This document shows positions 1-64,000 of a stretch of 64,000 nt of DNA, piece after piece. The stretch covers positions 1,031-65,030 of the forward strand of contig CAYHNG010000005.1 of the NCBI GenBank assembly GCA_964357975.1. Reading direction: 5' to 3'. This DNA is from an uncultured Pseudomonadales bacterium. GTDB lineage: Bacteria; Patescibacteriota; Microgenomatia; UBA1400; MFAQ01. A program made the position numbers and the translations under genes. Numbering within the stretch: the first letter of the stretch is position 1; each line of letters starts with the position of its first letter. Under the pieces are notes generated by a model. That model saw nothing but the letters and a program-made list of their open reading frames with translations, was not told the DNA's origin and did not search any database.

Positions 1-624
1 TTTGATTTTTTTTAAATCCATTTCGGTGTGGATTGACTCGCCGCCCATTAGTGACTGTGTTTCTTTACCGCCAATAAGACAAGGAGCAAGAACTATAGAA
101 ACCTCATCGATAAAGCCATTTCTGAGTAACTCGGCATTTAGTTGTCCACCGGATTGTATGGTAACTCTTTCGGCAAGATAATTGTGTTTCAGCCGCCGAA
201 ATAGATCGGCAAAATCAATTTTGTTTTCGTAGTCAAGGATTTGGAGGTTTGATAGCGAATCCTTTAATCCGTATGCAGGATGGTTTTTGTTGGTGGTCAC
301 CAGGTAGAGAGTTTTTACCCATTGGGATAGATAATGAACACCGGACTCGGTCAAGTGCGGTCTGTTGTCAATAATGATAAAACTGCACCCCATTTTTATT
401 GGTTGAGTTGTACGTAGATTGACTCCAATCTTCGCCATAACCTTGCCGCTGTTTAAGGAAAAAGGATCAGTGGTTTTCTCGATATCATAATACTGTGACA
501 ATCCTTCTTTGACCCCATGAATTCGCTTGAAATCCAAGTCTACGTCCAGGAAGTCGGTGTCGCCGGTAGAGATTTTGCCGTCAAGTGATTGGATTAGAAA
601 CAAGGTGTTATAAGTTCGATCCAT
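1..624 (-). CDS. RibD C-terminal domain / dihydrofolate reductase-like protein (3' end runs off window start)
   Basis: Minus-strand ORF starting ATG at 624 (MDRTYNTLFLIQSLDGKISTGDTDFLDVD...). Resembles the RibD_C/DHFR-like reductase fold. Absent from the ORF track because it has no stop within the window. Confidence 0.55.
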   Translation of the reverse strand, partial: MDRTYNTLFLIQSLDGKISTGDTDFLDVDLDFKRIHGVKEGLSQYYDIEKTTDPFSLNSGKVMAKIGVNLRTTQPIKMGCSFIIIDNRPHLTESGVHYLSQWVKTLYLVTTNKNHPAYGLKDSLSNLQILDYENKIDFADLFRRLKHNYLAERVTIQSGGQLNAELLRNGFIDEVSIVLAPCLIGGKETQSLMGGESIHTEMDLKKIK

Positions 625-709
625 ATTTTAAGTATAAGGCCTGACCAAGTAGTTATGAGGCGGCTTGTTATTGGTTGAATGCTGTTTCGGTATATGTTAG
701 GGTTATTGT

Positions 710-1678
710 ATGGTATTAAAGAAAGTTAGAGAGATATTTGTCACTTCTCTTGCACCCTTCGATTTTGATTCAACATTCCATAAGCCGGATCACTTTACCA
801 GTGGTGATAATCTGTGGGAACCGGGGATCAGATGGCAAACGTGGAACCAGGAAGGAAGAAGTCTGGGGTTGAAGATCGTGAACATGGGAGAGGTGGATAA
901 TCCCCGACTGCAAATTATCATCTACGCCGATTTTGTACCAAGTGATGAATATCTGTCGACCTTGATAAAAGAGATCGAGTTTAGATATAACCTACAGCTC
1001 GATTTGTCGGAGTTCTATACCGCATTTGAAAAAGATACAACGCTCTCCCCTATCATGCAAAAATGGCGGGGAATGAGGCCCGGACACCCCAGCTCTTTAT
1101 ACGAATATCTAATTATTGGAATTGTTTTGCAGAATGCAACCGTGAGAAGGTCGATGCAAATGTTTAAAGCTTTAATTGAAAAATATGGGAGGCGAATATC
1201 TTTTGACGGTATGGAACTTTTTTGTTTCTGGAGTCCAGGAGATTTGAAAAGTGTCAGCGTTGAAGATCTGATGGGCCTAAAAGTCGGATATAGGGCAAAA
1301 TCTATCAAGATGATAGATGAGCAGTTTGCGGCAGGATTAATTGAAGAAAATGATCTAAGGAACAAGCCTTTAGAAACGCAAAGATTGGAACTGCTAAAAC
1401 TTTACGGCGTGGGTCCGGCAACAGTTTGGTATTTACTTTTTGATGTATTTCATCATTTAGATTTCTTCAATCATATTTCTCCGTGGGAACAGAAAATATA
1501 TTCAAAAATATTCTTTGACGCCGACCCAGAAAAGCCCATATCGGTTGAGCGACTTCTAGAATATTTTGAAAAATATGGGAAGTTTAAACAACTAGCCGTC
1601 CACTACATCTGGGAGGATTTGTGGTGGAAAAGGAAGAATGAAAATATACCATGGTTGGAGAAATTGATTAGGGTGTAG
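710..1678 (+). CDS. DNA-3-methyladenine glycosylase II-like (AlkA / HhH-GPD family)
   Basis: Helix-hairpin-helix motif LYGVGPATVWYLLF followed by a catalytic Asp region. N-terminal AlkA_N-like domain. 322 aa. Confidence 0.6.
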   Translation: MVLKKVREIFVTSLAPFDFDSTFHKPDHFTSGDNLWEPGIRWQTWNQEGRSLGLKIVNMGEVDNPRLQIIIYADFVPSDEYLSTLIKEIEFRYNLQLDLSEFYTAFEKDTTLSPIMQKWRGMRPGHPSSLYEYLIIGIVLQNATVRRSMQMFKALIEKYGRRISFDGMELFCFWSPGDLKSVSVEDLMGLKVGYRAKSIKMIDEQFAAGLIEENDLRNKPLETQRLELLKLYGVGPATVWYLLFDVFHHLDFFNHISPWEQKIYSKIFFDADPEKPISVERLLEYFEKYGKFKQLAVHYIWEDLWWKRKNENIPWLEKLIRV

Positions 1679-1682
1679 CTAG

Positions 1683-1988
1683 CTAATGTATGATTCCGGA
1701 AAAAAGTATCACCAGGATTAAAAGAGTGATGCCGCCAAAAACGGCTATGGTTTGCAGGAAAAGATTGACGGCTTGTTTCTTCTTGCCATCCAGAAACAGC
1801 TGTAATGGTTGCAGGCAGAACAGATAAGCCATAACAGCGGCGGAAAGAGTAAAAACAGAAATAACGGCAACTGGCGCAAGGAATGAGTCTGGCTGGTCCG
1901 CCATTTTACCAGCGAAAGTCATGACCCAAACGACGAGAAAAATGTATAGACTGGCAAGGATTCCGTTCAGAAAAGGATTTTTGCTCAT
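1683..1988 (-). CDS. small integral membrane protein (hypothetical)
   Basis: Three hydrophobic helices. Internal ATG at 1988 was chosen because the longer ORF to 2075 overlaps the 3' end of the EamA gene. Confidence 0.4.
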   Translation of the reverse strand: MSKNPFLNGILASLYIFLVVWVMTFAGKMADQPDSFLAPVAVISVFTLSAAVMAYLFCLQPLQLFLDGKKKQAVNLFLQTIAVFGGITLLILVILFSGIIH

Positions 1989-2046
1989 GAGAAAATTATA
2001 CTCTTGGTCCGAAAAACCTGTCTGATGGCGACAGGGGTTCTGGGGT

Positions 2047-2907
2047 TTAGGATGCGATTGAGAGTGAAAGCACACCTACAAGAGTGATGACAATACCCAA
2101 TATTTGTTGTTTGGTTAGTCTATCTTTAAAGACAAAATAAGCTAAGATTGCAAAAAGAGCCGGATAGGAGCTGGATATTGGAGAAACGACAGAGCTTTGA
2201 CCAATAGTCAGAGCGTAATTGACGGAAAAGAGGGCGATTGTAAGTAAGACGGCGTTGGTCAACATAAACAATTGATTTGTCCTCCCCTTTGGGAATACTA
2301 GTTTTATTGATCTTATTTTCATAAAAATCAACACTAAAGGGAATCCCCAATACGACAGGTAAGTTGGCCAGAACCATCCGATATTTTGGAGAGGTATTTT
2401 GACAAAGGTGTAATATATTCCCCACGCGAGTAGGGACGCTAGAGCGAAAGGAATTCCTTTATCCGATAAAATTTGCCTTGAGTTAAGACTTCTAAGGTTG
2501 AGTGAAGAAATAACAAGTCCTAGTATTATGGCCAAGATTGATATAACTTGGGCGACATTTAATTTTTCTCCAAGAAATATGACAGAAAGGATGGCCACTA
2601 ACCCTCCGAAGGCACTGGCTATAGTACCAACCAGTGAAGGGTTCCCGACTTTAAACCCTTCGTACAAAGAAATTAGCGGAGTGATGCCGATAGGAGTAAG
2701 AATCAACAACCAGATGATGGTGGTGGGAGTAATACTACTGAGTTCGTGCCAGGCAAACGGAATGTAAAATGAAGTCAGAATGATACTGATAATGTATGAC
2801 AATATGGCCGATGAGTAGCCTCCTATTTTACGGGCAACCAGACCGCCAAAAATGTCGGCAGTTGCCCATCCAATGGCGGTAATAATGGCGAAGATGATTG
2901 GTGTCAT
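2047..2907 (-). CDS. EamA/DMT family transporter
   Basis: About 10 predicted TM helices with two EamA-like halves. 286 aa. Confidence 0.7.
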   Translation of the reverse strand: MTPIIFAIITAIGWATADIFGGLVARKIGGYSSAILSYIISIILTSFYIPFAWHELSSITPTTIIWLLILTPIGITPLISLYEGFKVGNPSLVGTIASAFGGLVAILSVIFLGEKLNVAQVISILAIILGLVISSLNLRSLNSRQILSDKGIPFALASLLAWGIYYTFVKIPLQNIGWFWPTYLSYWGFPLVLIFMKIRSIKLVFPKGRTNQLFMLTNAVLLTIALFSVNYALTIGQSSVVSPISSSYPALFAILAYFVFKDRLTKQQILGIVITLVGVLSLSIAS

Positions 2908-2937
2908 TTGTTTATTGTAGCGATGTAAAATAGTTTA

Positions 2938-4116
2938 GTGAGGAGAAATATTAGCTTGGCATATTTTCTGTCGTTTGCCTTTCATGGGTGGTTTTGGCTG
3001 GGGAACTGGATATTTTATTATCTAAGCTTTGGCAATTATATGACGGTGGCATTGTTGGATTCGGGAGCCGTGATGACAGAATTAATTTTTGAAATCCCTA
3101 CCGGAGCCTTAACTGATTTGATAGGCAAAAAGAAAACCTTAATGCTCGCCTTTTTATTACAAGGGATTGGGTGTTTATTGATGGGGATCTCGAGTAGTTT
3201 CTGGATGCTGGCTCTTTCTCTCTGGGTTTTTGTTTGTATAGGCGGTGCTTTCTATTCCGGAACAATGGAAGCGTTGGTTTATGACAGTCTAAAAAGTGTC
3301 GGAGAGGAACATTTATACGAGAAAAAGATTGGCGTAGTTGGGGCAACTAGGCTGTGGTCTATGGCAATTTGTGGAATCATTGGCGGTCTTTTGTATTATA
3401 TTTCGCCGGGACTTCCATACATACTGAATGGGGTTTTTTGTCTAATTGGTTTCGCAGTTTGCGCGTGGATAGTTGAGCCGGTAGTAGACACAGAAAAATA
3501 TAAATTGAGTAGTTTTTTTGTACAAAATTCTTTGGGTATTAAAACTTTGTTTAAGAGTAATTATATGAAGAAAATATCATTATATTTGGTGGCAACGGGA
3601 AGTCTTTCCATTGTTGTCTACAACTTGTTGGATGATCTTCTGGCGGTTGAATACGGCTTCTCACCTTTTGGAATTAGCATTCTGTTTTCCGTTGCATGTC
3701 TGGTGGCCGGATTTGCATCGATGTATGTCCCTCGTCTAAAAATAAAATTCGATGAGAGAATGATGCTGATTGTTTCGATGGTGGTAATGGCTTTTGTTTT
3801 GATACTTTCCCCTTTAATTGGCATGGTATTATCAGGAGTTTTACTGATGGTTAGGGTAATACTGGAAGTACTCTATGACAATGCAAGTTCGACGATAATT
3901 AATAGGAATACAGATTCAAGTGTTAGTGCTACCACCCTGTCATCTCTAAGTTTGCTTAGAAGTCTTCCCTATGCTATTGGTGGCTCGTTTATCGGTGGCG
4001 CAGTTCAGTTTGTGGGAGGGGCAAAGAACTTTTCGATGTGGTTTGGGTTGGCGCTGATGATCATTACGGTAGTATTGGGGGCGAGAATAGAAAGAGATAA
4101 GAAAATCCCCTCTTAG
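2938..4116 (+). CDS. MFS transporter
   Basis: 12-TM profile. MFS-like loop motif ...PTGALTDLIGKKK... between TM2 and TM3. Confidence 0.7.
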   Translation: MRRNISLAYFLSFAFHGWFWLGNWIFYYLSFGNYMTVALLDSGAVMTELIFEIPTGALTDLIGKKKTLMLAFLLQGIGCLLMGISSSFWMLALSLWVFVCIGGAFYSGTMEALVYDSLKSVGEEHLYEKKIGVVGATRLWSMAICGIIGGLLYYISPGLPYILNGVFCLIGFAVCAWIVEPVVDTEKYKLSSFFVQNSLGIKTLFKSNYMKKISLYLVATGSLSIVVYNLLDDLLAVEYGFSPFGISILFSVACLVAGFASMYVPRLKIKFDERMMLIVSMVVMAFVLILSPLIGMVLSGVLLMVRVILEVLYDNASSTIINRNTDSSVSATTLSSLSLLRSLPYAIGGSFIGGAVQFVGGAKNFSMWFGLALMIITVVLGARIERDKKIPS

Positions 4117-5087
4117 TTTGGCTTGCTGGTGAACATGTCGGCGATGATTTCTTCCAGGGGAACATGGATAATGTCTATATCGTCTATGGGTAATTTTTCC
4201 ATAATATCGGCAATGGTTTTTGATTGTCCGGACTTGGAGATCTCTATGGTATATGTGAGTGGTTTCCGGTCGACGATTTTGCCGAATTTTTCAATTACTT
4301 TTGACTCAACGGTTTCGGTCAACACTAAGGTAAGATATTTTTTGTCTTGGTAATTCCGAAGAAGCTTGGGCATAGAATCGTCAAAAACTATCTGACCGTG
4401 ATTGATGACGATAACCCGATCACTGACTTTTTCTACGTCATCCATATCGTGGCTGGTAAGCAGCAGGGTGATTTTTGAATCACGCTGGATATCTCTGAGA
4501 AAAGATCTGATTCTTTGTTTGGAGATAATATCGAGGCCGATGGTGGGCTCGTCCAGATAAAGAATTTCCGGATTGTGCAAAAGAGAAGCGACCAGCTCTA
4601 ACTTCATCCGTTCTCCGAGTGAAAGTTTACGTACTTGTTTATCTAAGAATTTTTCGACGTCGAGCATTTTGGTCAGACGACCAACCCTTTCCGGAAAGTC
4701 TTTATCGGGAATGCGGTAGATTTTCTTGGCTAACTCAAAGTTTTGGTTAGGAGTAAGGTCCCACGCCAAACCGGAGCGGTTCCCCATGACCAAACCGATT
4801 CGCTTCAGGTATTCGTTTTTTCTATCGAAAGGAAAGAACCCAAGTACGTCTATCCTACCGGAGGTGGGATAAAGAAGACCGGAGAGCATTTTCATGGTGG
4901 TAGTTTTTCCGGCTCCGTTTGGTCCTAAAAGGGCGACCGACTCTCCCCTATCGATACTAAACGAGATGTCATTAACGGCGGAGATAACTTTGTACTTTGG
5001 GAAAAAAGCATTCTTCCAAAAACTTTGTCTAATTTTTACCGAGTAATTTTTTTGGAGTCTATTGATCTTGATTATTGGATGGTTCAT
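4113..5087 (-). CDS. ABC transporter ATP-binding protein (ABC-2 type, COG4586-like)
   Basis: Walker A GPNGAGKTT, signature LSLGERMKL, Walker B LYLDEPTIGLD, H-loop. Overlaps the downstream permease gene. Confidence 0.85.
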   Translation of the reverse strand: MNHPIIKINRLQKNYSVKIRQSFWKNAFFPKYKVISAVNDISFSIDRGESVALLGPNGAGKTTTMKMLSGLLYPTSGRIDVLGFFPFDRKNEYLKRIGLVMGNRSGLAWDLTPNQNFELAKKIYRIPDKDFPERVGRLTKMLDVEKFLDKQVRKLSLGERMKLELVASLLHNPEILYLDEPTIGLDIISKQRIRSFLRDIQRDSKITLLLTSHDMDDVEKVSDRVIVINHGQIVFDDSMPKLLRNYQDKKYLTLVLTETVESKVIEKFGKIVDRKPLTYTIEISKSGQSKTIADIMEKLPIDDIDIIHVPLEEIIADMFTSKPN

Positions 5088-5911
5088 GATGAGGCTGAAG
5101 TGTAGTTTTTAATGGCAATTTTCCAGGCGATTCTCCTGACACTTACAGCGATTAGAGCTATTATAAATGCACAGAGAAAGAGAAAGCGAGGATTTGTTTT
5201 TCCCAGTATGGCTGAGGTGGTAAAGGCGGTGGAGATAAGGACCGGAATAATGGTACCTAGTACAAATTGAAGTGGTCGGCTAAAACCCTCGAGAGGGATC
5301 ATGCTGCCGGAACCCGCTCCAATAAATCCCGCTAGGTCAATAATATTTTCACTTTCCCCTAACCAAAATACAGGTAGGGCCGCCAAAAATTCGAAGACGT
5401 GTAAGGAGATAGATCCAAAGATAAAAATGAAGACACCGTAGATAAGACTGGTGTAGTTTGTGGAGAGTGCCGACCAATTGATCGAGAAAACTATGGCAAG
5501 AGTGGGAGGAAAAGCGTCGACAAAGAAACGAAATCCGCCGATGTTTCTGGTGGTGAGGTAGAAAAGTGCCGGGACGGGCTTGGTGAGAATCATGTCAAGA
5601 TTACCTCTGTTGACGTCAATGGTGAGTTCGTGAATATTAATCATGGACAGGTACCAATTGGTGTAATAGGTGAGCTGGGCAACGAAGAAATAGAGAAGCA
5701 TATCATTGTGTGAATACCCCGCAATCTGTTTTGTGTTTCCGAAAATGATATTGACAAAAAGAAGCATGGAAAGAGTGTAGGCAGTAGTGGAGATCACTCC
5801 GGCCCAGTTGTTTCCTGCATAGGCCACCTCTTTGCGAAAAGCAAACTGGCAACTGGCTTTCAAAATTTCGAACCGCTGTTTGATGATGTTTCTATATTCC
5901 GATAGCTTCAT
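5084..5911 (-). CDS. ABC-2 family transporter permease
   Basis: 6-TM hydrophobic profile. Start/stop overlaps with the flanking ATPase and second permease suggest translational coupling. Three-gene ATPase + two permeases architecture. Confidence 0.6.
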   Translation of the reverse strand: MKLSEYRNIIKQRFEILKASCQFAFRKEVAYAGNNWAGVISTTAYTLSMLLFVNIIFGNTKQIAGYSHNDMLLYFFVAQLTYYTNWYLSMINIHELTIDVNRGNLDMILTKPVPALFYLTTRNIGGFRFFVDAFPPTLAIVFSINWSALSTNYTSLIYGVFIFIFGSISLHVFEFLAALPVFWLGESENIIDLAGFIGAGSGSMIPLEGFSRPLQFVLGTIIPVLISTAFTTSAILGKTNPRFLFLCAFIIALIAVSVRRIAWKIAIKNYTSASS

Positions 5912-6674
5912 ATTTTTTCATTGAATGATTCCACAGGGAAAAGGCCAATAAATTTAAAGTTATGCCCCAGAAAATGCCGATAGCAAAATCCAGGCCCACT
6001 CCATTTAGGGCCAGAGTGCTACTGAGTGAGTTGGCCGGTAGATAGACCATTCCGGGAAAGGGAGAGAAACGGAGAATTTCTTTGAGTGGTGAGGGGAACA
6101 TGTAAAGAGGGACCATGGTACCGGTAAAGATACGGATGAAGTTTTGAATTGAGTTTCTAATTCCGAAAGCGTCGGTAAAGTGTAAGAAAAGCGTTCCTTC
6201 AAGAATGTTGTAAGCAAAAGAGATGGCCCAAGAGTTGACTAGAAATAACAGAAAAATCAAGAGTGACACGGGAGTCTTTGGGGGCATGAGAGAGAGACCA
6301 ATAATAATGTTGATAAGAGCAAGAATCAATCTCATGCCGTTTCTGCCAAGAGAAATAGCATAGAGCGTAGGAATCAACTTTGTGGGTTTAATAATATAGT
6401 TGCTGATCTGGCCTGACTTGATTTGATTACCAATCAGACTGCTCAAGGCACCCCAGCGGGACATAGTAAGATCGGCTACACCCATAGCGATCAAAAAATA
6501 GGCGGTAATTTGAGAGAGAGAAACGGAGATTCCGGAACTCTTGATATAAATGGACCAGAAAAGAACGAGAAAAACTATTTCCACGATTCTTTTGAGGACA
6601 GTGGCGATTATTTCAAAAGGATAGGCAAAGAAGCGCAAAAAACTAAACCTGATGATATCAAAATAGACGGTCAC
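5892..6674 (-). CDS. ABC-2 family transporter permease (second subunit)
   Basis: Multi-TM protein. Overlaps the preceding permease by 20 nt. Same operon. Confidence 0.6.
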   Translation of the reverse strand: MTVYFDIIRFSFLRFFAYPFEIIATVLKRIVEIVFLVLFWSIYIKSSGISVSLSQITAYFLIAMGVADLTMSRWGALSSLIGNQIKSGQISNYIIKPTKLIPTLYAISLGRNGMRLILALINIIIGLSLMPPKTPVSLLIFLLFLVNSWAISFAYNILEGTLFLHFTDAFGIRNSIQNFIRIFTGTMVPLYMFPSPLKEILRFSPFPGMVYLPANSLSSTLALNGVGLDFAIGIFWGITLNLLAFSLWNHSMKKYEAIGI

Positions 6675-6697
6675 TAAAAGATGTTATCACAGCCGTC

Positions 6698-6985
6698 TCA
6701 GCACATGTCGACCATCATGGGGAGAATCTCGATGCAGGGAGTGCCCCAGCTGTGGTTTTTGAGGATGAATTCGTGAATCTTGGGAATAAATTGTTTAGTA
6801 GTTTTTAGACTTAGGAGAACAATGTCCGATCCTTGAACGCCGTCTTCAATATACATCAGATGTACGCCTTCTTGGATTTTGGCGGTGCCACAAAGTTCTT
6901 GTTTGAGCATTTCAGTGCAAAGTCTAATCCCCTCTTCTTTTGATGGGCAGGGAATGTTGATGATGATTGGATCTAGTTCGGTCAT
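6698..6985 (-). CDS. cutA: divalent-cation tolerance protein CutA-like
   Basis: 95 aa. Pattern matches the CutA1 family: PSKEEG..L...ML...L..C..I......Y...G, then LKTT and the C-terminal H..W(YE)xP motif. Confidence 0.5.
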   Translation of the reverse strand: MTELDPIIINIPCPSKEEGIRLCTEMLKQELCGTAKIQEGVHLMYIEDGVQGSDIVLLSLKTTKQFIPKIHEFILKNHSWGTPCIEILPMMVDMC

Positions 6986-7053
6986 AAAACTATTTTAACC
7001 AAAATGACAGTTTAATGGTAGTGGTAAATGAGCTGGTTTGATATACTTGCGGG

Positions 7054-7908
7054 ATGAGTATTTATCGAATGGAGAGGCTGTCTCCTCTTGACCTTCAAGA
7101 AACATATTACCGTGAGACCGGAGTTCAGCGGTATACCTTGTCGGATGGAACAAAGATCGTTGGGGTATCAGCGAACACCTGGAGAGATTTCCGGACAATG
7201 ATCGAGAAAGTGTCACCTGAAGCCCCCATTGTGGTAGGTCCGGAACTGATTGCCTGTGCAGGGGACGATTTCGGCGAGCTGGTACAAAATCGTAACCTGA
7301 TCAACGAACGGTTGGAGGATCTCGTAGAGTATTCAACCAAGAGAGCCAAAACAACATTTGTCATCGGCACTCCCCTCTTCGTAGATTCCTACAGGCCGAG
7401 AAATAGTGCCCTACTGATTAAAAATGGAGAAATTGTGGACGTAACAAACAAAAGATCCGGTTCGTCCAGAGAAGAGAACAGATGTTTTGAGTTGGTGGCT
7501 GAAGAAGCCCCCCTGTTTCTGCCCGGAACCAAGACGGCGATCTTGATTTGCGCGGATCTCCCGACGGCGACGCTGTTTACCTGTCAGAAGGATGGGTCAT
7601 TTAACCGAACTTTGGAGCTGTCAAATAGACAGCATTTGATAGGGAAAAAAGTCCAATTCATTCCCCTATCGGCGACCAGTCTTTTGGTAATTGCCTGTTG
7701 GGGAACGGGAGGTTCTTGGGTACAAGAAGGGAAAGCCGATGAGTATTACAGATTGCAGCTGAGGAATATTGTGTGGAGATTGATGGAAGCGACAAATATA
7801 AAAGAAGTGGTGGTAGTTGACCGGGTAGCTCAGAATCTTAGCGAAGAATTAAAAAAAATTACTCCCAAAAAGCCATACAACGGAATAATAAAATACCCTC
7901 TCGAGTGA
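7054..7908 (+). CDS. carbon-nitrogen hydrolase (nitrilase superfamily)-like protein
   Basis: Candidate Glu-Lys-Cys triad in the expected order: VVGPEL, then K in STKRAKTTFVIGT, then ILICADL. 284 aa. Assignment is tentative. Confidence 0.4.
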   Translation: MSIYRMERLSPLDLQETYYRETGVQRYTLSDGTKIVGVSANTWRDFRTMIEKVSPEAPIVVGPELIACAGDDFGELVQNRNLINERLEDLVEYSTKRAKTTFVIGTPLFVDSYRPRNSALLIKNGEIVDVTNKRSGSSREENRCFELVAEEAPLFLPGTKTAILICADLPTATLFTCQKDGSFNRTLELSNRQHLIGKKVQFIPLSATSLLVIACWGTGGSWVQEGKADEYYRLQLRNIVWRLMEATNIKEVVVVDRVAQNLSEELKKITPKKPYNGIIKYPLE

Positions 7909-7950
7909 GAGGGTTGGGTGGTGATCCCTTTTTCGTTGTTTCCGGCTTGG

Positions 7951-8436
7951 TCAAGGTTTTGACCGGGAGTCGACCCTAAGGATTGTCCGCCGGCTGAGAG
8001 AAATATTGGAATCTCTGAGTTCTTGATGGCGTAAGGCCAAAGCTTCTTTTTCGAGACCAGCCATGTTGTCGGCCGTACAAATTGCTTGAACGGTCTCGGC
8101 CGAGTTAGAGATGGCCGTTTCCAGCCATTTTTTGGAAATTTGATTCGGTAAAAACCTGTTTTTTGATCGGACCAGCCCACTACCGCTAACGGTGACTTTT
8201 TTGTTGACGGTGTGGTTGATGAAGCCGTGCACCGTAAAGGTGATGAATTTTGGAAAACGAGGTCCGTGTCCGGTATCCATAAGTACAACAACCATACCTT
8301 GTCCAACTTCGGTGTCGATTTTTATTTCCATGCCTTGATAGTCTTCGGCAAACCCATACTTCAAGCCGAGTTTTTTGGCGGCTTTACCAATAGCATTAGA
8401 ACACAATTTAATTCGTCGGTCATACTCTATGTTCAT
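7951..8436 (-). CDS. hypothetical protein
   Basis: 161-aa ORF, convergent with the 7054 gene. No family recognised. Confidence 0.4.
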   Translation of the reverse strand: MNIEYDRRIKLCSNAIGKAAKKLGLKYGFAEDYQGMEIKIDTEVGQGMVVVLMDTGHGPRFPKFITFTVHGFINHTVNKKVTVSGSGLVRSKNRFLPNQISKKWLETAISNSAETVQAICTADNMAGLEKEALALRHQELRDSNISLSRRTILRVDSRSKP

Positions 8437-8527
8437 AACACGACTCTCCTTCTGTAAAAGTTCTGGGCTATTATATCAGGAAGGTATTGGATCATTCATG
8501 TCGCACAATAATTTGGTATGATGAATT

Positions 8528-9475
8528 GTGGCTAAAAAGGAAGTAAACGATTTGGGGCTTAGAGTGTTGATAAGAAGATATTTAAGCTTTATTGAAGTAG
8601 AAAAAAATTATTCCAAATTTACGATTCGCAACTACTCTCACTATCTTGGGATGTTTCGCAAATGGTTTGAGAAACATTATGAACAGGAATATATTGAAAA
8701 GCTGACGAGCGAAATGGTCCGGAAGTACCGCTTGTTCTTAGCTAGATATGAGACAAAGGAAGGTAAACGGCTCTCTCCCACTACTCAAAGCTACTATGTG
8801 ATTGCGCTGAGAGCCTTTTTGAAATATTGTGCCAAAAGAGGCGTCAAGACTTTGTCGGCCGAGAAGGTAGATTTACCCAAACCGGGTGAGCATCAAATAA
8901 AGTTTTTGGATAGAGAGCAGGTGGAAAGACTGCTCATGGCTCCAGACACGTCGAACATTAGCGGGCTAAGAGATCGGACCATTTTAGAAGTACTGTTTAG
9001 TACCGGTTTGCGGGTTTCGGAACTAGCTAAATTGGATATCGACAAAATAGATTTAAAGGAAAGAGAGTTTGGGATCTTGGGTAAGGGAAGAAGAATGAGG
9101 TTGGTGTTTTTGTCGGAACGCGCGACGCAGTGGTTGGGTAGATATCTATCTGCCAGGACAGACCCATTCAGAGCTCTGTGGGTGCGCATTCCTAAAGGTG
9201 GTGACTGGGATCCGAGTATGGGTAACGAAAAAGCCAGACTGTCGATTCGAGGAATTCAGAGAATTGTGGAAAAATATCGAAGGTTGGCCGGACTGCCGAT
9301 AAAAGTTAGTCCGCACGTTTTGCGGCATAGTTTTGCTACTACCCTTCTTCAACAAGGCGCAGACCTGCGTAGTGTGCAAGAAATGTTGGGTCACAAAAAC
9401 GTGGCCACGACCCAGATATACACTCACGTCACTAACCCCCAACTCAAACAGATCCACGACAAATTTTTGAAATAA
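8528..9475 (+). CDS. tyrosine recombinase XerC/XerD-like (site-specific integrase)
   Basis: C-terminal catalytic region HVLRHSFATTLLQQGADLRSVQEMLGHKNVATTQIYTHV (R..H..R..Y motifs). N-terminal SAM-like core-binding domain. GTG start. Confidence 0.85.
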   Translation: MAKKEVNDLGLRVLIRRYLSFIEVEKNYSKFTIRNYSHYLGMFRKWFEKHYEQEYIEKLTSEMVRKYRLFLARYETKEGKRLSPTTQSYYVIALRAFLKYCAKRGVKTLSAEKVDLPKPGEHQIKFLDREQVERLLMAPDTSNISGLRDRTILEVLFSTGLRVSELAKLDIDKIDLKEREFGILGKGRRMRLVFLSERATQWLGRYLSARTDPFRALWVRIPKGGDWDPSMGNEKARLSIRGIQRIVEKYRRLAGLPIKVSPHVLRHSFATTLLQQGADLRSVQEMLGHKNVATTQIYTHVTNPQLKQIHDKFLK

Positions 9476-9503
9476 AAAATCCACCCGTGTGGGTGGATTT
9501 GTT
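9474..9503. terminator. bidirectional intrinsic terminator between xer gene and convergent membrane-protein gene
   Basis: A-run, then hairpin ATCCACCC-gtgt-GGGTGGAT, then T-run. Confidence 0.5.
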
Positions 9504-9509
9504 GAGTGA

Positions 9510-9920
9510 CTAACCGATGAAACCAGGTTTAGAATCGGGAGTTATACAATAGTGCCAGAATAGAGTAACCAAAGTGGCGATAATTATGGTGGTGTAAACC
9601 GGTATAGTTCTCATGCCAGCAGCAAGTATCGTTTCTGCCGCGATACCGATGAGACCATGTGTAAAGACGAGACCTGTGACGTAGATGCTCAGCAGAGTGG
9701 CCAGTCCGACAATAACCACCCAGCGCCGAAGCAAGAGCAAATCGATGGGTCCCCATTTTCTGGCATGGGTCAACATAACTGTTGCACATAGAATAGCAAA
9801 AAAGAAAGTGGCTGTGCCGTAAAAGAACTGCCCCGCGATGTTGATACCTAGCAGAAGACAAAATACAAAACAGAAGAAATCTATTAAATAATCATCCCAT
9901 TTTTTCAAGGAAGCCTCCAA
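9510..9920 (-). CDS. hypothetical membrane protein
   Basis: 136 aa with four hydrophobic segments. 3' overlap with pyrG. Confidence 0.45.
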   Translation of the reverse strand: MEASLKKWDDYLIDFFCFVFCLLLGINIAGQFFYGTATFFFAILCATVMLTHARKWGPIDLLLLRRWVVIVGLATLLSIYVTGLVFTHGLIGIAAETILAAGMRTIPVYTTIIIATLVTLFWHYCITPDSKPGFIG

Positions 9921-11638
9921 AATTTGATTTGAGGTATTTTACCCCTTTGAATATCTGTTGTCAAGTTATGGGCTATGCTGTGCCTGCAGGCGGTGATGAA
10001 GGCGAGAAAAATGGGGTGTGGTGTAATAGGTCGAGCAATGTATTCCGGGTGGAATTGGGTGCCAACAAAAAATGGGTGATTGGGTAGTTCGATAGATTCC
10101 ACCAATTGCCCATCTGGAGAAAGGCCGCTGATAATTAGCCCGGCATTTTCTAGCTGTTCTCGATACTCGTTATTAAACTCATAACGGTGGCGATGTCTTT
10201 CGTAGATGATGGATTTGTTTTGGAAATCGTTACCTTTGAACCAGGGAGAAGTTTTGTCGGTGGAGTATTTTTTGTAGGCGTTTTTGATCTTGGTGCCATC
10301 TTGTAAAATGGTCGGCCAAGAGCCCAGTCGAATGGTCCCGCCATACTGTTTTTTGGCTAGGTACTCCACTTGTGTCGGCATAACGTGGATGACCGGGTGC
10401 GCGGTCTGCGGGTCGGCTTCGGTGGAATTGGCTCCTTTGAGATGCACTACATTGCGGGCAAACTCAATGACCGCCATTTGCATGCCAAAACATAATCCCA
10501 AATAGGGAATTTTTTTCTCTCGGGCTTGTCTCACCGCTTGTAGCTTACCTTCTGTTCCCCTACTCCCCCACCCTTGTGGGACAATAATTCCGTCATAAAG
10601 ACTTAAATCAATATTTTTCTTTTCCATGTCTTCACTATCGATCCAGTCCAGAACCGGTCTGACCCCATGTGACCAGGAAGCCTGTTTAAGAGCTTCGATG
10701 ACCGAAATGTATGAATCGGTGAGTTTGTAATCTCCGGTAGCGAAGTATTTACCAACCATAGCAATCCTCACTTCTTGTTTTGTTTGATGGCTGAGTAAAG
10801 CAAACTTTTTCCATGCGGATAAAAGATGGTCTTTTTTGGTCTTTAAATGTAACTTGCGAGCAATTTTTTCTCCAAATTTTTGTTTAGACATGTATTCGGG
10901 TACGTCATAGACACTGTCCAGATCGGGGGCGCCAATAATGTCCTCATCTTGTAGATTGCAGAAAGTGGCCAGCTTCTCTTTGCGTTTTTGGTCGATTTCC
11001 TTTTCACTTCTGGCTACCAAAAAATCCGGTTGAATTCCCATAGCGTTTAAGAGGTGGGTGGATTGCTGGGCAGGTTTACTTTTTAATTCACCGATATTTT
11101 TTAAGAAAGGCAGGTAGGTGACATGAATTTGCAGAACGTCTTTCGGCTGACGGAGTTTAAGGATACGACTGGCTTCGAAGAAAATTCCGTTTTGATACTC
11201 CCCCACTGTACCTCCGAGTTCTACAATGACTACTTTGGCATGAGTTTTTTTGCCGGCGCTTTCCAGTCGGTGGATAATTTCGTCGGTGACGTGATGGACC
11301 GCTTCAACATCTTCTCCACCATAGCCAAAAGCTCTTTCTCGATCGATCACGGTTTTGTATATTTGGCCTGTGGTTAGATAGTTATCTCGTAATAAGGACT
11401 CTCCGGTAAATCGTTCGTAGTTGCCTAGATCTTGGTCGGTTTCCAGGCCATCTTCGGTAACAAAAGCCTCTCCGTGCTCTTGTGGACGAATGGTACCAGC
11501 ATCGACATTGAGATACATATCGATTTTTACATTGGTTATCGCGATACCCAGATTCTTTAACAAGAGACCAATACTGGCTGAAGCAATCCCCTTCCCCAGC
11601 CCACTAACCACTCCACCGGAAACGAAAATATATTTCAT
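9905..11638 (-). CDS. pyrG: CTP synthase
   Basis: N-terminus MKYIFVSGGVVSGLGKGIASASIG. Glutamine amidotransferase class I C-domain with GLCFGMQ active-site Cys. An in-frame upstream ATG at 11665 is the alternative start. Confidence 0.93.
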   Translation of the reverse strand: MKYIFVSGGVVSGLGKGIASASIGLLLKNLGIAITNVKIDMYLNVDAGTIRPQEHGEAFVTEDGLETDQDLGNYERFTGESLLRDNYLTTGQIYKTVIDRERAFGYGGEDVEAVHHVTDEIIHRLESAGKKTHAKVVIVELGGTVGEYQNGIFFEASRILKLRQPKDVLQIHVTYLPFLKNIGELKSKPAQQSTHLLNAMGIQPDFLVARSEKEIDQKRKEKLATFCNLQDEDIIGAPDLDSVYDVPEYMSKQKFGEKIARKLHLKTKKDHLLSAWKKFALLSHQTKQEVRIAMVGKYFATGDYKLTDSYISVIEALKQASWSHGVRPVLDWIDSEDMEKKNIDLSLYDGIIVPQGWGSRGTEGKLQAVRQAREKKIPYLGLCFGMQMAVIEFARNVVHLKGANSTEADPQTAHPVIHVMPTQVEYLAKKQYGGTIRLGSWPTILQDGTKIKNAYKKYSTDKTSPWFKGNDFQNKSIIYERHRHRYEFNNEYREQLENAGLIISGLSPDGQLVESIELPNHPFFVGTQFHPEYIARPITPHPIFLAFITACRHSIAHNLTTDIQRGKIPQIKFWRLP

Positions 11639-11698
11639 TAAGTAATAATGGGCGGCATTATCCACAAAAACAAGACCTATCTTTTTTTCTGTTACAAT

Positions 11699-12229
11699 TT
11701 ATTCTGGTCGTTGGCCCTCGAAATCCTGGATTTTTTCGACAATTTGGTCAATGATTTTTTCGTTTTCATCAAACATAAAGCTGGCTTTCACTTTAGATCC
11801 TCCTAAAATTATTGGAAACCAGATTTCGTCATCCCACCACATGTCTTGGTATGGAATATCATCATATTTGAACCATTGAGGTTTCATCTCTTCTGTTTCT
11901 TGAGGTTTGTGAATCCATTGTCGACAGATATAAACATGGACCTGTTGATGGAGACCCCTGCCTTCTAGATTGTAGGGATGATAGAAGTTGATGATACCGA
12001 CCTGCTCAAGGTTCAGTGGCGTAACTCCGATTTCTTCTTGTGTCTCTCTAATGGCAGCGTCAATTATCTTTTCACTTTCGTTTGCCTTTCCTCCTACGCC
12101 ATTCCATTTTCCCACTCCAAATCCTCTCTTTTTCATGGCCAAAAGAATTTGATTGTCTCTCAATAAAAGAGTCAGAGTGACTTGACGCAATGGTTCTGTG
12201 AGAGTGGGTTCGTATTCCTTGATGTTCAC
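11699..12229 (-). CDS. NUDIX hydrolase (MutT-like)
   Basis: Nudix box GGKANESEKIIDAAIRETQEEIGV (GX5EX7REUXEEXGU). Confidence 0.8.
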   Translation of the reverse strand: MNIKEYEPTLTEPLRQVTLTLLLRDNQILLAMKKRGFGVGKWNGVGGKANESEKIIDAAIRETQEEIGVTPLNLEQVGIINFYHPYNLEGRGLHQQVHVYICRQWIHKPQETEEMKPQWFKYDDIPYQDMWWDDEIWFPIILGGSKVKASFMFDENEKIIDQIVEKIQDFEGQRPE

Positions 12230-12230
12230 A

Positions 12231-14858
12231 CTATTCCTCTTCAGATTCGGAGATGACGGTGACGGCGACGATGCTATCTCCTTCTTTAGCGAAGCGCATT
12301 AGAATAACACCCTGTGTGGCGCGTCCGAGTCTTGGAATGTTGCGTACCGGAAGTTTAATGGCCTGGCCCTGTGAAGTAGTAATAAGAACTACCTCCGAGT
12401 CTTGGTCGACCAATAGAGCTCCGGCAATTTTGCCTGTCTTATCGGCCGTTTCACTAACCTTTAACCCCTGTCCGGAACGATTCTGAACTGGATATTCCGG
12501 TAGTGGTGTTCGTTTGCCCATACCTTTTTCGGTAACTACCAAGAGATCACGGAAGAGCTTTACCCTTTTGTCGGAAGAAATGGGTTCGGTTTCGGCAAAT
12601 GATTCCATAGAGATAATGTAATCATCCCCTTTGAGGAGTATACCGCGGACTCCCATAGTGTCTCTGTCTGTAGGACGAACATCGCCTTCTTGGAAGCGAA
12701 TGGACTTTCCGTCGCGGCTAACCAGGAGAATGTGATCACTGCCGGATGTTTTGTTTACCCAGACCAAACTGTCTTGATCGGTCAGCTTAATAGCGATTAA
12801 GCCATTACTTTTGATATTTTCGTATTTACTGAGGACGGTTCGTTTGACAATACCTTTCTTGGTAGTGAAGAATAGACAGTCATTCTTATTGATCTGTGAT
12901 GAGAGGGGAAGAATCGACTGTATCGTTTCGTCGGTATCGATGTTGATCAAATTAATGATGGCCTGACCTTTACTAATGCGACTGCCTTCAGGTAGTTCCC
13001 AGACCTTAAGTGAAAATACTTTTCCCTTACTGGAGAAGACCAAGAGACGGTCGTGGGTGTTGGCGTTAGTTAGGAGGTGAATTTCGTCGGTATCTTTGAT
13101 GGTCATACCGGACACTCCTTTCCCTCCTCTTTTTTGGGTTTTGAAAGTGGCCAAAGGCATTCGTTTGATGTAACCGGACTTGGTAAGAGCCACAATAGTT
13201 TCTTCGGCGGGAATGAGATCCTCTTCCGAGAAGGTGCCGGGTGCATTGGACACGATCTTGGTTTTTCTTTTTTCCGGATAGTCTATAGCCAGTTTGGTGA
13301 TTTCATCCTTGATGATTTGAAGAACTTCTTTGGGATCTTTGAGAATGGAAACGAGTCGTTCGATCTGTTTCTTGAGTTCTTGGTACTCGGCCTCGATCTT
13401 TTGTCTTTCCAATGCGGCCAGTTTTCTGAGCTGCATGTCTAAGATAGCGATCGATTGAATTTCCGAAAGACCAAACTTGGACATGAGGTTTGTTTTGGCG
13501 GTTTCGCTATCGGGACTCTTTTTGATGGTTTCAATGACTTCATCAATGTTGCTAAGGGCAATAAGTAGTCCTTCCAAAATGTGGGCGCGGTCTTGGGCTG
13601 TTTTAAGTTCAAACTGACTGCGTCTGACGATTACTCCTTGTCGGTGAACGGTGTACTCCATTAAAATTTGTTTGAGGTTCAAGAGATGAGGAGTTCCGTC
13701 TGAAGTTAGAGCTACGACGTTGGCCGGAAAACTCGTCTGTAACTCAGTAAATTTATAGAGATTGTTTAAAACGCTTTTGGGCTTGGCGTCTTTTTTAAGA
13801 TCGACGGCGACGGTCATACCCTTGCGGTCAGATTCGTCCCTGAGGTCTGCAATGCCGTCCAGTCTTTTCTTTTTTACCAGTTCGGCGATGTTCGTGATGA
13901 GCTTGGCTTTGTTTACTTGATATGGTAGTTCGGTAATGAGAATTTGGAAACGCCCATTCTTCTTCTCGACAATTTCGGCGACTCCCCGAACAATAATACT
14001 GGCTTTACCGGTGGCATAAAGTTTTTTGATCTCGTTCGTATCATAAATAATTCCGGCTGTCGGGAAGTCCGGTCCCTTGATGTGTTGGCATAGATCATCA
14101 ATTTCTACAGAGGACTCAAGAGATCCAATTAAATCACGATATGGAGCCGAAACGAGCTGGTCGTCGGCATATTGCTTGGTGACTGTCGCGTTACTTCTAT
14201 CGATTAAAGCTTTGATGGCATCGACTACTTCCAGCAGGTTGTGCGGTGGAATCTTGGTAGCCATACCGACAGCGATACCGTCCGAACCCATAAGTAAGAG
14301 ATTGGGTAGCTTGGCCGGTAAAACAGTGGGCTCTTGCTGGGAACCGTCAAAGTTGTCAACTAAATCGACCGTTCTTTTGTCAATATCTTCAAGTGCTTCA
14401 CCGGCGATCTTACTCAAACGAGCTTCGGTATAACGCATGGCGGCAGCGGAGTCACCGTCAACGGATCCAAAATTACCCTGACCATCAATGAGTGGATAGC
14501 GCATGGAAAAGGTCTGAGCCAGACGGACCATGGTTTGATAAACCGCTTGATCGCCGTGAGGATGATATTTCCCTAAAACTTCTCCGACAATACGAGCAGA
14601 CTTTTTGTAAGCACTTTTGTGGGTAAGACCCATCTCTTTCATGGCGAAAAGAATGCGACGATGAACCGGCTTGAGACCATCGCGAACGTCGGGAAGGGCG
14701 CGGGCGACGATCACCGACATGGCATAGTCCAAATAGGACCGTTCCATTTCTTCAATGATCGGTGTGGTTCTAATTAGACCCCATTGTGTTTGTTCGTCCG
14801 GTACGGGGACGGAGGTGGTGGTTTCTTGTTCCGGGTCTAGGTTTTGATTTTCGTCCAT
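12231..14858 (-). CDS. gyrA: DNA gyrase subunit A
   Basis: [28 protein letters not shown] catalytic-Tyr region. C-terminal beta-pinwheel repeats. 875 aa. Confidence 0.95.
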
Positions 14859-14867
14859 GTGTTTTAT

Positions 14868-15803
14868 TTATTGTGTTAAAGCTTTTTCGATGGCGGGAGC
14901 GATATCTTTTTTGCGGGACATTTTGGCACCAATGTCGAGAAGATTTTCTTGGACGGTACCACCGAAAGCCTTTTGGATTAAATCGATCTCCCCTGCGCCA
15001 CCGACTAATAATTTGGTGTTAACTTTTAGAATATTGGTTACAGCTAAGATAATGAAATCGACAGCCTCCCTCTCTTTAATTAATTGAAGTGCGGATAAAA
15101 GACCCTGTTTTCTGGTAGAAAGTAACAGGCCTTGTTCAACAGTTTCAAGTTGGCCAATTAGAACTTTTTTCCCGAAATCAAAAATTTTAAAATCATTAAG
15201 GACAGCCTGCTCGTCTGTTAAAGAAGATACGTTTGACTTTTCTTTAAATATTTCGAGTGTTAACGATTCGATATCAATAATCCCCGTAATCTCGGCGAGA
15301 TTTTTGACAGCTGTTCTGTCGGTCTCGGTTGTGGTCGAGGATTTTAGGCCAACAGTGTCCGAAAGAATGGCCGTGAGCATTAGTTTGGCTGTATCCTGAG
15401 GAATCGTAAAATTATTTTGCTTAAACAATTTCCAAGCAATGGTGTTTGATGACCCCAGTGGAAGAACTACAATTTCAATGGGGTGAGTCAGGTTTAGATA
15501 AACGGTATGATGATCGTAAATAGCAATTATTTGTTCCTGATTGATGCCTGAAATTCTTTGATCGGTTTCGTTGTGGTCTACGAGGATAATTTTATCCTCA
15601 GGTGTAATCGTCTCAGCGGTTAACTGCTGTGGAAGTGGAAAACCGAATTTATTAAAAACAAATTTTGTTTCCGGATTCGCATCGCCGTTCATCGCCGGAA
15701 CAACGTCAATATCCCCAAGGAGTTTCCGGAATTCCGCGAAGGAAATTGCCGCGACGACGGAGTCGAGGTCTGGTTTGATATGGCCAAAGACGTAAGTTTT
15801 CAT
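14868..15803 (-). CDS. ppaC: manganese-dependent inorganic pyrophosphatase (family II, DHH)
   Basis: N-terminus MKTYVFGHIKPDLDS (DHH motif I), DHH motif YDHH, DHHA2 C-domain. 311 aa. Confidence 0.85.
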   Translation of the reverse strand: MKTYVFGHIKPDLDSVVAAISFAEFRKLLGDIDVVPAMNGDANPETKFVFNKFGFPLPQQLTAETITPEDKIILVDHNETDQRISGINQEQIIAIYDHHTVYLNLTHPIEIVVLPLGSSNTIAWKLFKQNNFTIPQDTAKLMLTAILSDTVGLKSSTTTETDRTAVKNLAEITGIIDIESLTLEIFKEKSNVSSLTDEQAVLNDFKIFDFGKKVLIGQLETVEQGLLLSTRKQGLLSALQLIKEREAVDFIILAVTNILKVNTKLLVGGAGEIDLIQKAFGGTVQENLLDIGAKMSRKKDIAPAIEKALTQ

Positions 15804-15887
15804 GTAAATATTTTAGATTTTAAATTGTATATTTTTTATTAAGTTGGTGGAGGGAGATTCCTCCACTTTGGTCGGAATGACGATTAA

Positions 15888-17882
<1,995 letters not shown>

Positions 17883-17953
17883 TTATATTTAAGATTTTAC
17901 TTTGTACATTTAGTGAAACACGCGCGGGTTCATTTTAACTCATGCTTTAGAAT

Positions 17954-18595
17954 ATGTATATGTTACCAAAAATAACCGTAGGTTTTTTTGACGAGAAAAA
18001 GGAGTTACTCTCCAAATTATCTTTGGAGGATAATCTGGTAATGGGTTTTGAGGGGGCGGAGGCAAAGCTAGACGATCTGAGAGCATGGATATACTCGGGA
18101 ATAAATATTCTCACCACAACACCCAAGTACTCGATGATAATTTGGAACGCCGATAAAATGAGTCCCGAGTGCCAGGCTGTACTACTGAAACCAATGGAGG
18201 AGCTGGGTGATCGGATGAATCTAATTTTGGTTGTCGAAAATGAAAACCAACTCTTAGCGACGATCTTATCCAGAGGAATTGTTGAGTACCACAACAAAGC
18301 TTTTTCTCCGGCAGAAGGATGTTGGGATGAAATCAGAAAGTGTTGGAGTAGTGGTCCGGCGGCCTGCATCGCCTTTGTGGACCAGTTAGACAAAGAAGAG
18401 GCCGTGCCGGTAATGGAAGAAATTGTCAGAAAACTGCAGGCCAGCTTTCTCAGCGAAATAACCTCCAAACGGTTATCGATTTTGGATTTGGCCATCAACT
18501 GTTTGGCTGAACTAAAACAAACTAATATTAACCAAAAATTATCATTTGATAACTTTTTGATTGCTTCCTGGAGGATTATTAAATCCACGCAATAG
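17954..18595 (+). CDS. DNA polymerase III delta'-like clamp-loader subunit (degenerate, no P-loop)
   Basis: IIWNADKMSPECQAVLLKPMEE...LILVVENENQLLATILSRG aligns with the HolB region VVWVTDAALLTDAAANALLKTLEEPP...LATLRSRC. No GxxGxGK Walker A. Only 213 aa. Confidence 0.5.
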   Translation: MYMLPKITVGFFDEKKELLSKLSLEDNLVMGFEGAEAKLDDLRAWIYSGINILTTTPKYSMIIWNADKMSPECQAVLLKPMEELGDRMNLILVVENENQLLATILSRGIVEYHNKAFSPAEGCWDEIRKCWSSGPAACIAFVDQLDKEEAVPVMEEIVRKLQASFLSEITSKRLSILDLAINCLAELKQTNINQKLSFDNFLIASWRIIKSTQ

Positions 18596-18649
18596 CCAAT
18601 CTTGTTAACCTTCAAGGCCTGGCCTTGAAGGCGTGTATAATTGTGACAA

Positions 18650-19345
18650 ATGCCACAGAAAAATAGTCGTAAAGAATACGGAGCTGGTGGCTATTATCAT
18701 ATTTACAATCGTGGTGTTGAGAAACGAGATATTTTTCTAGACGAACAAGACTATAAAGTCTTTCTCGGATATATGAAGTTTTACCTAGAACCTCCCGACC
18801 TTCAAGGCCAGGCCTTGAAGGATCCAGAAGGCAAGGTTATTTCTCCTTCGAGAGAACCAAAGAACTATTCTTCTCAAATCGAGTTACTGTCTTATTGCTT
18901 GATGCCAAATCACTTTCATTTACTAATTAAACAATCTACCAATAGAGGCATAGCGGAATTTATGCAATCTTTGGTGCTTAAATACGTTTTGTACTTCAAC
19001 AAGAAATACAAAAGGGTTGGGGGTTTGTTTCAGGGAAGGTATAAAACTGTTTTGATTGAGACGGAGGAACAATTTGTTTACGTTTCAAAATATATTCATC
19101 GGAACCCGATCGATCTTTTAACTTCACCTTCAAGGCCTGGCCTTGAAGGTGTTGAAGGTATCTGTGAGTATAAATATTCGAGTTGTGGTAATTATGTAGG
19201 CTTGTTCAGTCAGAACTGGGTTAAGCCACAGGAAATAAGCTCTTACTTTAAGAAGATTAAGCGTAATTCTAGCTATAGATCTTTTGTTGAGGAAGCAAGT
19301 GGTTTAACAAAAGTGTACTTTGAGATGATAGATTTAGAACAATAA
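18650..19345 (+). CDS. IS200-like / REP-associated tyrosine (Y1 HUH) transposase
   Basis: Y1_Tnp hallmarks: YHIYNRG...IFLDEQDY, HUH motif MPNHFHLL, catalytic Tyr region RYK...YIHRNP. 231 aa. Confidence 0.8.
   Translation: MPQKNSRKEYGAGGYYHIYNRGVEKRDIFLDEQDYKVFLGYMKFYLEPPDLQGQALKDPEGKVISPSREPKNYSSQIELLSYCLMPNHFHLLIKQSTNRGIAEFMQSLVLKYVLYFNKKYKRVGGLFQGRYKTVLIETEEQFVYVSKYIHRNPIDLLTSPSRPGLEGVEGICEYKYSSCGNYVGLFSQNWVKPQEISSYFKKIKRNSSYRSFVEEASGLTKVYFEMIDLEQ
18799..18821. repeat. 23-bp perfect palindrome inside RAYT-1 CDS (encodes LQGQAL)
   Basis: CCTTCAAGGCCAGGCCTTGAAGG, in frame. Confidence 0.9.
19127..19149. repeat. 23-bp perfect palindrome inside RAYT-1 CDS (second internal copy)
   Basis: CCTTCAAGGCCTGGCCTTGAAGG, in frame (SRPGLEG). 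Confidence 0.9.
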
Positions 19346-19432
19346 TTTCTCTCTGCACGGTTTGCATTTCTTGAGATGGAGCCTGTCCTTCAAGGCCAGG
19401 CCTCGAAGGTGACTATATGAGAAGTGTCACCG

Positions 19433-20089
19433 TTATTGACGCATTAACGTGTTTAGGACGAAGAGGGCTTCAGTTTCATTTCGTGTGCAGTAGGATTTGC
19501 CACCGAGCGACTCAAAAAGTTCGCAGGTGGTTTGGCTGTCATCAATGATAGTGCTGTTTTCGATACTGGATCCTAAATTAGCAATTGTAGTGAGGAAGTA
19601 TTCCCCATTATTGTCTTTTTTTAAAGTTCCAATCTCGTACGAGCATTGAATCTCATCAAACGATTGGGTCAATACGGGATTGGCTGGGATGGTTAAACGC
19701 CGCAGTGAGTCCATGTTATCTGTTCTTAAAATGCAGTACCATTTTTTTCTAAGCGTTTGAACATTATTAAGAATTGGAAAGGAAATATCAATTTTTTGAC
19801 AATCTGTACAAAAGAGGTCAAATAGACTTTGATATGGGGCACCTGTTTTTGCGGCTATTAACTGGTGAATCTGCTCACTAGTATATTTGCCCCGCATCCA
19901 ATCATCCACCAACCCGGTAATCTTGGTTTCACCCACAAACAAAAAGTCTTCGATAGAATCGTAATAAGAATTGAGAGGATGAGTCTGGTTGCGAATACTG
20001 TCCCAAAAAGTATTATAAGAAATGACGCCGTTAAAATCGACGAAAAGGATCTTTTTGGGAAACGTTTGGTCTTTTTTTTCAACTTTCAT
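19433..20089 (-). CDS. HAD-like hydrolase fold protein (degenerate motif I)
   Basis: ILFVDFNGVIS (DxNxV in place of DxDxT), later IIDDS motif-IV-like. 218 aa. Tentative. Confidence 0.35.
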   Translation of the reverse strand: MKVEKKDQTFPKKILFVDFNGVISYNTFWDSIRNQTHPLNSYYDSIEDFLFVGETKITGLVDDWMRGKYTSEQIHQLIAAKTGAPYQSLFDLFCTDCQKIDISFPILNNVQTLRKKWYCILRTDNMDSLRRLTIPANPVLTQSFDEIQCSYEIGTLKKDNNGEYFLTTIANLGSSIENSTIIDDSQTTCELFESLGGKSYCTRNETEALFVLNTLMRQ

Positions 20090-20160
20090 GATGGTTGATT
20101 ATTGTTGTACTATTCAAACAGGTCCAGGTCAAGAAGGGAGAAATTTGCTATAGTTAAGAT

Positions 20161-21921
20161 ATGGATTATCAGGACAAGGCTTTGTTGGATTTTTTGATTT
20201 CATCCGGTAGATTGGATGCCGAGAAGGCGGAGGGTCTCAAGGTGGAAGCGTTGACCACAGGGAAAAAATTGTCCGAGTTACTGATGGAAAGAGGAATTAT
20301 CGGTGAGGAAGATTTGTCTCAAGCGAGAGCCAAGATTCTGAATATCCCCTATTTTTCGGAAAGCAAGATTTCAATTAGTCCGGAATTGTTGTCGCTTGTA
20401 TCGGTAGATTTGGCCAAGAGCTATGGAGTGATACCCTTTGAACTGGATAAGGAGGCCGGAGTGTTGAGTATGATTATGGTCAAGCCGGAGGAGCTGTCCA
20501 CGGTGGATTTCTTCCAAAAAAGAACCGGGTATAAGATCAAGTCTTTTTTAACCTCGAAGGCCAATTTTGATGTGTTGTTAACTAATGTCTACAGTCAAAG
20601 CTTGTCCGGAGAGATTTCCGGAGTTCTGAAACGGGGAAAAGAACAATCGGAAGAATCCGGAATTAGATTGGTGACGGCCGATACAATTTCGCAAATAATT
20701 AAGGAGCCAAAAATTGTTGAAATCGTCAGAAAAATATTAAAACACGCGATTCGGCTAAGAGCTTCCGATGTACATATCGAGCCGCAAGAAAATATCACCC
20801 GAGTGAGATACCGAATTGATGGTATTTTGGAAGAAAAGTTGACTTTGGATAAAGACTATCATGCCGCATTGGTTTCCCGTATCAAAATTCTGAGCGGCAT
20901 GAAAATTGATGAAAAAAGAATTCCTCAGGATGGACGTTTTAATTTTAGTTCGGAGTACGGTGAAGTGGACCTACGTATTTCCTCTCTTCCAACCGTAAAT
21001 GGAGAAAAAATCGTGATGCGACTTCTTAAGAAATCCGAGAAGGTTCCAACGTTATCGGAGCTGGGAATTAGGGCGAAAGCATTGGCCACGTTGGAAGAGG
21101 CCATTCACATTCCACACGGTATTATCTTGGCGACCGGTCCTACCGGATCCGGTAAAACCACTACTCTGTATTCTCTCCTGACAATGATCAATAGTCCGAA
21201 GGTAAACATTGTGACCTTGGAGGATCCGGTTGAGTACCAAATGAATGGTGTCAATCAGGTCCAGGTAAATCCACAAGCCGGTTTGACTTTTGCTTCCGGA
21301 CTGCGTTCATTTCTCCGTCAAGATCCCAATATCATCATGGTGGGTGAAATTCGTGATGAAGAAACGGCCCAACTGGCGATTCAGGCGTCACTCACGGGAC
21401 ATTTGGTGTTTTCCACGGTTCACACAAACTCTTCTTCCGGCGCACTGCCTCGTTTGTTAGATATGGGCGCCGAACCCTTTTTGCTGGCATCTTCGATGAC
21501 GGCGGCCATAGGGCAACGTGTTTTGAGAAAGATCTGTGATAACTGCAAACAGGCTTATGTACCGGAGCAGTCCGTGGTGGAGGACGTACAGCAAGTTTTG
21601 GGTAAAATGCTTGATGGTTGGCTCAAGTCCAGCTCCGACAAAACAACTCAGGTGAAGCAGAACAATGTACCCTTTATGCTTTATAAGGGGGCGGGTTGTG
21701 AAAAGTGCGGAGACTCGGGATATTTTGGGAGAATGGGAATTTATGAAGTGTTGAGAATTTCGGAAAAGATTGCCCGACTAATTTTGGAACGGGCTGATGC
21801 CGCAACAATTGAAAAGCAAGCTATGGAAGACGGTATGATAATTATGAAGCAAGACGGGTACCTGAAAGTTCTTGAAGGGATCACGACTCTTGAAGAAGTT
21901 ATTAGAGTGGCTCAAGTATAA
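20161..21921 (+). CDS. pilB: type IV pilus assembly ATPase PilB (GspE family)
   Basis: N-terminal T2SSE_N domain. Walker A ILATGPTGSGKTTTLYS. Asp box, His box. Tetracysteine CDNC...CEKCGDSG. Confidence 0.9.
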   Translation: MDYQDKALLDFLISSGRLDAEKAEGLKVEALTTGKKLSELLMERGIIGEEDLSQARAKILNIPYFSESKISISPELLSLVSVDLAKSYGVIPFELDKEAGVLSMIMVKPEELSTVDFFQKRTGYKIKSFLTSKANFDVLLTNVYSQSLSGEISGVLKRGKEQSEESGIRLVTADTISQIIKEPKIVEIVRKILKHAIRLRASDVHIEPQENITRVRYRIDGILEEKLTLDKDYHAALVSRIKILSGMKIDEKRIPQDGRFNFSSEYGEVDLRISSLPTVNGEKIVMRLLKKSEKVPTLSELGIRAKALATLEEAIHIPHGIILATGPTGSGKTTTLYSLLTMINSPKVNIVTLEDPVEYQMNGVNQVQVNPQAGLTFASGLRSFLRQDPNIIMVGEIRDEETAQLAIQASLTGHLVFSTVHTNSSSGALPRLLDMGAEPFLLASSMTAAIGQRVLRKICDNCKQAYVPEQSVVEDVQQVLGKMLDGWLKSSSDKTTQVKQNNVPFMLYKGAGCEKCGDSGYFGRMGIYEVLRISEKIARLILERADAATIEKQAMEDGMIIMKQDGYLKVLEGITTLEEVIRVAQV

Positions 21922-21936
21922 ATATATAACCACAAT

Positions 21937-23010
21937 ATGGATAAGGCGGCAGAATTAATGCAGAATATACTATTGGCAGGGTCGGAAATGGGATCGTCCG
22001 ATATACATTTAGTGGCGAACAGTAATCCAATATTTAGGACACTGGGTAGGCTAGAACCATATAAGCCTGCCGGAATAATTGACGCTGAACTTATAATGGC
22101 CATGATCGGCAGCGTTATGAACCAAAACCAAAAAGAGTTATTCCTAAAAGATTTTGATCTTGATTTTTCCATCCACGTTCCGGGAAAGGCTCGGTACAGA
22201 GCCAATGCTTATTTTCAAAAAGGAACGCCGGCGATTTCGTTGCGTTTTATTCCCGATAAAATTCCGACGATCAGCGAGCTTGGTTTACCTGAGATTTGCC
22301 ACTCTTTTGCCAAATTGAAACAAGGGTTTATTTTGGTTACCGGACCAACCGGTTCCGGGAAATCGACTACTTTGGCGGCGATTATCGATGAGATAAATAC
22401 CAATCGTGCCGATCACGTGGTGACAATAGAAGACCCAATTGAATTTGTTCACGAAAACAAAAAATCTTTCATCAGTCAGCGAGAGTTGGGTGGGGATACC
22501 AAAAGCTGGGGCAACGCCTTGAAGTCTGTTCTACGCGAAGACCCGAACGTGGTTTATATTGGGGAAATGCGAGATCCCGATACCATGCAGGCGGCAATGA
22601 CGGTAGCGGAGACGGGGCACTTGGTTTTTGCAACTTTGCATACCAATACTGCGGCACAATCAGTGGAAAGGATTGTAGATAGTTTTCCGGAGGAACAGCA
22701 GGCGCAGGTAGTGCTACAGCTTTCAATGGTTTTGGAGGCAGTCTTGTCCCAAAGGTTAATACCTACCATAGGTGGAAAGCGAGCAGTGGCGACCGAAATT
22801 ATGGTGGTGACACCCGCAATAAGAAATAATATTCGAGAAGGAAAAACTTTCCAGATCGATAACGTAATTCAAACCAGTGCAAATCTGGGCATGAAATTAA
22901 TGGAAAATAGTCTTGCCGATCTGGTAAATAAAAATGTGATTGACAAAACTTCGGCGCTGGAATTCGCGATTAGACCATCTTTATTAGATAAGATGTTGGG
23001 CGGAAGATAA
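21937..23010 (+). CDS. pilT: twitching-motility retraction ATPase PilT
   Basis: 357 aa. ILVTGPTGSGKSTTLAAIID. PilT-type C-terminus with no N-terminal extension. Confidence 0.88.
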   Translation: MDKAAELMQNILLAGSEMGSSDIHLVANSNPIFRTLGRLEPYKPAGIIDAELIMAMIGSVMNQNQKELFLKDFDLDFSIHVPGKARYRANAYFQKGTPAISLRFIPDKIPTISELGLPEICHSFAKLKQGFILVTGPTGSGKSTTLAAIIDEINTNRADHVVTIEDPIEFVHENKKSFISQRELGGDTKSWGNALKSVLREDPNVVYIGEMRDPDTMQAAMTVAETGHLVFATLHTNTAAQSVERIVDSFPEEQQAQVVLQLSMVLEAVLSQRLIPTIGGKRAVATEIMVVTPAIRNNIREGKTFQIDNVIQTSANLGMKLMENSLADLVNKNVIDKTSALEFAIRPSLLDKMLGGR

Positions 23011-23013
23011 TAA

Positions 23014-24216
23014 ATGAAAACTTTTCGTTATAAAGTGACGGACAGAGAGGGAAATGCGTCAAGCGGCGTACTGGAGGCAATTGAGGAAAAACAAGCGGCA
23101 AATATACTCCGGAGCAAAGGTCTCCTAATTACCTCTTTAAACGAGGCCGACCAATTTAATTTGGAACCCTTAATTGGACGGTTCTCCAAACCAAAGGCTG
23201 ATGAAATCACCAATTTTACTCGACAGATGGCAACGATGATTGGATCCGGTTTGCCACTAGTTGAAGCATTAAGAATATTAAAAAACCAATCCGGTTCCGG
23301 AATGAAACCGATAATTGAAAAGATCCTGTCGGAAGTTGAAGGAGGATCAACTTTATCCGATGCAGTGGAAAATTCCGGAGGAGGTTTTTCGGCGGTTTAC
23401 GTTTCGATGGTGCGGGCAGGAGAATCGGCGGGGGTTTTGGATCAGGTGATGGGAAAGTTGGCGGACGCACTGGACAAACAGCGAGAGTTCAGAAGCAAAA
23501 CCAAAGGGGCAATGGTGTATCCGGTAATTATTTTTATAGCAATGATCGTAATCGCTTCAATAATGATGGTGTTTGTGGTTCCTAAGCTGACGGCGATGTA
23601 TAAAGATTTTGGAGCAGAGTTACCCGGTCCAACCAAAGTGTTGATGGCGGTAAGTGACTTGGCAGTTAATTATTGGTTCGTAGTTCTGGGGGTGGTTATC
23701 GGATTCGTTTTGCTTTTTTCCAGTTGGTCAAAAACCGAAGTGGGGGGGCTGGTGGTGGAGCAGTTGACTTTCAAGATTCCTATTTGGGGTAAACTGAGAA
23801 AAGATATCATTTTAACCGAGTTTGCCCGCACCATTAGCGTGTTGTTGGGTGCCGGTATTCCCATTTTGGACGCATTAAATATTGTGGCCAACACGCTTGG
23901 AAGTCGAGTTTATTCGACAGGAATAAAACAGGCAGCCGTCTATGTGGAAAAGGGAGTGGGCTTGGCAGAGTCGGTGACGCGACTGGAGATGTTTCCTCCA
24001 ATATTATCGCAGATGATTTCCGTGGGCGAAGAAACGGGAAAGTTGGATACGGTGTTGGCCAAACTAGCCACCTTTTATGAATCGGAAAGTGAGATAAAGA
24101 TCAAAGCCTTAACCACAGCCATTGAGCCCTTAATAATGATTATCATGGGAATCGGAGTGGGGTTTTTGGTAATCGCGGTCATCATGCCTATCTACAACTT
24201 GACAAGTCAGTTTTAA
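23014..24216 (+). CDS. pilC: type IV pilus platform protein PilC (GspF family)
   Basis: Two T2SSF repeats, three TM helices. 400 aa. Immediately follows pilT. Confidence 0.9.
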   Translation: MKTFRYKVTDREGNASSGVLEAIEEKQAANILRSKGLLITSLNEADQFNLEPLIGRFSKPKADEITNFTRQMATMIGSGLPLVEALRILKNQSGSGMKPIIEKILSEVEGGSTLSDAVENSGGGFSAVYVSMVRAGESAGVLDQVMGKLADALDKQREFRSKTKGAMVYPVIIFIAMIVIASIMMVFVVPKLTAMYKDFGAELPGPTKVLMAVSDLAVNYWFVVLGVVIGFVLLFSSWSKTEVGGLVVEQLTFKIPIWGKLRKDIILTEFARTISVLLGAGIPILDALNIVANTLGSRVYSTGIKQAAVYVEKGVGLAESVTRLEMFPPILSQMISVGEETGKLDTVLAKLATFYESESEIKIKALTTAIEPLIMIIMGIGVGFLVIAVIMPIYNLTSQF

Positions 24217-24254
24217 TAATTCATAGTTAAGTAGTGGTTAACAGTTCAAGTAAT

Positions 24255-24818
24255 ATGAAAAATCAAGGTTTTACGCTAATGGAGTTGTTAATAGTCATTG
24301 GTGTGCTTGGTATTCTCGCCGCCGGACTACTAGCCGCGATCGATCCGTTTGAACAGCTCAAAAAAGCTCGAGACAGCAACTATCGTAGTGGAGCCATTGA
24401 ACTCTTGCAATCCTTACAGCGTTATTACGCCAATCATGGCTATTTCCCTTGGAGAGCAGCGGGTACTACTTGTGCGACCGACAATACCACGACACTCGCC
24501 CCAGCCGTTCCGGTTGCCTCTTTGGCGGCAGCGGTGGTTAAAGTTGGCACCAATCAAGATACCGAAATTAAATCTTGTGTCGATGACCTAATTGCAGATG
24601 GTGAACTAAAAGCTACTTTTAGTCAAGGATTAAACACAACGATTTATCTAAGTTCGTGGAGCAAGACAGATGTTCGTGTGTGTTTTGCACCGGAGAGTAA
24701 AAGTATTCGGAATGATGGTCAGACAAACTTACATTTGGAAGGGACCTCAGAACTGGTGACCGAAGGATGTACTTCCGACCAGAAGTTGGCTGGAGACTGC
24801 CTCCAGTGTTTCCAGTAA
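24255..24818 (+). CDS. type IV pilin (probable major pilin)
   Basis: Class III signal MKNQG|FTLMELLIVIGVLGILAA with conserved Glu at +5. Own terminator downstream. In-frame ATG at 24234 is the alternative start. Confidence 0.75.
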   Translation: MKNQGFTLMELLIVIGVLGILAAGLLAAIDPFEQLKKARDSNYRSGAIELLQSLQRYYANHGYFPWRAAGTTCATDNTTTLAPAVPVASLAAAVVKVGTNQDTEIKSCVDDLIADGELKATFSQGLNTTIYLSSWSKTDVRVCFAPESKSIRNDGQTNLHLEGTSELVTEGCTSDQKLAGDCLQCFQ

Positions 24819-24844
24819 AACGAAAAAATAGTTTTAGTAATAAA

Positions 24845-24866
24845 CTCCGCCCACCGGCGGGGTTTT
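24845..24866 (+). terminator. intrinsic terminator after the pilin gene
   Basis: Hairpin CTCCGCC-cacc-GGCGGGG followed by TTTT. Confidence 0.5.
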
Positions 24867-24882
24867 GGGTTAGAATCTACAT

Positions 24883-25698
24883 ATGATCTTGGTAATTCTT
24901 TTTTTGTTCGTCATGGGATTGGTTTGGGGGAGTTTTTTGAATGTAGTCATTTGGCGGATGTCTCATGGAAGCTCTCCCTTATCGGGAAGGTCAGTTTGTC
25001 CAAAATGTAAACACGTGATTTCTTGGTATATGAACATACCGGTTCTCTCCTTCATTTTTCTGGGAGGAAGATGTGCATTTTGTCATATGAAAATATCAAT
25101 CCGCTATCCGCTGATAGAGTTACTGACAGGAATCTTTTTTGTTTGGTGGTTTGTGGTTGGTTTTAATTTCTTTAAATTAGTAGGAAGTCCATGGAGTTTT
25201 ATTCAGCCGGTGTTTTGGCTGGTAACGGGTCTGGTTATGTTTACGATTTTGGTGACCGACCTGCTGTACATGGTGATTCCTTTTGCTTTGAATCTGACGC
25301 TATTTTCTTTGGCCCTGTCTTACCGTATTGGGCTGACCAGTTTTGGCATTATGGATAGTGCCGATTTGTTGCGATCAATTGGCGCAGGAGTGGGAATTTG
25401 TCTACTATTCATTTTGTTGCAGCTGGCTACTCGAAAAATTAAAAAGGTGGATGGTTTTGGATTAGGCGATATCTATCTGGTACCCTCGCTTGGTCTATTA
25501 CTTGGCTGGCCAAAAATATTACCCGGAATGTTCTCGGCCTTCGTTTTGGGGTCTGTGGTTGGGGTGGTACTGATGATGCTAAAGAAAAAGAAGATGAGCC
25601 AGTATCTCCCTTTTGGTCCGTTCCTAATTTTGGGAACGGCTATTGGTTTACTCTGGGGAGCCGTAATTTGGAGTTGGTATACTGGCCTTCTGTTCTAG
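24883..25698 (+). CDS. pilD: prepilin peptidase PilD (A24 family)
   Basis: N-terminal tetracysteine CPKC...CAFC zinc motif. Multi-TM region with catalytic Asp. 271 aa. Confidence 0.9.
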   Translation: MILVILFLFVMGLVWGSFLNVVIWRMSHGSSPLSGRSVCPKCKHVISWYMNIPVLSFIFLGGRCAFCHMKISIRYPLIELLTGIFFVWWFVVGFNFFKLVGSPWSFIQPVFWLVTGLVMFTILVTDLLYMVIPFALNLTLFSLALSYRIGLTSFGIMDSADLLRSIGAGVGICLLFILLQLATRKIKKVDGFGLGDIYLVPSLGLLLGWPKILPGMFSAFVLGSVVGVVLMMLKKKKMSQYLPFGPFLILGTAIGLLWGAVIWSWYTGLLF

Positions 25699-25706
25699 TC
25701 TACCTT

Positions 25707-27995
25707 TTACGGCACAAACGGTTTGTAGTATTTACTGTAGATCTTCAGAGGGTTAGGTGAGTTGTAAGACAAATCCGGTCGGTAGACAAAGATCTCCGAA
25801 GGGGCGGTGTTGTTGGTGACACCTAAGTCTCTGCTCAGCTCGACACCTTTCCAGCCGATAAAAGAACCATTACCGACAAACTGAACATCGGTTTGGTCAC
25901 AGCCCGGTGTACCGTCGGTATCCAGACAAGGAATGGAGAGAGTGTCGCTAATGTACCAGCCTTCCGACTGGGTCACCGACGGAGCAAAGGTGATGGTGCC
26001 GTGAGCAATGATGGCCAGAAAAGCACCACTAGGGACCGTAAGGTTGTTTTGGATGGTGACATTACCGTCGATCTCAAAGACGGCTTTTTGGTTGCCGGTG
26101 GGACTGAAAGTAAAATTGGCCACTGATGAATTGGTTCTGAAGATTTGATACCCCAGTTCTTGATCGTCGTAGACGATGGGGTCGGTACCATTCCAGGTTG
26201 TTTGGGTAAAAAGATTAAAGCGGCTGTGGTAGAAGTTCCAGTCGTAGATGAGTCCTTGATATGAGCTGAGTTTTTCCCAAAGCTTGGTGCTGACTTTGGC
26301 GCCATTATTGTTACCAAACATTTGGGGCAAAGCGAGACCGTAACTAAGGAAACCCCAACGGTTAACCGGGGTGGTGTTGGGTAAGATTAGCGACTGTTCG
26401 GTGGGGAGAGAAGCCGGGATGTGAGAAGTAATCCCCCCTTCAGCGTGGACAGCAGCTCCTTTGGCTTGCCACCAACCACTAAAGACTTTGTCAAAACCAA
26501 AACTCATGTTTTTGACGACGGAACAGGGTTGGGTATCACAAGCGGGGCTGCTACCCGGAACGGTGGCGATGGTAGAAGTACAGACGAGTTTAGGGCCTGA
26601 ACTGACAGAGTAGTAGCCGGCGAGGGAGGAAAAGTCGTAGACATAGTTAGAGGGTGCGTACACATTGATGGAGTAGTTGCCGTTAGCATTGGTGGCGGAC
26701 GCAGATAGAGGGGCCCAAGGATGTGGCGCGACACTTTTTTGATCGGTAAAACCAAAAGTCTGGTTCGCCGCTCCCCTCCCTCCCAGACCGGTGAGATATC
26801 CGGTGGTTGGATCAAAGGCCGGACAAGTATCCAGGCCGGAGGCGTCGAAAAGAGTGCCTCTGACTGTTCCCAAACAGTCCTCTGATAGGGATATCGCAGC
26901 GCAATCGTTTGTGCCGCAGGTTTCGGAGCAGGTACGAGTGCGTTTGTGCGTAGTAGCATTGCAGGCGCTCCAGGCGGAAATAGTTGGTCCTGTCTCGATG
27001 CAGTTTACGTTTACTGGTGACGTGGCGGAACAATCATTTCTTTCGCCATAGTCACTACTATTTAGTATGACCTTGGCGACAATGTTGGTGGGAGAATTTA
27101 TGGATGATCTTCCGGTAACCACAGTGCGAAAGAGTTCATTGATGGTCAAATTATTTAAATCCGATGCTGGGCTGACGGTAGCGACGGCGGTATTGTTGGA
27201 AGAAAAATCTACCCGCTTAAAAGATGTCCAGGCGTTTAAGGTGTCGACGATGGGCATGGTTAGAGTTCTGGTGGCGCTGGGGTTAAGTGTCAATGAAGAC
27301 GGTGTTAAACTGCAGGTAGATATCCACGGTCTCAGGGTCGATGCACTGCACGGACCGGCCGTCTCGATTATTTTGAAGTAATATACCGTGTTGGCGGCAA
27401 ACTTTGTTTTTAATATCTGATACGAACTTACACCGCTGCTGAGATACGTCAGAACCACACAATCAGCGGCAGTGTAACCAGCCGCTGCTGAGCAATTATA
27501 TTTGGCAGCGAGAGGGTTGTCCGATACAACAATCGCCTGCTGAACACCGCCAGAACCAGGAGACCATGTCACATTAATCTTGGTCCCGGGGAAATCGCGA
27601 TCGATCGATAGTCTGCTTGGCGCCGTTGTCTGACAATTGACACCGCCTCCACCAATGTCACTTTGACAGCAGGTGCCGGGTCCGATCGAGGATGGCACGG
27701 TGCTGTTACAGAAAGGAGGGACAGCATCAGGGGCACATTCCTTAAAACTATAGGGAAAGGCGTAGTTAATCACTCCATAGGTACACTCAGAGTCACAGCT
27801 AGCCGTCCCCCGTCCGTAATCTGTGTAACAATACGTAGCTGAAGCGCTTGTTTTACATCCTATCGGCGCATCCACCACCCGGGTACCCATGCAAGTGTCG
27901 CCCACTAGGCAGACAGTGGCGGCCACAGTTCCCGGTCGCAGTAGTTCAATCCCAGCGAACAGAAAACTCCAGACCACTACATCTCTAATCCGCAT
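25707..27995 (-). CDS. large secreted Cys-rich, Ser/Thr/Gly/Asn-rich surface protein (hypothetical adhesin-like)
   Basis: Signal peptide, many Cys pairs, a WSxC...RTRTCSETCG stretch reminiscent of thrombospondin type-1 repeats. 762 aa. Overlaps the next gene by 11 nt. Confidence 0.5.
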   Translation of the reverse strand: MRIRDVVVWSFLFAGIELLRPGTVAATVCLVGDTCMGTRVVDAPIGCKTSASATYCYTDYGRGTASCDSECTYGVINYAFPYSFKECAPDAVPPFCNSTVPSSIGPGTCCQSDIGGGGVNCQTTAPSRLSIDRDFPGTKINVTWSPGSGGVQQAIVVSDNPLAAKYNCSAAAGYTAADCVVLTYLSSGVSSYQILKTKFAANTVYYFKIIETAGPCSASTLRPWISTCSLTPSSLTLNPSATRTLTMPIVDTLNAWTSFKRVDFSSNNTAVATVSPASDLNNLTINELFRTVVTGRSSINSPTNIVAKVILNSSDYGERNDCSATSPVNVNCIETGPTISAWSACNATTHKRTRTCSETCGTNDCAAISLSEDCLGTVRGTLFDASGLDTCPAFDPTTGYLTGLGGRGAANQTFGFTDQKSVAPHPWAPLSASATNANGNYSINVYAPSNYVYDFSSLAGYYSVSSGPKLVCTSTIATVPGSSPACDTQPCSVVKNMSFGFDKVFSGWWQAKGAAVHAEGGITSHIPASLPTEQSLILPNTTPVNRWGFLSYGLALPQMFGNNNGAKVSTKLWEKLSSYQGLIYDWNFYHSRFNLFTQTTWNGTDPIVYDDQELGYQIFRTNSSVANFTFSPTGNQKAVFEIDGNVTIQNNLTVPSGAFLAIIAHGTITFAPSVTQSEGWYISDTLSIPCLDTDGTPGCDQTDVQFVGNGSFIGWKGVELSRDLGVTNNTAPSEIFVYRPDLSYNSPNPLKIYSKYYKPFVP

Positions 27996-28596
27996 ACAGT
28001 TTCATAGAAATAAAGCTTACCGGCACCACCACGTACGGTAACTTCCCGTTTTTCAGCTCTTCTTCAGTCGTAGATTGGTACTTCAGGTCCGCCAAGACAT
28101 CGGTGAGGAAACAGAAGCCTCTAAGATTTTCGGCTATGGGGAGACAATCGGTAACATCCAGTGACTCGGGAATAGAGTTAAGATACTCAGCCCGAATCTG
28201 GGTACCTTTTTTGAAGCTCTTTTTTAATAAAGCGAAGCTCAGTCTCTTGACCCCTCCATCCATTGGTTGAAAAACGATTTCTTCCACCTGGTACCCATTG
28301 GGCGTCTGGCCGGAAACAAACAATTTGGCCTCTCGTATTTGATTGTTCTGATCGGTGAAACGAACCACTACGAAGTTCTGACCATTTTGGGTCTGGAACC
28401 CTTTGACTACCGGCTGAAAGTTCTTTAGAGTCCAACCTATTTCTCCGGCTACCACCCCGTACTGCTGGGGAAAAGCCGTCAACAAAGATTGTAGTTTAAG
28501 ATTATTTGCTTGGAGCCACAAGTATCCCCCCGCAATCCAAACAAGGATTACAAAAACTGCCAATAATCCTACCCTCTTGTTTATTATCACTATCAA
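27985..28596 (-). CDS. membrane-anchored hypothetical protein
   Basis: N-terminal TM anchor then an about 170-aa extracytoplasmic domain. Same operon as the neighbours. Confidence 0.45.
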   Translation of the reverse strand: MIVIINKRVGLLAVFVILVWIAGGYLWLQANNLKLQSLLTAFPQQYGVVAGEIGWTLKNFQPVVKGFQTQNGQNFVVVRFTDQNNQIREAKLFVSGQTPNGYQVEEIVFQPMDGGVKRLSFALLKKSFKKGTQIRAEYLNSIPESLDVTDCLPIAENLRGFCFLTDVLADLKYQSTTEEELKNGKLPYVVVPVSFISMKLYAD

Positions 28597-28635
28597 TTAT
28601 CTTAAGCAGGAAAGACTGGAAATACAAGCCAGATA

Positions 28636-30105
28636 CTACTTGTAGTGAAACATATCTCCAACCTTATGATAATCAAATATAATATTAGCCGGTAAGATAT
28701 CATCATCCTCTACAACCATGTCCTTCAGGTTAAGCTGCTGAGCATCAATTAAATATGATAGGATTTCACATCTCAAATTCCCCTGGCAAACGGCAATCCC
28801 GTTTCCATAATATATATTCATATTTAATTCCAGCTGTAAACCACGTTTGGCTTTTAGTAACAAATCTTCGAAGGTTTTTAACTCGACATTTTCGTCAGAC
28901 GTACCTGAGCCGTACCATGTCTCCAGTATCACCTGACCATTTTTGTCGACATAAAGGAGAGGCACAAAGACATGTCTGATGATACTAGGATCTTCCATAT
29001 CTTTGATAATTACCGGTAGGAGAGTGACCGTCATTTCTTTGCCGTTCAATATCATTTTTTTCTCCACCGCTGGCTCTCCGGTAATGATTGGCCAACTAGA
29101 CACAGTAATAGCACCTCTCTCATAATGCCAATTAATTTCCGGCTGCCAGTTCGTTTGCCTGACGGCATCTTCAAAAAGTTTCCAGTCGGTTTTTTGCCAC
29201 TGTTTTTCGGCATTCAGCTCAAACCATACCTCATCGCCCACTTTTACCTGATTGTTCTCTATTTTGTAGTTCGCAGGAAGAGCGGAAAGATACTCGGGAG
29301 GGAGAGTGGGAAACTTGGGGGTGGGAGGGACTATTTCGGTTGGCCTTAGGGTGGGTTTGGGAGTAGCTGAGGGAACAATAGTAGGGGCTTTCTCTGTTAG
29401 TTCGGCCGAGGTGGACGTGGCAGCGATAACGAGAGTTTCGTGCCCGCCTGGTTTGTCGGCACTCACTGGCTGAGCGGCACAAGAAGCTAGTGCTAACGCC
29501 ATGATGCTAATAACAGCAGGAACTGCAGCTTTGCCGGCCGGAATTAATCTGGTCCATTCAATTCTGTTGTCTATATTGGTCGCCTTATTGCTATTTACAA
29601 GTAAATTGGTCAAGCCTTTATCAATTTCCTTCAAAGCTATATTAAAGCTAGTTTCCAGTCCGGGATAAGTATCCAGAGCCACTTCTCTTGCGGCTATGAT
29701 TTTGGCCTTTGTTAGCATGAGTAGGGAAACTCGCTCAGCTTGGTCGAGCAATCCAAAAGAAGTGTTCTCATCTTTACCCTCACCCATTGTGTGTCTGATT
29801 TTTTCTGCAGCTGTTTCTCCAATCCGGGAAGACACGTGCATTAACCCTCTCCGTGATGAGTAGGCAGAAGTTTTGCTTAGTACATATCCTTCAAGCTGCT
29901 TAATTCTTGGAAAGAGTTCGCTCCGTGTCCAAAATTCTACGCTGGTAGCTGGATCTTGGTTGGAATTCTCCGAATCGAATAGTCCTGATTTGGCTTCAAA
30001 CTGTGCAATTAGATCGTCAGCTGCAATCCGCAGGACGTTAGCCCAATCCTGGACCACGGCGTTAACTTCTCCTTTGGGTGGGTTATCCCAGAATTCTATG
30101 TTCAT
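28636..30105 (-). CDS. bitopic membrane protein with Pro-rich linker (hypothetical)
   Basis: About 190-aa cytoplasmic N-domain, single TM (AAVPAVISIMALALASCAA), PT-rich linker, about 230-aa outside domain. 489 aa. Confidence 0.5.
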   Translation of the reverse strand: MNIEFWDNPPKGEVNAVVQDWANVLRIAADDLIAQFEAKSGLFDSENSNQDPATSVEFWTRSELFPRIKQLEGYVLSKTSAYSSRRGLMHVSSRIGETAAEKIRHTMGEGKDENTSFGLLDQAERVSLLMLTKAKIIAAREVALDTYPGLETSFNIALKEIDKGLTNLLVNSNKATNIDNRIEWTRLIPAGKAAVPAVISIMALALASCAAQPVSADKPGGHETLVIAATSTSAELTEKAPTIVPSATPKPTLRPTEIVPPTPKFPTLPPEYLSALPANYKIENNQVKVGDEVWFELNAEKQWQKTDWKLFEDAVRQTNWQPEINWHYERGAITVSSWPIITGEPAVEKKMILNGKEMTVTLLPVIIKDMEDPSIIRHVFVPLLYVDKNGQVILETWYGSGTSDENVELKTFEDLLLKAKRGLQLELNMNIYYGNGIAVCQGNLRCEILSYLIDAQQLNLKDMVVEDDDILPANIIFDYHKVGDMFHYK

Positions 30106-30406
30106 TGGTCATAATTCTAATCCTTTTCTCCATCTTTGTCAAGGTTATAGGCTGATATGTGTAATGGGTGTGTATCTATTTATTCCCAATATACTCAGTA
30201 AATGTGTATATCAGATTCCATCTATGGGGTTTAGGCTGGGGGTATCTAGGCGCATTCTACTATAATGTTAGATACGTAGTTAATATGTAACGTATTTGGT
30301 ATAATCGATAGAAATGCGGACAGAAGATGGGTTCTTGAGTCAAAATCTATATGGGTTTGTGGAGGACGAGGCTGTGAAATTAGCCACGAAGCTATGTCGG
30401 AGAATA

Positions 30407-31009
30407 AAGATGGTCCCGAGAGAACACGGCTATGTATGGATGGTGGTGGGAAGCAGCTGTTCGGGTAAATCACTAACCATAATTCGGCTAAAAAAATTGC
30501 TCATGGAGTCCGAGAGGATGGTGGGGCCATATGTGTTTTGCCAGCCCAAAGTAGACAGAGCCGATCTAATAGACGGAGTGATTAGATCAAGGAATAAGGA
30601 ACGGATCGACGCGGTGAGTTTTAGTTCGAAGCCGGAAATTGAGAAAGTTTTTCATGATAATGATGTTGTGGTTGTAGATGAAATCCAGCTAGTTTCTCCC
30701 TTGCTCCAAAGTTTTTTTCTCAAAGAACTCGGCTTGTTCGTCGAAAGAGGAGGGATATTTGTTGGAGTTGGGCTGGACTTTAATAGTTTGGGTGGAGAGT
30801 TCATTTTTTCGGCCTTATTGAAATCCAGATCCGACAAAGTTCACCATCTTTATTCGTTGTGCTCAATGTGTGGTAAGCCAGCGGATCGATTTGATCAGAG
30901 GTTGATAAATGGGATTCCGGCCAGGGTAGATATGCCCGATTTTGTGGGACCAACAGATAGTGTGACTTATGAGCCTCGTTGTGCTGATTGTTTAATAATA
31001 AAGAAATAA
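30407..31009 (+). CDS. tdk: thymidine kinase
   Basis: P-loop VVGSSCSGKS (TK-type GxMFSGKS) and C-terminal zinc ribbon CSMCG...C..C. ORF-track start at 30314 is the alternative. Confidence 0.8.
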   Translation, partial: KMVPREHGYVWMVVGSSCSGKSLTIIRLKKLLMESERMVGPYVFCQPKVDRADLIDGVIRSRNKERIDAVSFSSKPEIEKVFHDNDVVVVDEIQLVSPLLQSFFLKELGLFVERGGIFVGVGLDFNSLGGEFIFSALLKSRSDKVHHLYSLCSMCGKPADRFDQRLINGIPARVDMPDFVGPTDSVTYEPRCADCLIIKK

Positions 31010-31013
31010 TTAT

Positions 31014-31583
31014 ATGAAAATATATTTTTCCGCACCAATTAGCAATGTTCGAGAAGAAGATAAGAAAAACTATCTGAGGATCGTAGAATTGCTGAAAAAA
31101 TTAGGCCATAACGTGTTGTTTGATCATCTACTGAATAAGGACAAAGATTTTCTGATTAGACAATCTCCGAAGGAAAGCTTGGAGAGTCAACGACTGATGA
31201 CTAAAAGAAAGAATCAGGCAGACCTAGTAATCATTGAAGCATCCGTTCCAAGCTTTGGAATTGGTCAAGAGATTTCGCATTGTCTACAAAATAGCAAACA
31301 AGTCATCATACTTTATCGTGAAGGCAGGCCCCACATCCTCAGAGATGAGGGTGAAGACCTGCTCTTTTTCTACCAATACAATACGGAAACGCTCAGCGAG
31401 ACTCTAAGAGACGCCATCGAAAAGGCCCGTGAAAAAGTGGATGTCAGATTCAACTTCTACATTTCCCCAGAGATTGGACGATACTTGGACTGGATCAGCC
31501 AGAAAAAGAAGCTCCCCAGATCGGTTTTCTTGAGAGGGTTGGTGGAGAGGCACATGAGGGCAGACAAGGAGTATAAGGATTGA
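31014..31583 (+). CDS. nucleoside 2-deoxyribosyltransferase-like protein with C-terminal ribbon-helix-helix-like extension
   Basis: MKIYFSAPIS (YxAGPxF-like) and SFGIGQEISHC (catalytic Glu context of the NDT/DNPH1 fold). C-terminal 45 aa RFNFYIS..PEIGRYLDWISQKK..LPRSVFLRGLVERHM fits a beta-alpha-alpha RHH pattern. Confidence 0.5.
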   Translation: MKIYFSAPISNVREEDKKNYLRIVELLKKLGHNVLFDHLLNKDKDFLIRQSPKESLESQRLMTKRKNQADLVIIEASVPSFGIGQEISHCLQNSKQVIILYREGRPHILRDEGEDLLFFYQYNTETLSETLRDAIEKAREKVDVRFNFYISPEIGRYLDWISQKKKLPRSVFLRGLVERHMRADKEYKD

Positions 31584-31633
31584 TTGTGGCCGGTTGGTTT
31601 GACTTTTGTGGGGGATTCCAGCAAAATGGAGTT

Positions 31634-32161
31634 GTGAATAAGACACGAGGTTTTACTCTGATAGAGCTGACGGTGGTGGTTGCGTTGATTATGATTCTGT
31701 CGGCGGTGGGATTGGGGGCGTATTCTCAATCGACGATAAAATCAAAAGACACCCAAAGGAAAAACGATATCAATCAAATGGTGAAAGCGGTTGAGGCTTT
31801 TAACAACGATGTGGGGCGCTATCCCCTTTCGGCAGACGGTGAAGACTTTATGCATTGTTACTCGAGGGTTGCCGGCGTGGTTACCAACACCGTTTGTTCG
31901 AATGGAAAGCTAAGTACGGTAATCGATGGGGCGGACTCTTCCTACATTAGAATTCCCACGGACCCTGATCCTGGACAGAGTTATGTCTATGTGTCAAGTG
32001 ACGGTGCCGGTTATGCTTTTTATGCGGCTCTGCAAAACACGAGCGACAGAGATTTGCTGAAAGATGCTCAAGGAAACATAGTCACCTATGCGGGTGTTAG
32101 TTGCGGCGACTCTCCGTGTAATTATAAAGTTATCGAAAGTGGATTGGTAAAAAGTATATGA
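31634..32161 (+). CDS. type IV pilin-like protein (minor pilin 1)
   Basis: GTG start giving MNKTRG|FTLIELTVVVALIMIL class III signal. The ORF-track N-extension lacks an ATG. Confidence 0.65.
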   Translation: MNKTRGFTLIELTVVVALIMILSAVGLGAYSQSTIKSKDTQRKNDINQMVKAVEAFNNDVGRYPLSADGEDFMHCYSRVAGVVTNTVCSNGKLSTVIDGADSSYIRIPTDPDPGQSYVYVSSDGAGYAFYAALQNTSDRDLLKDAQGNIVTYAGVSCGDSPCNYKVIESGLVKSI

Positions 32162-32625
32162 AAAAAAGTGGCGGATTCACATTAATTGAGTTATTGGTGG
32201 CGATGGGGATTATGGCTGTACTAACCGGGATGGCTGTTTTTAATTTCAATCAGTCCAGAGTGAGGGCCCGAGACGTTCAGCGGAAAAATGATTTGAGTCA
32301 GCTCCAGAAGGCTTTGGAGGCATACCGTAACGATAATAATGAATATCCCGGTGCCAACTATCAAGCCAGCCTCATATCCCCTACCGCATATATTAATGTG
32401 TCTTTTTCGGACGTGAGGGCCTCAGAATGGGTAGACTACGAGTATTTACCAGGTGCAAATAACAAAAGTTATTATCTGATGACCTGTCTGGAAAATGCGG
32501 CCGATGCGGCAAAAACAACGAATGAAACTCTCTGTGCTCTGTTTTCGGATCAAGCTAATCCCTGCAGATGCGGCCATACTGTCGATAATCGAACCGGTGT
32601 TATGTATATTATTTCCCAACCATAA
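32158..32625 (+). CDS. type IV pilin-like protein (minor pilin 2)
   Basis: MKKSGG|FTLIELLVAMGIMAVL. ATGA overlap with the upstream gene. Confidence 0.7.
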   Translation: MKKSGGFTLIELLVAMGIMAVLTGMAVFNFNQSRVRARDVQRKNDLSQLQKALEAYRNDNNEYPGANYQASLISPTAYINVSFSDVRASEWVDYEYLPGANNKSYYLMTCLENAADAAKTTNETLCALFSDQANPCRCGHTVDNRTGVMYIISQP

Positions 32626-32627
32626 AA

Positions 32628-33128
32628 ATGATAAAAATAAAACAAATGATGCTGATTGGAGTGAGATCTCTCGGCTTCGCCCCGCCTGCCGGACGGGCAG
32701 GTCGAGACGACGAAGAGAATAAGGGGTTTACACTCTTGGAGTTGTTAATTGTAATTGGAATAATCGGAGTTTTGACCGCTTTAGCTACTGTTGCCTACGC
32801 CACAACACAGGTAGGAGGACGTAATGCCCGGAGAAAACAAGACTTGGTGGCGATCCAAAATGCTTTAGAGCAGTACTATGCGGAAAACAACTTTAACTAT
32901 CCCGATAGTGTCTGTGCCGATGCGGTTACATATCTTAAAAGTTCGTGGCCGATTGACCCTTCGAGTACCGTCAGCACACCCAAAAATTATTCGGCGACAT
33001 GTGCCACAAATTCGTATTGTGTTTGTGGAGAGATGGAAGGCACCGCCACCACTCGGGGTAATTCCGGTTTGGCGTGTGACTGGAGCGCCGCCGATAAGGC
33101 ATATTATTGTGTAGGAAACTTGCAATGA
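32628..33128 (+). CDS. type IV pilin-like protein with long leader (minor pilin 3)
   Basis: Leader of 21-27 aa ending ...PPAGRAGRDDEENKG|FTLLELLIVIGIIGVL. No start codon exists closer to the cleavage site. Confidence 0.6.
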   Translation: MIKIKQMMLIGVRSLGFAPPAGRAGRDDEENKGFTLLELLIVIGIIGVLTALATVAYATTQVGGRNARRKQDLVAIQNALEQYYAENNFNYPDSVCADAVTYLKSSWPIDPSSTVSTPKNYSATCATNSYCVCGEMEGTATTRGNSGLACDWSAADKAYYCVGNLQ

Positions 33129-33547
33129 AAACGCGCAACGACCCGCCGACAGCCTTGCAGTCTAAGCGGGCAGGCGGTGGAGGATTTACCTTTATTGAAT
33201 TGTTGGTGGTGATTACTATTATTGGGGTAATTTTTGCTTCGGCTATTGTGACCTTTACGTCGATCACTACGAGATCGAGAGATACCAGAAGAAAAGCGGA
33301 TTTGGAAGCTGTCCGTCAATCGCTTGAGATGTGTCGATCCCTCACCGGATCTTATCCGGACACTATTTACGATGAAATTTCTTGCAGTGTGACCGGGCCA
33401 ATACTGTTAAAGACCACTCCGCACGACCCCAAGCCGTGTAGCGATTTGGTTGGGGCATATTCGTACGTCAAAGCTAGCAGTACAGAGTACACACTCAGTG
33501 CTCCGTGTATGGAGATTGATACGACTTACCAAGTAACAAACCCGTGA
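33124..33547 (+). CDS. type IV pilin-like protein with long leader (minor pilin 4)
   Basis: ATG in ATGA overlap with the upstream stop. Leader MKTRNDPPTALQSKRAGGGG|FTFIELLVVITIIGVI. Confidence 0.65.
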
Positions 33548-34029
33548 AGCGAACAGTTAAGTTTTTTGGCTTTACTCTAATTGAGTTGATGGTTGTAATG
33601 GCGATGATTTCACTCATGGCTGGTGGGTCAATAGCCGCTTATCTGCGATTTAATACAAACCAAGAATTAGACAATGACGCACGGCAGTTGATGACCGAAT
33701 TTAGTAAGGCCCGATCGTCCGCCGCTACTCTACAGTATCCATCTGGTTGTAGTGGTTTGACTGGAGTGAGAGTAAGAAGTATTGTGATAGGTGATATTCT
33801 GAATGGAATGGAGACCACTACCTTGTGTGATTCGGGAAACGTGGTGGGACAGTCTATTCAAATATTAAAGTCTTCAGTTTTTACCTTGCCATTTGACATC
33901 ACTTTTTTGCCCGGTTCGGGATATTTGTCGACCGGGACGGATCAGTCAGTAACGATAAAGGATATAAAAAATCCGACGGTAACGAAGATAATCACCGTCG
34001 GCACGTACAGCGATATATATGAAAATTAG
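33544..34029 (+). CDS. type IV pilin-like protein (minor pilin 5)
   Basis: MKRTVKFFG|FTLIELMVVMAMISLMAG. Confidence 0.65.
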   Translation: MKRTVKFFGFTLIELMVVMAMISLMAGGSIAAYLRFNTNQELDNDARQLMTEFSKARSSAATLQYPSGCSGLTGVRVRSIVIGDILNGMETTTLCDSGNVVGQSIQILKSSVFTLPFDITFLPGSGYLSTGTDQSVTIKDIKNPTVTKIITVGTYSDIYEN

Positions 34030-34417
34030 GAAATCTATGACATGGTCAGGACAGATGTTAATTGAAATAGTGGTAGCCGTGGGTATTATTTCTTTGGTTT
34101 TGGTGGGGGTGTCAGACTTGATGATTCGGTCTTCCAGGTTGACAACATTTCAGAGACAAAAGGCGGAAGCGTTTACAATCTCTCAAAGATTGTTAAATAA
34201 TTATCGGGTCCAAAGAGACAGTAATCCGCAGGCGTTTTATGATAATGCAGGAGGTAGTGTATTGGATCCATGTGTGTCCGGTAAAACCTATGTTTGTATT
34301 GTATCAATGGAGAAGTCGGCAGAGGCGGTTCTGGTTACCGTAAAAGTCGAGTGGGGTGACGGAGGTCAGACATTTGACGTAAGTTTATCTCAATCTTTAT
34401 CAAAAGAAATAAGATGA
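34019..34417 (+). CDS. pilin-like protein, degenerate N-terminus (minor pilin 6)
   Basis: ...SGQMLIEIVVAVGIISLVLVG keeps Glu+5 and the hydrophobic helix but lacks the canonical G-F. Confidence 0.45.
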   Translation: MKIRKSMTWSGQMLIEIVVAVGIISLVLVGVSDLMIRSSRLTTFQRQKAEAFTISQRLLNNYRVQRDSNPQAFYDNAGGSVLDPCVSGKTYVCIVSMEKSAEAVLVTVKVEWGDGGQTFDVSLSQSLSKEIR

Positions 34418-34944
34418 AAGGCTACACCTTAATTGAAGTGATTATCTCGCTTTTGCTCTTAGCCATTATCTTGCTTGGAGGAACGGCACTTTTTTATCAG
34501 AATCTTAAATCTTCCGGATTGGGTGACGTTGATTTGAATCTGAGCACTTCCTTGAGAACGATACTTTCTTCTTTGGAAAAAGATCTTCGTTTTGGTCAAG
34601 TTGTCAGTGTTGGTCTTGGGAATCGTGCAGACTGTGTGTCGGCCGGGACAGATGGTCGTTCGGGAGACACATTGACAGTTACCGACCTAAACGGCCTGGA
34701 AACTATTTATTCTCTCGAGGACTTTATGATTGCCTCGACTTCATCTCAAACCGGTAATAAAGTATTTATTAGCCCGCCGGATGTCAAAATTAATCGTCTC
34801 AACTTTACCTGGTATTGTCAGGGTAGCGTGAGTGATAAGATGAATGTTGAAATCGATGCTTCGAGCACTGTGCTTGGATCCGGTGTGGCGGTAACCCGGT
34901 CGGTTTCGACTGAAGTGAATTTGTTAAACAGTGGTATTAACTAA
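34414..34944 (+). CDS. type IV pilin-like protein (PilV/PilW-like minor pilin 7)
   Basis: MKG|YTLIEVIISLLLLAIILLGG. Confidence 0.6.
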   Translation: MKGYTLIEVIISLLLLAIILLGGTALFYQNLKSSGLGDVDLNLSTSLRTILSSLEKDLRFGQVVSVGLGNRADCVSAGTDGRSGDTLTVTDLNGLETIYSLEDFMIASTSSQTGNKVFISPPDVKINRLNFTWYCQGSVSDKMNVEIDASSTVLGSGVAVTRSVSTEVNLLNSGIN

Positions 34945-35708
34945 TGACAAAATCAAAATTTAACCATTCGGGGCAAGTCGCCTTAATTATGGTGTTGATA
35001 ATGACCGTGGTCAGTGCGATCGCGGTGTCGGTTGCCAGTAGATCGACTGTGGAGACTAGAGTCCAGCAAATGTACGAGGAAAATACTCAGGCAGTGATGA
35101 CGGCACAGGCTGGTTTGGAGGAGGCTTTGGCAAAGAACGCTCCTGTTTCCGGATCGCTGAGTCAGGGAAAAGATTACACAGTTTCGGTTGGTGAAACGGG
35201 TATTGCGGCGATATTTTCCGAAAAAGTCCAGCCAGGCGATACTTTTGAAGTTAATTTATTGGGAGCTAGTGGAGTAACCGGGGTAAAGGTGTATTGGAGC
35301 CCGTCTGTTTCAGGACAGAAACCTTCTTTATTTATTTCCGATATCAGAAGTGATCGGATTATTGACTATGCTTACGACACTGACGGAACCGGTGGATTTA
35401 CCGGTGTAAGCGCGGGAGGATCTCTATCCGGAACCAATTTTAATTACGTGACTCCTTCTCCCTTAACGATAGTGTCAGGTAACTCCTCTTCTTTAAGAAT
35501 TACGGTTTTGGGAGCGGCGGCACTGTTAGGCATTGAGCCGATTGGTGGTACTTTTCCGGCTCAGTCTACCAGTTACAGATCGGTGGCTGATTTAACCTTA
35601 GGAGGATCGACCGTAAAATATGGTCTGGAGTATACCGAATCTAAGACGAACCTATTACCTTCCGTTTTTAACTATGTATTATTTTCCGGGGGATCGATAG
35701 TGCAGTAA
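34944..35708 (+). CDS. PilX-N-like pilus-associated protein
   Basis: N-terminus ...GQVALIMVLIMTVVSAIAVSVASRST resembles the PilX_N domain. 254 aa. Confidence 0.5.
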   Translation: MTKSKFNHSGQVALIMVLIMTVVSAIAVSVASRSTVETRVQQMYEENTQAVMTAQAGLEEALAKNAPVSGSLSQGKDYTVSVGETGIAAIFSEKVQPGDTFEVNLLGASGVTGVKVYWSPSVSGQKPSLFISDIRSDRIIDYAYDTDGTGGFTGVSAGGSLSGTNFNYVTPSPLTIVSGNSSSLRITVLGAAALLGIEPIGGTFPAQSTSYRSVADLTLGGSTVKYGLEYTESKTNLLPSVFNYVLFSGGSIVQ

Positions 35709-35761
35709 ATGGTAGCTGTGTTTCGCTTCGCGCAAAGACAAGATAATGGTAATATGAATAT

Positions 35762-36766
35762 ATGCCTGCCTATTTTGGTTTGGATATTGGATCAACCAGT
35801 ATCAAGATGATTCAATCCGATGGAAATCGGGTCAAGGTTATTGCTATCGGAACCAATCCTTTCGGGAAAACAGTTTCGGTGATGACGAACGTCGAAAAGA
35901 TTTCGATTACTGATCTTTTAAAGAACATGCTTAAAGAATCCGGAATGAGAGCCGGAAAAGTGGTGGCGTCGATATCGGAGTCATCGGTTTTTTCCAGAGT
36001 ACTTAAGTTTCCCGTCATGTCTACTCCCGAGCTTTCTACTGCGATTAAGTGGGAATTGGATCAATCGGTCCCCTTTCCGCCAAACGAAATCGAAACTTCC
36101 TGGTCCGTATTAGAAAGGCCGGAAAAGTTTGAGGGTAATGAAAAAATTTCCGTTTATGTAGTCGCGGTTCCCACCAAAATTTCGGAAACGTACGTGCAGA
36201 TGTTGGAACTGGTTGGGCTGGAACCAATTCGCTTGGAAAATGAGATACCGGCTTTGAATAGGACCTTCGCACCAACACTCACCGACGAGAACCCTGCAGC
36301 TATTTTGGATTTGGGGGCAAGTGGATCCAATATCATTATCTGTGGAAAAAATAAGATATTCAGTAGTTTTTATGTGCCTGTAGGGGGTTCTGCTCTGACT
36401 AAATTGATAGCCGAAGCCTTTAACTTGCCGGTTGACCAGGCAGAGAGTTACAAGCGAACTTATGGTTTGGCAAAAGAGCAACTTGAAGGAAAAATGGTCA
36501 CCGCTCTGAAACCCGTGATCGATAACTTGATTGGAGAATTGAGAAAACTGTTAATTGCTTACAAGGATGAAAATCAGAACAGTGCGGTAAACAAGCTTAT
36601 TTTAACGGGTGGTGGATCGTACCTCATTGGTCTGATTCCTTATTTAACAGAGGCTTTAGGTGGAATAGAGGTGGTTATGGGAGACACCTTCGCGAACATG
36701 GCTGTAGATACAAAATACAAAACTCTTGGTCCGGTGTTTGCGATCGCAAACGGATTATCTCAATAG
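35762..36766 (+). CDS. pilM: type IV pilus assembly protein PilM (actin-like ATPase fold)
   Basis: FGLDIGSTSIKMIQ N-terminal phosphate-1 motif. 334 aa. Followed by pilN/pilO. Confidence 0.85.
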   Translation: MPAYFGLDIGSTSIKMIQSDGNRVKVIAIGTNPFGKTVSVMTNVEKISITDLLKNMLKESGMRAGKVVASISESSVFSRVLKFPVMSTPELSTAIKWELDQSVPFPPNEIETSWSVLERPEKFEGNEKISVYVVAVPTKISETYVQMLELVGLEPIRLENEIPALNRTFAPTLTDENPAAILDLGASGSNIIICGKNKIFSSFYVPVGGSALTKLIAEAFNLPVDQAESYKRTYGLAKEQLEGKMVTALKPVIDNLIGELRKLLIAYKDENQNSAVNKLILTGGGSYLIGLIPYLTEALGGIEVVMGDTFANMAVDTKYKTLGPVFAIANGLSQ

Positions 36767-36768
36767 AC

Positions 36769-37326
36769 ATGGTCAAGATAAATTTATTAGGTAAAAAGAG
36801 ACGAGAATCCAGCGCTAAGAATTGGATTTATCTTGGTATTTTGACTCCCTTTGTAGTTTTTGTTTTGTATTTCTTGTCTGTTTCGATCTTTGTGGTGGTG
36901 AAGCTGTCTTGGATAAAGGCCCAACAAGGTGTGGTTGACCGAGAAACAGAAACTGTTTCCCGAGAGATGGCGGCGAATAACGAGCTGTTAAAAAAATTTA
37001 TATTGGCGAAATTCATCTTGGGGAAAATCGAATCGTTAAATGCGGGGAAGTTTCCGTACAAAAGTTACCTGGATCAGTTATTAAGTTTTCTGCCGGAGGG
37101 TGTGGTGCTGAAAAACGTGGACTTTTCCAGTAAGGGCTGGATTTCTGTAGCCATTTCAATTGAAGGAATGAGACCCCTGCGAGCACTGGAACAAAATCTT
37201 TCCGGTACGGAAAAGCTCTCTTCCAGTGCCTTTCGCTCGGTATTTGTCGAAAGTGTTTCCAGGGATAAAATTGGTGTTTATAACGCAAAATTACAATTTG
37301 AAATAATGAGAAATGGCGGAAAGTAA
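36769..37326 (+). CDS. pilN: type IV pilus assembly protein PilN
   Basis: Begins MVKINLL(G)KK, then a single TM, then a periplasmic domain. 185 aa. Confidence 0.65.
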   Translation: MVKINLLGKKRRESSAKNWIYLGILTPFVVFVLYFLSVSIFVVVKLSWIKAQQGVVDRETETVSREMAANNELLKKFILAKFILGKIESLNAGKFPYKSYLDQLLSFLPEGVVLKNVDFSSKGWISVAISIEGMRPLRALEQNLSGTEKLSSSAFRSVFVESVSRDKIGVYNAKLQFEIMRNGGK

Positions 37327-38113
37327 GCTACTGGGATATAAAAAGGTTTTTGGTTTGGTACTGCCCGATTGGGTGAGTGAAAAGACGGTAAAAAACACAG
37401 TCTATGGCCTGTTGGTCATGGCAGCAATGCTACTGGTTTTGATATTTGTTGTTTGGCCGAAGTTGGCTCTTGTGGAGTCCAGGCAGGCTGGTTTGAATTC
37501 CAGTAAGACTGCTTTGGAAGCTCTGAAAAAGTCCAAAACGAGTATCGATAGATTAACGGCCGATTTATCCGAAACGGATCAGGCTAGGATATTGTCAGCC
37601 ATACCTCAAGAGTACTCTCCCGAAGGCGCTATTTATGATTTGCGGAAAATCAGTGCCGATACCGGTGTGTCCATTCTCTCTTACACTCTTCCATCGGGCG
37701 TTCTACTGGATACTGCCGGGTCTGTAGGCAAAACTAACGAAGGAGAGATGGTCGGCTTTGTAGCCTTTCCTGTTCGCATTACCGTGTCGGCTCAGGTGGA
37801 ATCTTTGTTGAGGTTTATCTCTATGGTAGAGTCATCGCTTCCTTTTGGAACCGTATCCGATTTAAATATCCAGGAAGTGACCAAGTTATCTCGAGCCACT
37901 TCCGACAAAACAGTGCAAATGGTTCTTGAGGTAAGGTTTTTTCAATCTGTTCTAAAGAAGGTGAATATCAGTAAGCTGCAGGCATTTACCGAGGATGACC
38001 TTAAGTTGGTTGCCGAACTCAGAAGCTATAATTTGTTGACGGTACCTGAGATTCAGCCTGGTCAGCAAATAGCAGCTCCGGTAGTGGGGTCGGGGAAGAT
38101 CTTTGGGTTTTGA
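37313..38113 (+). CDS. pilO: type IV pilus assembly protein PilO-like
   Basis: Single N-terminal TM, coiled coil, about 150-aa C-domain. Follows pilN with a 14-nt overlap. Confidence 0.55.
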   Translation: MAESKLLGYKKVFGLVLPDWVSEKTVKNTVYGLLVMAAMLLVLIFVVWPKLALVESRQAGLNSSKTALEALKKSKTSIDRLTADLSETDQARILSAIPQEYSPEGAIYDLRKISADTGVSILSYTLPSGVLLDTAGSVGKTNEGEMVGFVAFPVRITVSAQVESLLRFISMVESSLPFGTVSDLNIQEVTKLSRATSDKTVQMVLEVRFFQSVLKKVNISKLQAFTEDDLKLVAELRSYNLLTVPEIQPGQQIAAPVVGSGKIFGF

Positions 38114-38122
38114 TTTGACGAA

Positions 38123-38431
38123 TTATTCTTCTGTTTCGGTGGTAGCAGCCGGGATTTCTGAAAGGGATTCTTGGTTAACAGCAACTTTGGTTTCGTCTTC
38201 GAGAAGGTCCACGATGGCTCTGGTTCCCTTTTGGATGGCAGCAATTCTGACTAGTTGACGAATGGCTTTGATAACCTTGCCCTGTTTACCTATGACACGG
38301 CCGACATCCTCCGAATCGACTTTGATGAGGTACTTGGTGGTGTCTTTGTCCGTGGTGGCTTCCTCTGTGACGGAAACGTTTTCCGGGTGATTGACGATAT
38401 TGCTAACGATGTACTCAATGAGTTGTTTCAT
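38123..38431 (-). CDS. khpA: KH-domain RNA-binding protein KhpA (YlqC family)
   Basis: GRVIGKQGKVIKAIRQL KH motif (GXXG). 102 aa. Downstream of rpsP as in many genomes. Confidence 0.75.
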   Translation of the reverse strand: MKQLIEYIVSNIVNHPENVSVTEEATTDKDTTKYLIKVDSEDVGRVIGKQGKVIKAIRQLVRIAAIQKGTRAIVDLLEDETKVAVNQESLSEIPAATTETEE

Positions 38432-38664
38432 GTTAATTTAACCAATTTTCTAATGGTGTCTGTTGGTTGGGCACCCTTGTTGATCCAAGACTGATAGTCG
38501 GTCATGTTGACAGACATCTTGTCTTTATCTTCTTTTTCGTGTGGATTGTAAGTACCAATAGTATCCAGGACAGATCCGGATAATTTAGACTTGCCTTCGA
38601 CCACGACGATACGGTAGGAGCGTTGGTGTTTTTTGCCGGTAGGCTGTAGTTTGATTTTCAGCAT
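38428..38664 (-). CDS. rpsP: 30S ribosomal protein S16
   Basis: MLKIKLQPTGKKHQRSYRIVVVEG...TIGTYNP...GAQPTDT. Confidence 0.9.
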   Translation of the reverse strand: MLKIKLQPTGKKHQRSYRIVVVEGKSKLSGSVLDTIGTYNPHEKEDKDKMSVNMTDYQSWINKGAQPTDTIRKLVKLT

Positions 38665-38671
38665 AGGCGTA

Positions 38672-39370
38672 TTATATCAGCTCCAGGGCCTTTTGAGCAG
38701 CTTTTTGTTCAGCTTCCTGCTTGTTCCTCCCCGTGCCCGTAGCCAGCTCTTTGTTATTAACATAAACGGCAATTTCAAATGTTTTGTCATGGTCGAGGCC
38801 CGTCTCCCGGATGGTTTGGTAGAAAGGAGAGGCCTGACCAAGAGACTGGACTTTTTCTTGAAGAGTGGACTTGGGATCCTTAAGCCGGTCGAGAGCGATG
38901 ATGTCTTTGGCATTGGGGAGAATAAACTTTTCAAAAAAAATCTTGGTCGTGCCCAGTCCCCCATCGATATAGAGGGCGCCGATAAGACTTTCGATGACGT
39001 CTTCAAGAATTGACGAATTTTTCCGCCCACCGGTAGCTTCTTCGCCTTTACTCATGCGGATATAGTCATTAAAATGATTTTTGACGGAAACTTCCGAGAG
39101 AGATTCGGTTCTAACGGTTGCAGATCTGGCGGCCGTCAGATAGCCCTCCATTTTGTTCGGATATTTGTTATACAGATAGATTGAGATAAGCATTTCCAAA
39201 ATGGCGTCCCCTAAAAATTCGAGCCGTTCATAACTTTCGGTGATCCCGGGTTGGTTAAGACAGGAGCGATGGGTAAGGGCGGTTTCCAGGAGAGAAACAT
39301 TTTTGAATCGATACTCAAGGTAATCTTGGAGGTGGTCAAGGTTTTGGTTGGTCATCGGTAGTTTCGTCAC
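38672..39370 (-). CDS. rnc: ribonuclease III
   Basis: RNase III signature ERLEFLGDAILEMLIS. C-terminal dsRBD. 232 aa. Confidence 0.9.
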   Translation of the reverse strand: MTKLPMTNQNLDHLQDYLEYRFKNVSLLETALTHRSCLNQPGITESYERLEFLGDAILEMLISIYLYNKYPNKMEGYLTAARSATVRTESLSEVSVKNHFNDYIRMSKGEEATGGRKNSSILEDVIESLIGALYIDGGLGTTKIFFEKFILPNAKDIIALDRLKDPKSTLQEKVQSLGQASPFYQTIRETGLDHDKTFEIAVYVNNKELATGTGRNKQEAEQKAAQKALELI

Positions 39371-39725
39371 GTCCAGAATATCCTATGGCGGCCGCCAAAG
39401 CACCGTTGACGAAACTGGAACTAGTTTTACCTCCATAACGTTTGGCAATTTCAACAGCTTCGTCAATGATCACTTTGGTTGGAGTTTGATTCTTGAATAA
39501 GAGCTCATAGATGGCTTGGCGAAGCACAGCCAAATCCACGCGATTGATTTGGGAGATGGGCCACTCGGGGGCGCATTTTTGAATGATTTCGTCAATCTGG
39601 GCCAAGTGTGAATTGATTTTGTCTACTCTACTTGGGTGGTCCGGTTGTTCGGTGAAACTACCGGCAAAAAGGGATTTAAAAACAAGGATTCTCTTTAAAT
39701 GGCGTGGGTCTAGGGCAGATTTCAC
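39336..39725 (-). CDS. nusB: transcription antitermination factor NusB
   Basis: VDLAVLRQAIYEL...IDEAVEIAKRYGGKTSSSFVNGAL. Confidence 0.8.
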   Translation of the reverse strand: MKSALDPRHLKRILVFKSLFAGSFTEQPDHPSRVDKINSHLAQIDEIIQKCAPEWPISQINRVDLAVLRQAIYELLFKNQTPTKVIIDEAVEIAKRYGGKTSSSFVNGALAAAIGYSGRDETTDDQPKP

Positions 39726-39734
39726 GGTGTTGGT

Positions 39735-39887
39735 TTATTTTGATTTACAAACTGGACAGAGAAAGTGACCTCTCTTCAGGTTTCCACATTTTTTACAGAC
39801 TATAAGCTTTGGTTCAATAAGATGAATTTGAGATCTTCTCTTGCCTTGTCTGGCGGTGGAAATTTTTCTTTTTGGTGTAGCGGCCAT
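39735..39887 (-). CDS. rpmF: 50S ribosomal protein L32
   Basis: Manual translation gives MAATPKRKISTARQGKRRSQIHLIEPKLIVCKKCGNLKRGHFLCPVCKSK, with the CxxC...CxxC zinc ribbon typical of L32. Not in the ORF track (50 aa). Confidence 0.8.
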   Translation of the reverse strand: MAATPKRKISTARQGKRRSQIHLIEPKLIVCKKCGNLKRGHFLCPVCKSK

Positions 39888-39923
39888 TTTTGTTGGTTCG
39901 GATTTCTAATTTACTTATGTATT

Positions 39924-41903
39924 TTACCAAGTAACGAGTCTGCTGGCAATCTCCTCCGCTTTTTGCCTATTTTGGTGGATAATTTCCCTGGCATCGTGCT
40001 TGGCGAGTGTAAATAGTTTTTTTGACCAAAAATACTTGAGACGGGTTTGGAGTGAGCCATGTTGTTTTTCGCCATATATCTGCCCTGCTCCACGAAGCCG
40101 AAGATCTTTTTGAGCCAGGACTAACCCGGCGTGAAATTTTTGAAGTAACTGAAGCCGTTCAGTTTCCACCTCGTCGTCTCCGGAGGGCACCAGAAAACAG
40201 TATCCCTGTCCTTCTCCCCTACCCACTCGACCGCGAAGCTGGTGAAGTTGAGCCAGTCCAAATCTTTCTGCCGAATGAATGACCATGATGTTGGCGGCCG
40301 GAATATCGATTCCCACTTCAATCAGAGAAGTGGAGGTTAAGAGACTCCCCGGAGTGTTTTTGAACTGGAGGAGAATGCTCTGTTGGTCTTCGGGCGACAG
40401 CTTGCCATGAATGGTCCAGACAGGAAACCTTTCCGGGAGTAGACGCCGGTATTCCGCCGTTATCCGTTCAACAGAGGCCACATTTTGATGATGGTCCGAA
40501 ATATTAGGACAGACCACGAAGATTTGATTGCCTTTTTCCAGCTCCGAAATTAGCCATTTGGGACTGTCTTTGAATTTTGTAGGTGAAACAACGAAAGTCT
40601 TGACCGGTAAACGGTTGTTGGGTTTGTGGTGAAGATTGCTGATTTCGATATCCCCCAACAATCCTAAGGCAACTGTTCTCGGAATAGGAGTAGCGGAAAG
40701 ATTAAATAGATGAGGAAGAGGGCTTCTTTTCATAAGCATTTCTCTTTGGACAACACCGAACTTGTGTTGTTCGTCTATGGCTACAAAGGCAAGCGGTGGG
40801 TTTAAATCGGGTGGAAGCTGATTGAGCAACGCGTGAGTGCCAATAAAAAGCGTGGGTAAGGAAGAAATTTCTACCTTGTGAGTAGAAGTAACCAGTTTAA
40901 CTTGGTCCGGAAAGAGGGAGTATTTTTGGAAAGTGTGGAAGTGTTGAGTGGCTAGGATTTCAGTGGGTGCCATAAGAGCGCAACTGAAATTGGCCGATAA
41001 CGTCTGATTGGCGGCAAAGATTAGTGGTGCTGTCTTTCCGGAACCTGTTTCACCTTGAATGAGTCGATGAGTAAACTCGTGGTTCTTCAGATCTCTTTCG
41101 AGATGGTGAATAGTTTTTAGTTGATCGGAGGTTACGGTAAAAGGAAGAAGATCGGAGGTTTGTGTATCTACCTTGTGAGTGATTCTTATGGGAATCGAGG
41201 GACCGAGTTTGTCCAACTCCAGACGGTTGTTGATATTTATTCTGAGATGTTCATTGTAGGCCAGACGTTTATCGGCTGACCAGCGCTCACTACTTTCTGA
41301 GGGAAAATGAATTTGGATTAACGCTTTGGAGAGAGGAATAAGGCCACTTTTACTTAAGAGTTCCGTTTTCAAAGGATCCTGAAGATCAATATCTTGCAGA
41401 ATTTCGTAGATCTTTTTTCGAAGCCATCTGGAATTGAGACCTTCGGTTTGTGGGTAGAGAGGAACCAGCCCCTTAGTATTAAGGGTGAATGAGTCCCCTT
41501 CTTCAATAATCGGGGAGATAATGGTTAGTCCCTTACCAAAAAAACTAGGTCTGCCGGCGATACTATACGATGCGCCGTCTTTGATCAGTCTCTTTATATA
41601 TGGGTTGTTAAACCAAGTTAAGGTAATTCTTCCGGACGAATCTTGAGCGACTGATTGGGTAACCAGTTTACCCCCGGATGAGTAGAAAGTCTTGGGACTG
41701 TTGATTACCGCCAAAAAAGAACCGGGAATTTTTTCTTTGAGGTCTTTAATCTTATTTTGCTTGGAAAAATCAAGATAATTTCTGGGGAAATGTTTTAGTA
41801 AATCTCCTACTGTATATATCTCAAGGCGATTGAGCTTTTCTTCAATGGCGGGACCCACGCCCTTAACCGTGGAGATCGAGTCTCCGGTAGAGTATATACT
41901 CAT
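39924..41903 (-). CDS. recG: ATP-dependent DNA helicase RecG
   Basis: N-terminal wedge domain. Helicase motifs GETGSGKT and DEQHKFGV. 659 aa. Confidence 0.9.
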   Translation of the reverse strand: MSIYSTGDSISTVKGVGPAIEEKLNRLEIYTVGDLLKHFPRNYLDFSKQNKIKDLKEKIPGSFLAVINSPKTFYSSGGKLVTQSVAQDSSGRITLTWFNNPYIKRLIKDGASYSIAGRPSFFGKGLTIISPIIEEGDSFTLNTKGLVPLYPQTEGLNSRWLRKKIYEILQDIDLQDPLKTELLSKSGLIPLSKALIQIHFPSESSERWSADKRLAYNEHLRININNRLELDKLGPSIPIRITHKVDTQTSDLLPFTVTSDQLKTIHHLERDLKNHEFTHRLIQGETGSGKTAPLIFAANQTLSANFSCALMAPTEILATQHFHTFQKYSLFPDQVKLVTSTHKVEISSLPTLFIGTHALLNQLPPDLNPPLAFVAIDEQHKFGVVQREMLMKRSPLPHLFNLSATPIPRTVALGLLGDIEISNLHHKPNNRLPVKTFVVSPTKFKDSPKWLISELEKGNQIFVVCPNISDHHQNVASVERITAEYRRLLPERFPVWTIHGKLSPEDQQSILLQFKNTPGSLLTSTSLIEVGIDIPAANIMVIHSAERFGLAQLHQLRGRVGRGEGQGYCFLVPSGDDEVETERLQLLQKFHAGLVLAQKDLRLRGAGQIYGEKQHGSLQTRLKYFWSKKLFTLAKHDAREIIHQNRQKAEEIASRLVTW

Positions 41904-41995
41904 CGGATGAGAAGAGAGGCAAAGGTGGTGAGAACCAAAACCAGAGATCCGATGAAAATAATCGCGGTAAAAATTTTCCTTCTTCTTTTGGTCAT
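41900..41995 (-). CDS. putative 31-aa membrane peptide (stop overlaps recG start)
   Basis: MTKRRRKIFTAIIFIGSLVLVLTTFASLLIR. TGA overlaps the recG ATG (ATGA). A/T-rich promoter-like region upstream. Coding status unproven. Confidence 0.25.
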   Translation of the reverse strand: MTKRRRKIFTAIIFIGSLVLVLTTFASLLIR

Positions 41996-42031
41996 AGCTA
42001 TTTAATTATATATAATAATACAGAGAATAAT

Positions 42032-44593
42032 ATGTACAGAAGACAGCGTGCCAGACAAGTCGGAGTTATCTTACCGAGAATCATTTGGGGCAAGGTGATC
42101 TTTTTTGGGCTTCTGACCGTAACTGTTTTGGTTGCTTTGGTGTTTCTCTGGTTTGGACGTGACTTGCCTGACCCAACAAAAGTGCAGCGAAAAGCAGGCT
42201 TTTCTTCGGAAATATTAGATCGGACCGGTAAAGTGATCCTCTACGATGTTTATACCGATCAAGACCGCAAATTTACCCCCCTGGTTTTGGTTCCCGATTA
42301 CCTCAAAAAGGCAACAATTGCGATAGAAGATAAGGAATTCTATAAACATCAAGGATTCGATCCAATGTCGGTGTTACGGATCGCCAAAAATTTGATCATC
42401 AACAGACGTCTGATTGGTGGATCGACTCTGACTCAACAGTTGGTTAAAATGCTTCTGTTAACCAACGAACGGTCCGTATCGAGAAAAGTTAGAGAATTTA
42501 TGTTGGCCTTGAGAATCGAAAAGACTTTTAGCAAGGATGAAATACTGCAAATGTATCTGAATGAAGCTCCTTATGGTGGGAATGCCGTGGGGGTGGCAGC
42601 GGCTTCACAAATCTATTTTGGCAAAGAACCTAAAGACTTGAGTTTGGCCGAATGTGTGCTGTTGGCGGGACTACCCCAATCCCCTTCCCGTTATTCACCC
42701 TACAGCGGTAGTAACAAAAAGGCCTATCTTCCCCGAGCCAAAGAAGTTTCGAGAAGATTGAGAGAAGACGGGATTATTTCCAAAGAAATGGAGACCGAAG
42801 TAAATTCACAACTGGATATAATTCAGTTCAGAGGTTTGGGAAGTAATAAGATCAAAGCCCCACATTTCGTAATGTATGTGAAACAGCTCTTGGAAGATAA
42901 ATATGGATCAAGCATTTTGGATACCGGTGGGTTAAAGGTTACGACCAGTTTGAATTGGGATATTCAGCAAAAGGCGGAGGCTGCCGTCAAAGAAGAGGTA
43001 GATAAAGTTACCGGAAGTCTGAATATAAAGAATGGTGCTTCGGTGATATTGGATACTAATAACGGAGAAGTATTAAGTATGGTAGGTTCAAAAAACTTTT
43101 TTGACACTTCGATTGATGGTGAGGTAAACGTAACTACCAGATTGCGGCAACCGGGATCTTCGATTAAGCCACTTGTTTATGCCACTGCATTTATGAAAAA
43201 TTTTGGGCCGGCTTCAGTAATTGCCGATGTGGTAACGGAGTTTCCCGGAAAAGATGACAAAACTCCTTATGCACCAAAAAATTATGATGGTAAGGAACAT
43301 GGTTTGCTTCATTTAAGAGAGGCTTTAGCCAGTTCAATTAATGTACCGGCGGTAAAACTACTCGCTTTACTGGGCGTAGAAGATGTGCTTCGGCAGGGTT
43401 ACCGAATGGGTTTGCTTTCGCTTGAACCAACCAAAGAGACTATGGCCCGTGTGGGCCTTTCAATGGCTCTTGGAGGGGCTGAGGTGAGGTTGCTTGACTT
43501 GGTGGGTGCGTACAGTGCATTTTCCAACGGAGGTTTCAAGGTAGAACCGGTGGTTATCTTGAAAATCGAGGACGGCAACGGAGGGATTATTTTTGAGAAT
43601 AAGCCGGTAAAACCGGAAAAGGTCTTGGACGAGAAAGTGTCCTTTTTGATTAATTCCGTGTTATCCGACAACAATGCGCGATTACTGACCTTTGGACCCA
43701 ATTCATATCTTAATTTAGGAGCCAGAGCTGTGGCGGTGAAAACCGGAACCACCAATGACCTGAGAGATAACTGGACGGTTGGGTGGACGAAGGATTTTAT
43801 TGTCGGGGTTTGGGTGGGAAATAATGATAATGAAAAAATGAAAAACGTCGCTTCCGGTGTTTCGGGTGCGGCACCGATTTGGAGAAGAGAAACTCTGGAT
43901 ATGCTCTCTATCAAGCCAGACAGACCGTTTGAAGCACCCGAAGGAGTCTCTCAGATCGAAGTGGACAAGATTTCCGGATATCCGGCGCACGACGGGTACG
44001 GAAGTTATAAGGAATGGTTTATCAGTGGAAGCGTGCCGACTGGCCCCGATCCAATTCACACCAAAGTTAAACTGTGTAAGAATAACCCGACTAAATTAGC
44101 AGATCCGATCTCCATTTCTCAGGGTAATTTTGATGAGAAAGAATTTGTGATTATTAAAGAAAACGATCCGTTAACGGACAAGTCCAGTTGGCAGAAAGCG
44201 ATTGACGAGTGGATTGCAAAGCAAAATAATCCAATTTACTTGATTCCCACCGAAGTATGCGGCGCCAGTTCGTCGATGGATATTCAAATAGTAACACCGG
44301 CTAACAACGGAAGGGTCGATGGAGATGAAATCACTATTCGGTTTTCGGTAGTTTCCGATAAACCGATCGTGGAAGCCAGGATATTTATAGATGGAAATTT
44401 GGAACAGACCATTACGGATGGTGTATACCTCAAGAAAATGAAGATTGCTACAGGTCAGCATAGTCTAAGAATCGCGGCTCGAAACAATGAAGGTAAAGAG
44501 GAGTCTAAAACGAGTGATTTTGCGGTGAATGTAGACTATCTCTCCCCTACCCCTAGCCCAACTTTATCCCCCACTCCAACTTCAACTCCATAG
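42032..44593 (+). CDS. class A penicillin-binding protein (PBP1A; transglycosylase/transpeptidase)
   Basis: GT51 motifs (IAIEDKEFYKHQGFD, GGSTLTQQL). Transpeptidase SxxK (GSSIKP), SxN, KTG(T). C-terminal extension ending in a PT-rich tail. 853 aa. Confidence 0.9.
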   Translation: MYRRQRARQVGVILPRIIWGKVIFFGLLTVTVLVALVFLWFGRDLPDPTKVQRKAGFSSEILDRTGKVILYDVYTDQDRKFTPLVLVPDYLKKATIAIEDKEFYKHQGFDPMSVLRIAKNLIINRRLIGGSTLTQQLVKMLLLTNERSVSRKVREFMLALRIEKTFSKDEILQMYLNEAPYGGNAVGVAAASQIYFGKEPKDLSLAECVLLAGLPQSPSRYSPYSGSNKKAYLPRAKEVSRRLREDGIISKEMETEVNSQLDIIQFRGLGSNKIKAPHFVMYVKQLLEDKYGSSILDTGGLKVTTSLNWDIQQKAEAAVKEEVDKVTGSLNIKNGASVILDTNNGEVLSMVGSKNFFDTSIDGEVNVTTRLRQPGSSIKPLVYATAFMKNFGPASVIADVVTEFPGKDDKTPYAPKNYDGKEHGLLHLREALASSINVPAVKLLALLGVEDVLRQGYRMGLLSLEPTKETMARVGLSMALGGAEVRLLDLVGAYSAFSNGGFKVEPVVILKIEDGNGGIIFENKPVKPEKVLDEKVSFLINSVLSDNNARLLTFGPNSYLNLGARAVAVKTGTTNDLRDNWTVGWTKDFIVGVWVGNNDNEKMKNVASGVSGAAPIWRRETLDMLSIKPDRPFEAPEGVSQIEVDKISGYPAHDGYGSYKEWFISGSVPTGPDPIHTKVKLCKNNPTKLADPISISQGNFDEKEFVIIKENDPLTDKSSWQKAIDEWIAKQNNPIYLIPTEVCGASSSMDIQIVTPANNGRVDGDEITIRFSVVSDKPIVEARIFIDGNLEQTITDGVYLKKMKIATGQHSLRIAARNNEGKEESKTSDFAVNVDYLSPTPSPTLSPTPTSTP

Positions 44594-44658
44594 CTATACC
44601 TTGTTCTAGTCTGATATCCTGCAGGGCCTGGCCCTGCAGGTGATTATAATGGTAATAT

Positions 44659-45339
44659 ATGCCACAGAAGAATAGTCGTAAAGAATACGGTGCCGGTGGT
44701 CACTATCACGTTTATAACCGTGGGGTAAACAAGAGTTCGATATTTTTAGACGAACAGGATTTTAAGGTTTTTCTTGGGTACTTAAAACTGTATCTTGAAC
44801 CACCTAACCTGCAGGGCCAGGCCCTGCAGGATGAGAATGGAAGAACAATCCCTCCTTCAAAGGAACCTAAGAACTATATGGGTGAGATTGAGTTATTGGC
44901 ATATTGTCTAATGCCTAACCATTTTCATTTGCTCATTAAACAAAATACCGATAGAGGTATTGCTGAGTTTATGCAGTCTTTAATTCAGAGATATGTGATG
45001 TATTTTAATAAAAAATATATGAGAGTGGGAGGACTTTTCCAAAGTAGGTATAAATCGGTTTTAATTGAGGATGAAAACCAATTTGTGTATATCACTAAAT
45101 ATATCCATCGAAATCCGATCGATATTTTACCTGCAAAACTTGGCACTGCAGGATATGAAGTTTATCGATATTCTTCGTATGGGAATTATCTCGGTTTGTT
45201 TCAACAGCGATGGGTTCGGCCGGAGCAGATTCTTTCATATTTTTCCAATATGAAAGAAGGAAGTACTTATCAAAGCTTTGTAGAGAATACGGTGTCAGAC
45301 GATTTAACTAAAGTATATTACGAGATGATGGATAATTGA
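44659..45339 (+). CDS. IS200-like / REP-associated tyrosine (Y1 HUH) transposase, paralog 2
   Basis: MPQKNSRKEYGAGGHYHVYNRG..., HUH MPNHFHLL, RYK...YIHRNP. 226 aa. Roughly three-quarters identical to the 18650 paralog, by eye. Confidence 0.8.
   Translation: MPQKNSRKEYGAGGHYHVYNRGVNKSSIFLDEQDFKVFLGYLKLYLEPPNLQGQALQDENGRTIPPSKEPKNYMGEIELLAYCLMPNHFHLLIKQNTDRGIAEFMQSLIQRYVMYFNKKYMRVGGLFQSRYKSVLIEDENQFVYITKYIHRNPIDILPAKLGTAGYEVYRYSSYGNYLGLFQQRWVRPEQILSYFSNMKEGSTYQSFVENTVSDDLTKVYYEMMDN
44808..44830. repeat. 23-bp perfect palindrome inside RAYT-2 CDS (encodes LQGQAL)
   Basis: CCTGCAGGGCCAGGCCCTGCAGG, in frame. Confidence 0.9.
45130..45152. repeat. degenerate internal palindrome in RAYT-2 CDS
   Basis: CCTGCAaaacttggcacTGCAGG keeps the 6-bp outer arms at the position homologous to the second internal palindrome of paralog 1. 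Confidence 0.6.
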
Positions 45340-45412
45340 ATGCTTGTTCTAGTTTGATATCCTGCAGGGCCAGGCCCTGCAGGATACTTGATGATGGGAT
45401 ATTAGAACAACT

Positions 45413-46108
45413 GTGATAGAATTGGATGATATGAAATCTATTGCCCTTTTTGATATTGATGAAACCATTTTTAGCCAGCAGTCGCTATTCCCTGTGATAA
45501 AGAAGATGGTAGATCTTGGTCTTTTACAAAGTAGTATCTTAACTGATATAGATATTGAATATAAAAAATATAAGAACCAATTGCAATCCTACTCTGAGGC
45601 TGGCAATAATATTCTTAATTTATTCTGCCTTTCGTTAGCTGGCAAAGAATATAGCTTGACCTATAAAGTCGTAAAGGATTTTTTTGTGGAGAACCAAGCC
45701 AATTTTTATCACTTTTTTCCTGAGATACTACCAAAGCTAAAGACCACCCATGAAGTATATTTGGTTACTGCAAACTCTCAGATGTTTGGTGAGGCGGTAA
45801 ATGAAATGTTTGGGCTGGATGGGTATTTGTCCACTAGTTTTGAAGTCGTAGATAAAAAATTTACGGGTAAAATTCTTAACTCGTTAGCTGACGGTAAACA
45901 TATTGTTGAAGAACTACTGTCTAATTATGAAGGCGCGACAATGGCTTTTGGTGATTCCGAGAACGATATTGGAATGCTGAAGAGGGTTTCAATTCCAATT
46001 TGTGTTAATCCGACACCAAAACTACTGATTCACGCCAAAGAGAAAAACTGGACAGTAGTAAGTGACCAAAATGCTTACGAAAAGATTCTTGACTTACTTG
46101 AACCATAA
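45413..46108 (+). CDS. HAD-IB family hydrolase (phosphoserine-phosphatase-like)
   Basis: Motif I ALFDIDETIF (DxDxT). Motif IV GDSENDIGML. Cap domain between them. 231 aa. Confidence 0.7.
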   Translation: MIELDDMKSIALFDIDETIFSQQSLFPVIKKMVDLGLLQSSILTDIDIEYKKYKNQLQSYSEAGNNILNLFCLSLAGKEYSLTYKVVKDFFVENQANFYHFFPEILPKLKTTHEVYLVTANSQMFGEAVNEMFGLDGYLSTSFEVVDKKFTGKILNSLADGKHIVEELLSNYEGATMAFGDSENDIGMLKRVSIPICVNPTPKLLIHAKEKNWTVVSDQNAYEKILDLLEP

Positions 46109-46129
46109 ATATCTATTCTTGGGATACAA

Positions 46130-46165
46130 AAATTTTCCCGACAAGCGAGAGATTCTATTTTGGAC
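46130..46165. terminator. bidirectional terminator between HAD gene and pheT; same hairpin as at 53577
   Basis: AAAAATT, then hairpin TTCCCGACAAGCGAGAGA, then TTCTATTTT. Confidence 0.45.
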
Positions 46166-46182
46166 TCGCAACCCGTGAGAAC

Positions 46183-48198
46183 TTAGACCTTGAAGCGTTT
46201 ATAGATGATGTCTTTGAGAATGTTTATTGCCGATTGTTCCAGGTTTTTTTCGTCGCAACCGAAAGATATTCTAAAAGTATGTTTATTGTTAAAACTATTC
46301 AGAAAATCAACTTGTTTAACTAATGTTGAAGAGTCTTTAATAATATCCATGATGTCGCCAAGTAATTTATCCGATTCGACGGTGATGTCTTCCAGCATCA
46401 GAGGGTAATCTGATATTGGTTGATATGAGTACTGAGGATTAATTAAGGCAGAAAGTAAAACAAGATTTATTTCCAAGACAGTGGGATTAGTCTGCAAGCC
46501 GATAGATCTAAGTATGGATGGTTTGATTAATCCAAGATGCCCCAATAAATGCTTGCCGGAGTAAATGCCTGCGGTATTTACCGGGTTGAAAAAGGCCGGA
46601 GGGTTGAGAGATGGTTTAAAGGAGATGGAGGTGGTTTTTAATTTGCGGAAAAGAGCTTCAACCTGACCTTTGGTTTGACGGTAATCTTGACCGGAGATTA
46701 ACGCCAGCCGGGAAACCTCCAGGGGTAGTTCCTGACCCTTTATTTTTTGGTAGACGATGGCAATTTCCAAAGTGTTAATTGGCGTGTTAGCCTTGCCTTG
46801 ATTATGTTTGTGGTTCTCAAGACCCGAAGGTATTAGGCTGGTTCTTAAATATTCATAATCTTGAGAGAGAGTGTTGCGGAGTTTTAGATGATTTTCCGGT
46901 ACCAACTCGGTCTTCTTTAGTAAATCATGGGAGATGAGTGAGTTATTGTAAATTTCGTGATAGCCGATGGCGGAGAGGTACTTTTTTATTTCGGTTTCTG
47001 TTTTGAGTAAAGGGCTTGTTGGCTCTACCGGCAAATTAACGCAGGGTAATGATGGGGGGAGCCGGAAGTAGCCGTAAATACGAGCAACTTCTTCGGCCAG
47101 ATCTTCTTTGAGATTGACATCGTGGTAGCGCCAACTGGGGACTGAACAGACCAACCGGTTGGCTTGGATCTTTCCTCCAAATCCGAGACTCGCCAAAATA
47201 GAAATGACGGTTTCTTTGTTGATGGCCACTCCGACGAAAGTGTTTAACCAATTAAAGTCTAAAGAGATAAGTTTGGGCGGACGGATCGCGGGATAATAAT
47301 CAAAAAGTGTGGATGAGACAATGCCCCCGGCTCTTTGTTGAAGTAAACGAATAGCTTGAGCCATAACCGGTAGGCAGAGTTCCGGGTCGGGCTGTTTTTC
47401 ATATAGTTGAGCCGCCAGAGTTCTTTTCTGAAGCCGAAGAGAAGTTTGACGGATCTTTTTCGGATTGTAGACGGGTACAATAAGAAGGATGTTCTTGGTA
47501 TGCTCGTCGACTTCGGCCACTTGGCCTCCCATGACTCCACAGAGGTCTACTAATCTGCTTGCACCATCTTCGATAACAATGTCACCGTCCAGAAGTGGAT
47601 GAACTTGATTATCTAAGGTAACAATGCTCTCTCCTTGATGGCTTTCCCGAACGGTCAGACTCTGAGTGGCCAATTTATCGCGGTCAAAGATATGGCTGGG
47701 CATGCCGTAGAGCAAGGTCAGTTCGTTGGTAATATCGATACAATTATTTAAGGCACGAAGGCCACTGTTTTCCAGAAACACTTGGGTCTCATGGCCGGAA
47801 GGTTTGATGGAGATATTTTCTAGAGCTATGGCAGTGAAGCGAATAACCAAATCTTCCTTAATGTCTAAGTGGAACTGTTTTGATAAATTCTTGGGAAAAC
47901 TGTAGGGTTCCTGGTAGGGATCATTGATGAATTTAGAGGGTATGTTGAACTGAGAGAGTATGATGGCCGCTTCTCTGGCTACACCCATGGCGCTCGCCGT
48001 ATCGACCCTGTTGGTAATGGCTTCGATTTCGTAAATATAGTCTCCGCCGATTTTTTTTAGACGATCAAAAGTGGGACCGCACAAACTAATGTTTTGACTG
48101 AGTTCTTCTGCGGTAGCAGATGTCTCAAGGAATTTTCTGAGGGAAGAGTCTGTAATAACAATATCCATTTTAAAATTGTTTGAGAAATCTAATATCAT
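46183..48198 (-). CDS. pheT: phenylalanine--tRNA ligase beta subunit (short form)
   Basis: B3/B4 domain (IYEIEAITNRVDTASAMGVARE), B5, catalytic-like core. 671 aa, so the N-terminal tRNA-binding domain is likely absent. Overlaps pheS. Confidence 0.88.
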   Translation of the reverse strand: MILDFSNNFKMDIVITDSSLRKFLETSATAEELSQNISLCGPTFDRLKKIGGDYIYEIEAITNRVDTASAMGVAREAAIILSQFNIPSKFINDPYQEPYSFPKNLSKQFHLDIKEDLVIRFTAIALENISIKPSGHETQVFLENSGLRALNNCIDITNELTLLYGMPSHIFDRDKLATQSLTVRESHQGESIVTLDNQVHPLLDGDIVIEDGASRLVDLCGVMGGQVAEVDEHTKNILLIVPVYNPKKIRQTSLRLQKRTLAAQLYEKQPDPELCLPVMAQAIRLLQQRAGGIVSSTLFDYYPAIRPPKLISLDFNWLNTFVGVAINKETVISILASLGFGGKIQANRLVCSVPSWRYHDVNLKEDLAEEVARIYGYFRLPPSLPCVNLPVEPTSPLLKTETEIKKYLSAIGYHEIYNNSLISHDLLKKTELVPENHLKLRNTLSQDYEYLRTSLIPSGLENHKHNQGKANTPINTLEIAIVYQKIKGQELPLEVSRLALISGQDYRQTKGQVEALFRKLKTTSISFKPSLNPPAFFNPVNTAGIYSGKHLLGHLGLIKPSILRSIGLQTNPTVLEINLVLLSALINPQYSYQPISDYPLMLEDITVESDKLLGDIMDIIKDSSTLVKQVDFLNSFNNKHTFRISFGCDEKNLEQSAINILKDIIYKRFKV

Positions 48199-49210
48199 CG
48201 CTGTAAATCAACCTGAGGTCAGGTAACTTGGACTTCATCATTAAGACACGTTCTACCCCCCAGCCAAAGGCAAAACCGGAACACTCATCAGGGTTTAACC
48301 CGCCATTGCGCAGGACGTTTGGATGAACCATGCCTGCTCCTCCGAGTTCTAGCCAGCCGGATTTGCAGACTTTGCAGGGAGAAAGGTTGATCAACCCGGT
48401 TCCCTGACAAACTTCACAGGTAATGTCGATTTCGAACGATGGTTCAGTGAATTGGAAATGGTGGGGGCGCAGTCTGGTGCGACGGTCTTGACCGAAATAT
48501 GATTTGGCAAAATACTCGGTGACTCCCAAGAGATGAGTAATGTTGACATTTTTATCAACCACCAACCCTTCGAACTGATGGAACATGGGGGTGTGGGTAG
48601 CATCAATTTGGCGTCGATAAGTTTTACCGATATTTATCATCTTGATGGGAGGTGCTTTCATAAACTCCATTTCCCTCAGTTGGCCATTGCTGGTATGAGC
48701 AGTGAGAACCGTGTTGTCTCCCACATAGAAAGTCTCTTGATCGTCCCTTGCGGGGTGGTCTTTGGGAATATTGAGACCTTCGGCGTAATACCAGTCCGAT
48801 TCAACTTCCGGATAGCGACGGCGAACAAAACCCAGTCGAAGAAAAATGTTTTCGATTTCTTCAATAGCTTGGGTAATAAGGTGCAGACTACCTTCGGGGG
48901 TTTCATTACCGGGAATCGTGACGTCAAAAGACGATTTTTCGGCCCGGCTTAGGGTTTCAAGGAGTTTGGCCGCCAATTCTTTTTGGATATAATCCTTGAG
49001 CTCGTTGATGGATTTACCGATACCCGGATCTGTTTTAACGGGTAAGGTTTTGAAAAGTAAGTTTATTTGACCTTGTTTACCAAGATATTTGGTATTGAGA
49101 GTGTCCACATCACCGGATGACCCGGATTTGCTCAGATCCTTGACGAAATTATGTTTAAGTAGGTCTATCTCGTTTGATTTTGTCCCCATCGACTTTAATG
49201 ATAACATCAT
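48170..49210 (-). CDS. pheS: phenylalanine--tRNA ligase alpha subunit
   Basis: Class II aaRS motifs (FTEPSFEID, GWLELGGAGMVHP, GFAFGWGVERV). 346 aa. Confidence 0.92.
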   Translation of the reverse strand: MMLSLKSMGTKSNEIDLLKHNFVKDLSKSGSSGDVDTLNTKYLGKQGQINLLFKTLPVKTDPGIGKSINELKDYIQKELAAKLLETLSRAEKSSFDVTIPGNETPEGSLHLITQAIEEIENIFLRLGFVRRRYPEVESDWYYAEGLNIPKDHPARDDQETFYVGDNTVLTAHTSNGQLREMEFMKAPPIKMINIGKTYRRQIDATHTPMFHQFEGLVVDKNVNITHLLGVTEYFAKSYFGQDRRTRLRPHHFQFTEPSFEIDITCEVCQGTGLINLSPCKVCKSGWLELGGAGMVHPNVLRNGGLNPDECSGFAFGWGVERVLMMKSKLPDLRLIYSDDIRFLKQF

Positions 49211-49225
49211 TCGGTAGGCTCAGGA

Positions 49226-49256
49226 TGAAAAAACTCCCCTGAACGGGGAGTTTTTA
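49226..49256 (-). terminator. intrinsic terminator downstream of rplT (bidirectional form)
   Basis: AAAAA, then ACTCCCC-tgaac-GGGGAGT, then TTTTT. Confidence 0.55.
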
Positions 49257-49277
49257 AATAATGCTTTAAAAACCCCG

Positions 49278-49634
49278 CTACTTTTTGACACTAAAGGAAA
49301 CAACATCTTTGAAGGCGTCGGGCAAATTGGTAGCCAAAGCGGCCAAAACCTTTCGGTTCAAAGTAATTTTTTTGTCGGAGAGGGCTTTAATGAACCTGGA
49401 ATACTTCGGAGCGTCTGTCATGGAAGAGAGTGCTGAGTTAATGCGGGTAATCCAAGTAATACGCATCTGTTGCTTTCTTTCCTTGCGACCATTGTAGGCG
49501 TATTGTCCGGCGTGCAAGACTGCTTCGGAAGCGGTTTTATACAGACGATTACGGGTCATGCGGAAACCCTTGGCGAGCTGGAAGACTTTTTTGTGTCCTT
49601 TGCGGCGGACGGTACCGGTTTTAACTCTAGGCAT
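49278..49634 (-). CDS. rplT: 50S ribosomal protein L20
   Basis: MPRVKTGTVRRKGHKKVFQLAKGF... Confidence 0.95.
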   Translation of the reverse strand: MPRVKTGTVRRKGHKKVFQLAKGFRMTRNRLYKTASEAVLHAGQYAYNGRKERKQQMRITWITRINSALSSMTDAPKYSRFIKALSDKKITLNRKVLAALATNLPDAFKDVVSFSVKK

Positions 49635-49648
49635 GTGTGTTTATGTAT

Positions 49649-49849
49649 TTATAAATGAAGCATGGCCTTAATTTTGGTAGCGATCTTGCCGGTAACTTCT
49701 TGGTAGTGTCGATATCTGCGGATGAGCTTTTTGCTTTTTTTGCGACGAAGATGGCGCATGTATGGACTACGACGCAGGACTTTACCCGTACCGGTAATTT
49801 TGAATCTTTTCATGACGATTTTTCTCGTCTTTTGCTTTTGTTTGGTCAT
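49649..49849 (-). CDS. rpmI: 50S ribosomal protein L35
   Basis: MTKQKQKTRKIVMKRFKITGTGKVLRR... Confidence 0.9.
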   Translation of the reverse strand: MTKQKQKTRKIVMKRFKITGTGKVLRRSPYMRHLRRKKSKKLIRRYRHYQEVTGKIATKIKAMLHL

Positions 49850-49854
49850 AGCGG

Positions 49855-50361
49855 TTATTTTTTTGGTTTGACTTGGGCAATCAGAAGTTTACCCAAAAAT
49901 TTCGGGGCTTCGACAAGCGTGGAGACTTCGGACAGCAGGCTGATAACCTGGGCCATGACTTTCTCTCCAAATTCTTTCTTGGTGATTTCCCTGCCCTGGA
50001 ATTTTACCACCAACTTGACGCGATCGCCACCCTTGAGGAATTTTTCAGCCTGGCGAACCTTGACCATCATGTCATTTTCGGCCATAAATGGTTTGAGGCG
50101 GATCTCTTTGGTTTCCTGACCTCCCTTAGAACTGCCGGAATGATCTTTCTTTTCCTCCTGGTATTTAAACTTTTGAAAGTCAATAATTTTGACAATGGGC
50201 GGGGTGGCCTTTTCGGTTACTTCCACCAAGTCAAGCCCAAGTGTCGCGGCCCTTTCGAGAGCTTCTTTGGTGGCCATAATACCTAGTTGTTTGCCTTCTT
50301 CATCGATAACCCGGACTTCGGGATAGCGGATATTTTGATTTATGCGGTAGTATTTACCCAA
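49855..50361 (-). CDS. infC: translation initiation factor IF-3
   Basis: IRYPEVRVIDEEGKQLGIM...N- and C-domains. Reading frame opens at TTG (50361) with no ATG, as expected for an autoregulated infC. Exact start uncertain. Confidence 0.88.
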   Translation of the reverse strand: MGKYYRINQNIRYPEVRVIDEEGKQLGIMATKEALERAATLGLDLVEVTEKATPPIVKIIDFQKFKYQEEKKDHSGSSKGGQETKEIRLKPFMAENDMMVKVRQAEKFLKGGDRVKLVVKFQGREITKKEFGEKVMAQVISLLSEVSTLVEAPKFLGKLLIAQVKPKK

Positions 50362-50369
50362 GTTTTTGT

Positions 50370-50407
50370 TTTTTGATTGATGATTTGTATAGTTCCCCGC
50401 ATGCGCG
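50370..50407 (-). promoter_or_regulatory. conserved GC-rich promoter-associated motif upstream of infC (copy 1)
   Basis: Minus strand TTGTCATCCTCGCGCATGCGGGGAACTATACAAATC. Near-identical copy upstream of tRNA-Arg at 53712-53747. Confidence 0.4.
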
Positions 50408-50470
50408 AGGATGACAAGTACGTCAATTTTACTATATTTTCAGCCACAAAAGAGGCGGTGATTGTTGGTA

Positions 50471-50499
50471 AGAAAAAAAAGACGCCATGTAATGGCGTC
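50471..50499 (-). terminator. intrinsic terminator of the small Cys-protein gene
   Basis: Minus strand GACGCCAT-tac-ATGGCGTC followed by TTTTTTTT. Confidence 0.6.
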
Positions 50500-50506
50500 T
50501 GCGAGA

Positions 50507-50824
50507 TTAGTCTGTGACAATCAGATCGTCGGGAATTTGAAGTGTTCGATTGCGAAGTTGGCACAGCTCCGAGCCTGTGGCGTGGACGGCGCTATCTTGA
50601 TGTTCATAGAGATAGCCACCATCTAAACCGATCCAACCAACTCCCCGACAGGGATAGCTGTAGCTTGTTGTACCAGCGCGTGAAGCATGGAGTCTTGGGC
50701 ATCCGGTGCAGCCTTGAGTCTTGATTAACTTGGCTAGGGTTATCGATTCTTGATAACCAGAAGGTTTTGCGTTATGCAACCGAATCATACCCTGAACGTA
50801 GCCATAAAATCGTAAAGTAAGCAT
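50507..50824 (-). CDS. small Cys-containing hypothetical protein (105 aa)
   Basis: ATG at 50824 preceded by GGGAGGA SD. Extended -10 promoter upstream and terminator downstream. Product MLTLRFYGYVQGMIRLHNAKPSGY...QGCTGCP...YPCRG. No family recognised. Confidence 0.45.
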   Translation of the reverse strand: MLTLRFYGYVQGMIRLHNAKPSGYQESITLAKLIKTQGCTGCPRLHASRAGTTSYSYPCRGVGWIGLDGGYLYEHQDSAVHATGSELCQLRNRTLQIPDDLIVTD

Positions 50825-50872
50825 GGATCCTCCCGCTGGGAATGAGTTTGAGTGTTTAAAGAAACCTTTTCT

Positions 50873-50908
50873 GAAATATATCACACTAGGCGCGAAAAGT
50901 CAAGTTAT
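50873..50908 (-). promoter_or_regulatory. sigma70-type promoter (TTGACT-17 bp-TGaTATATT) for the small Cys-protein gene
   Basis: Minus strand TTGACTtttcgcgcctagTGTGATATATT. Textbook -35 and extended -10. Confidence 0.5.
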
Positions 50909-50924
50909 GGGATAGTCAGCTATA

Positions 50925-50947
50925 CAAAAAAATCACCCTGATGGTGA
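50925..50947 (-). terminator. intrinsic terminator after the tRNA-Val 3'-fragment
   Basis: Minus strand ATCACC-atcag-GGTGAT followed by TTTTTTT. Confidence 0.5.
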
Positions 50948-50957
50948 TGTTTTCTTG

Positions 50958-51002
50958 TGGGCCCGACTGGACTCCCTCGAGTAGCTTCGCTCTCTCGGAC
51001 CC
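50958..51002 (-). pseudogene. tRNA-like minihelix / tRNA-Val 3'-end remnant
   Basis: Minus strand GGGTCCG-agagagcgaagct-ACTCG-agggagt-CCAGT-CGGGCCC-A forms a 7-bp acceptor plus a T-arm-like stem. Last 20 nt identical to the tRNA-Val 3' end (50955-50974 = 51095-51114). Confidence 0.45.
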
Positions 51003-51068
51003 GTCTCGGCAGGTTCGTTACGAAACTGCCTCCGACATTCGATTCCATTAGCGTAGTAATATAAAAAC

Positions 51069-51093
51069 TCCTCCACAAGGGAGGACCTTTTAT
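51069..51093 (-). terminator. intrinsic terminator immediately after tRNA-Val
   Basis: Minus strand GGTCCTCC-cttgt-GGAGGAG followed by TTTTTAT. Confidence 0.55.
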
Positions 51094-51097
51094 ATTG

Positions 51098-51171
51098 TGG
51101 GCCCGACTGGACTCGAACCAGTGACCTCTGCAATGTCAATGCAGCGCTCTAGCCAGCTGAGCTACGAGCCC
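51098..51171 (-). tRNA. tRNA-Val (anticodon GAC)
   Basis: Hand fold gives acceptor GGGCTCG/CGGGCCC, D arm GCTC/GAGC, anticodon stem CTGCA/TGCAG with loop TTGACAT, T arm ACTGG-TTCGAGT-CCAGT, discriminator A. No CCA encoded. Confidence 0.85.
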
Positions 51172-51180
51172 GAAATTTTA

Positions 51181-51250
51181 TTATTTGATGAGCGCTTCTA
51201 GCCTCAGCCGTAGGCTGATCCGCCTTTGGAGGAAGCTGAGCTACGAGCCC
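51181..51250 (-). pseudogene. tRNA-Val 5'-fragment (acceptor + D arm) with about 28-nt insertion
   Basis: Minus strand GGGCTCGTAGCTCAGCT[tcctccaaaggcggatcagcctac]GGCTGAGGCTAGAAGCGCT. The first 16-17 nt are identical to tRNA-Val positions 1-17. No anticodon or T arm follows. Confidence 0.45.
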
Positions 51251-51306
51251 ATGCGCCTGCGGCGCTATTTTAGGCCTTCGGCATAAAATACATATGTATT
51301 TTATCA

Positions 51307-51858
51307 TCAGCCAACAGATGTGGCTACGGCGCGTTCATTGGCTTGAGTGTAGGAATTGCCTTTGGACTTGGCCATGCTCCAGTAAACACCTTTTTTGGCG
51401 GATCGACCATTGTACATTTCCAGCCAACTATTGGCGTCCTGAACCTTAAGACTAAAAATTTGGATCATTTTCTGGATGTGGGTTAGGAAACTTTCGTGAT
51501 AGACTCCCGCTTCGGAAACCGGAGACTCCACCGCTTTAAGAAGGTTGGCATCGAGGGTTTTTACCTGTTTGGCTAAATTCCTCAGCTGCTCTCTAATCTC
51601 GTCAATTCGCCTTTCAGTTTGTTTTTCTTTTGAAGAGTAGACCTTACTCCATTCTTGCTTTCTGGCTTGGGAAAAGGCTTCGGCACGTCGTTTCTCGCTC
51701 TCTTTCTTTTGCTGGAACTCGGCAAAGGGGTTGGTTTTTGATTCTTGATTACCGTTTTCGAACGTTCTGGCTTGAGAATTACGAAGAGCCTCCAAAAAAC
51801 TCTGAATCTTGGAGTTTCCCTGACTTTGGTTTGATGAGCTGCCCGTATTACTGTTCAT
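51307..51858 (-). CDS. hypothetical protein (low-complexity N-terminus, coiled-coil)
   Basis: 183-aa ORF with S/N/Q-rich N-terminus and a charged helical middle. No family recognised. Confidence 0.45.
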   Translation of the reverse strand: MNSNTGSSSNQSQGNSKIQSFLEALRNSQARTFENGNQESKTNPFAEFQQKKESEKRRAEAFSQARKQEWSKVYSSKEKQTERRIDEIREQLRNLAKQVKTLDANLLKAVESPVSEAGVYHESFLTHIQKMIQIFSLKVQDANSWLEMYNGRSAKKGVYWSMAKSKGNSYTQANERAVATSVG

Positions 51859-51875
51859 AACGTGGCCCTATAATA

Positions 51876-52652
51876 TCAGATGCCCATTAAATAATCAATG
51901 GTTTTGCGCCGATTCATGATGGACCGGAGCTGATCCATTTGTTTTGATGAAACATTGGACACCATGGCTAATTCTAACAGTTCCTTGTCTTCGGTGTCTA
52001 TTTTTTGGTCTTTGGCAATTTCCAGTAGCAGGAGATCAAGGCGGACGGATTTTTCGGCACTATCCGAGTACTCTTTCTTTACCTGCTCAAGGTTTTTTCC
52101 GAGAGCCTTGAGATAGTCTTCGAGCGGGAGGTTGAGGGATTTGGACTGGGAAGCTAACCGTTCCAAACTATGATTAACTTCTTCGTTGATGACCAACTCC
52201 GAAACATCCACTTTTTCATGGTCCAGGAGAGCTTGGTAAACATCTTCGACCTTCCGGTCTTTTTTGTCTTTGGTTTTGAGATATTTGGTATAGTCGCCAA
52301 GCTTAATTTCCGGATAGAGCGGCAGTTGGAGTTTGATTTTCCAACTACCGTCTTTTTCGGCTTTAAGTTCTTCCAAGACAGGCCGCCCCAAAAGCCGGTA
52401 GTGGTTTTCTTCGATGGTATGTTCGAGGAGGTGACTCATGACGTGGTTAAGAATGTGATCGCTCAACTTGTCCGGGTCAAGATTTTTTTCGGCGACAGCT
52501 TTGGGGGCCTTGCCCTGACGAAAGCCCTTGACGGTGACGGTTTTGATCATTTCGTCGACTACGTGGTTTTTTTCGATATCGACTTCTTCGTGAGAAACCG
52601 TGGCTTCCAGATAGGCAGTCCCCTTTTCAATTTTGATTTGTTTGGTGTTCAT
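51876..52652 (-). CDS. tig: trigger factor (N-terminal and C-terminal domains only, no PPIase domain)
   Basis: Ribosome-binding signature VKGFRQGKAPKAVAEK (GFRxGxxP). 258 aa, so the FKBP/PPIase middle domain is missing. Confidence 0.7.
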   Translation of the reverse strand: MNTKQIKIEKGTAYLEATVSHEEVDIEKNHVVDEMIKTVTVKGFRQGKAPKAVAEKNLDPDKLSDHILNHVMSHLLEHTIEENHYRLLGRPVLEELKAEKDGSWKIKLQLPLYPEIKLGDYTKYLKTKDKKDRKVEDVYQALLDHEKVDVSELVINEEVNHSLERLASQSKSLNLPLEDYLKALGKNLEQVKKEYSDSAEKSVRLDLLLLEIAKDQKIDTEDKELLELAMVSNVSSKQMDQLRSIMNRRKTIDYLMGI

Positions 52653-52704
52653 AGCGTCTTATTTTAACCCATCAAGAGCTGGCGGTGGTAAAATGATTAG
52701 ACTT

Positions 52705-52785
52705 GCCGAGGTGGCGAAATGGTAGACGCACTAGCTTTAGGAGCTAGCGGGGCAACCCATGGAGGTTCAAGTCCTCTCCTCGGCA
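52705..52785 (+). tRNA. tRNA-Leu (anticodon TAG)
   Basis: Acceptor GCCGAGG/CCTCGGC, 3-bp D stem, anticodon loop TTTAGGA, long variable arm, T arm GGAGG-TTCAAGT-CCTCT. Confidence 0.85.
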
Positions 52786-52790
52786 CCGAA

Positions 52791-53420
52791 TTACTCCAGA
52801 TGGTCGAAGAACTGTGAGACGCCGTTGGCCCAAGAACCATCTGAAGGAGGGGTATAGGTCTTCATGACTTCCAGTGGGTCTTTACTGTGTTTACCTTTGA
52901 GAAAGATTTTGGTGAATTGGGGTGCAATTCTTCGAAGAGCATCCTCGTAGTTATCGAAACGGGTGACCTTGAGAACTGCCGGGTTTGATGGTTCCGGATA
53001 TATCCCCCACCCCCAGCAGTTATACGAATTTTCTGGGATCCTTTTACAGAGATTTGATTCTTGCTGGGCAATAGCTACTAGCCAGCGGTAATCAAACTGA
53101 TACTGATCCGAAAGAGACACAATGAGATTTGAGTACTGCTCTAGAGGTGAGCCGAATTTGTGGAGATATTGACGAATGATCTCCGGTCGGGCGTCGGCGG
53201 TGATAATTGAAGTCTTTATTTGCTCGTCAAAGGCCGGTAACGCGGAGAAGATAAATGGTTCTTCCGGGTTGGGAATGGTTTCGGAGTTAAGATTGTCTGT
53301 TGTAACGCCTAAAATAAGTTTTGACTCATTTGTGTTTTGAATCAGAGTGGTGTTGATACCAAAGGCAATACGTGAAGTGATTACAAAAAGTGCCAGCAGA
53401 TACAAAAACTTTTTCGCCAT
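52791..53420 (-). CDS. secreted peptidoglycan hydrolase-like protein (glucosaminidase/FlgJ-like motif)
   Basis: Signal peptide. WLVAIAQQESNLC...NCWGWGIY resembles the AQAALESGWG...N(L)FG glucosaminidase motif. 209 aa. Tentative. Confidence 0.4.
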   Translation of the reverse strand: MAKKFLYLLALFVITSRIAFGINTTLIQNTNESKLILGVTTDNLNSETIPNPEEPFIFSALPAFDEQIKTSIITADARPEIIRQYLHKFGSPLEQYSNLIVSLSDQYQFDYRWLVAIAQQESNLCKRIPENSYNCWGWGIYPEPSNPAVLKVTRFDNYEDALRRIAPQFTKIFLKGKHSKDPLEVMKTYTPPSDGSWANGVSQFFDHLE

Positions 53421-53465
53421 AAGCTAATTTACTGTGGCAGAAATAAGCGACGATGTCAAGAAAAG

Positions 53466-53486
53466 GTGCACCAAGAGGGAGTCGAA
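53466..53486 (-). repeat. 21-nt duplicate of the tRNA-Arg 3' end
   Basis: GTGCACCAAGAGGGAGTCGAA at 53466-53486 is identical to 53609-53629 (T-loop through discriminator of tRNA-Arg). Confidence 0.8.
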
Positions 53487-53571
53487 GTCTTCGGTAACAT
53501 CTGCTGATGTTCCTCAGACCGCGCCTCAGCGCCGGTCGCGCTTCCGGCAGGTTCTCCTCCCGCGAGTTTAC

Positions 53572-53599
53572 AAACAAAAATCTCCCGACAAGCGAGAGA
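53572..53599 (-). terminator. intrinsic terminator after tRNA-Arg; same hairpin as at 46136
   Basis: Minus strand ATCTCTCGCTTGTCGGGAGA followed by TTTTTG. Confidence 0.5.
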
Positions 53600-53609
53600 T
53601 TTTGGTTTG

Positions 53610-53683
53610 TGCACCAAGAGGGAGTCGAACCCCCAACCGACAGCTTCGAAGGCTGGCGCTCTATCCAGTTGAGCTATTGGTGC
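53610..53683 (-). tRNA. tRNA-Arg (anticodon TCG)
   Basis: Acceptor GCACCAA/TTGGTGC, D arm GCTC/GAGC, anticodon loop CTTCGAA (U33, A37), T arm GGGGG-TTCGACT-CCCTC. Confidence 0.8.
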
Positions 53684-53711
53684 ATGGGTGTATTTTAGAC
53701 TAATTCGGAGC

Positions 53712-53747
53712 GATTGTTATAGATCCCCGCCTACGCGAGGATGACAA
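53712..53747 (-). promoter_or_regulatory. conserved GC-rich promoter-associated motif upstream of tRNA-Arg (copy 2)
   Basis: Minus strand TTGTCATCCTCGCGTAGGCGGGGATCTATAACAATC, about 85% identical to the infC-upstream copy. Confidence 0.4.
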
Positions 53748-53787
53748 TAGAGATAACGCGAGAAAATGGGGTAAAATATGTAGGTTC

Positions 53788-53861
53788 GGGTCAGTAGCTC
53801 AGTTGGTTAGAGCACCTGCCTCTTAAGTAGGGTGTCGCGGGTTCGAGTCCCGCCTGACCCA
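53788..53861 (+). tRNA. tRNA-Lys (anticodon CTT)
   Basis: Acceptor GGGTCAG/CTGACCC, D arm GCTC/GAGC, anticodon loop CTCTTAA, T arm GCGGG-TTCGAGT-CCCGC. CC encoded after the discriminator. Confidence 0.8.
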
Positions 53862-53887
53862 CCCCTTATCGTATATATTAGATAGTA

Positions 53888-55123
53888 GTGAAACTATTGA
53901 TCTTTACCTATGCCCCCGCAGGACTGGGTCATTTGCGAGTAACTGATGCTTTGGCGGATAGCCGGCCAAAAGACTCTCCTTATGTGCTTTTGGGATCGAT
54001 AGATAGATTCGTTACCTGGATTCATCGTTTTACCAGTATTAACCCGTTTGGAAAATACGTTTTTTTGAGATCTCAGTATGGAATGCTGGAGGATATTTTT
54101 ACAAAAACATACCGAACCTTATTGATCATGACTGCGGGTGGAATATTCAATCAGCTTAAAGAGATCGTTTTGCATAATGCGGAGTGTACCGATATTTGGA
54201 TTGTGGCCACTCATTTTGGAATGGCTCACCAGATCGGCGCAATAAAAGATAGGCTGGTGAAAGAAACCAAGAAAAATATTAAGCTCATTGTTCAAGTGAC
54301 GGACGACACTTCTCAGCATATTTGGTGCGTTCGAGGAGCAGATTTAACCTTTGTCCCCAGCCGATTTGTGAAGTCAAAATTCGAAAATTACGCCAACAAA
54401 CAAAAAATTGGGTTTGTTTCTGAAGTGATCCCCTATCCCCTATCGAACATGTTAACAAAACCATTGCCTAAAAATTTAGGCACAAGACAAAAAGTTTTTG
54501 CTGATAAGAGTGGGAGGATTAACGTGGCGATCCCCATTTCCGGTGCGGCGGTAGGCCTCATGTATTTTTTAAATTTAGTTAAAGAACTTAACAGGCTTTC
54601 GGATAGATTTGTGTTCTGGGTTTTGGTCAAAAAAACTCCGTTTACAGAGATGTTTATTTCGGTCATGACCAACATCCCCAACGTTAATGTTTTAGTAGGA
54701 AAAAATGACATCCAGATGATTGAGCTTTACGAATTATTGTACGAAAAAAATCTAATCCATATAGAAATTACCAAGCCCAGTGAACAAGCGTTTAAGTCGA
54801 TTATTTACCCAACAAATGTCGGTGGAAGTATTTTGCTTTTTACTTCTCCTGTTGGCCGCCAAGAAAAAGAAAACATTAAATTTTTGGAAAGACATAGGCT
54901 GATGCCTATCTCCGGATTGCCAATAACTCCCAGAGCGATTAGAGTCTCGCAAAATCCGAAAATTGCAGCCAAGTTCATAAAATGGGGAGTTAACTCCGGA
55001 CTGTTTAGAAAGATGACCTCTCCTAACCTTAAGTTTTCCAAGAAGTGTTTGTCTTCCGGTGAGGTTGGTCCGGATGGGGCCAGATTGTTTTGGAAAATGG
55101 CAGAAAAGAGGTTTGGGAAGTAG
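53888..55123 (+). CDS. glycosyltransferase (GT28 / MGDG-synthase / MurG-like fold), putative
   Basis: N-terminus FTYAPAGLGHLRVTDALA resembles the G-rich N-terminal motif of GT28-family enzymes. 411 aa. Tentative. Confidence 0.4.
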   Translation: MKLLIFTYAPAGLGHLRVTDALADSRPKDSPYVLLGSIDRFVTWIHRFTSINPFGKYVFLRSQYGMLEDIFTKTYRTLLIMTAGGIFNQLKEIVLHNAECTDIWIVATHFGMAHQIGAIKDRLVKETKKNIKLIVQVTDDTSQHIWCVRGADLTFVPSRFVKSKFENYANKQKIGFVSEVIPYPLSNMLTKPLPKNLGTRQKVFADKSGRINVAIPISGAAVGLMYFLNLVKELNRLSDRFVFWVLVKKTPFTEMFISVMTNIPNVNVLVGKNDIQMIELYELLYEKNLIHIEITKPSEQAFKSIIYPTNVGGSILLFTSPVGRQEKENIKFLERHRLMPISGLPITPRAIRVSQNPKIAAKFIKWGVNSGLFRKMTSPNLKFSKKCLSSGEVGPDGARLFWKMAEKRFGK

Positions 55124-55160
55124 TATATCTGGTATATACTGAAGAGAAATCTTACCTCTA

Positions 55161-56630
55161 ATGCGAGCATCAACTATATTGAGAGACAACAGACTTAATC
55201 TGGTCGTTTTTTTGGGCGGGGCTGCGGGCATGATTATTGAGCTGGTAGCCTCTAGGGTAGTTTCGCCATATTTGGGAAATTCACTTATTGTTTGGACCAG
55301 TCTCATCGGAGTCATACTTGGCTGTCTTTCACTCGGGTATTATTTTGGAGGAAAACTAGCAGATCGTTTTCCTAGTTTCGAACGACTGGGAGAAATTATC
55401 TTGTGGGGGGCATTTTTCTTGTCGATGACCGCTTTCTTTAAAGAACCGGTTCTTTGGTTCATTCAATTTACACTTGGATCCGAGTTGCGTGTAGCTTCGT
55501 TTGTTTCGGTAATAGTTCTTTTTGGTCCGGTGAGTATTATTTTGGGTATGATTGCTCCATTTGCCGCTAAATTGCAACTTTCTAGCATTTTGGTTACCGG
55601 AAAGACGGTAGGAAACCTGTATGCCTTGTCGACCTTTGGTAGTATCTCTGGGACTTTTTTGGCAGGTTTTCTATTGATTCCTCTTTTTGGAAATAGCGAT
55701 CTTCTTTATGCTCTTTCTTTGGGCTTGGTACTGATTTCTTGTCTGGCTCAGTCTCAATGGAAGTTCCTACATAAATTGGTTATTGGCTTGCTGGTGTTGA
55801 TGTATGTCTTAAATCGGATTGGTGGTTTCTTTAGACTAAATACTTTGGCTGACTTGGACTCTGTGTATAACCGAATAATAGTGCGGAAGGCAACGGACGA
55901 ACAGTCAATAAAACTGGTAGTAATGAGTACTGACAATTCCGGAATTCAGTCCGCTATTCAACCCGATTCACCAAACGATCTTTACTTTGGGTACACACAA
56001 GCCTACCGATTAGCGGATCTGATCAACAAAAATGTGAAGAGGGCTCTAACTATTGGAGGGGGTGGATTTTCTTACCCAAGAGATTATTTGCTGACCCATC
56101 CAAGTGGGGAAATGGATGTGGTGGAGATTGATCCGGAAATGACATTGTTGGCCCAAAAATATTTTTTCCTAGCGGACGATCCACGTCTTCGTATTTTTCA
56201 TCAAGATGCACGGTTGTTGCTACAGCAGTCAAAAAATCGGTACGATGCAATCTTCTTGGACGCCTTTAATTCATTGACTCCCCCTTTCCATTTAACCACT
56301 AAGGAGTTTATGTTAGACATAAACCGGCATCTTGTCGATAATGGTTTCCTAATGATCAACTTGGTTTCGGCGATCACCGGAAAAAAGTCTCAATTCATGC
56401 TGGCCGAACGGAGTACATTGCTTTCGGTGTTTCCTTTCGTTGAGGTTTATGCAATAGAAGATCGGTCCGAAGAAGACGTACAAAATTTATTGGTGGTGGC
56501 CTATAAATCAAAACCAGAGATAGTTTTACCGCTTGGTAGACAGATAACCGAGTTTACTGACCAAAAGCGAATTTTAACTGACGAATGGTCACCGGTTGAG
56601 TATCTCACCAGGAACTTATATGTGAAATAA
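55161..56630 (+). CDS. membrane-anchored spermidine synthase-like (polyamine aminopropyltransferase family) protein
   Basis: Seven N-terminal TM helices fused to a C-terminal Rossmann methyltransferase-like domain (IGGGGFSYPRD, AIFLDAFNS). 489 aa. Confidence 0.65.
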   Translation: MRASTILRDNRLNLVVFLGGAAGMIIELVASRVVSPYLGNSLIVWTSLIGVILGCLSLGYYFGGKLADRFPSFERLGEIILWGAFFLSMTAFFKEPVLWFIQFTLGSELRVASFVSVIVLFGPVSIILGMIAPFAAKLQLSSILVTGKTVGNLYALSTFGSISGTFLAGFLLIPLFGNSDLLYALSLGLVLISCLAQSQWKFLHKLVIGLLVLMYVLNRIGGFFRLNTLADLDSVYNRIIVRKATDEQSIKLVVMSTDNSGIQSAIQPDSPNDLYFGYTQAYRLADLINKNVKRALTIGGGGFSYPRDYLLTHPSGEMDVVEIDPEMTLLAQKYFFLADDPRLRIFHQDARLLLQQSKNRYDAIFLDAFNSLTPPFHLTTKEFMLDINRHLVDNGFLMINLVSAITGKKSQFMLAERSTLLSVFPFVEVYAIEDRSEEDVQNLLVVAYKSKPEIVLPLGRQITEFTDQKRILTDEWSPVEYLTRNLYVK

Positions 56631-56684
56631 CTTATTGATAGTGCTTGATATCGGCACGGTGTGCGGTTTGTGTAGTAAACTGAA

Positions 56685-58391
56685 GTGATGGCTGCCCAGA
56701 ACTTGAGGATCTATGATTTAATGCGAGATGCCCGAATAATCCCGGAGGTGGATTTAGATGAGGCCTCCAAGACTGGAATCCATCTTAACGTTCCTTTGCA
56801 AGATGTCTTAATAGGTAGAAGATTAATTTCTAAAGATCGATTGGGGAATCTTATAGCCAATAGTTTGGGGATCGGATATATCAATTTGAAAGATATCACG
56901 ATCACGAAGGAGGTTTTATCATTTGTTAAAGAAGAACTAGCCCAAGAGAAAAAAGTCGTACCAATTGGCCGTGACGGATTTATCCTTCATCTGGCCATGA
57001 TGGATCCAATAAATTTGGAAACGATTAACTTTATTAGAAAAATTACTGGGATGAACGTAATCCCTTTTTTTGCTTTTGAAAGTGATATCAAGTTTGGTTT
57101 GCATCAGTACAAGTCTAGCCTGACTGAAAACTTTCAACAATTGGTGGATCAGGTCGCTAAACAACATCCTGGCAGAGTCACACCCCAAGAATTGGCAGAG
57201 GATGTATCTATTATTCAAGCGGTGGGGAGGATGCTGGAGTTTGCGGTAATTGCGGAAGCTTCCGATATACACATCGAGGCACTTGCTGACAGTGTCTTGG
57301 TACGTTACCGCATCGATGGCGTTCTTCACGACATGATTACTTTGCCAAAAAGTCTTCACCCGGCTATTGTAGCCAGAATAAAGATACTGTCTTCTTTAAA
57401 GTTAGACGAGACTAGATTGCCTCAAGATGGAAGATTGAAGTTTGAGTCGGACGAAGGAGATGTTGTAAGCCTGCGGGTGTCAATATTGCCGACCGTCGAG
57501 GGTGAAAAGATTGTTTTGCGTATATTGGAAAGTGGCGAGCTGTCACTCTCTTTAGAAGATTTGGGTTACGATCAGCGGAGTGTGGTGATAATCAAGAAAG
57601 CCCTTTCCAGGCCACATGGAATGATTCTAATCACCGGCCCAACAGGATCGGGCAAGACGACAAACATGTACACCATGCTAAATCTGTTGAACACCGGTGA
57701 AGTAAATATCTCAACAGTAGAAGATCCGGTGGAAAATCGAATTAGAAGAATCAATCAAACACAGATCAACGCTCAAATTAATTTTAGCTTCGCCGAGGGA
57801 TTAAGAGCTTTACTGAGACAAGACCCAGACATTGTGATGGTGGGAGAAATTCGAGATACAGAAACGGTGGGAATGGCTGTTAACGCTGCGATGACCGGAC
57901 ATCTGGTACTCTCGACTTTGCACACAAATGATTCACCCGGTGCTATTCCCCGCCTAATTGATCTGGGAGCCGAACCTTTTTTATTGGCATCCACCTTGGA
58001 GCTTGTCATTGCGCAGAGATTGGTCCGAAAAATCTGTCCAAAATGTCAGACGACCCAGCCGGCGAATTCGAAGATCTCTGACTATATCGTGGCCAACATA
58101 CTTGACACCGTTGAGCAGGAGGAAATTACAAAACTAATCCCCTCTCAAATAAAGGTAGCGCCCGGCTGTGATTTTTGTAAGTATACGGGATATTCCGGGA
58201 GGACTGGTTTATTTGAGATGTTTACCATAAATGAAGAAATCCGTCAGTTGATTTTGGATAGGTCCTCCGCCAATAAGATTAAGACCGCGGCTATTAGAAG
58301 TGGCATGCAAACGATGTTGGTCGACGGAATAAATAAAATTGCACAAGGCATCACTACCTTTGAAGAAATATTAAGAGTTACTCGAGATTAA
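56685..58391 (+). CDS. GspE/PilB-family secretion/assembly ATPase, paralog 2
   Basis: Walker A ILITGPTGSGKTTNMYTML, Asp/His boxes, tetracysteine CPKC...CDFC. 568 aa. Confidence 0.85.
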   Translation: MMAAQNLRIYDLMRDARIIPEVDLDEASKTGIHLNVPLQDVLIGRRLISKDRLGNLIANSLGIGYINLKDITITKEVLSFVKEELAQEKKVVPIGRDGFILHLAMMDPINLETINFIRKITGMNVIPFFAFESDIKFGLHQYKSSLTENFQQLVDQVAKQHPGRVTPQELAEDVSIIQAVGRMLEFAVIAEASDIHIEALADSVLVRYRIDGVLHDMITLPKSLHPAIVARIKILSSLKLDETRLPQDGRLKFESDEGDVVSLRVSILPTVEGEKIVLRILESGELSLSLEDLGYDQRSVVIIKKALSRPHGMILITGPTGSGKTTNMYTMLNLLNTGEVNISTVEDPVENRIRRINQTQINAQINFSFAEGLRALLRQDPDIVMVGEIRDTETVGMAVNAAMTGHLVLSTLHTNDSPGAIPRLIDLGAEPFLLASTLELVIAQRLVRKICPKCQTTQPANSKISDYIVANILDTVEQEEITKLIPSQIKVAPGCDFCKYTGYSGRTGLFEMFTINEEIRQLILDRSSANKIKTAAIRSGMQTMLVDGINKIAQGITTFEEILRVTRD

Positions 58392-59624
58392 ATGCCTGAA
58401 TTTGTCTATACAGGAGTAAGCCGGGATCAGTACAAAAGCGGCAGTTTGTCCGCCGGTTCGGACGCTGAAGCAGAAATGATTTTGTTGGAACAGGGAATAA
58501 CCGTGGTAAGTCTTGGTATCAAAAGACAGGTGAGTTTCGGAATATTTAGTAGTTATTTTTCGAGAATTTCCAGAGAGGTCAGTGAAAAAATGAGCCCTCA
58601 GGAAAAAGTGCTTTTTACGAGTCAACTTTCTTCGATGGTTAAAGCGGGGTTGCCTTTAATAGATGCTTTGGGGACGTTTGTTGATGAAAAAAGTAAAGGT
58701 GGGTCTGCGCTTGTTATCAACAAAATAATGCTCGATGTACAGTCCGGAGGGAAGCTGTCGGACGCATTGGCGCGTTTTCCCAAGATCTTTAACGCAACTT
58801 ATTTGGCGATTGTGCGAACCGGTGAAAATAGCGGCACTCTGGACGGTAGCTTGGGATATTTAGCCGACCTTTTGCGCAGGGAAAATGCTTTACTTACGAG
58901 AGTGAGGTCGGCACTAATTTATCCAACTGTGGTAGTAGTGGCAATGATTTCGGTGATGATCTTTATCAGTGTTTCAATTATTCCCAAAATCATCACCTTT
59001 GCTGAAAGTTCAGGACAAACATTACCCAGTTACACTTTGTTTTTGGTCTCAGCCGTTTCACTTGGGACGAAGTATTGGTATTTGGTATTGTCAGCGACGG
59101 TGGGTGTGCTGTTGGGGCTACTATTTTTCTTACGGAGTAGACGTGGCGGCCGGTGGTTGGGCAAAATTAGTCTCAAGTTGCCCTTGGTCGGCTTAGTGAT
59201 ATCAAGGTACAATCAGGCACGTTTCGCCAGGGTATTGGCCGGTTTCTATAATTACGGGGTGAATGTCGTAACATCCTTTGATATATTAGCGGCCAGCCTG
59301 GGGAACCCTTTATATAGTGATGCCTGCATAAGAATCAAAGACCGCTTGACCTTAGGGACTAGTTTGGCTGATGCGATCGCCGTGGAAAATGACCTCTTTC
59401 CAAGCATAATGACTAAATTGATTAAGGGTGCTGAAAAAACCGGGGTCATAGGTAACACTTTGGACAAATTGGCTCTCTATTATGAAGACGAACTGGAAAA
59501 CATATTGGGGAATATTTTGACATTAATCGAGCCGATTATGGTGTTTGTTTTGGGGTTTGGAGTATTGGGTCTTGCATTGGCCGTTATATTACCGATATAT
59601 AAAATAACCTCGACCTTAAAATGA
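58392..59624 (+). CDS. GspF/PilC-family platform protein, paralog 2
   Basis: Two T2SSF repeats, three TM helices. 410 aa. Confidence 0.85.
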   Translation: MPEFVYTGVSRDQYKSGSLSAGSDAEAEMILLEQGITVVSLGIKRQVSFGIFSSYFSRISREVSEKMSPQEKVLFTSQLSSMVKAGLPLIDALGTFVDEKSKGGSALVINKIMLDVQSGGKLSDALARFPKIFNATYLAIVRTGENSGTLDGSLGYLADLLRRENALLTRVRSALIYPTVVVVAMISVMIFISVSIIPKIITFAESSGQTLPSYTLFLVSAVSLGTKYWYLVLSATVGVLLGLLFFLRSRRGGRWLGKISLKLPLVGLVISRYNQARFARVLAGFYNYGVNVVTSFDILAASLGNPLYSDACIRIKDRLTLGTSLADAIAVENDLFPSIMTKLIKGAEKTGVIGNTLDKLALYYEDELENILGNILTLIEPIMVFVLGFGVLGLALAVILPIYKITSTLK

Positions 59625-60049
59625 TGATCATGCGTTTGCACACGGGCTTTACTTTATTTGAAGTCATAGCGGTGATGACGGTAGTCATGATAATTTCTAC
59701 ACTGGGAATTATTAACTTATCACGGTTACAGAGTGTATTTGTTCTGAGGAGTTCGGCTGACGAAATCAGAGCGATGATTCAGTACGGACGTGAATTGGCG
59801 GTTGCCAACAAGGACATGGCAAGCTACAGCCTTTCCCTTTCCGGGTCTGTTATCAAACTTCAAAAAAACGGGATGGAGTTTTCGCGGTACGTTGTTCCTC
59901 AGAAAGTAACAACAAACCCTTCATCTTTCAATTGGATTTTTTCCTCTATTACCGGTATTGTTCAAACATGTGCACCCTGTCAGTTACTGCTGACTTCGAA
60001 CGGACTAAATGAAATAATAAATATTCAGTCAAATGGCATTGTGGACTAG
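59621..60049 (+). CDS. pseudopilin (GspH/FimT-like)
   Basis: MMIMRLHTG|FTLFEVIAVMTVVMIIS prepilin signal. Confidence 0.6.
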   Translation: MMIMRLHTGFTLFEVIAVMTVVMIISTLGIINLSRLQSVFVLRSSADEIRAMIQYGRELAVANKDMASYSLSLSGSVIKLQKNGMEFSRYVVPQKVTTNPSSFNWIFSSITGIVQTCAPCQLLLTSNGLNEIINIQSNGIVD

Positions 60050-60512
60050 ACAGGATAACGGGTTTACCTTAGTCGAAGCGATGGTTTCGGTGGCGGTCCT
60101 GCTGGTATTGGCGGTGGGTAGTGTGGCGGCCAATAGATTAACCACCTCCAGCGTGACAATAAATCAGCTTCGTTCACAAGCAAATACCTTATCTGTTGAA
60201 GCGATGGAGGTGCTACAGAGTATGAGGGCTGAGAATTTTTTAGATTTGAGTGTGGGAGTTTTTCACCCCGTTTTTGACGGAAGCAGATGGAGCTTAGCGG
60301 CCGGACAGGAGATGATTGGGAGCTTTACCAGATCTATTACCCTTAGTCCGGTGCAGCGAAGCTTGGTTTGCTTTGCCGCCGTATGTGACATTACCGTTCA
60401 GGGTGGAATTGACGATCCGGGAAGTTTAAACGCCGACGTAAAGGTAAACTGGATGCAAAGCGGTCAAGACAAAGAAATTCATTTGACCTCATTAATTACA
60501 TACTGGCGATGA
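60033..60512 (+). CDS. pseudopilin (GspI/PilV-like)
   Basis: ...RQDNG|FTLVEAMVSVAVLLVLAVG. Confidence 0.6.
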   Translation: MALWTRQDNGFTLVEAMVSVAVLLVLAVGSVAANRLTTSSVTINQLRSQANTLSVEAMEVLQSMRAENFLDLSVGVFHPVFDGSRWSLAAGQEMIGSFTRSITLSPVQRSLVCFAAVCDITVQGGIDDPGSLNADVKVNWMQSGQDKEIHLTSLITYWR

Positions 60513-61000
60513 AAGGTTTTACGCTGTTCGAAACACTTCTTGCGATGACCATAGTATCCCTTGTAAGTATTACCTCCGTTTATATTTTGTTTTTAAGTTT
60601 AAACTTACGTGACTTAACATTGACTACGACTAAAACGGATGAAAGTGTCAGAGTATTTGAAAGATCTTTTCGAGAAGCCGTACTAGGAGCCCAAAGTATC
60701 TCCGGAGATACCCACTCTATTTTTTTACGATCTCAGTCTGAATGCTGGAGCTTTGTCTACGATGACGGAAACAAAAATGTCAGGTATTCGGCTAAAATGC
60801 AAAGTGGCTGTACTCCTGATATCAACCCAAGCGATTTCTTTTTTCCTTCCTCAACAAAAATTGAAGATATTTCTTTTATAGTATCTCCTATCTCCACAGG
60901 TGGCCGACTGGTGAAAGTGAATGGTACGATCCAAACAATACTCCCCTTTGATGTTTTTCAAAAATCTTTTTCCTTGTCATATGTCAACCTTATTGATTAA
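60509..61000 (+). CDS. pseudopilin (GspJ/PilW-like)
   Basis: MKG|FTLFETLLAMTIVSLVSI. Confidence 0.6.
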   Translation: MKGFTLFETLLAMTIVSLVSITSVYILFLSLNLRDLTLTTTKTDESVRVFERSFREAVLGAQSISGDTHSIFLRSQSECWSFVYDDGNKNVRYSAKMQSGCTPDINPSDFFFPSSTKIEDISFIVSPISTGGRLVKVNGTIQTILPFDVFQKSFSLSYVNLID

Positions 61001-62392
61001 ATGAACATCTGTAATACTGTAAACGGACAACTTGGTCAGGTCCGTCTGCAACAACGGGGCTGTAAGCACTTCGGGCAGGCCAGTCTGGTTTTGGTCTTGA
61101 TCTTAGGATTGGTTTCGATTATGAGTGTTCTGGCCAGTAGCTCCTTGTCGATTAGTAATGTCCAAATCGAGGATACCATTACTCAAACAAATCAGGCCTG
61201 GTATGCGGCATGGTCCGGAGTGGATGAGATCATGTACCGGCTTCGGTCTCATCAAGACTTCGGCAATTCTTATTCGGTAGGACTCACACTGTCCAATGGG
61301 GCAACCGTATCGGCTTCGGTGATCGGAGATGGTAACCAAAAGATAGTGAGGTCTTCCGGGTACGATGGTGGTGTCATAAAAAACTTAGAAGTGACAATTG
61401 CGTCGTCTTCGAGTAAAGCCAGTTTTGTATTTGCCGCACAATCAGGAGAAGGTGGTTTTGAGTTGGAAGGAAACACGACGGTAACCGGAAGCAATGGTGC
61501 ACCCGGAAATGTTTATTCAAACGGCCCGGTCTTGGGAATTAGAGCAAATTCAGGTAATGCGGGTTCGAAAATATTAGGAAGTGTCTGGGCGGTTGGAGCC
61601 ATTGGAGGCTTGAACTCTCCGAATAGCGGAGGTGTGTATATTCAAAAAAACGCTTGGGCGAGTACCATGACGGCCTGTCTAATTGGAGGGAGTGTCAGAG
61701 CCAGCTCACCACCCACAAACTGTCCTTATAGCGGCAGTTTTGAAATTACTTCACCACCTCTGCCGGCCACCCTGTCCAGTGTTGATGCGGCTTATTGGAA
61801 AAATAAAGCCCTTGAGGGAGGAATTTGGGATGGTGATTGTAACATCGCAAGTTCGGATGGAACCGATTGCTCGAACGGGACGAAAATTATAGGTAACAAA
61901 GAAATATTAGGAAACTTGAATGTTCCCAGCGGTGTAAACTTAACGATTAATGGTCCATTGTGGATTAAAGGTGATGTAAATATTTCCCAGAATAATATTC
62001 TCAGTACCAGTGAAGACACTAACAAAAACTCGATTATGATAGTTGCGTCGGATCCGGACAACCCCACGCTTAAGGGAAGGGTGGTAACCAGTAGCAATGT
62101 GCAGTTTAACCGTAATTCACAGGGGGCAGGGATAATTTTTATTTCTGAGAATCAAAGCATGGACTGTGCAAATTTACCGGCTATTGATATGACGAGCAAC
62201 ACAGCCACGGTCGTGTTTGTGGCAATCAACGGTTGTATCAACGTTGGGTCAAATTCGCAGATAAACGGAATATTGGGTAAGAAAATTCACATAAAGAACA
62301 ATTCGACAATTCAATATGACCCCAGCTTAGCGAGAGCGATCGTAGTGCCTGATAGTGGCGGATGGAATGTTGTGAATATCCGCGAGTATTAG
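61001..62392 (+). CDS. large PilX/GspK-like pilus-associated protein with Gly/Ser/Asn-rich repetitive domain
   Basis: N-terminus ...GQASLVLVLILGLVSIMSVLA (PilX_N-like), then about 400 aa of beta-rich G/S/N repeats. Confidence 0.45.
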   Translation: MNICNTVNGQLGQVRLQQRGCKHFGQASLVLVLILGLVSIMSVLASSSLSISNVQIEDTITQTNQAWYAAWSGVDEIMYRLRSHQDFGNSYSVGLTLSNGATVSASVIGDGNQKIVRSSGYDGGVIKNLEVTIASSSSKASFVFAAQSGEGGFELEGNTTVTGSNGAPGNVYSNGPVLGIRANSGNAGSKILGSVWAVGAIGGLNSPNSGGVYIQKNAWASTMTACLIGGSVRASSPPTNCPYSGSFEITSPPLPATLSSVDAAYWKNKALEGGIWDGDCNIASSDGTDCSNGTKIIGNKEILGNLNVPSGVNLTINGPLWIKGDVNISQNNILSTSEDTNKNSIMIVASDPDNPTLKGRVVTSSNVQFNRNSQGAGIIFISENQSMDCANLPAIDMTSNTATVVFVAINGCINVGSNSQINGILGKKIHIKNNSTIQYDPSLARAIVVPDSGGWNVVNIREY

Positions 62393-62407
62393 TAAGATGA
62401 TATATAG

Positions 62408-63862
62408 ATGCCTGCCAAACCATCATTAGGACTCTATTTTAACGACAACTTCATTGAATTGTCTCAGGTGTCTTCCGATGGTGAAAGGCTGGAAAGATTT
62501 AATCAATTGGTTTTACCCCCGGGCTTGGTGGTGAATAGTGAAATAAAGAATCGCGGTGGTTTTATCCAAATCCTTCAATTACTATTTGGTACGGCTAAGC
62601 CTAAACCAATTAGTTTAAATAGCGATGTAGTAATTGGGGTAAACGATAATCGAGTATTTTTAAGTGAATTTTCGGTTCCCAACGTACCGGGTAAAAATCT
62701 TAGCGACGCTATAGATTATCAGATACGTTCATTATTACCGGTATTGCCAAGCGGAGTGGAAACAGATTCGGTTATCCTCGGTAAGACGGTTGAAGGTCTG
62801 ATCGAAGTGTTGCTGGCGGCTATTCCAAGAACGATTATCGAAAACTGTGTTTCAATCTGCACTCACTTGGGATTGCGAGTTTTGGCTGTTGAACCGGCAG
62901 TTTTTGCGAATATTAGAATTATTGAACCGAACCAGCTTCTGGGTAAAAATTTACTGCTGGTTTATCTAGGCGATACTTTTGGTGTGTTTTCTTTTGTAAC
63001 CGGTGGCAACCCACGATTTTCGGATTTTTTGCCTCAGTCGGAGATCGATAAAAATGGAGGAATTTCTAAGACGATTACCTCGTATGTCAACTTTGCTAAT
63101 TCAAAACATCCCAACCGGCCTGTAACGGAGCTGCTTGTTTCAGGATCCAGACAAGATATCAATGACGTGGCGCTAGATCTCAAAACCCAAAATATCATTG
63201 CGACTAAAGCGGTCAGTCGTTTGGAGGGTACCAAGGTAATAAACCATACACTGTTACACACCTCCCACGGCTTGGGCCTTAAAACATTTGACTCACAGCC
63301 TTCGTTAAATCTTCTACCGGTCGATTTTCGGCTGGCCATTGTTAAGAACCGCCTGATGCGTTATTGGAGGGTTGCGATGGATATAGTAATAGCATTTTCT
63401 CTGGTGGGTGTCTTGGCTTTGTATTACATTGACGCGCAGGCAGTTACAGACAAAAATGAACTATCTATGCTTTCCGATCGGTATCAACAGCGACTACAAC
63501 TCCCACAAAGTCAGACACTTATATCTCAAGCCGAACATTTAAATCAGGTCACGGGTCAGCTGATGACCCTAAGAGAGAGTACAGGTGGTGAGGAAAATAT
63601 CTTGAAGGAACTTTCTGCAGTAACTCCGGAAGGAATTGTTTTGACCAGTTTGGTGATTAGCAGAAACCCTGGAGTAAAGAAGTTGTACGAACAGGGAAAC
63701 TCTTGGGTGATCACAGGATCGGCCAATTCAAGGCCGTTGGTACTAAGTTTTTATAACGATTTGCTCTCGAATACCACCTTTTCCGATGGTAAGCTTTATT
63801 TTGGGAGTTTGGAAAAAGAGGTTGGGATTACCTTTCGCATAGCTAACATACCCACCAAATGA
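62408..63862 (+). CDS. PilM-like actin-fold domain fused to a TM and periplasmic domain (GspL-like / PilM-PilN fusion)
   Basis: N-terminal roughly 300 aa PilM-like region, then TM WRVAMDIVIAFSLVGVLALYYI, then a C-terminal roughly 150 aa domain. 484 aa. Confidence 0.5.
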   Translation: MPAKPSLGLYFNDNFIELSQVSSDGERLERFNQLVLPPGLVVNSEIKNRGGFIQILQLLFGTAKPKPISLNSDVVIGVNDNRVFLSEFSVPNVPGKNLSDAIDYQIRSLLPVLPSGVETDSVILGKTVEGLIEVLLAAIPRTIIENCVSICTHLGLRVLAVEPAVFANIRIIEPNQLLGKNLLLVYLGDTFGVFSFVTGGNPRFSDFLPQSEIDKNGGISKTITSYVNFANSKHPNRPVTELLVSGSRQDINDVALDLKTQNIIATKAVSRLEGTKVINHTLLHTSHGLGLKTFDSQPSLNLLPVDFRLAIVKNRLMRYWRVAMDIVIAFSLVGVLALYYIDAQAVTDKNELSMLSDRYQQRLQLPQSQTLISQAEHLNQVTGQLMTLRESTGGEENILKELSAVTPEGIVLTSLVISRNPGVKKLYEQGNSWVITGSANSRPLVLSFYNDLLSNTTFSDGKLYFGSLEKEVGITFRIANIPTK

Positions 63863-64000
63863 AAGTTCAGCCACCAATAATCCAATTACTTTTATTATTT
63901 ATGATTGCGTTGGCGTCTGGGTTTTATTTTGTCAAGACGGTCAGGGATATAGAGAGTGTCAATAAATTGAAAGTGGAAGTGGCTAGACAGGAAACCAATA
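63859..64000 (+). CDS. PilO/GspM-like protein (5' part; continues beyond window)
   Basis: ATGA overlap with the upstream gene. MKVQPPIIQLLLLFMIALASGFYFVKTVRD: single TM, then a coiled coil. Confidence 0.35.
   Translation, partial: MKVQPPIIQLLLLFMIALASGFYFVKTVRDIESVNKLKVEVARQETN

What the first reader, a model, noticed from the sequence alone, without database searches (positions are those of the whole stretch)
18609..19409. IS200/RAYT-like Y1 transposase whose cognate 23-bp palindrome occurs four times: both flanks and twice inside its own reading frame
The perfect palindrome CCTTCAAGGCC(W)GGCCTTGAAGG (11-bp arms, 1-nt loop) sits at 18609-18631, immediately after the upstream gene. The same sequence occurs in frame at 18799-18821 (encoding DLQGQALKD) and 19127-19149 (SRPGLEG). 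A one-mismatch copy at 19387-19409 follows the stop. The centre nucleotide alternates T/A/T/A, i.e. the hairpin orientation alternates. Canonical IS200/IS605 TnpA and RAYTs use subterminal hairpins outside the ORF. Hairpins embedded in the coding sequence of the enzyme that presumably recognises them are not something I recognise from described elements. Possible meanings: self-targeting or autoregulation, mRNA structure, or in-frame REP insertions.
Basis: seen in the sequence. Interest (0 to 1): 0.8.

Follow-up and report, generated by a model that had tools for sequence, protein, structure and literature searches.

The report
CPR RAYT gene carrying own palindromes
A transposase-like gene of an ultra-small groundwater bacterium carries its own 23-base recognition-type palindrome on both flanks and twice in frame inside itself; this kind of arrangement has been described before in other bacteria, but here it is family-wide and the internal copies are actively kept identical at the DNA level.

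Summary
CCTTCAAGGCC-W-GGCCTTGAAGG occurs at 18609, 18799, 19127 and, with one mismatch, 19387; none are expected by chance. The ORF 18650-19345 is a Y1 HUH enzyme whose model is closest to E. coli TnpA-REP (RAYT). A 70%-identical paralog at 44659-45339 has its own palindrome at the same four positions, differing by two compensatory pairs.

This is a rule in a large Patescibacteria family: each gene has its own palindrome upstream, downstream and often in two hypervariable surface loops. The same 23-mer is dispersed in related groundwater metagenomes. About half of those sites are intergenic and half lie in frame inside housekeeping genes (Obg, FolD, RecG, RuvC).

The in-ORF stems show 0/44 substitutions against an ortholog whose synonymous sites are saturated, while the centre base flips. 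Deletion variants break at the palindromes.

It is best read as a REPtron-like RAYT/REP system whose REPs tolerate translation. In-frame REPs inside tnpA-REP genes (Quentin 2018) and in other genes (Di Nocera 2013) are published, so the core idea is not new. New here are the CPR family, the non-GTAG perfect palindrome, the insertion positions and the evidence for homogenisation. The T/A/T/A alternation is not conserved. Verdict: new variant of a known kind, moderate interest.

The parts
18609..18631 (.). Upstream palindrome U of copy A (centre T at 18620). It ends 18 nt before the ATG and covers the -35/spacer region of the presumed promoter.
   Evidence: family-wide position -30 to -75
18636..18641 (+). 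TATAAT, a -10-like hexamer 8 nt before the ATG. It is conserved in the paralog and implies a leaderless or near-leaderless mRNA.
   Evidence: Family test: 27/82 loci have a promoter-like pair placed this way versus 1% of control anchors. The simple window scan found no full sigma-70 match on the + strand.
18650..19345 (+). RAYT-like Y1 HUH gene, copy A, 231 aa. HuH motif = H88/H90; catalytic Tyr = Y148.
   Evidence: Pfam Y1_Tnp E 2.8e-11; invariant H88, Y148 in a 90-sequence alignment; AF2 pLDDT 84; Foldseek best hit 4er8_A; dN/dS 0.06 versus ortholog
18799..18821 (.). Internal palindrome I1 (centre A), read in frame 2 as LQGQALK. It lies in the hypervariable loop between helix 32-46 and strand 77-85.
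19127..19149 (.). Internal palindrome I2 (centre T), read in frame 1 as PSRPGLEG. It lies in the loop after the catalytic-Tyr helix; the arms extend to 13 bp (19125-19151).
19143..19160 (+). 9-nt tandem duplication TTGAAGGTG/TTGAAGGTA of the 3' arm end of I2. It gives the extra residues VEG (168-170).
   Evidence: similar 9-12 nt duplications next to copies in L091, L092, L093, L094, L103, L121
19387..19409 (.). Downstream palindrome D of copy A (centre A, one mismatch), 42 nt after the stop codon.
44618..44640 (.). Upstream palindrome U of paralog B: CCTGCAGGGCC-T-GGCCCTGCAGG.
44659..45339 (+). RAYT-like Y1 HUH gene, copy B, 226 aa, 70% identical to A.
44808..44830 (.). Internal palindrome I1 of B (centre A), encoding LQGQALQ. 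Three of its four differences from A are synonymous.
45130..45152 (.). Decayed internal palindrome I2 of B (CCTGCAAAACTTGGCACTGCAGG, 5 mismatches). Only the outer 6 bp still pair.
   Evidence: The intact form PAGPGPAG is seen in P0009 and in P0018/L134.
45361..45383 (.). Downstream palindrome D of B (centre A); arms extend to 14 bp (45358-45386).

Best explanation
Copy A, and its paralog B, is a REPtron-like unit of a Patescibacteria (CPR) genome. It consists of a RAYT-type Y1 HUH single-strand DNA nuclease/ligase gene together with its cognate REP-like hairpin. The hairpin is a perfect 11+1+11 palindrome that folds in ssDNA into a 10-bp stem with a C-W-G loop. The enzyme presumably binds and cuts or joins this hairpin when DNA is single-stranded.

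Copies of the hairpin lie upstream of the gene (over its promoter region), downstream, and in frame in two hypervariable surface loops of the protein. In related genomes they are also scattered sparsely between genes and in frame inside housekeeping genes. The palindrome is stop-free in two of three frames in either orientation (PSRPGLEG or LQG[Q/L]ALK), so copies in loops are tolerated.

The copies belonging to one gene are kept identical by a DNA-level process. The likely process is enzyme-mediated replacement or gene conversion between copies, plus hairpin-templated correction of the two arms. They are not kept identical by protein or RNA selection. The internal copies are also a hazard, because they act as deletion breakpoints.

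Shown: identity of the enzyme family; the four-site architecture and its covariation across lineages; dispersal; in-frame use in other genes; loop location; nucleotide-level conservation; centre flips; deletion variants. Inferred: that this protein binds or cleaves this hairpin; that it drives the homogenisation; that the upstream copy affects transcription.
For: Enzyme. Pfam Y1_Tnp is above its cut-off. HuH and Tyr are invariant. The AF2 model's best PDB match is TnpA-REP bound to a REP hairpin, 4er8, E 1.4e-6, ahead of IS608 and ISDra2. dN/dS is 0.06.

Cognate link. Paralog B has two compensatory pair changes (positions 4/20 and 7/17) at all homologous sites. In 82 loci, U matches D of the same locus at >=85% in 70% of cases versus 0.26% across loci. 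I1 and I2 match their own flanks in 50% and 58% of loci versus <1% across loci. Five lineages with four palindrome types show one gene, one palindrome, four sites. I1 and I2 peptides covary across 120 homologs as one DNA word read in two frames.

Dispersal. 41 metagenome stretches hold the exact 23-mer, and 40 of 58 occurrences lie outside Y1 genes. There are 7 extra cognate copies in 215 kb flanking 43 genome loci, each matching its own contig's gene.

In-frame tolerance. Obg, FolD, RecG, RuvC, RarA, a P-type ATPase and others carry the palindrome in frames 1 or 2 only. Obg shows presence/absence among 80-87% identical orthologs, with +48 nt in the filled allele. I1 and I2 lie in low-pLDDT, indel-rich loops.

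DNA-level maintenance. There are 0/44 stem substitutions versus L090 at 24% divergence and saturated synonymous sites (P 5.7e-6), with the centres flipped to the complement. There is no sense-strand G:T bias.

Hazard. L096 lacks I2-to-D and L090 lacks U-to-I1, with junctions at the palindromes.

Inheritance. The gene is vertically inherited at a syntenic locus across relatives of 75-85% nucleotide identity.

Precedent. PMC6006769 and PMC3733652.
Against: No biochemical link between this protein and this hairpin exists. The window itself (64 kb) holds no dispersed copy of either palindrome, so REP-like spread in this very genome is not shown. The dispersed copies come from related metagenome contigs. 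The palindrome lacks the GT[AG]G foot that defines canonical REPs, and the protein scores below the NCBIfam RAYT cut-off (39.9 and 45.1 versus 80 bits). In FolD the palindrome occupies the same columns as unrelated native sequence with no indel, which simple insertion does not explain. Strict nucleotide conservation of the internal copies could reflect selection for a function rather than homogenisation. The Obg copy decays in one lineage whereas the copies inside the RAYT gene do not.
Confidence: 0.7

Rival explanations
1. The copies in and around the gene are functional cis-regulatory self-targets. The enzyme binds the upstream hairpin over its own promoter, and perhaps the internal ones, to limit its own expression or to inactivate its own gene, and selection for this keeps the copies perfect.
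For: The upstream palindrome covers the -35/spacer region directly before a conserved TATAAT. Family-wide, 27/82 loci have a promoter-like pair placed for a leaderless start, with the -35 inside the palindrome in 16 of them. Internal stems are conserved at saturated synonymous sites, whereas an in-ORF copy in Obg decays. The gene carries about 100-fold more copies per kb than flanking DNA.
Against: Occupancy of I1 and I2 is patchy across the family: I1 only, I2 only, both, or none. Paralog B has let I2 decay. The window copies lack a recognisable -35. Cis-preference of the enzyme explains the local enrichment without any function. Deletion variants suggest cost rather than control.
Confidence: 0.17
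2. It is an autonomous IS200/IS605-type insertion sequence whose left and right end hairpins are U and D. The internal copies would be alternative or nested ends.
For: Y1_Tnp domain. Hairpins on both sides of the gene. In paralog B the 18 nt 5' of U are repeated 5' of D.
Against: The gene sits at the same syntenic locus in relatives of 75-85% nucleotide identity. The two copies in the window are only 70% identical and have different hairpins. The fold is closer to TnpA-REP than to IS608/ISDra2. No tnpB is present. The hairpins are perfect palindromes rather than the imperfect, oriented end structures of the IS family. The hairpin alone, without the gene, is what is dispersed.
Confidence: 0.05
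3. The palindromes act as RNA hairpins in the mRNA, affecting stability, ribosome pausing or RNase processing.
For: Two copies are transcribed as part of the ORF, and a third follows the stop codon. The stems are stable.
Against: The upstream copy lies before the -10 box and so is probably not transcribed with the gene. Stem mismatches show no excess of G:T over A:C on the sense strand (13 versus 14). Identical copies occur in both orientations, between genes and inside unrelated genes. No T-run follows D. No Rfam family matches.
Confidence: 0.05
4. Coincidence of codon choice, or a conserved protein motif (LQGxAL, PxRPGLEG) that happens to be palindromic.
For: LQG and a following L are >=90% conserved in the closest 90 homologs.
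Against: None of 100 shuffles gave a match. The two peptides covary as one DNA word read in two frames. Non-coding flanks carry the same word. Three of four A-versus-B differences in I1 are synonymous yet compensatory. Both segments are hypervariable loops.
Confidence: 0.01

Closest known systems
REPtron: RAYT / TnpA-REP gene flanked by its cognate REPs (Nunvar 2010; Ton-Hoang 2012; Bertels and Rainey 2011; reviewed in PMC6006769)
   Same: A Y1 HUH enzyme of RAYT-like fold. The gene is flanked by its own specific hairpin, and each paralog has its own hairpin family. It is low-copy and vertically inherited at a fixed locus. The hairpin, without the gene, is dispersed in the genome.
   Different: There is no GT[AG]G foot. 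The hairpin is a short perfect palindrome with only the centre base asymmetric. Copy number is low (about 1 per 30 kb where measured, none elsewhere in this window). The host is Patescibacteria. The protein is below the NCBIfam RAYT cut-off. About half of the dispersed copies are inside ORFs.
TnpA-Y1 subclass 2.4 with REPs inserted in frame inside the tnpA-REP gene (Quentin, Siguier, Chandler, Fichant 2018, PMC6006769)
   Same: Cognate REPs lie inside the enzyme's own reading frame without disrupting it, in a peripheral variable region.
   Different: [quoted passage not shown] Here one site is N-terminal of HuH and the other follows the Y helix. The two sites recur across a large family, and the copies covary with the flanks.
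REPs and Rickettsia palindromic elements inside protein-coding genes (Ogata 2000; Di Nocera 2013, PMC3733652)
   Same: Palindromic repeats are translated in frame within functional housekeeping genes, notably replication and repair genes. Here these are RecG, RuvC, RarA and Obg.
   Different: The element here is only 23-24 nt (8 codons). It is tied to an identifiable cognate enzyme gene. At one orthologous site (FolD) different genomes carry different perfect variants.
IS200/IS605 TnpA (IS608, ISDra2)
   Same: The catalytic core and the presumed ssDNA hairpin recognition.
   Different: It is not a multi-copy mobile unit. It has no oriented imperfect end hairpins with guide and cleavage tetranucleotides, and no tnpB.

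Membership tests
Y1 HUH transposase superfamily (Pfam PF01797) | HuH motif and single catalytic tyrosine on the conserved core; profile score above the curated cut-off | tested here: met
   44 bits versus cut-off 23. H88 and Y148 are invariant and H90 is >=90% conserved in 90 homologs. The fold matches 4er8, 2vjv and 2xo6.
RAYT / TnpA-REP (REPtron) | Gene flanked by copies of its own specific palindromic repeat | tested here: met
   U and D in both window copies. U-D match in 70% of 56 loci versus 0.26% cross-locus.
RAYT / TnpA-REP (REPtron) | The same repeat is dispersed in many copies in the host genome | tested here: inconclusive
   No copy elsewhere in the 64-kb window. However, 40 occurrences lie outside Y1 genes in related metagenome contigs, and there are 7 extra cognate copies in 215 kb around 43 family loci. 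The whole genome of this organism was not available.
RAYT / TnpA-REP (REPtron) | REP carries a 5' GT[AG]G tetranucleotide at the hairpin foot | tested here: not met
   Feet are CCTT.../...AAGG. The flank logo of 34 unique sites shows only A at -1 (24/34).
RAYT / TnpA-REP (REPtron) | Scores as NCBIfam NF047646 REP_Tyr_transpos equivalog | tested here: not met
   39.9 and 45.1 bits versus cut-off 80. It is nevertheless the only NCBIfam hit.
RAYT / TnpA-REP (REPtron) | Low copy number and vertical inheritance at a fixed locus rather than multi-copy transposition | tested here: met
   Syntenic orthologs L090, L096, L103 and L115 over >10 kb at 75-85% nucleotide identity. The two window paralogs are 70% identical.
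RAYT / TnpA-REP (REPtron) | Enzyme binds and cleaves its REP as ssDNA | not testable with these tools
   Only the predicted ssDNA hairpin stability and the fold similarity to the 4er8 complex are available.
TnpA-Y1 subclass 2.4 (Quentin 2018) | [quoted passage not shown] | tested here: not met
   I1 is at residues 50-58, before HuH (88-90). I2 is at residues 160-167, after Y148. There is no GTAG. Description from PMC6006769.
IS200/IS605 insertion sequence | Several near-identical copies of the whole unit, oriented imperfect subterminal hairpins, often with tnpB | tested here: not met
   (neighbours are gyrB, holB-like, an unknown gene and T2SSE).
In-ORF palindromic repeats (RPE-like, intragenic REPs) | Repeat translated in frame within otherwise conserved genes, with presence/absence among orthologs | tested here: met
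   13 host ORFs. Obg filled versus empty at 87% identity, +48 nt. FolD variants.

The most novel reading that the evidence does not exclude
The enzyme continuously rewrites existing hairpin sites. Under this reading, all copies in a genome track one lineage-specific master sequence, including those fixed at orthologous in-frame positions in FolD, Obg and the two loops of the RAYT gene itself. The copies inside the enzyme gene would act as protected master templates, or as a built-in self-limiting fuse. That would be genome-wide concerted evolution of a translated repeat driven by an HUH enzyme, and a first in-vivo readout of what RAYTs do.
Probability: 0.25. Interest if true: 0.8.

Novelty: new variant of a known kind. 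Interest (0 to 1): 0.55.

Why it matters
What RAYTs do in cells, and how REPs are copied, are still open questions. This family offers natural experiments. It has short, perfectly symmetric hairpins whose only asymmetric base flips. It has copies at fixed coding positions that stay identical while synonymous sites saturate. It has several palindrome types that switch concertedly at four sites of one gene, and natural deletion variants that end at the hairpins. It also shows that in gene-dense CPR genomes a REP-type element survives largely by being translatable, adding 8-residue cassettes to loops of housekeeping proteins. For annotation, LQGxAL[KQ] and P[SA][RG]PG[LP][EA]G peptides in CPR proteins mark such elements.

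Tried and rejected
1. Empty-site test with RecG. The window ortholog (40011-41867) is only 34% identical to the palindrome-bearing RecG, so no clean indel could be called.

2. Empty-site test for the extra intergenic copy in L090. The neighbouring gene is replaced there, so the comparison is not clean.

3. Test that cognate palindromes are selected to be stop-free. Observed 2.23 open frames versus 2.05 expected, p 0.054, inconclusive.

4. Sense-strand G:T versus A:C mismatch bias as a sign of RNA-level selection. None found.

5. Sigma-70 consensus scan of the window locus. No + strand promoter was called at copy A. Only the family-level test was positive.

6. Rfam scan. Only four tRNAs were found, nothing at the loci.

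7. Alternating orientation as a rule. Rejected by orthologs and close homologs.

8. Simple +24 nt insertion as the only way copies arise. Contradicted by FolD, where the palindrome replaces native sequence with no length change.

9. Sequence search of PDB gave only marginal ISDra2 hits (E 0.07). The fold search was needed.

10. Literature searches for CPR/Patescibacteria RAYT or REP descriptions found nothing specific.

Full report
OBSERVATION

The 23-mer CCTTCAAGGCC-W-GGCCTTGAAGG is present at 18609 (centre T), 18799 (A), 19127 (T) and, with one mismatch, 19387 (A). 100 dinucleotide-preserving shuffles gave no match even at three mismatches. The ORF 18650-19345 (+, 231 aa) contains the two middle copies in frame. 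I1 starts at codon position 3 and reads D-LQGQALK-D. I2 starts at codon position 1 and reads PSRPGLEG. As ssDNA each perfect copy folds into a 10-bp stem with a C-W-G loop at -10.8 to -13.6 kcal/mol.

THE GENE

The protein matches Pfam Y1_Tnp above its cut-off. Its only NCBIfam hit is the RAYT model, but below that model's cut-off. H88 and Y148 are invariant, and H90 nearly so, in 90 homologs. An AlphaFold2 model (pLDDT 84, pTM 0.82) is most similar to E. coli TnpA-REP bound to a REP hairpin (4er8, E 1.4e-6), ahead of IS608, ISDra2 and IS200 transposases. Against a syntenic ortholog dN/dS is 0.06, so the protein is under purifying selection. Neighbours are gyrB, a holB-like gene, an unknown gene and a T2SSE ATPase, and there is no tnpB. 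The contig comes from Hainich groundwater well H41, 0.1 µm fraction.

THE PARALOG

A second gene at 44659-45339 (70% identical) has CCTGCAGGGCC-W-GGCCCTGCAGG at the homologous upstream, I1 and downstream positions, plus a decayed copy at I2. The two palindromes differ at positions 4/20 and 7/17, both as compensatory pairs. In I1 three of the four changes are synonymous. That alone shows a nucleic-acid constraint.

FAMILY-WIDE ARCHITECTURE

More than 7,800 homologs exist, and the named ones are Patescibacteria. In 120 of them the I1 and I2 peptides covary exactly as one DNA word read in two frames: LQGQALK with PSRPGLEG, LQGQALQ with PAGPGPAG or PARPGLAG, and LQGLTLK with PTRSHLEG.

In 80 genome loci of 36-63% identity, most genes carry a locus-specific palindrome upstream (-30 to -75) and downstream. 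Many also carry it at I1 (+147 to +190) and/or I2 (+445 to +510). Same-locus similarity of at least 85% holds for 70% of U-D pairs, 50% of I1-flank pairs and 58% of I2-flank pairs, against under 1% across loci.

Three close homologs fetched with DNA confirm the pattern with other palindrome types:
- L133 has CCTGCAAGGCCAGGCCTTGCAGG, perfect at all four sites.
- L134 has the B type, perfect at all four sites.
- L135 has CCTGCAAGGTCAGACCTTGCAGG at U and I1, and at I2 with two mismatches; no downstream copy was found.

In L133 and L134 all centres are A. In the 94% ortholog L103 they are A/T/A/A. The T/A/T/A alternation is therefore not a rule.

WHERE THE INTERNAL COPIES SIT

I1 and I2 fall in two low-confidence loops of the model (residues 47-76 and 158-170). 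Across the family these are the two most indel-rich, hypervariable segments. Occupancy is patchy: I1 only, I2 only, both, or none. At I2 different lineages read the palindrome in different frames.

DISPERSAL AND TRANSLATION ELSEWHERE

The window has no other copy of either palindrome, even at six mismatches. A scan of metagenome contigs, however, found 41 stretches with the exact 23-mer. Of 58 occurrences at three mismatches or fewer, 40 lie outside any Y1 gene. About half of the unique sites are intergenic. The other half are in frame inside recognisable Obg, FolD, RecG, RuvC, RarA, P-type ATPase, aminotransferase and glycosyltransferase genes. These always use frame 1 (PSRPGLEG) or frame 2 (LQG[Q/L]ALK), because frame 3 contains TGA.

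Around 43 family loci with a confirmed cognate palindrome there are 7 further copies in 215 kb. Each matches its own contig's gene.

Obg shows presence/absence among orthologs of 80-87% identity. The filled allele is 48 nt (two 24-nt units) longer than an 88%-identical empty one, and a third ortholog has a decayed copy. With the centre oriented to T, position -1 is A in 24 of 34 unique sites, which suggests a 24-nt, 8-codon unit.

FolD is different. About 45 of 120 orthologs carry LQGxxL[KQ] in the same columns where the others have unrelated sequence, with no length change. At DNA level different genomes carry different perfect palindromes there (A type in L087 and L101, the L135 type in L129), and others carry decayed ones. 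I cannot explain this by simple insertion.

MAINTENANCE AND INSTABILITY

L103, L115, L096 and L090 are syntenic with the window over more than 10 kb at 75-85% nucleotide identity. The 44 stem nucleotides of I1 and I2 show no substitution against L103 (8.2% divergence, P 0.023). They show none against L090 either (24% divergence, synonymous sites saturated, P 5.7e-6). Both centre bases are changed to their complements.

Among homologs the I1 centre codon (Q for A, L for T) differs in 49% of pairs at 80-90% identity, against 18% for an average column. Stem mismatches show no sense-strand G:T excess.

L096 is an L103-type gene lacking everything from I2 to D. L090 lacks U to I1. Both junctions lie at the palindromes or at the short tandem duplications next to them. 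Such 9-12 nt duplications of the arm end are frequent, and one produces the extra VEG in copy A.

PROMOTER

Both window copies have TATAAT 8 nt before the ATG, directly after the upstream palindrome. Family-wide, 27 of 82 loci have a sigma-70-like pair placed for a leaderless start, against 1% of control anchors. The -35 lies inside the palindrome in 16 of them. The window copies have no recognisable -35.

INTERPRETATION

The evidence fits a REPtron-like RAYT/REP system whose hairpin is short, symmetric and translatable. The copies inside the enzyme gene are two of many in-frame copies. They are concentrated there probably because the enzyme acts preferentially near its own gene, and they are tolerated because they lie in loops. 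They are not passively decaying. They are held identical to the flanking copies while neutral sites saturate, and the only asymmetric base flips. This points to copy replacement or conversion, plausibly by the enzyme, combined with arm-to-arm correction in the hairpin. This step is inferred, not shown. A regulatory self-target role, especially for the upstream copy, is the main rival. RNA-level, insertion-sequence and coincidence readings are poorly supported.

COMPARISON WITH WHAT IS KNOWN

Each tnpA-REP gene having its own REP family is established. In-frame REPs inside tnpA-REP genes are reported for subclass 2.4 (PMC6006769). REPs and RPEs inside housekeeping genes, especially repair genes, are reported in PMC3733652.

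Several features do differ here:
- The host group. No CPR description was found.
- The lack of a GTAG foot.
- The perfect palindrome with a flipping centre.
- The two recurrent positions outside the HuH-Y interval.
- The overlap with the promoter.
- The quantitative evidence for homogenisation, including at an orthologous site in FolD.

I class it as a new variant of a known kind, of moderate interest.

Noticed in passing
window 44600-44617 and 45343-45360: In paralog B the 18 nt immediately 5' of the upstream palindrome (CTTGTTCTAGTCTGATAT) are repeated 17/18 immediately 5' of the downstream palindrome. The gene is therefore bracketed by a 41-nt direct repeat apart from the centre base. Copy A has only CTTGTT near its upstream copy. 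This could mark how the gene cassette was integrated or duplicated.
   Followed up: no
window 19143-19160; also L091, L092, L093, L094, L103, L121: Short tandem duplications (9-12 nt) of the palindrome arm end plus 1-3 flanking bases lie next to many copies. Inside ORFs only multiples of three are seen, such as the extra VEG in copy A. The I2-D deletion in L096 has its junction in these duplications.
   Followed up: partly
FolD orthologs P0241-P0360; L087, L101, L129-L132: At one orthologous position of FolD (after QLP[IV]PG), about 45 of 120 CPR orthologs carry a palindrome-encoded LQGxxL[KQ] with no length difference from orthologs that have unrelated sequence. Different genomes carry different perfect palindrome types there.
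   Followed up: partly
L083, L105, L107 (metagenome contigs): A very large (>2,300 aa) surface-type protein carries several palindrome-encoded peptides (PSRPGLEG, LQGQALK, QGLALQ) near its N-terminus. It also has a segment resembling an intein/Hint insertion.
   Followed up: no
L085 3623-3680 (Obg): Two different palindrome types sit side by side in frame: the A type, then CCTATAAGGCCTGGCCTTGCGG. This suggests clustering of copies from different families at one loop.
   Followed up: no
L134 3317 (-6684 relative to the gene): An intergenic copy CCTTCAAGGCCTGGCCCTACAGG looks like a hybrid of the A-type left arm and a B-like right arm, in a genome whose RAYT gene has the B type.
   Followed up: no
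window 51098-53861: A cluster of four tRNA genes on both strands (51098-, 52705+, 53610-, 53788+).
   Followed up: no
window 9477-9500, 49229-49255, 50480-50500: Other perfect palindromes (arms 9-11) unrelated to the RAYT palindromes. The one at 49229 (AAAAACTCCCC...GGGGAGTTTTT) looks like a bidirectional terminator.
   Followed up: no
record titles of L005, L007, L009, L015, L038 and others: Several MAG records holding clear family members are titled Gammaproteobacteria, Pseudomonadales, Bathyarchaeia or Nanoarchaeia. The gene content and the other hits suggest that these are mislabelled or mis-binned Patescibacteria contigs.
   Followed up: no
L133 139-5479: A long stretch without called genes holds a LAGLIDADG homing-endonuclease ORF (2888-3379). 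This may be an rRNA operon with an intron, a few kb upstream of a RAYT family member.
   Followed up: no

Follow-up and report, generated by a model that had tools for sequence, protein, structure and literature searches.

Two paralogous Y1/HUH transposase genes of a Candidatus Collierbacteria genome are each accompanied by an own short palindrome, which occupies up to four fixed slots: one upstream of the gene, one downstream and two in frame within the coding sequence. We conclude, with a probability of roughly 70%, that each gene together with its palindromes forms a REPtron-like unit, whose hairpin is recognised by its own enzyme and conserved as DNA. The window, i.e. the whole stretch of 64 kb that was analysed, contains the following features (slots U, I1, I2 and D denote the upstream, first internal, second internal and downstream positions):

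18650-19345, + strand: gene 1, Y1/HUH transposase, RAYT-like, 231 aa, with the HUH motif NHFHLLIK and the catalytic Tyr within YIHRNP
18609-18631: gene 1 slot U, upstream palindrome CCTTCAAGGCCTGGCCTTGAAGG, centre T
18799-18821: gene 1 slot I1, first internal palindrome, centre A, encoding LQGQALK (residues 51-57)
19127-19149: gene 1 slot I2, second internal palindrome, centre T, encoding PSRPGLEG (residues 160-167)
19387-19409: gene 1 slot D, downstream palindrome CCTCGAAGG, centre A, one arm mismatch
44659-45339, + strand: gene 2, paralogous Y1/HUH transposase, 226 aa
44600-44617, + strand: 18-nt tail cttgttctagtctgatat, abutting the 5' side of the gene 2 upstream palindrome
44618-44640: gene 2 slot U, upstream palindrome CCTGCAGGGCCTGGCCCTGCAGG, centre T
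44808-44830: gene 2 slot I1, first internal palindrome, centre A, encoding LQGQALQ
45130-45152: gene 2 slot I2, decayed CCTGCAAAACTTGGCACTGCAGG, 6-bp arms, encoding PAKLGTAG
45343-45360, + strand: repeat of the 18-nt tail, cttgttctagtttgatat, on the 5' side of the gene 2 downstream palindrome
45361-45383: gene 2 slot D, downstream palindrome, centre A, perfect arms reaching 45358-45386

Gene 1 carries its 23-nt palindrome CCTTCAAGGCCWGGCCTTGAAGG at all four slots. The upstream copy ends 18 nt before the ATG and is immediately followed by TATAAT, while slot I2, which is read in another frame than I1, has arms reaching 19125-19151 and is succeeded by a near-duplicate of its right arm (TTGAAGGTGTTGAAGGT). 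Gene 2 carries CCTGCAGGGCCWGGCCCTGCAGG at three slots and one decayed internal copy, which matches the cognate palindrome at 18 of 23 positions. The palindromes of the two genes differ by only two base pairs. A search with a degenerate 23-mer covering both variants (up to three mismatches) yielded seven matches in the 64 kb, all of them intact slots, at a chance expectation of none, and besides the slots of gene 1 and gene 2 no extra copies of either palindrome were found in the window. The sequence GGCCWGGCC occurred eight times (0.21 expected). For single-stranded DNA, folding energies of -10.8 to -15.4 kcal/mol were predicted for the intact copies (z -5 to -6.5), and of -6.1 and -5.1 kcal/mol for the mismatched and the decayed copy, respectively.

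An earlier note on this DNA had claimed that the two paralogs carry different palindromes whose copies match within each gene, and coordinates and sequences confirm this. The region 18650-45339 to which it assigned them includes both genes, but the flanking copies lie just outside (18609; 45383). The note had also described compensatory changes on both arms that leave the peptide the same. At I1 the codons are CTT CAA GGC CAG GCC TTG AAG in gene 1 and CTG CAG GGC CAG GCC CTG CAG in gene 2; both arms have indeed changed and both sequences are translated to LQGQAL. However, the identity of the peptide is limited to these six residues. The silent change from CTT to CTG is paired with a change from AAG to CAG that converts Lys57 into Gln, so that one of the two compensated pairs is not silent, and family-wide the peptide follows the palindrome in varying frames. 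As to the difference at I2, intact in gene 1 and decayed in gene 2, in which the note had seen an ongoing process, the slot is still intact in the gene 2 orthologs L163 and L164 (89% nucleotide identity), and its decay is a recent loss.

Several simple functions of the palindromes were considered. Intrinsic terminators were not found at these sites, as no T-tract is located 3' of the stems, nor were full sigma-70 promoters, the only related element being the -10-like TATAAT between upstream copy and ATG. Restriction or methylation sites (CCWGG, GGCC, CCTGCAGG) were rejected as the reason for the palindromes because the centres at other loci are unrelated. The orientation T-A-T-A over the four slots, as seen in the window, is not general; loop orientation differs between loci and flips between close orthologs.

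Both proteins matched the Pfam family PF01797 (Y1_Tnp) with 44.0 and 43.1 bits (cut-off 23; E about 1e-11). The HUH motif (H88, H90) and the catalytic Y148 are invariant across 36 homologs. An AF2 model (pTM 0.80) disclosed a TnpA-type fold, whose top PDB matches were 4er8, 2a6o and 2xm3; the best solved-structure match, 4er8 (E 8e-5), shows the RAYT of E. coli in complex with a REP hairpin. The model segments with a pLDDT below 50 (52-54 and 159-167) coincide with the two internal slots, the I1-encoded segment of gene 1 falling in a low-confidence loop and its I2-encoded loop having a pLDDT below 50 as well, and both slots also coincide with hypervariable regions of the alignment. The best and sole NCBIfam match was the curated RAYT model NF047646, with 39.9 and 45.1 bits at a cut-off of 80. 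Both proteins are RAYT-like, though short of the score of the curated model. The assignment to the RAYTs made in the earlier note can be kept in this weaker form; besides the score, the GTAG tag and the high-copy REPs are lacking.

The two proteins share 71% amino acid identity, the synonymous sites of their genes being saturated (pS 0.83). dN/dS is low. Both genes are syntenic in relatives (76-92% nucleotide identity), where one of them follows a holB-like gene and the other one a PBP1 gene. They are stable, vertically inherited residents at fixed loci and of low copy number. Proteins of 171-172 aa within the 90% cluster of the window protein were rejected as truncations, since they look like contig-end fragments adjoining the second internal palindrome. 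The repeats tend to interrupt metagenome assemblies.

The family is large, as 7,933 of 8,000 scored candidate database proteins were recovered at E 1e-3 or better. We compiled 155 homologous non-redundant loci, nearly all of them from candidate-phyla-radiation (CPR) bacteria. Of the 155 genes, 77 contain an own locus-specific palindrome that matches the flank copies and sits in at least one of the two coding loops known from the window; this census, like the counts of arm mismatches, loop orientations, shared mismatches and stem pairs, is based on sites that had been selected as palindromic and as shared with a further slot, and pairing percentages are for that reason partly circular. Pair-type diversity, ortholog rates and a zone-sharing test with 82 genes are free of this circularity. 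In the latter, the up- and downstream regions shared at least 12 nt in 80% of the genes (1.8% for mismatched loci), and flank and internal slots did so in 21-35% (0.5-1.5% for mismatched loci). With a threshold of 10 nt instead of 12, the fraction of sharing loci stays almost the same. Slot occupancy tracks the protein clades, and there are entire clades without one internal slot. At locus L001 a decayed I1 matched the cognate palindrome at 11 of 23 positions. Short second tblastn matches in L024, L063, L078 and L026 were dismissed as I2 deletions, as they actually are divergent full-length paralogs. One genome can hold several such paralogs, and those that share a contig differ in their palindromes.

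Outside the slots, 25 dispersed cognate copies were detected in 967 kb around 135 loci, about one per 39 kb, ten of which sit in open frames of at least 120 aa belonging to other putative genes. Sequence adjoining the palindrome is for the most part not shared between copies (9 of 24 nt), with the 18-nt tail of the gene 2 lineage as an exception, and a repeat unit longer than the palindrome was therefore rejected. No cleavage sites emerged from these flanks. The GTAG tag of classical REPs is absent as a conserved feature from the 237 flank sites examined, only 11 of which showed GTAG near the foot of the palindrome. A fixed reading frame of the slots holds in part only: at I1, 31 of 46 sites have their centre at codon position 2, whereas I2 is mixed, with two reading frames occurring inside one clade.

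Comparison of orthologs revealed a strong conservation of the stems. Orthologs of gene 1 differed at 6 of 264 stem positions (22 stem bases, four slots, two of them non-coding) while their synonymous sites are saturated (pS 0.68-0.83), and orthologs of gene 2 at 2 of 220 positions at a dS of about 0.45; overall, 0.9-2.3% of the ortholog stem positions differed, versus a pS of 0.34-0.83. Stems that are nearly fixed despite this synonymous divergence indicate a strong purifying constraint on the DNA sequence. Among the sites chosen as described above, all nine stem pairs of the first coding slot were changed on both sides across 42 loci. The encoded peptides, on the other hand, are disordered, vary between loci and do not keep to one reading frame, and about half of the family carries internal cognate palindromes, which argues for conservation of the hairpin DNA and not of the peptide. 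These comparisons show that the conserved entity is the palindrome DNA and the encoded peptide a passenger. LQGQALK or PAGPGPAG, which may be taken for conserved peptide motifs in these proteins, are translations of a DNA signal. Protein distance correlated with hairpin distance (Spearman 0.41, Mantel 0/500), showing that a protein and its own hairpin diverge together. Two proposals of the earlier note are affected by these data. The co-evolution of each transposase with its own hairpin was corroborated, also by the different palindromes of same-contig paralogs, while selection on the hairpin itself was substantiated for the DNA but found no support for the mRNA.

Copies of one locus had a median distance of 1 of 21 nt, compared to 11 for copies of different loci, and internal copies lay no farther from the consensus of their locus than those in the flanks. 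Within the chosen sites, 114 of 264 stem mismatches were common to another copy of the same locus, and the central 7-mer was the same in 68 informative pairs and exactly reverse-complemented in 25 others. Between orthologs, centre bases flip on unchanged stems. The shared stem imperfections and the reverse-complemented loops indicate changes of whole units and not separate compensatory point mutations. When a palindrome changes, both arms and every slot of the locus take on the new version, and the copies act as whole units for which either orientation is possible. Of the two processes weighed in the earlier note, selection and copying, selection was upheld, but the two paralogs alone cannot separate them, and both operate. 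Furthermore, two independent natural deletion variants (L167-169; L170) contain a single hairpin, which joins the left flank of slot U exactly to the right flank of I1. Deletions of this kind destroy the gene. The copies evidently recombine with each other in nature; exchange catalysed by the enzyme is indistinguishable here from RecA-independent slippage or template switching between the repeats, which are 23 bp long and spaced by 190-700 bp.

We compared these loci with known systems. A REPtron is a tnpA(REP)/RAYT gene flanked by cognate REPs, group 3 having short perfect palindromes (PMC3333891, PMC8266576). The similarities comprise a Y1/HUH gene with its own palindrome on both sides, mutual specificity and co-evolution of enzyme and palindrome, stable vertical inheritance of the gene and 4er8 as the closest fold. 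Unlike in a REPtron, the palindrome also resides at two conserved slots within the reading frame, whereas E. coli rayT, which served as a control, is flanked by REPs on both sides and contains none inside the gene. Moreover, the GTAG tag is missing, dispersed copies are few (none in the 64 kb, about one per 39 kb near the loci), the proteins are about 70 residues longer and remain below the cut-off of the curated RAYT model, and several divergent paralogs may coexist in one genome. With IS200/IS605 elements (IS200, IS608, ISDra2) the loci share the catalytic fold and motifs, hairpins by both gene ends and an IS200-like unit size, but they lack signs of recent transposition, their near-perfect palindromes are the same at either end and seem not to form distinct left and right ends, and they possess extra in-frame copies. 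REPIN-RAYT systems (Bertels and Rainey; PMC3116915, PMC5581495) likewise tie a RAYT to an own palindrome family and persist vertically for a long time. Neither REP doublets nor large REPIN populations were encountered in the sequence examined here, in which most palindrome copies lie in or beside the gene.

In-frame palindromic repeats whose peptide is accommodated by the fold are also known from Rickettsia palindromic elements and intragenic REPs (PMC10969869, PMC3733652). They are scattered in unrelated genes, the Rickettsia elements being about 150 bp long, while the repeats studied here measure 17-27 nt, reside in the gene of their own presumed enzyme, occupy conserved slots and are identical to the flanks. 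Coding palindromes of nematomorph mitochondria (PMC6649704) are perfect inverted repeats in coding sequence whose arms change together, but these organelle repeats are much longer and have neither an associated enzyme nor matching copies in non-coding sequence. REPs have been reported within other genes and in overlap with RAYT gene ends (PMC3733652). In full-text searches and keyword look-ups of papers on RAYTs, REPs and intragenic repeats, we found no published REP-like palindromes at conserved slots inside the own transposase gene. We classify the locus type as a REPtron variant with in-frame cognate palindromes, for which no earlier description was found.

In our model, a Y1/HUH single-strand-DNA transposase is paired with a short perfect palindrome, a hairpin of the type that such enzymes recognise when folded. 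Its fixed slots flank the gene at two positions and lie in frame within length-variable, disordered surface loops at two others. The enzyme would bind, and probably cut and rejoin, its own hairpins in single-stranded DNA, a step deduced from the homologous enzymes of IS608 and ISDra2 and from E. coli TnpA(REP). Neighbouring copies may undergo exchange, catalysed by the enzyme or caused by template switching when closely spaced palindromes are replicated, which would homogenise the slots and flip their centres, while selection for recognition by the cognate enzyme would hold the sequence fixed. The internal copies may be extra substrates tying the enzyme to its own gene, for which a self-limiting or autoregulatory role is most plausible.

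The internal palindromes might instead be passive: a mobile REP-like element would have inserted neutrally and in frame into two permissive loops, where its copies are overwritten from the flanks, the only functional and selected sites, or else decay. We lean against this explanation but consider it a real possibility. Internal slots are individually dispensable, as the losses of whole clades and the decayed copies of gene 2 and L001 demonstrate, and the pattern therefore also fits selection on the flanks plus conversion; these two alone would give the same pattern as direct selection on the internal copies. The host loops are disordered and variable, the frame differs between subclades, whole-unit flips and shared imperfections betray copying, and the ten dispersed copies inside other open frames indicate that hairpins are able to enter coding sequence. 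On the other hand, internal direct repeats are costly in view of the gene-destroying deletions between U and I1, and yet the slots persist while synonymous sites saturate. Internal copies are also kept as well as flank copies, and states of intermediate decay are few, given the nearly equal fractions sharing at least 10 and at least 12 nt.

Symmetric duplex operators, at which a dimeric Y1 protein or a partner would repress the gene, could explain the matched arm changes by their symmetry. The upstream copy abutting TATAAT, the several sites per gene and the perfect two-fold symmetry, for which a freely flipping centre base is tolerable, are in line with this idea. We nevertheless consider it improbable, because all solved relatives bind folded single-stranded hairpins, the copies preserve asymmetric loops and mismatched stem positions, and a downstream and two in-frame operators have no obvious regulatory logic. 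Selection of the stems in the transcript, for translation pausing, RNase III processing or mRNA stability, is slightly less probable still. IS200 limits expression of its transposase through RNA hairpins, and the internal and downstream copies, which have strong stems, are transcribed or probably so. However, G-U pairs are not preferentially tolerated on the sense strand (G.T vs A.C mismatches 14 vs 30 at internal sites and 48 vs 46 at flanks), and the same palindrome also precedes the -10-like box, a position that is probably not transcribed. Beyond mere pairing, the copies share the exact sequence including stem mismatches; flips of the loop to its reverse complement would alter the RNA loop, and the stems lack a T-tract. 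Least of all do we expect an active IS200-type insertion sequence with left- and right-end hairpins and with internal palindromes as relics of nested insertions. It would agree with the hairpins adjoining both gene ends, with the unit of about 770-800 bp, which is IS200-sized, and with the place of the family in Pfam Y1_Tnp. Yet the window copies are saturated in synonymous divergence, both genes are syntenic in relatives, identical extra copies are missing, and the internal slots are homologous across deep clades and match the current flanks, so that they are not old relics.

A further activity may be added to the REPtron-like unit that we favour, although we think it unlikely: the Y1 enzyme might move the 17-27 nt hairpin as a unit between existing hairpin sites, on either strand, and thereby rewrite, homogenise and flip all cognate slots. 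If this were true, the transposase would routinely edit its own coding sequence, with a toggle between Gln and Leu at the first slot, and would occasionally delete the 5' part of its own gene. It would be a previously undescribed RAYT-type activity and a candidate answer to the question of how REPs are copied.

Knowledge of REP-associated transposases and their palindromes goes back more than a decade. The CPR lineage offers a compact natural system, in which most palindrome copies seen adjoin the gene of the enzyme or lie inside it. Since two copies are located in coding sequence, any change of the palindrome is also recorded in the protein, and since two natural enzyme-hairpin pairs are only two base pairs apart, the co-evolution of enzyme and substrate is directly testable. 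Whether a Y1 enzyme exchanges hairpins between sites becomes a testable question as well.

Each of the two Y1/HUH transposase paralogs carries its own palindrome, located upstream (slot U), at a first and a second internal position (I1, I2) and downstream (D) of the gene, which confirms what the earlier note had observed.

18609-18631: gene 1 slot U, upstream of the ORF, 23-nt palindrome CCTTCAAGGCCWGGCCTTGAAGG
18650-19345, + strand: gene 1 ORF, 231 aa
18799-18821: gene 1 slot I1, within the ORF, CCTTCAAGGCCWGGCCTTGAAGG
19127-19149: gene 1 slot I2, within the ORF, CCTTCAAGGCCWGGCCTTGAAGG
19387-19409: gene 1 slot D, downstream of the ORF, CCTTCAAGGCCWGGCCTTGAAGG with one arm mismatch
44618-44640: gene 2 slot U, CCTGCAGGGCCWGGCCCTGCAGG
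44659-45339, + strand: gene 2 ORF, 226 aa
44808-44830: gene 2 slot I1, CCTGCAGGGCCWGGCCCTGCAGG
45130-45152: gene 2 slot I2, decayed copy CCTGCAAAACTTGGCACTGCAGG
45361-45383: gene 2 slot D, CCTGCAGGGCCWGGCCCTGCAGG

The seven intact sites were the only matches in 64 kb to a degenerate pattern covering both variants (up to three mismatches), where chance predicts none. Folded as single-stranded DNA, intact copies gave -10.8 to -15.4 kcal/mol (z -5 to -6.5), and the two damaged ones (gene 1 D with its mismatch, gene 2 I2) -6.1 and -5.1 kcal/mol. A lone GGCCTGGCCCTG at 12360-12371, which matches the central bases and some of the right arm of the gene 2 palindrome but has no left arm, may be due to chance or be a relic half-site. 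At I2 of gene 1 (19143-19159) the right arm is tandemly duplicated (TTGAAGGTGTTGAAGGT, LEGVEG), which makes the loop longer by a few residues; a tandem right-arm duplication also occurs in the close relative L171, where slot D is followed by CCTTGAAGGTG twice (approximately 1360-1385).

Both proteins matched Pfam Y1_Tnp (E about 1e-11). Their HUH motif (NHFHLLIK) and catalytic Tyr (in YIHRNP) do not vary among 36 homologs. The structure closest to the AlphaFold model (pLDDT 77.5, pTM 0.80) was 4er8, the E. coli REP-associated tyrosine transposase (RAYT) with bound REP hairpin, followed by IS608 and ISDra2 TnpA. The curated RAYT model was the best NCBIfam match, yet scored 40-45 bits against a cut-off of 80. 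The window stems from Candidatus Collierbacteria. The family comprises 7,933 database proteins at E <=1e-3 among 8,000 candidates scored, and its named members belong nearly all to candidate-phyla-radiation (CPR, Patescibacteria) bacteria. Many contigs with a CPR-type gene (L004-L009, L011, L027, L070 and others) bear the MAG labels Gammaproteobacteria, Pseudomonadales, Bathyarchaeia or Nanoarchaeia, which are probably binning or labelling errors rather than true hosts. With 71% amino acid identity, a saturated pS of 0.83 and a dN of 0.22, genes 1 and 2 are old paralogs. In the window and in other assemblies alike, gene 1 or its ortholog is preceded by a holB-like gene, and gene 2 or its ortholog by a PBP1 gene; both genes are stable residents under purifying selection. 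Recently transposed insertion sequences were rejected because of these conserved positions and the saturated divergence. In the window an HAD-family hydrolase gene (45413-46108) separates gene 2 from pheT; L163 and L164, the orthologous loci, lack it and have pheT directly after the transposase gene. At the homologous locus L162, a 25-nt stretch (tcgtggagaatgatcaagtcataag) stands just upstream of U and again just downstream of D. By its position it would be the 3′ terminus of the adjacent holB-like gene, and it looks as if this gene end had been duplicated around the unit.

Codon comparison at I1 (gene 1, CTT CAA GGC CAG GCC TTG AAG; gene 2, CTG CAG GGC CAG GCC CTG CAG) bore out that substitutions are paired across the palindrome arms, CTT->CTG being accompanied by AAG->CAG. 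That the peptide stayed the same despite changes on both arms was true of six common residues, LQGQAL; since AAG->CAG replaces Lys by Gln, only the other of the two compensated pairs is silent. I2 of gene 1 is translated in a different frame (PSRPGLEG). As the third frame of this palindrome, read off the sequence, contains a TGA, the two internal copies occupy its only two open frames.

The family sample consisted of 160 fetched homologous loci and targeted orthologs. Where both flanks were available (82 genes) we determined the longest exact match between zones, using the same zones of different loci as null. At least 12 nt were shared by the upstream and downstream zones in 80% (different loci 1.8%), by the upstream zone and the first or second internal loop in 27% (1.5%) and 35% (1.0%), respectively, and by the two internal loops in 13% (0.2%). 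At least one internal copy of the own palindrome was present in 77 of 155 non-redundant genes, 19 of which had all four slots filled. Own palindromes recur inside further homologs, and the peptide varies with the palindrome. Slot occupancy tracks protein clades: three or four slots are mostly filled in the window's clade, only the second internal one in a large clade, only the first in another, and only the flanks in distant clades, so each internal slot is individually dispensable. The palindromes are locus-specific in nearly all loci, also between paralogs on one contig, and have in common only an inner AGG-N5-7-CCT core. Protein and hairpin distances were correlated (Spearman 0.41; Mantel 0/500), in agreement with the proposed co-evolution of each transposase with its hairpin. 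In the classical E. coli rayT, used as control, a 37-nt REP stands on either flank, and matches within the gene stayed at chance level.

Both internal slots fall in hypervariable, length-variable regions of the protein alignment and coincide with the two internal segments of the model with pLDDT <50 (residues 52-54 and 159-167). In the window's clade I2 reads PSRPGLEG, PAGPGPAG or PARSDLAG in one frame and xYEDSPRR or AFRESPGR in another, and LQGQALK differs from LQGLALK-type variants solely by the centre base. At I1 (42 loci) all 9 stem pairs had changed on both sides, with a covariation score of 0.585 vs 0.193 in shuffles. Pairing reached 88.6% vs 30-57% in slid registers, a percentage that is partly circular because the sites were selected as palindromes, which does not apply to the diversity of pair types. 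We concluded that the hairpin DNA is conserved and the encoded peptide is a passenger.

In the gene 1 ortholog trio (pS 0.68-0.83, saturated) the stems of the four slots exhibited 6/264 differences (2.3%), as against 64% in the 15-nt flanks of the non-coding copies; the values for the gene 2 trio (dS about 0.45) were 2/220 (0.9%) and 10.6%. Homogenising the copies of one locus does nothing to hold back divergence among lineages, and the palindrome sequence, or at least one copy templating the others, is therefore under purifying selection. In a close relative of gene 1 all slots were monomorphic across eight contigs of three haplotype groups. I2 of gene 2 proved to be decayed as described, differing from intact orthologous copies at 5-6/23 positions, about the amount expected on release from constraint.

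The proposed selection on the hairpin is supported with an amendment, as whole units are copied concertedly alongside it. Copies within a locus differed by a median of 1/21 nt (100 pairs identical), copies of different loci by 11, and internal copies were no farther from the locus consensus than those on the flanks. Out of 264 stem mismatches, 114 were common, base for base, to another copy of the same locus (e.g., L001, L002, L084); in L083, I2 is the exact reverse complement of I1 including the stem asymmetry. Among pairs of asymmetric central 7-mers, coding copies included, 68 were identical, 25 exact reverse complements and approximately 18 neither. Between orthologs of 89-92% nucleotide identity the centre base differed in 7/10 comparisons (gene 2) and at 3/4 slots (gene 1), with stems unchanged. 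The flip must be local, since in the gene 2 lineage the 18-nt tail before the flank copies keeps its orientation. Neither imperfections common to several copies nor exact inversions of multi-base loops would arise from independent compensatory point mutations; both would arise if whole palindromes were copied or exchanged in either orientation.

Homolog searches gave two shorter proteins whose start coincides exactly with the first internal hairpin (P0034, P0108). At an orthologous gyrB-holB locus in three assemblies (L167-L169), a single CCTTCAAGGCCTGGCCTTGAAGG is bordered on the left by the holB 3′ end and on the right by the codons normally following I1, a precise 190-bp deletion between U and I1 by which the promoter region and codons 1-50 were lost. 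L170, from another lineage, has the same architecture. As two of the contigs were assembled with k=127 and k=141, a mis-join caused by the 23-nt repeat is unlikely. Judging from these junctions, palindrome copies recombine in nature, and internal copies thereby carry a cost. In the 90% cluster of gene 1 (P0122, P0123, P0124, P0126), several entries are fragments starting or ending beside the I2 palindrome, one of which is listed for 21 contigs; the four-fold repeats seem to cause breaks in metagenome assemblies.

In both genes a TATAAT (18636-18641 and 44645-44650) ends 8 nt ahead of the ATG and a Shine-Dalgarno sequence is missing, pointing to transcripts that are leaderless or nearly so. Of 152 family genes, 22 had a strict TAnAAT 4-14 nt ahead of the start codon and only 13 an SD-like motif. 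The hairpin had been placed in DNA or mRNA. The signal lies at the DNA level, and a role in mRNA is unlikely because G-U pairs are not preferentially tolerated on the sense strand, the identical palindrome also stands upstream of the -10-like box, and loops flip. The palindromes could, less probably, be a duplex operator. The 18-nt tail (cttgttctagtYtgatat), a direct repeat 5′ of gene 2 U and D (44600-44617, 45343-45360), is kept in the orthologs L163 and L164 irrespective of the centre base and may be a region used for guiding or cleavage; nothing comparable accompanies gene 1. GC skew was positive in each 4-kb block, placing the whole window on one replichore. Both genes run in the direction of replication, and the hairpins of their sense strand would lie exposed on the lagging-strand template.

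Among described systems the REPtron comes closest: a RAYT gene with cognate REPs on either side, whose enzyme and palindrome are known to co-evolve (PMC3333891, PMC8266576). Earlier reports also cover REPs within other genes or overlapping RAYT gene ends (PMC3733652), Rickettsia palindromic elements inserted in frame (PMC10969869) and palindromes in mitochondrial coding sequence of Nematomorpha (PMC6649704). Our literature search found no account of cognate palindromes at conserved slots in the RAYT reading frame that evolve concertedly with the flanks. The family also departs from RAYTs in model score, GTAG tag and high-copy REPs (copies counted around loci), and for these reasons we class it as a REPtron variant. 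No dispersed cognate copies were found within the 64-kb window, and only 25 in 967 kb around 135 loci. Ten of these lie within long open frames of other, putative genes, e.g., L006 +5489 (923 aa), L058 +856 (1498 aa), L022 +6222 (356 aa) and L128 -1649 (345 aa; offsets from gene start); like Rickettsia palindromic elements, the hairpins may thus find their way into other coding sequences.

By analogy to solved relatives, the proteins would act on their own hairpins. Exchange between copies could be catalysed by the enzyme or come about during replication, by slippage or template switching between the closely spaced 23-bp repeats. That the internal slots are tolerated passengers refreshed from selected flank copies is a reading we consider possible, at odds of roughly one in three. 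The internal slots may instead be functional extra sites, for example self-limiting ones.

Follow-up and report, generated by a model that had tools for sequence, protein, structure and literature searches.

The window, that is, the whole 64-kb stretch of DNA analysed here, holds two copies of a gene for a RAYT-like Y1 HUH protein, both on the + strand. Paralog 1 (18650–19345) specifies 231 amino acids and paralog 2 (44659–45339) 226 amino acids; they are 70% identical at the amino acid and 73% at the nucleotide level. In paralog 2 the HUH histidines are H88 and H90 (NHFH) and the catalytic tyrosine is Tyr148 (YIHRNP). Its neighbours are PBP1A, a HAD gene and pheT; tnpB was not found among them.

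Paralog 2 is bracketed by direct repeats, previously noted as 40 bp long. BLAST of the region against the window showed that they are real and 95% identical (44600–44640 and 45343–45383), and that each extends one base further at its 5′ side, giving 41 bp with two mismatches and a spacing of 743 bp. Each repeat is made up of a 17–18 nt tail and a 23-nt palindrome, P2 (CCTGCAGGGCCWGGCCCTGCAGG). One mismatch (C/T) lies in the tail and the other (T/A) at the middle base of the palindrome, which through this change becomes its own reverse complement. The 23-nt palindrome and the 28-nt tail-plus-arm pattern each occurred 0 times in 100 dinucleotide shuffles, and in the BLAST comparison with the window the duplicated stretch ended at exactly 41 bp; the repeats are therefore not part of a longer segmental duplication, a possibility that the sequence-only reading had raised. 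Since the repeat is also conserved in orthologs from other samples, the idea that it reflects chance similarity or a piece of a larger duplication is already refuted and retains virtually no probability.

The upstream unit (44600–44640, +) comprises the 18-nt tail CTTGTTCTAGTCTGATAT and P2 at 44618–44640 with a central T, and folds as single-stranded DNA at −12.9 kcal/mol (z = −3.9). The downstream unit (45343–45383, +), which begins 4 nt after the stop codon, carries the tail CTTGTTCTAGTTTGATAT and P2 at 45361–45383 with a central A. Both are kept in the orthologs L081 and L082, the upstream unit at the equivalent place. Within the 3′ flank of the downstream hairpin (45384–45410, +), ATACTTGATGATGG is likewise kept in orthologs; at 45403–45410 the flank holds an inverted tail copy, TAGAACAA, which pairs with 45344–45351 to give a “double-foot” outer stem, so that 45338–45412 folds at −17.4 kcal/mol (z = −5.8).

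Two further copies of P2, overlooked by the sequence-only reading, lie within the gene itself. Internal hairpin 1 (44808–44830, +) is a perfect P2 with a central A, is read in frame 2 as (N)LQGQALQ(D), and folds at −13.4 kcal/mol (z = −5.5); in the AF2 model it falls in the loop between helix 32–46 and strand 77–84. Paralog 1 and many homologs also have a hairpin at this site. Internal hairpin 2 (45130–45152, +; CCTGCAAAACTTGGCACTGCAGG) is a decayed P2 with five changes, read in frame 1 as PAKLGTAG and folding at −5.1 kcal/mol (z = −1.6); it is modelled as a low-confidence loop right behind the catalytic helix. The same site is intact in L081 and L082, where it is read PAGPGPAG. Its decay in paralog 2 indicates that this copy at least is dispensable.

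Paralog 1 displays the same four-site layout with a palindrome of its own, P1 (CCTTCAAGGCCWGGCCTTGAAGG), two compensatory base pairs away from P2. On the + strand P1 is found upstream of the gene (18609–18631, CCTTCAAGGCCTGGCCTTGAAGG), at two internal sites (18799–18821, read LQGQALK, and 19127–19149, read PSRPGLEG) and downstream with one mismatch (19387–19409). Of the eight hairpin sites in the window, all but the decayed one are thus identical to P1 or P2 or differ from it at a single base; no further P1 or P2 copies were found in the 64 kb, and Rfam recognized four tRNAs only. A paralog 1 ortholog, L206, occupies the same holB-adjacent site and has all four hairpins perfect. Between it and the window gene the hairpin columns are identical (58/58), as against 80% for the rest of the coding sequence (p = 2e-6). 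Among 205 retrieved loci P1 had no match.

A −10-like hexamer, TATAAT (44645–44650, +), sits 4 nt 3′ of the upstream hairpin and 8 nt 5′ of the ATG of paralog 2. It recurs at 18636–18641 before paralog 1, as had been claimed, and the first 14 codons (MPQKNSRKEYGAGG) are likewise common to both genes. The ribosome binding site proposed alongside them found no support: only 4 of 48 homologous loci have an SD-like motif. The distance between the end of the hexamer and the ATG is 5–9 nt in 22 of 31 loci, which suggests a leaderless mRNA, and the transcript of paralog 2 is probably of this kind. The hairpin/−10/ATG geometry is repeated in homologous loci. No sigma-70 −35/−10 pair was found at the hairpins, the upstream hairpin filling the −35 space, nor was an intrinsic terminator, there being no T-run.

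The protein and its cognate hairpins in CPR genomes

Paralog 2 matches Pfam Y1_Tnp (PF01797) at 5.4e-11, with 43 bits where the cutoff is 23, which places it in the Y1 HUH superfamily. The marks of that superfamily are an HUH motif for metal binding, one catalytic tyrosine on the helix that follows and a ferredoxin-like core. H88, H90 and Y148 do not vary among 44 homologs, and N152 and P153 are invariant or nearly so. Y---NP is the signature of class-2 TnpA_Y1 proteins, whereas class 1 IS200 transposases have Y---Q (PMC6006769); judged by its YIHRNP motif, paralog 2 is a class-2 Y1 HUH enzyme. The presence of two genes in 64 kb, no more than 70% identical in amino acids, agrees with the small number of copies and the weak resemblance between them that also characterize this class. 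A sequence-only search of the PDB returned just weak matches to ISDra2 (E = 0.0025), and the relationship to RAYTs therefore required a structure model. The AF2 model (pLDDT 80.8) matches 4er8, 2xm3 and 2vjv chains; its top Foldseek match is 4er8_A, the E. coli RAYT bound to a REP hairpin (E = 3.6e-7), with the IS200, IS608 and ISDra2 transposases at 2e-4 or worse. Against the NCBIfam RayT equivalog (NF047646, REP_Tyr_transpos) the two paralogs score 45.1 and 39.9 bits, under the 80-bit cutoff. The dN/dS ratio of the paralog 2 coding sequence is 0.08–0.15. A protein search for homologs gave 7,899 hits, and about 600 genome loci were found across the CPR.

A flank hairpin was present in 60 of 84 homologous CPR loci. 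In 41 of these 60 the same hairpin recurs on the opposite flank and in 24 it is repeated inside the locus's own coding sequence, as compared with 19 of 4974 pairs when flank hairpins were sought in foreign coding sequences. Over the 84 loci, copies within the coding sequence occur only at nt 135–205 and 424–489. Paralogs that share one genome bear different hairpins; the stem variants are four (P1, P2, P3 and P4), differing by one or two compensatory pairs. Among 120 homologs the peptides at the internal sites co-vary: of 64 cases with K, 62 have (T/S)..E, and of 30 with Q, 25 have A..A. When whole coding sequences were shuffled among synonymous codons, hairpins were significant in just some 18–25 loci out of 84; the reason is that hairpins are confined to the flanks in the more distant homologs, those of Saccharibacteria type. 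From these comparisons the internal copies are a feature of the Microgenomates-type subfamily and not of every homolog. Compensatory changes were seen in 7 of 10 pairs across 15 hairpins, a count given little weight since these hairpins were chosen as palindromes; the argument for cognate hairpins rests on the within-locus statistics.

The 17-nt tail behaves differently from the palindrome. It is common to the upstream and downstream copies only in the window's own ortholog group, and was found neither at other loci with the same palindrome nor at the 114 solo copies of P2 described below. The suggestion that it serves as a guide could not be upheld for the tail as a general element. The 17–18 nt would instead constitute a lineage-specific part of the outer copies, probably derived by duplication of one outer copy together with its 5′ flank. 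The 40-mer had no match in viral contigs. One locus, L149, was considered as an “empty site” with a single 40-mer and rejected, only 10 nt of the tail matching within an unrelated intergenic region.

Solo copies and the hairpin-bounded unit

Exact P2 was detected in at least 120 metagenome stretches, where 49 copies are associated with the gene and at least 114 are solo. Fifty-three solo copies could be assessed: 34 are located in ORFs of 150 amino acids or more and another 14 in open frames of 80–149; 22 are read LQG(Q/L)ALQ and 10 PAGPGPAG. The host genes, confirmed by homology, include pheS, argS and a comM-like gene. Homologs of these genes which lack the palindrome segment exist, the window's own pheS being one such. 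In related genomes, contigs that bear both the gene and solo copies of its hairpin are L084/L098, L086/L135, L142 and L125/L194. The density of solo copies is low (a few per 50–250 kb), and the net length change at their sites is variable.

Extragenic location, by which canonical REPs are recognized, is not the rule here, most assessable solo copies being intragenic; the high coding density of CPR genomes accounts for most copies lying inside genes. Nor was the canonical REP foot, 5′ GT[AG]G, found, and among the 114 solo copies there is no conserved flanking base. The tails in the window contain CTAG rather than GTAG, and some other loci have TAGC 5′ of the hairpin. An argS-like gene has a hairpin at one and the same alignment position in two loci: in L105 it is P2, in L008 the L008-type one. 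We rejected an ancient shared solo insertion updated in concert at this site: the closest relatives of the L105 ArgRS, 75–80% identical to it, lack the hairpin and the site is a hypervariable linker, so that these hairpins are read as independent recent gains.

The earlier suggestion of a cassette-like unit gains real support from a comparison of three lineages, among which the hairpin-bounded unit is more alike than its flanks. From the upstream tail to about 14–24 nt beyond the downstream hairpin the sequences are 83–94% identical, except for the window's decayed internal hairpin 2 (74–78% against L081 and L082), while the flanking genes are 70–76% identical; identity falls to 50–60% within 60 nt past the downstream hairpin. 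The pS of the RAYT gene is 0.31–0.33, against 0.76–0.84 for PBP1A and pheT; the dS of the cassette is about 0.4 and both flanking genes are saturated. The orthologs of all four lineages (seven contigs) share one site, PBP1A–gene–pheT. One of them, L100, has flanks 77% identical to those of L082 and a gene remnant 97% identical; a precise 189-bp deletion running from the upstream hairpin to the internal hairpin 1 has removed the first 50 codons. A cassette dS of about 0.4 within saturated flanks, together with the deletion in L100, means that the hairpin-bounded unit behaves like an exchangeable cassette. The strong dS contrast is restricted to the paralog 2 group, that of paralog 1 being weak (0.64 versus 0.73–0.82).

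Proposed explanation and alternatives

We consider it likely that the 41-bp repeats are the outer cognate-hairpin copies of a REP/RAYT-type module (REPtron) in a groundwater CPR (Patescibacteria) bacterium. The sequence-only reading was right in part: it recognized that the unit is not a standard IS200/IS605 element and is cassette-like, and it missed the internal hairpins, the paralog 1 hairpin and the REPtron layout. The enzyme would be a Y1 HUH single-stranded DNA endonuclease/transferase which binds a single-stranded hairpin and cuts and rejoins next to it; we infer hairpin binding and cleavage by the paralog 2 protein from its homology to E. coli TnpA_REP and IS608 TnpA. Each paralog would have its own hairpin, P2 for 44659–45339 and P1 for 18650–19345, with four per gene: one 5′ of the −10, two in the coding sequence, in surface loops and in different reading frames, and one 3′ of the stop codon. 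The palindrome is dispersed in related genomes, and as a small non-autonomous element it would presumably rely on the enzyme for this. Copies within a locus may be kept perfect and alike by enzyme-mediated recopying or gene conversion as the rest of the gene diverges, although ordinary gene conversion could produce such uniformity without the enzyme. The hairpins may serve also as crossover points, the unit which they bound having presumably been exchanged between related lineages after the flanking genes diverged. In L100, two hairpin copies would have recombined with loss of the first 50 codons.

An autonomous IS200/IS605-type insertion sequence, whose tail-plus-hairpin units are the left and right ends with IS608-like guide and cleavage sequences and peel-and-paste movement, would account for the Y1 HUH fold, for a cassette younger than its flanks, and for limits of raised identity which resemble IS608, in which LE is cut 5′ and RE 3′ of the hairpins. 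Against it, all four lineages have the gene at one and the same site, the 64 kb contain no more than two copies, with 70% amino acid identity, and the protein is 226 residues long with Y---NP and not the Y---Q of subclass 1.1 IS200 transposases. These features and the lack of tnpB at the locus bear out the original judgement that this is no standard IS200/IS605 element. Moreover, the two ends are identical rather than distinct, what disperses is the hairpin alone and not the gene, and the best structural match is a RAYT, not IS608. We regard such an element as improbable. No better placed is the notion that the palindromes are passive recombinogenic repeats, maintained and spread by quasipalindrome correction, slippage and homologous exchange, with the Y1 protein merely a frequent neighbour or host. 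The precise L100 deletion between two copies, the variable length change at solo sites, and the central W, which at each of the sites is T in some orthologs and A in others, the pattern that intrastrand template switching predicts, would all agree with it. It is nevertheless very unlikely, as hairpin identity follows the individual paralog even in one genome, the same four positions at the gene are used across a phylum-level radiation, and the closest solved relative was crystallised on exactly such a hairpin.

Alternatively, rather than being substrates for transposition, the hairpins might chiefly regulate the gene in cis. At the promoter, the upstream copy would then work as an operator or insulator; the copies in the coding sequence would be attenuators or sites of mRNA or single-stranded DNA autoregulation, and the downstream copy a terminator or stabiliser. 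Their positions are conserved family-wide; in many loci the upstream hairpin takes the −35 place directly 5′ of the −10, and the downstream copy stands right behind the stop codon, with the longer stem (−17.4 kcal/mol) in the window. However, a T-run terminator was not found at the hairpins, solo copies of the same palindrome lie within unrelated genes, one internal copy has decayed in the window though the ORF is intact, and the upstream copy is probably untranscribed if the mRNA is leaderless. Regulation alone also leaves unexplained why paralog-specific hairpins are common to the dispersed copies. As the principal explanation we think it unlikely; a regulatory role is compatible with the REPtron explanation and the two could coexist.

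The REPtron explanation may be carried further, more speculatively. The CPR RAYT-like enzyme and its perfect 23-nt palindrome might form a self-maintaining pair, with four fixed master copies in the enzyme's own gene and a cassette swapped between species at a fixed slot; the enzyme would insert stretches of 8 codons, read LQGQALQ or PAGPGPAG, where essential proteins have loops, and switches among P1, P2, P3 and P4 would propagate in concert. This fuller version is possible, and we hold it only tentatively, thinking it rather more likely wrong than right.

Relation to known systems and significance

The nearest parallel is the REPtron of E. coli TnpA_REP (RAYT, YafM; PDB 4ER8; Nunvar 2010, Ton-Hoang 2012, Messing 2012). 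Both enzymes are Y1 HUH proteins, 4ER8 being the best structural match. In both systems cognate hairpins flank the gene, copy numbers are low, transmission is mostly vertical and every paralog has a hairpin family of its own. The E. coli hairpins recur elsewhere in the genome; solo copies of the CPR palindrome were found on contigs of related genomes, and none in the 64 kb of the window. The CPR module differs in having no GTAG foot, in its perfect 23-nt palindrome (the E. coli REP is imperfect), in its few copies, mostly inside genes rather than between them, and in the two copies within the enzyme's own coding sequence; its host genome is about 1 Mb and its proteins score under the NCBIfam RayT cutoff. 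In-frame REPs inside tnpA_REP as well as flanking it are known from TnpA_Y1 subclass 2.4 (Quentin, Siguier, Chandler and Fichant 2018, PMC6006769), whose “double-foot” REPs, a 5′ tag plus its reverse complement, are comparable to 45344–45351/45403–45410. The host taxa differ as well, being Cyanobacteria and Bacteroidetes for that subclass and the CPR for the present module. The CPR sites, N-terminal to HuH and just C-terminal to Y, are fixed family-wide and co-vary, and the motifs (NHFH, FQ, YIHRNP and YSSY) are closer to those of subclass 2.1.

With subclass 2.1, or TIRYT (Di Nocera 2013; Quentin 2018), the protein shares NH[YF]H, FQ, Y[IV]H-NP and a serine-containing tail, at about 238 versus 226 amino acids, the comparison being of motif patterns and not with the authors' profiles. 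Members of that subclass have a C-terminal HTH-like domain and no REP-like hairpins, some being flanked by terminal inverted repeats, whereas the CPR gene has clear cognate hairpins. Palindromes in frame within housekeeping genes, tolerated in loops and with aminoacyl-tRNA synthetases and repair genes as hosts, also recall intragenic REPs and the Rickettsia palindromic elements (Ogata 2000; Di Nocera 2013, PMC3733652). Compared with these, the CPR unit, of about 8 codons, is far smaller; it forms a perfect palindrome of which two of the three reading frames are used, and it is tied to an identifiable Y1 enzyme which carries the same insert. The IS200/IS605 family (IS200, IS608, ISDra2) shares the catalytic fold, subterminal hairpins and a unit reaching 5′ of the left and 3′ of the right hairpin. 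Its transposases have 130–150 amino acids and Y---Q, neither of which is true of the CPR protein, and its distinct LE and RE, many near-identical copies and frequent tnpB have no counterpart in the CPR module. The module is REPtron-like and not an IS200/IS605 insertion sequence.

REP/RAYT systems have been regarded as features of larger genomes, chiefly those of Proteobacteria, Cyanobacteria and Bacteroidetes. A large and well-conserved RAYT-like family is now found across the ultra-small genomes of the CPR. Enrichment of non-IS TnpA_Y1 genes has been reported for genomes of more than 5 Mb (PMC6006769). REPs inside tnpA_REP genes and other genes have already been described, in the CPR not before. 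In annotation, the RAYT-like genes of the CPR should not count as IS200 insertion sequences. The simple hairpin with its clean paralog-specific variants makes the specificity of enzyme for hairpin directly testable with oligonucleotides, and the intragenic copies amount to a natural record of which loops of essential proteins can accommodate 8 added residues. The cassette, for its part, is a marker for recent exchange of DNA between uncultivated lineages.

The palindromes of the two transposase genes

The Y1 HUH gene at 44659–45339 (+), here called paralog 2, resembles those of REP-associated tyrosine transposases (RAYTs) and had been described in the sequence-only reading as bracketed by direct repeats. 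Aligning the region to the window with BLAST bore this out, the repeat being 41 bp long with two mismatches (44600–44640 and 45343–45383, spacing 743 bp). Because nothing in the window is duplicated past these 41 bp, the repeats are not part of a longer segmental duplication. Each unit is composed of an 18-nt tail, CTTGTTCTAGT(C/T)TGATAT, followed by a 23-nt palindrome, P2 (CCTGCAGGGCC(T/A)GGCCCTGCAGG); both the palindrome and the tail-plus-arm pattern were absent from dinucleotide shuffles of the window. The T/A mismatch falls at the centre of P2, and swapping this base yields P2's own reverse complement. While the outer pair stands, the two-copy account overlooked a third, perfect P2 inside the open reading frame (44808–44830) and a fourth, decayed one, CCTGCAAAACTTGGCACTGCAGG (45130–45152).

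Paralog 1 (18650–19345, +), which shares 70% protein and 73% DNA identity with paralog 2, has the same layout but a different palindrome, P1 (CCTTCAAGGCCWGGCCTTGAAGG). Its copies lie upstream (18609–18631), twice within the coding sequence (18799–18821 and 19127–19149) and, with one mismatch, downstream (19387–19409). Two stem positions distinguish P1 from P2, and at each the opposite arm carries the compensating change (T-A to G-C, twice). The reading frame is not the same at the two internal copies: the P2 version of site 1 (C CTG CAG GGC CWG GCC CTG CAG G) specifies LQG(Q/L)ALQ and that of site 2 (CCT GCA GGG CCW GGC CCT GCA GG) PAGPGPAG, the P1 equivalents being LQG(Q/L)ALK and PSRPGLEG. 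The 64-kb window contains 12 perfect hairpins whose stems reach 9 bp or more, and the two transposase genes account for six of them.

The central base of P2 (44629, 44819 and 45372 in the window, and the same sites in the orthologous loci L081 and L082) is only ever T or A among orthologs, changing independently at each of the four sites; at internal site 1 the flip switches Q and L in the protein. These changes resemble flip/flop inversion of the palindrome, the expected product of intrastrand template switching. A second palindrome within the paralog 2 coding sequence, TTCTTTCATATTTTTCCAATATGAAAGAA (45230–45258, 12-bp stem), is unrelated to P2; its stem is the longest in the gene, and its counterpart in L081 is not palindromic. 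Further perfect hairpins with stems of 9–11 bp at 9477–9500, 49229–49255 and 50480–50500 (e.g., AAAAACTCCCCTGAACGGGGAGTTTTT) look like ordinary terminators unrelated to P1 or P2. The sole Rfam matches in the window are four clustered tRNA genes (51098–53861).

Hairpin anatomy across the family

A protein search returned 7,899 relatives, every named one of which belongs to the CPR/Patescibacteria. The genome scan gave approximately 600 loci; 80 of these were fetched, and adding both window genes and two orthologs brings the set to 84. A perfect hairpin (stem ≥8 bp) adjoins the gene at 60 of the 84 loci; the other flank bears the same hairpin in 41 of these 60, and the gene's own coding sequence does so in 24, only at nt 135–205 and nt 424–489 from the ATG. 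As a control, flank hairpins sought in foreign coding sequences matched in 19 of 4,974 pairs. Loci differ in their hairpin sequence, as do paralogs within a single genome (L032/L050/L052, L009/L011 and L016/L017), and many hairpins have a ..AAGG-loop-CCTT.. tip in common.

The peptides specified by the internal sites co-vary. Among 120 homologs K at site 1 accompanies (T/S)..E at site 2 (62 of 64 cases) and Q accompanies A..A (25 of 30); the two variable stem pairs occur in every one of their four combinations, each as a matched set (P1 to P4). In paralog 1 and its ortholog L206, an unbiased pair picked on protein similarity, the hairpin columns are identical (58/58) against 80.0% in the remaining coding sequence (p = 2e-6), and the hairpin is therefore kept at the nucleotide level beyond the needs of the protein.

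Among the flanks of L050, L052, L055, L023, L047, L026 and L057 there are doublets of two inverted hairpins with a 16–18 bp outer stem, which are REPIN-like. TAGC stands directly 5' of the hairpin at several homologous loci and recalls the GTAG tag. At L005, L007, L015, L020, L021, L023, L045, L064 and others a CPR-type gene often occurs in records with other titles (“uncultured Gammaproteobacteria,” “Pseudomonadales,” “Bathyarchaeia,” “Nanoarchaeia”), which seem to come from the automatic mis-assignment of CPR bins.

A TATAAT hexamer (44645–44650) lies 4 nt after the end of the upstream hairpin of paralog 2 and ends 8 nt from the ATG, and the spacing in paralog 1 is the same. Such a -10-like hexamer is located between hairpin and ATG at 31 of 48 upstream-hairpin loci, ending 5–9 nt from the ATG in 22 of the 31; Shine-Dalgarno-like motifs are rare (4/48), and neither a -35 hexamer nor a T-run terminator was detected at the hairpins. 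The transcript is likely to be leaderless, with the hairpin filling the -35 space.

Only in the window, L081, L082, L100, L109, L126 and L190 do both outer copies share the 17–18 nt tail; other P2-bearing loci (proteins 68–76% identical) have flanks unrelated to it. Since it is limited to the window's own ortholog group, the tail is lineage-specific and not a general guide of the kind suggested by comparison with IS608. Downstream in the window, an inverted tail copy (45403–45410) pairs with 45344–45351 to form an outer stem round the hairpin (-17.4 kcal/mol, z = -5.8), recalling the “double-foot” REPs of subclass 2.4.

Exchange between lineages and dispersal of the hairpin

Orthologs of paralog 2 (88–91% protein identity) occupy the same site, with PBP1A on one side and pheT on the other, and the same holB-like gene precedes the ortholog of paralog 1; these fixed sites argue against recent transposition. 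The hairpin-bounded unit is nevertheless far more alike between lineages than are its surroundings. Between the window, L081 and L082 nucleotide identity is 70–76% over the last 2 kb of PBP1A, 89–94% in the upstream tail and hairpin, 83–93% in the coding segments minus hairpins, 91–96% in internal hairpin 1, 91–93% in the downstream tail and hairpin and 50–60% in the next 60 nt. For internal hairpin 2, whose window copy is decayed, the values are 74–78% in the comparisons with the window and 96% between L081 and L082. On its left side the tract of raised identity has no sharp edge, since PBP1A too is fairly well conserved over its final 100 nt. Synonymous divergence is lower in the paralog 2 gene (pS 0.31–0.33, dS ~0.4, dN/dS 0.08–0.15) than in the PBP1A and pheT flanks (pS 0.76–0.84, saturated); the contrast for paralog 1 is weak (pS 0.64 vs 0.73–0.82).

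In L100 (Ga0075779_112, reverse strand, ~1999–2604) the ortholog is truncated by a precise deletion of 189 bp from the upstream hairpin to internal hairpin 1, which joins the upstream tail and hairpin straight to the sequence 3' of internal hairpin 1 and removes the promoter and first 50 codons. Compared with L082, the gene remnant is at 97% identity and the flanks at 77%. From the contrasts in identity and pS, and from L100, we conclude that the unit was exchanged or converted between related lineages after the flanks had diverged and that the hairpin copies serve as crossover points. All comparative sequences are metagenome assemblies, and assemblers can be misled by repeats; the three compared lineages come from separate samples and their cassettes are ~10% apart. 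The cassette-like unit proposed earlier survives in this sense, as an exchanged unit and not as a recently transposed one.

The slot 3' of the downstream hairpin differs by lineage: it holds a HAD-family hydrolase gene in the window (45413–46108, +; Pfam HAD, 2.9e-13), an unrelated GNAT-like ORF of 205 aa between copies of a ~22-bp direct repeat, CTTGATGATGAGATYTTRGAA, in L100 (3615–4232), and nothing in L081 and L082. Both inserts bear a terminator-like piece, ..GCGAGAGATTYTATTT...

Metagenome contigs scanned for exact P2 gave at least 120 stretches, with at least 49 gene-associated copies (typical spacing ~200, 310 and 230 bp) and at least 114 solo copies, several of which share a contig with a P2-type gene. 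As only exact P2 is matched, the perfection of the solo copies is ascertained and was given no weight as evidence. Among the matches listed, 53 solo copies were assessable after duplicate removal: 34 are housed in ORFs of 150 aa or more, 14 in frames of 80–149 aa, and five are apparently intergenic. The frame used in the 34 ORFs, among the matches listed, is LQG(Q/L)ALQ in 22, PAGPGPAG in 10 and the third in two. The host genes are real, including pheS, argS and a comM-like gene, and their homologs are without the segment or have gaps of 5–10 residues at its place; the window's own pheS (48185–49177) is such an unoccupied homolog. Among the matches listed the solo copies have no conserved base on either side and lack the canonical REP tag, GT[AG]G. 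The mobile unit is essentially the palindrome itself. Other genomes carry solo copies of their own hairpin types (e.g., L072, five in 10 kb); there are no solo P1 or P2 copies within the 64-kb window. At 12358–12370, ATGGCCTGGCCCT matches the P2 core with one mismatch between poorly palindromic arms, and could be a chance match or a decayed solo copy.

The enzyme and its relationship to known systems

The 226-aa product of paralog 2 matches Pfam Y1_Tnp, and scores 45 bits against the NCBIfam REP-associated tyrosine transposase model, under its cutoff of 80 bits. Across 44 aligned homologs neither the HUH motif (NHFH) nor the tyrosine motif YIHRNP varies. Y---NP marks class 2 of the TnpA_Y1 proteins, the one on the RAYT side, and Y---Q is the form seen in IS200-type transposases (Quentin et al. 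2018, PMC6006769). By description only, the motif set NHFH/FQ/YIHRNP/YSSY and the length of the protein resemble subclass 2.1 of that study. The top solved-structure match of an AlphaFold model built from the homolog alignment (mean pLDDT 80.8) is the E. coli RAYT on a REP hairpin (4er8_A, E = 3.6e-7); IS200, IS608 and ISDra2 transposases rank after it (2e-4 or worse). Both hairpin-encoded peptides sit in the lowest-confidence parts of the model, that of site 1 (residues 50–58) in the loop joining helix 32–46 to strand 77–84 and that of site 2 (residues 157–164) directly after the helix bearing Tyr148.

An autonomous IS200/IS605 element, purely regulatory hairpins, or passive, recombinogenic palindromes would each explain part of these data, but none of the three covers both the paralog-specific matching and the dispersal of the hairpin alone. 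The reading with the best support is a REPtron-like module, that is, a class-2 Y1 HUH gene with its cognate hairpin on the flanks and inserted inside, the hairpin also spreading as a tiny non-autonomous element. Enzyme class and fold, four-site anatomy, and family-wide recurrence and co-variation are observed here, as are mostly intragenic dispersal, synteny, the dS contrast and a hairpin-to-hairpin deletion. By analogy with the E. coli RAYT and IS608, the protein would bind its own hairpin on single-stranded DNA, cut beside it, and copy and homogenise the hairpins.

REP-associated transposases with cognate REPs on their flanks are well known. Paralog-specific REP families, in-frame REPs inside tnpA_REP (subclass 2.4), intragenic REPs and RPEs have already been described (PMC6006769, PMC3733652), and non-IS TnpA_Y1 genes are reported to be enriched in large genomes (PMC6006769). 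Our literature search for RAYT and CPR together found no paper linking them. In contrast to described REPs, the hairpin here is a perfect, untagged 23-nt palindrome whose dispersed copies, among the matches listed, are mostly intragenic. Unlike described in-frame REPs, the internal sites are fixed in position, lie outside the HuH-Y interval, use two frames, and co-vary with each other and with the flank hairpins. Compared with described REP/RAYT systems the host clade (CPR) is new, and there is evidence of lateral exchange of a hairpin-bounded gene that keeps a fixed chromosomal slot.
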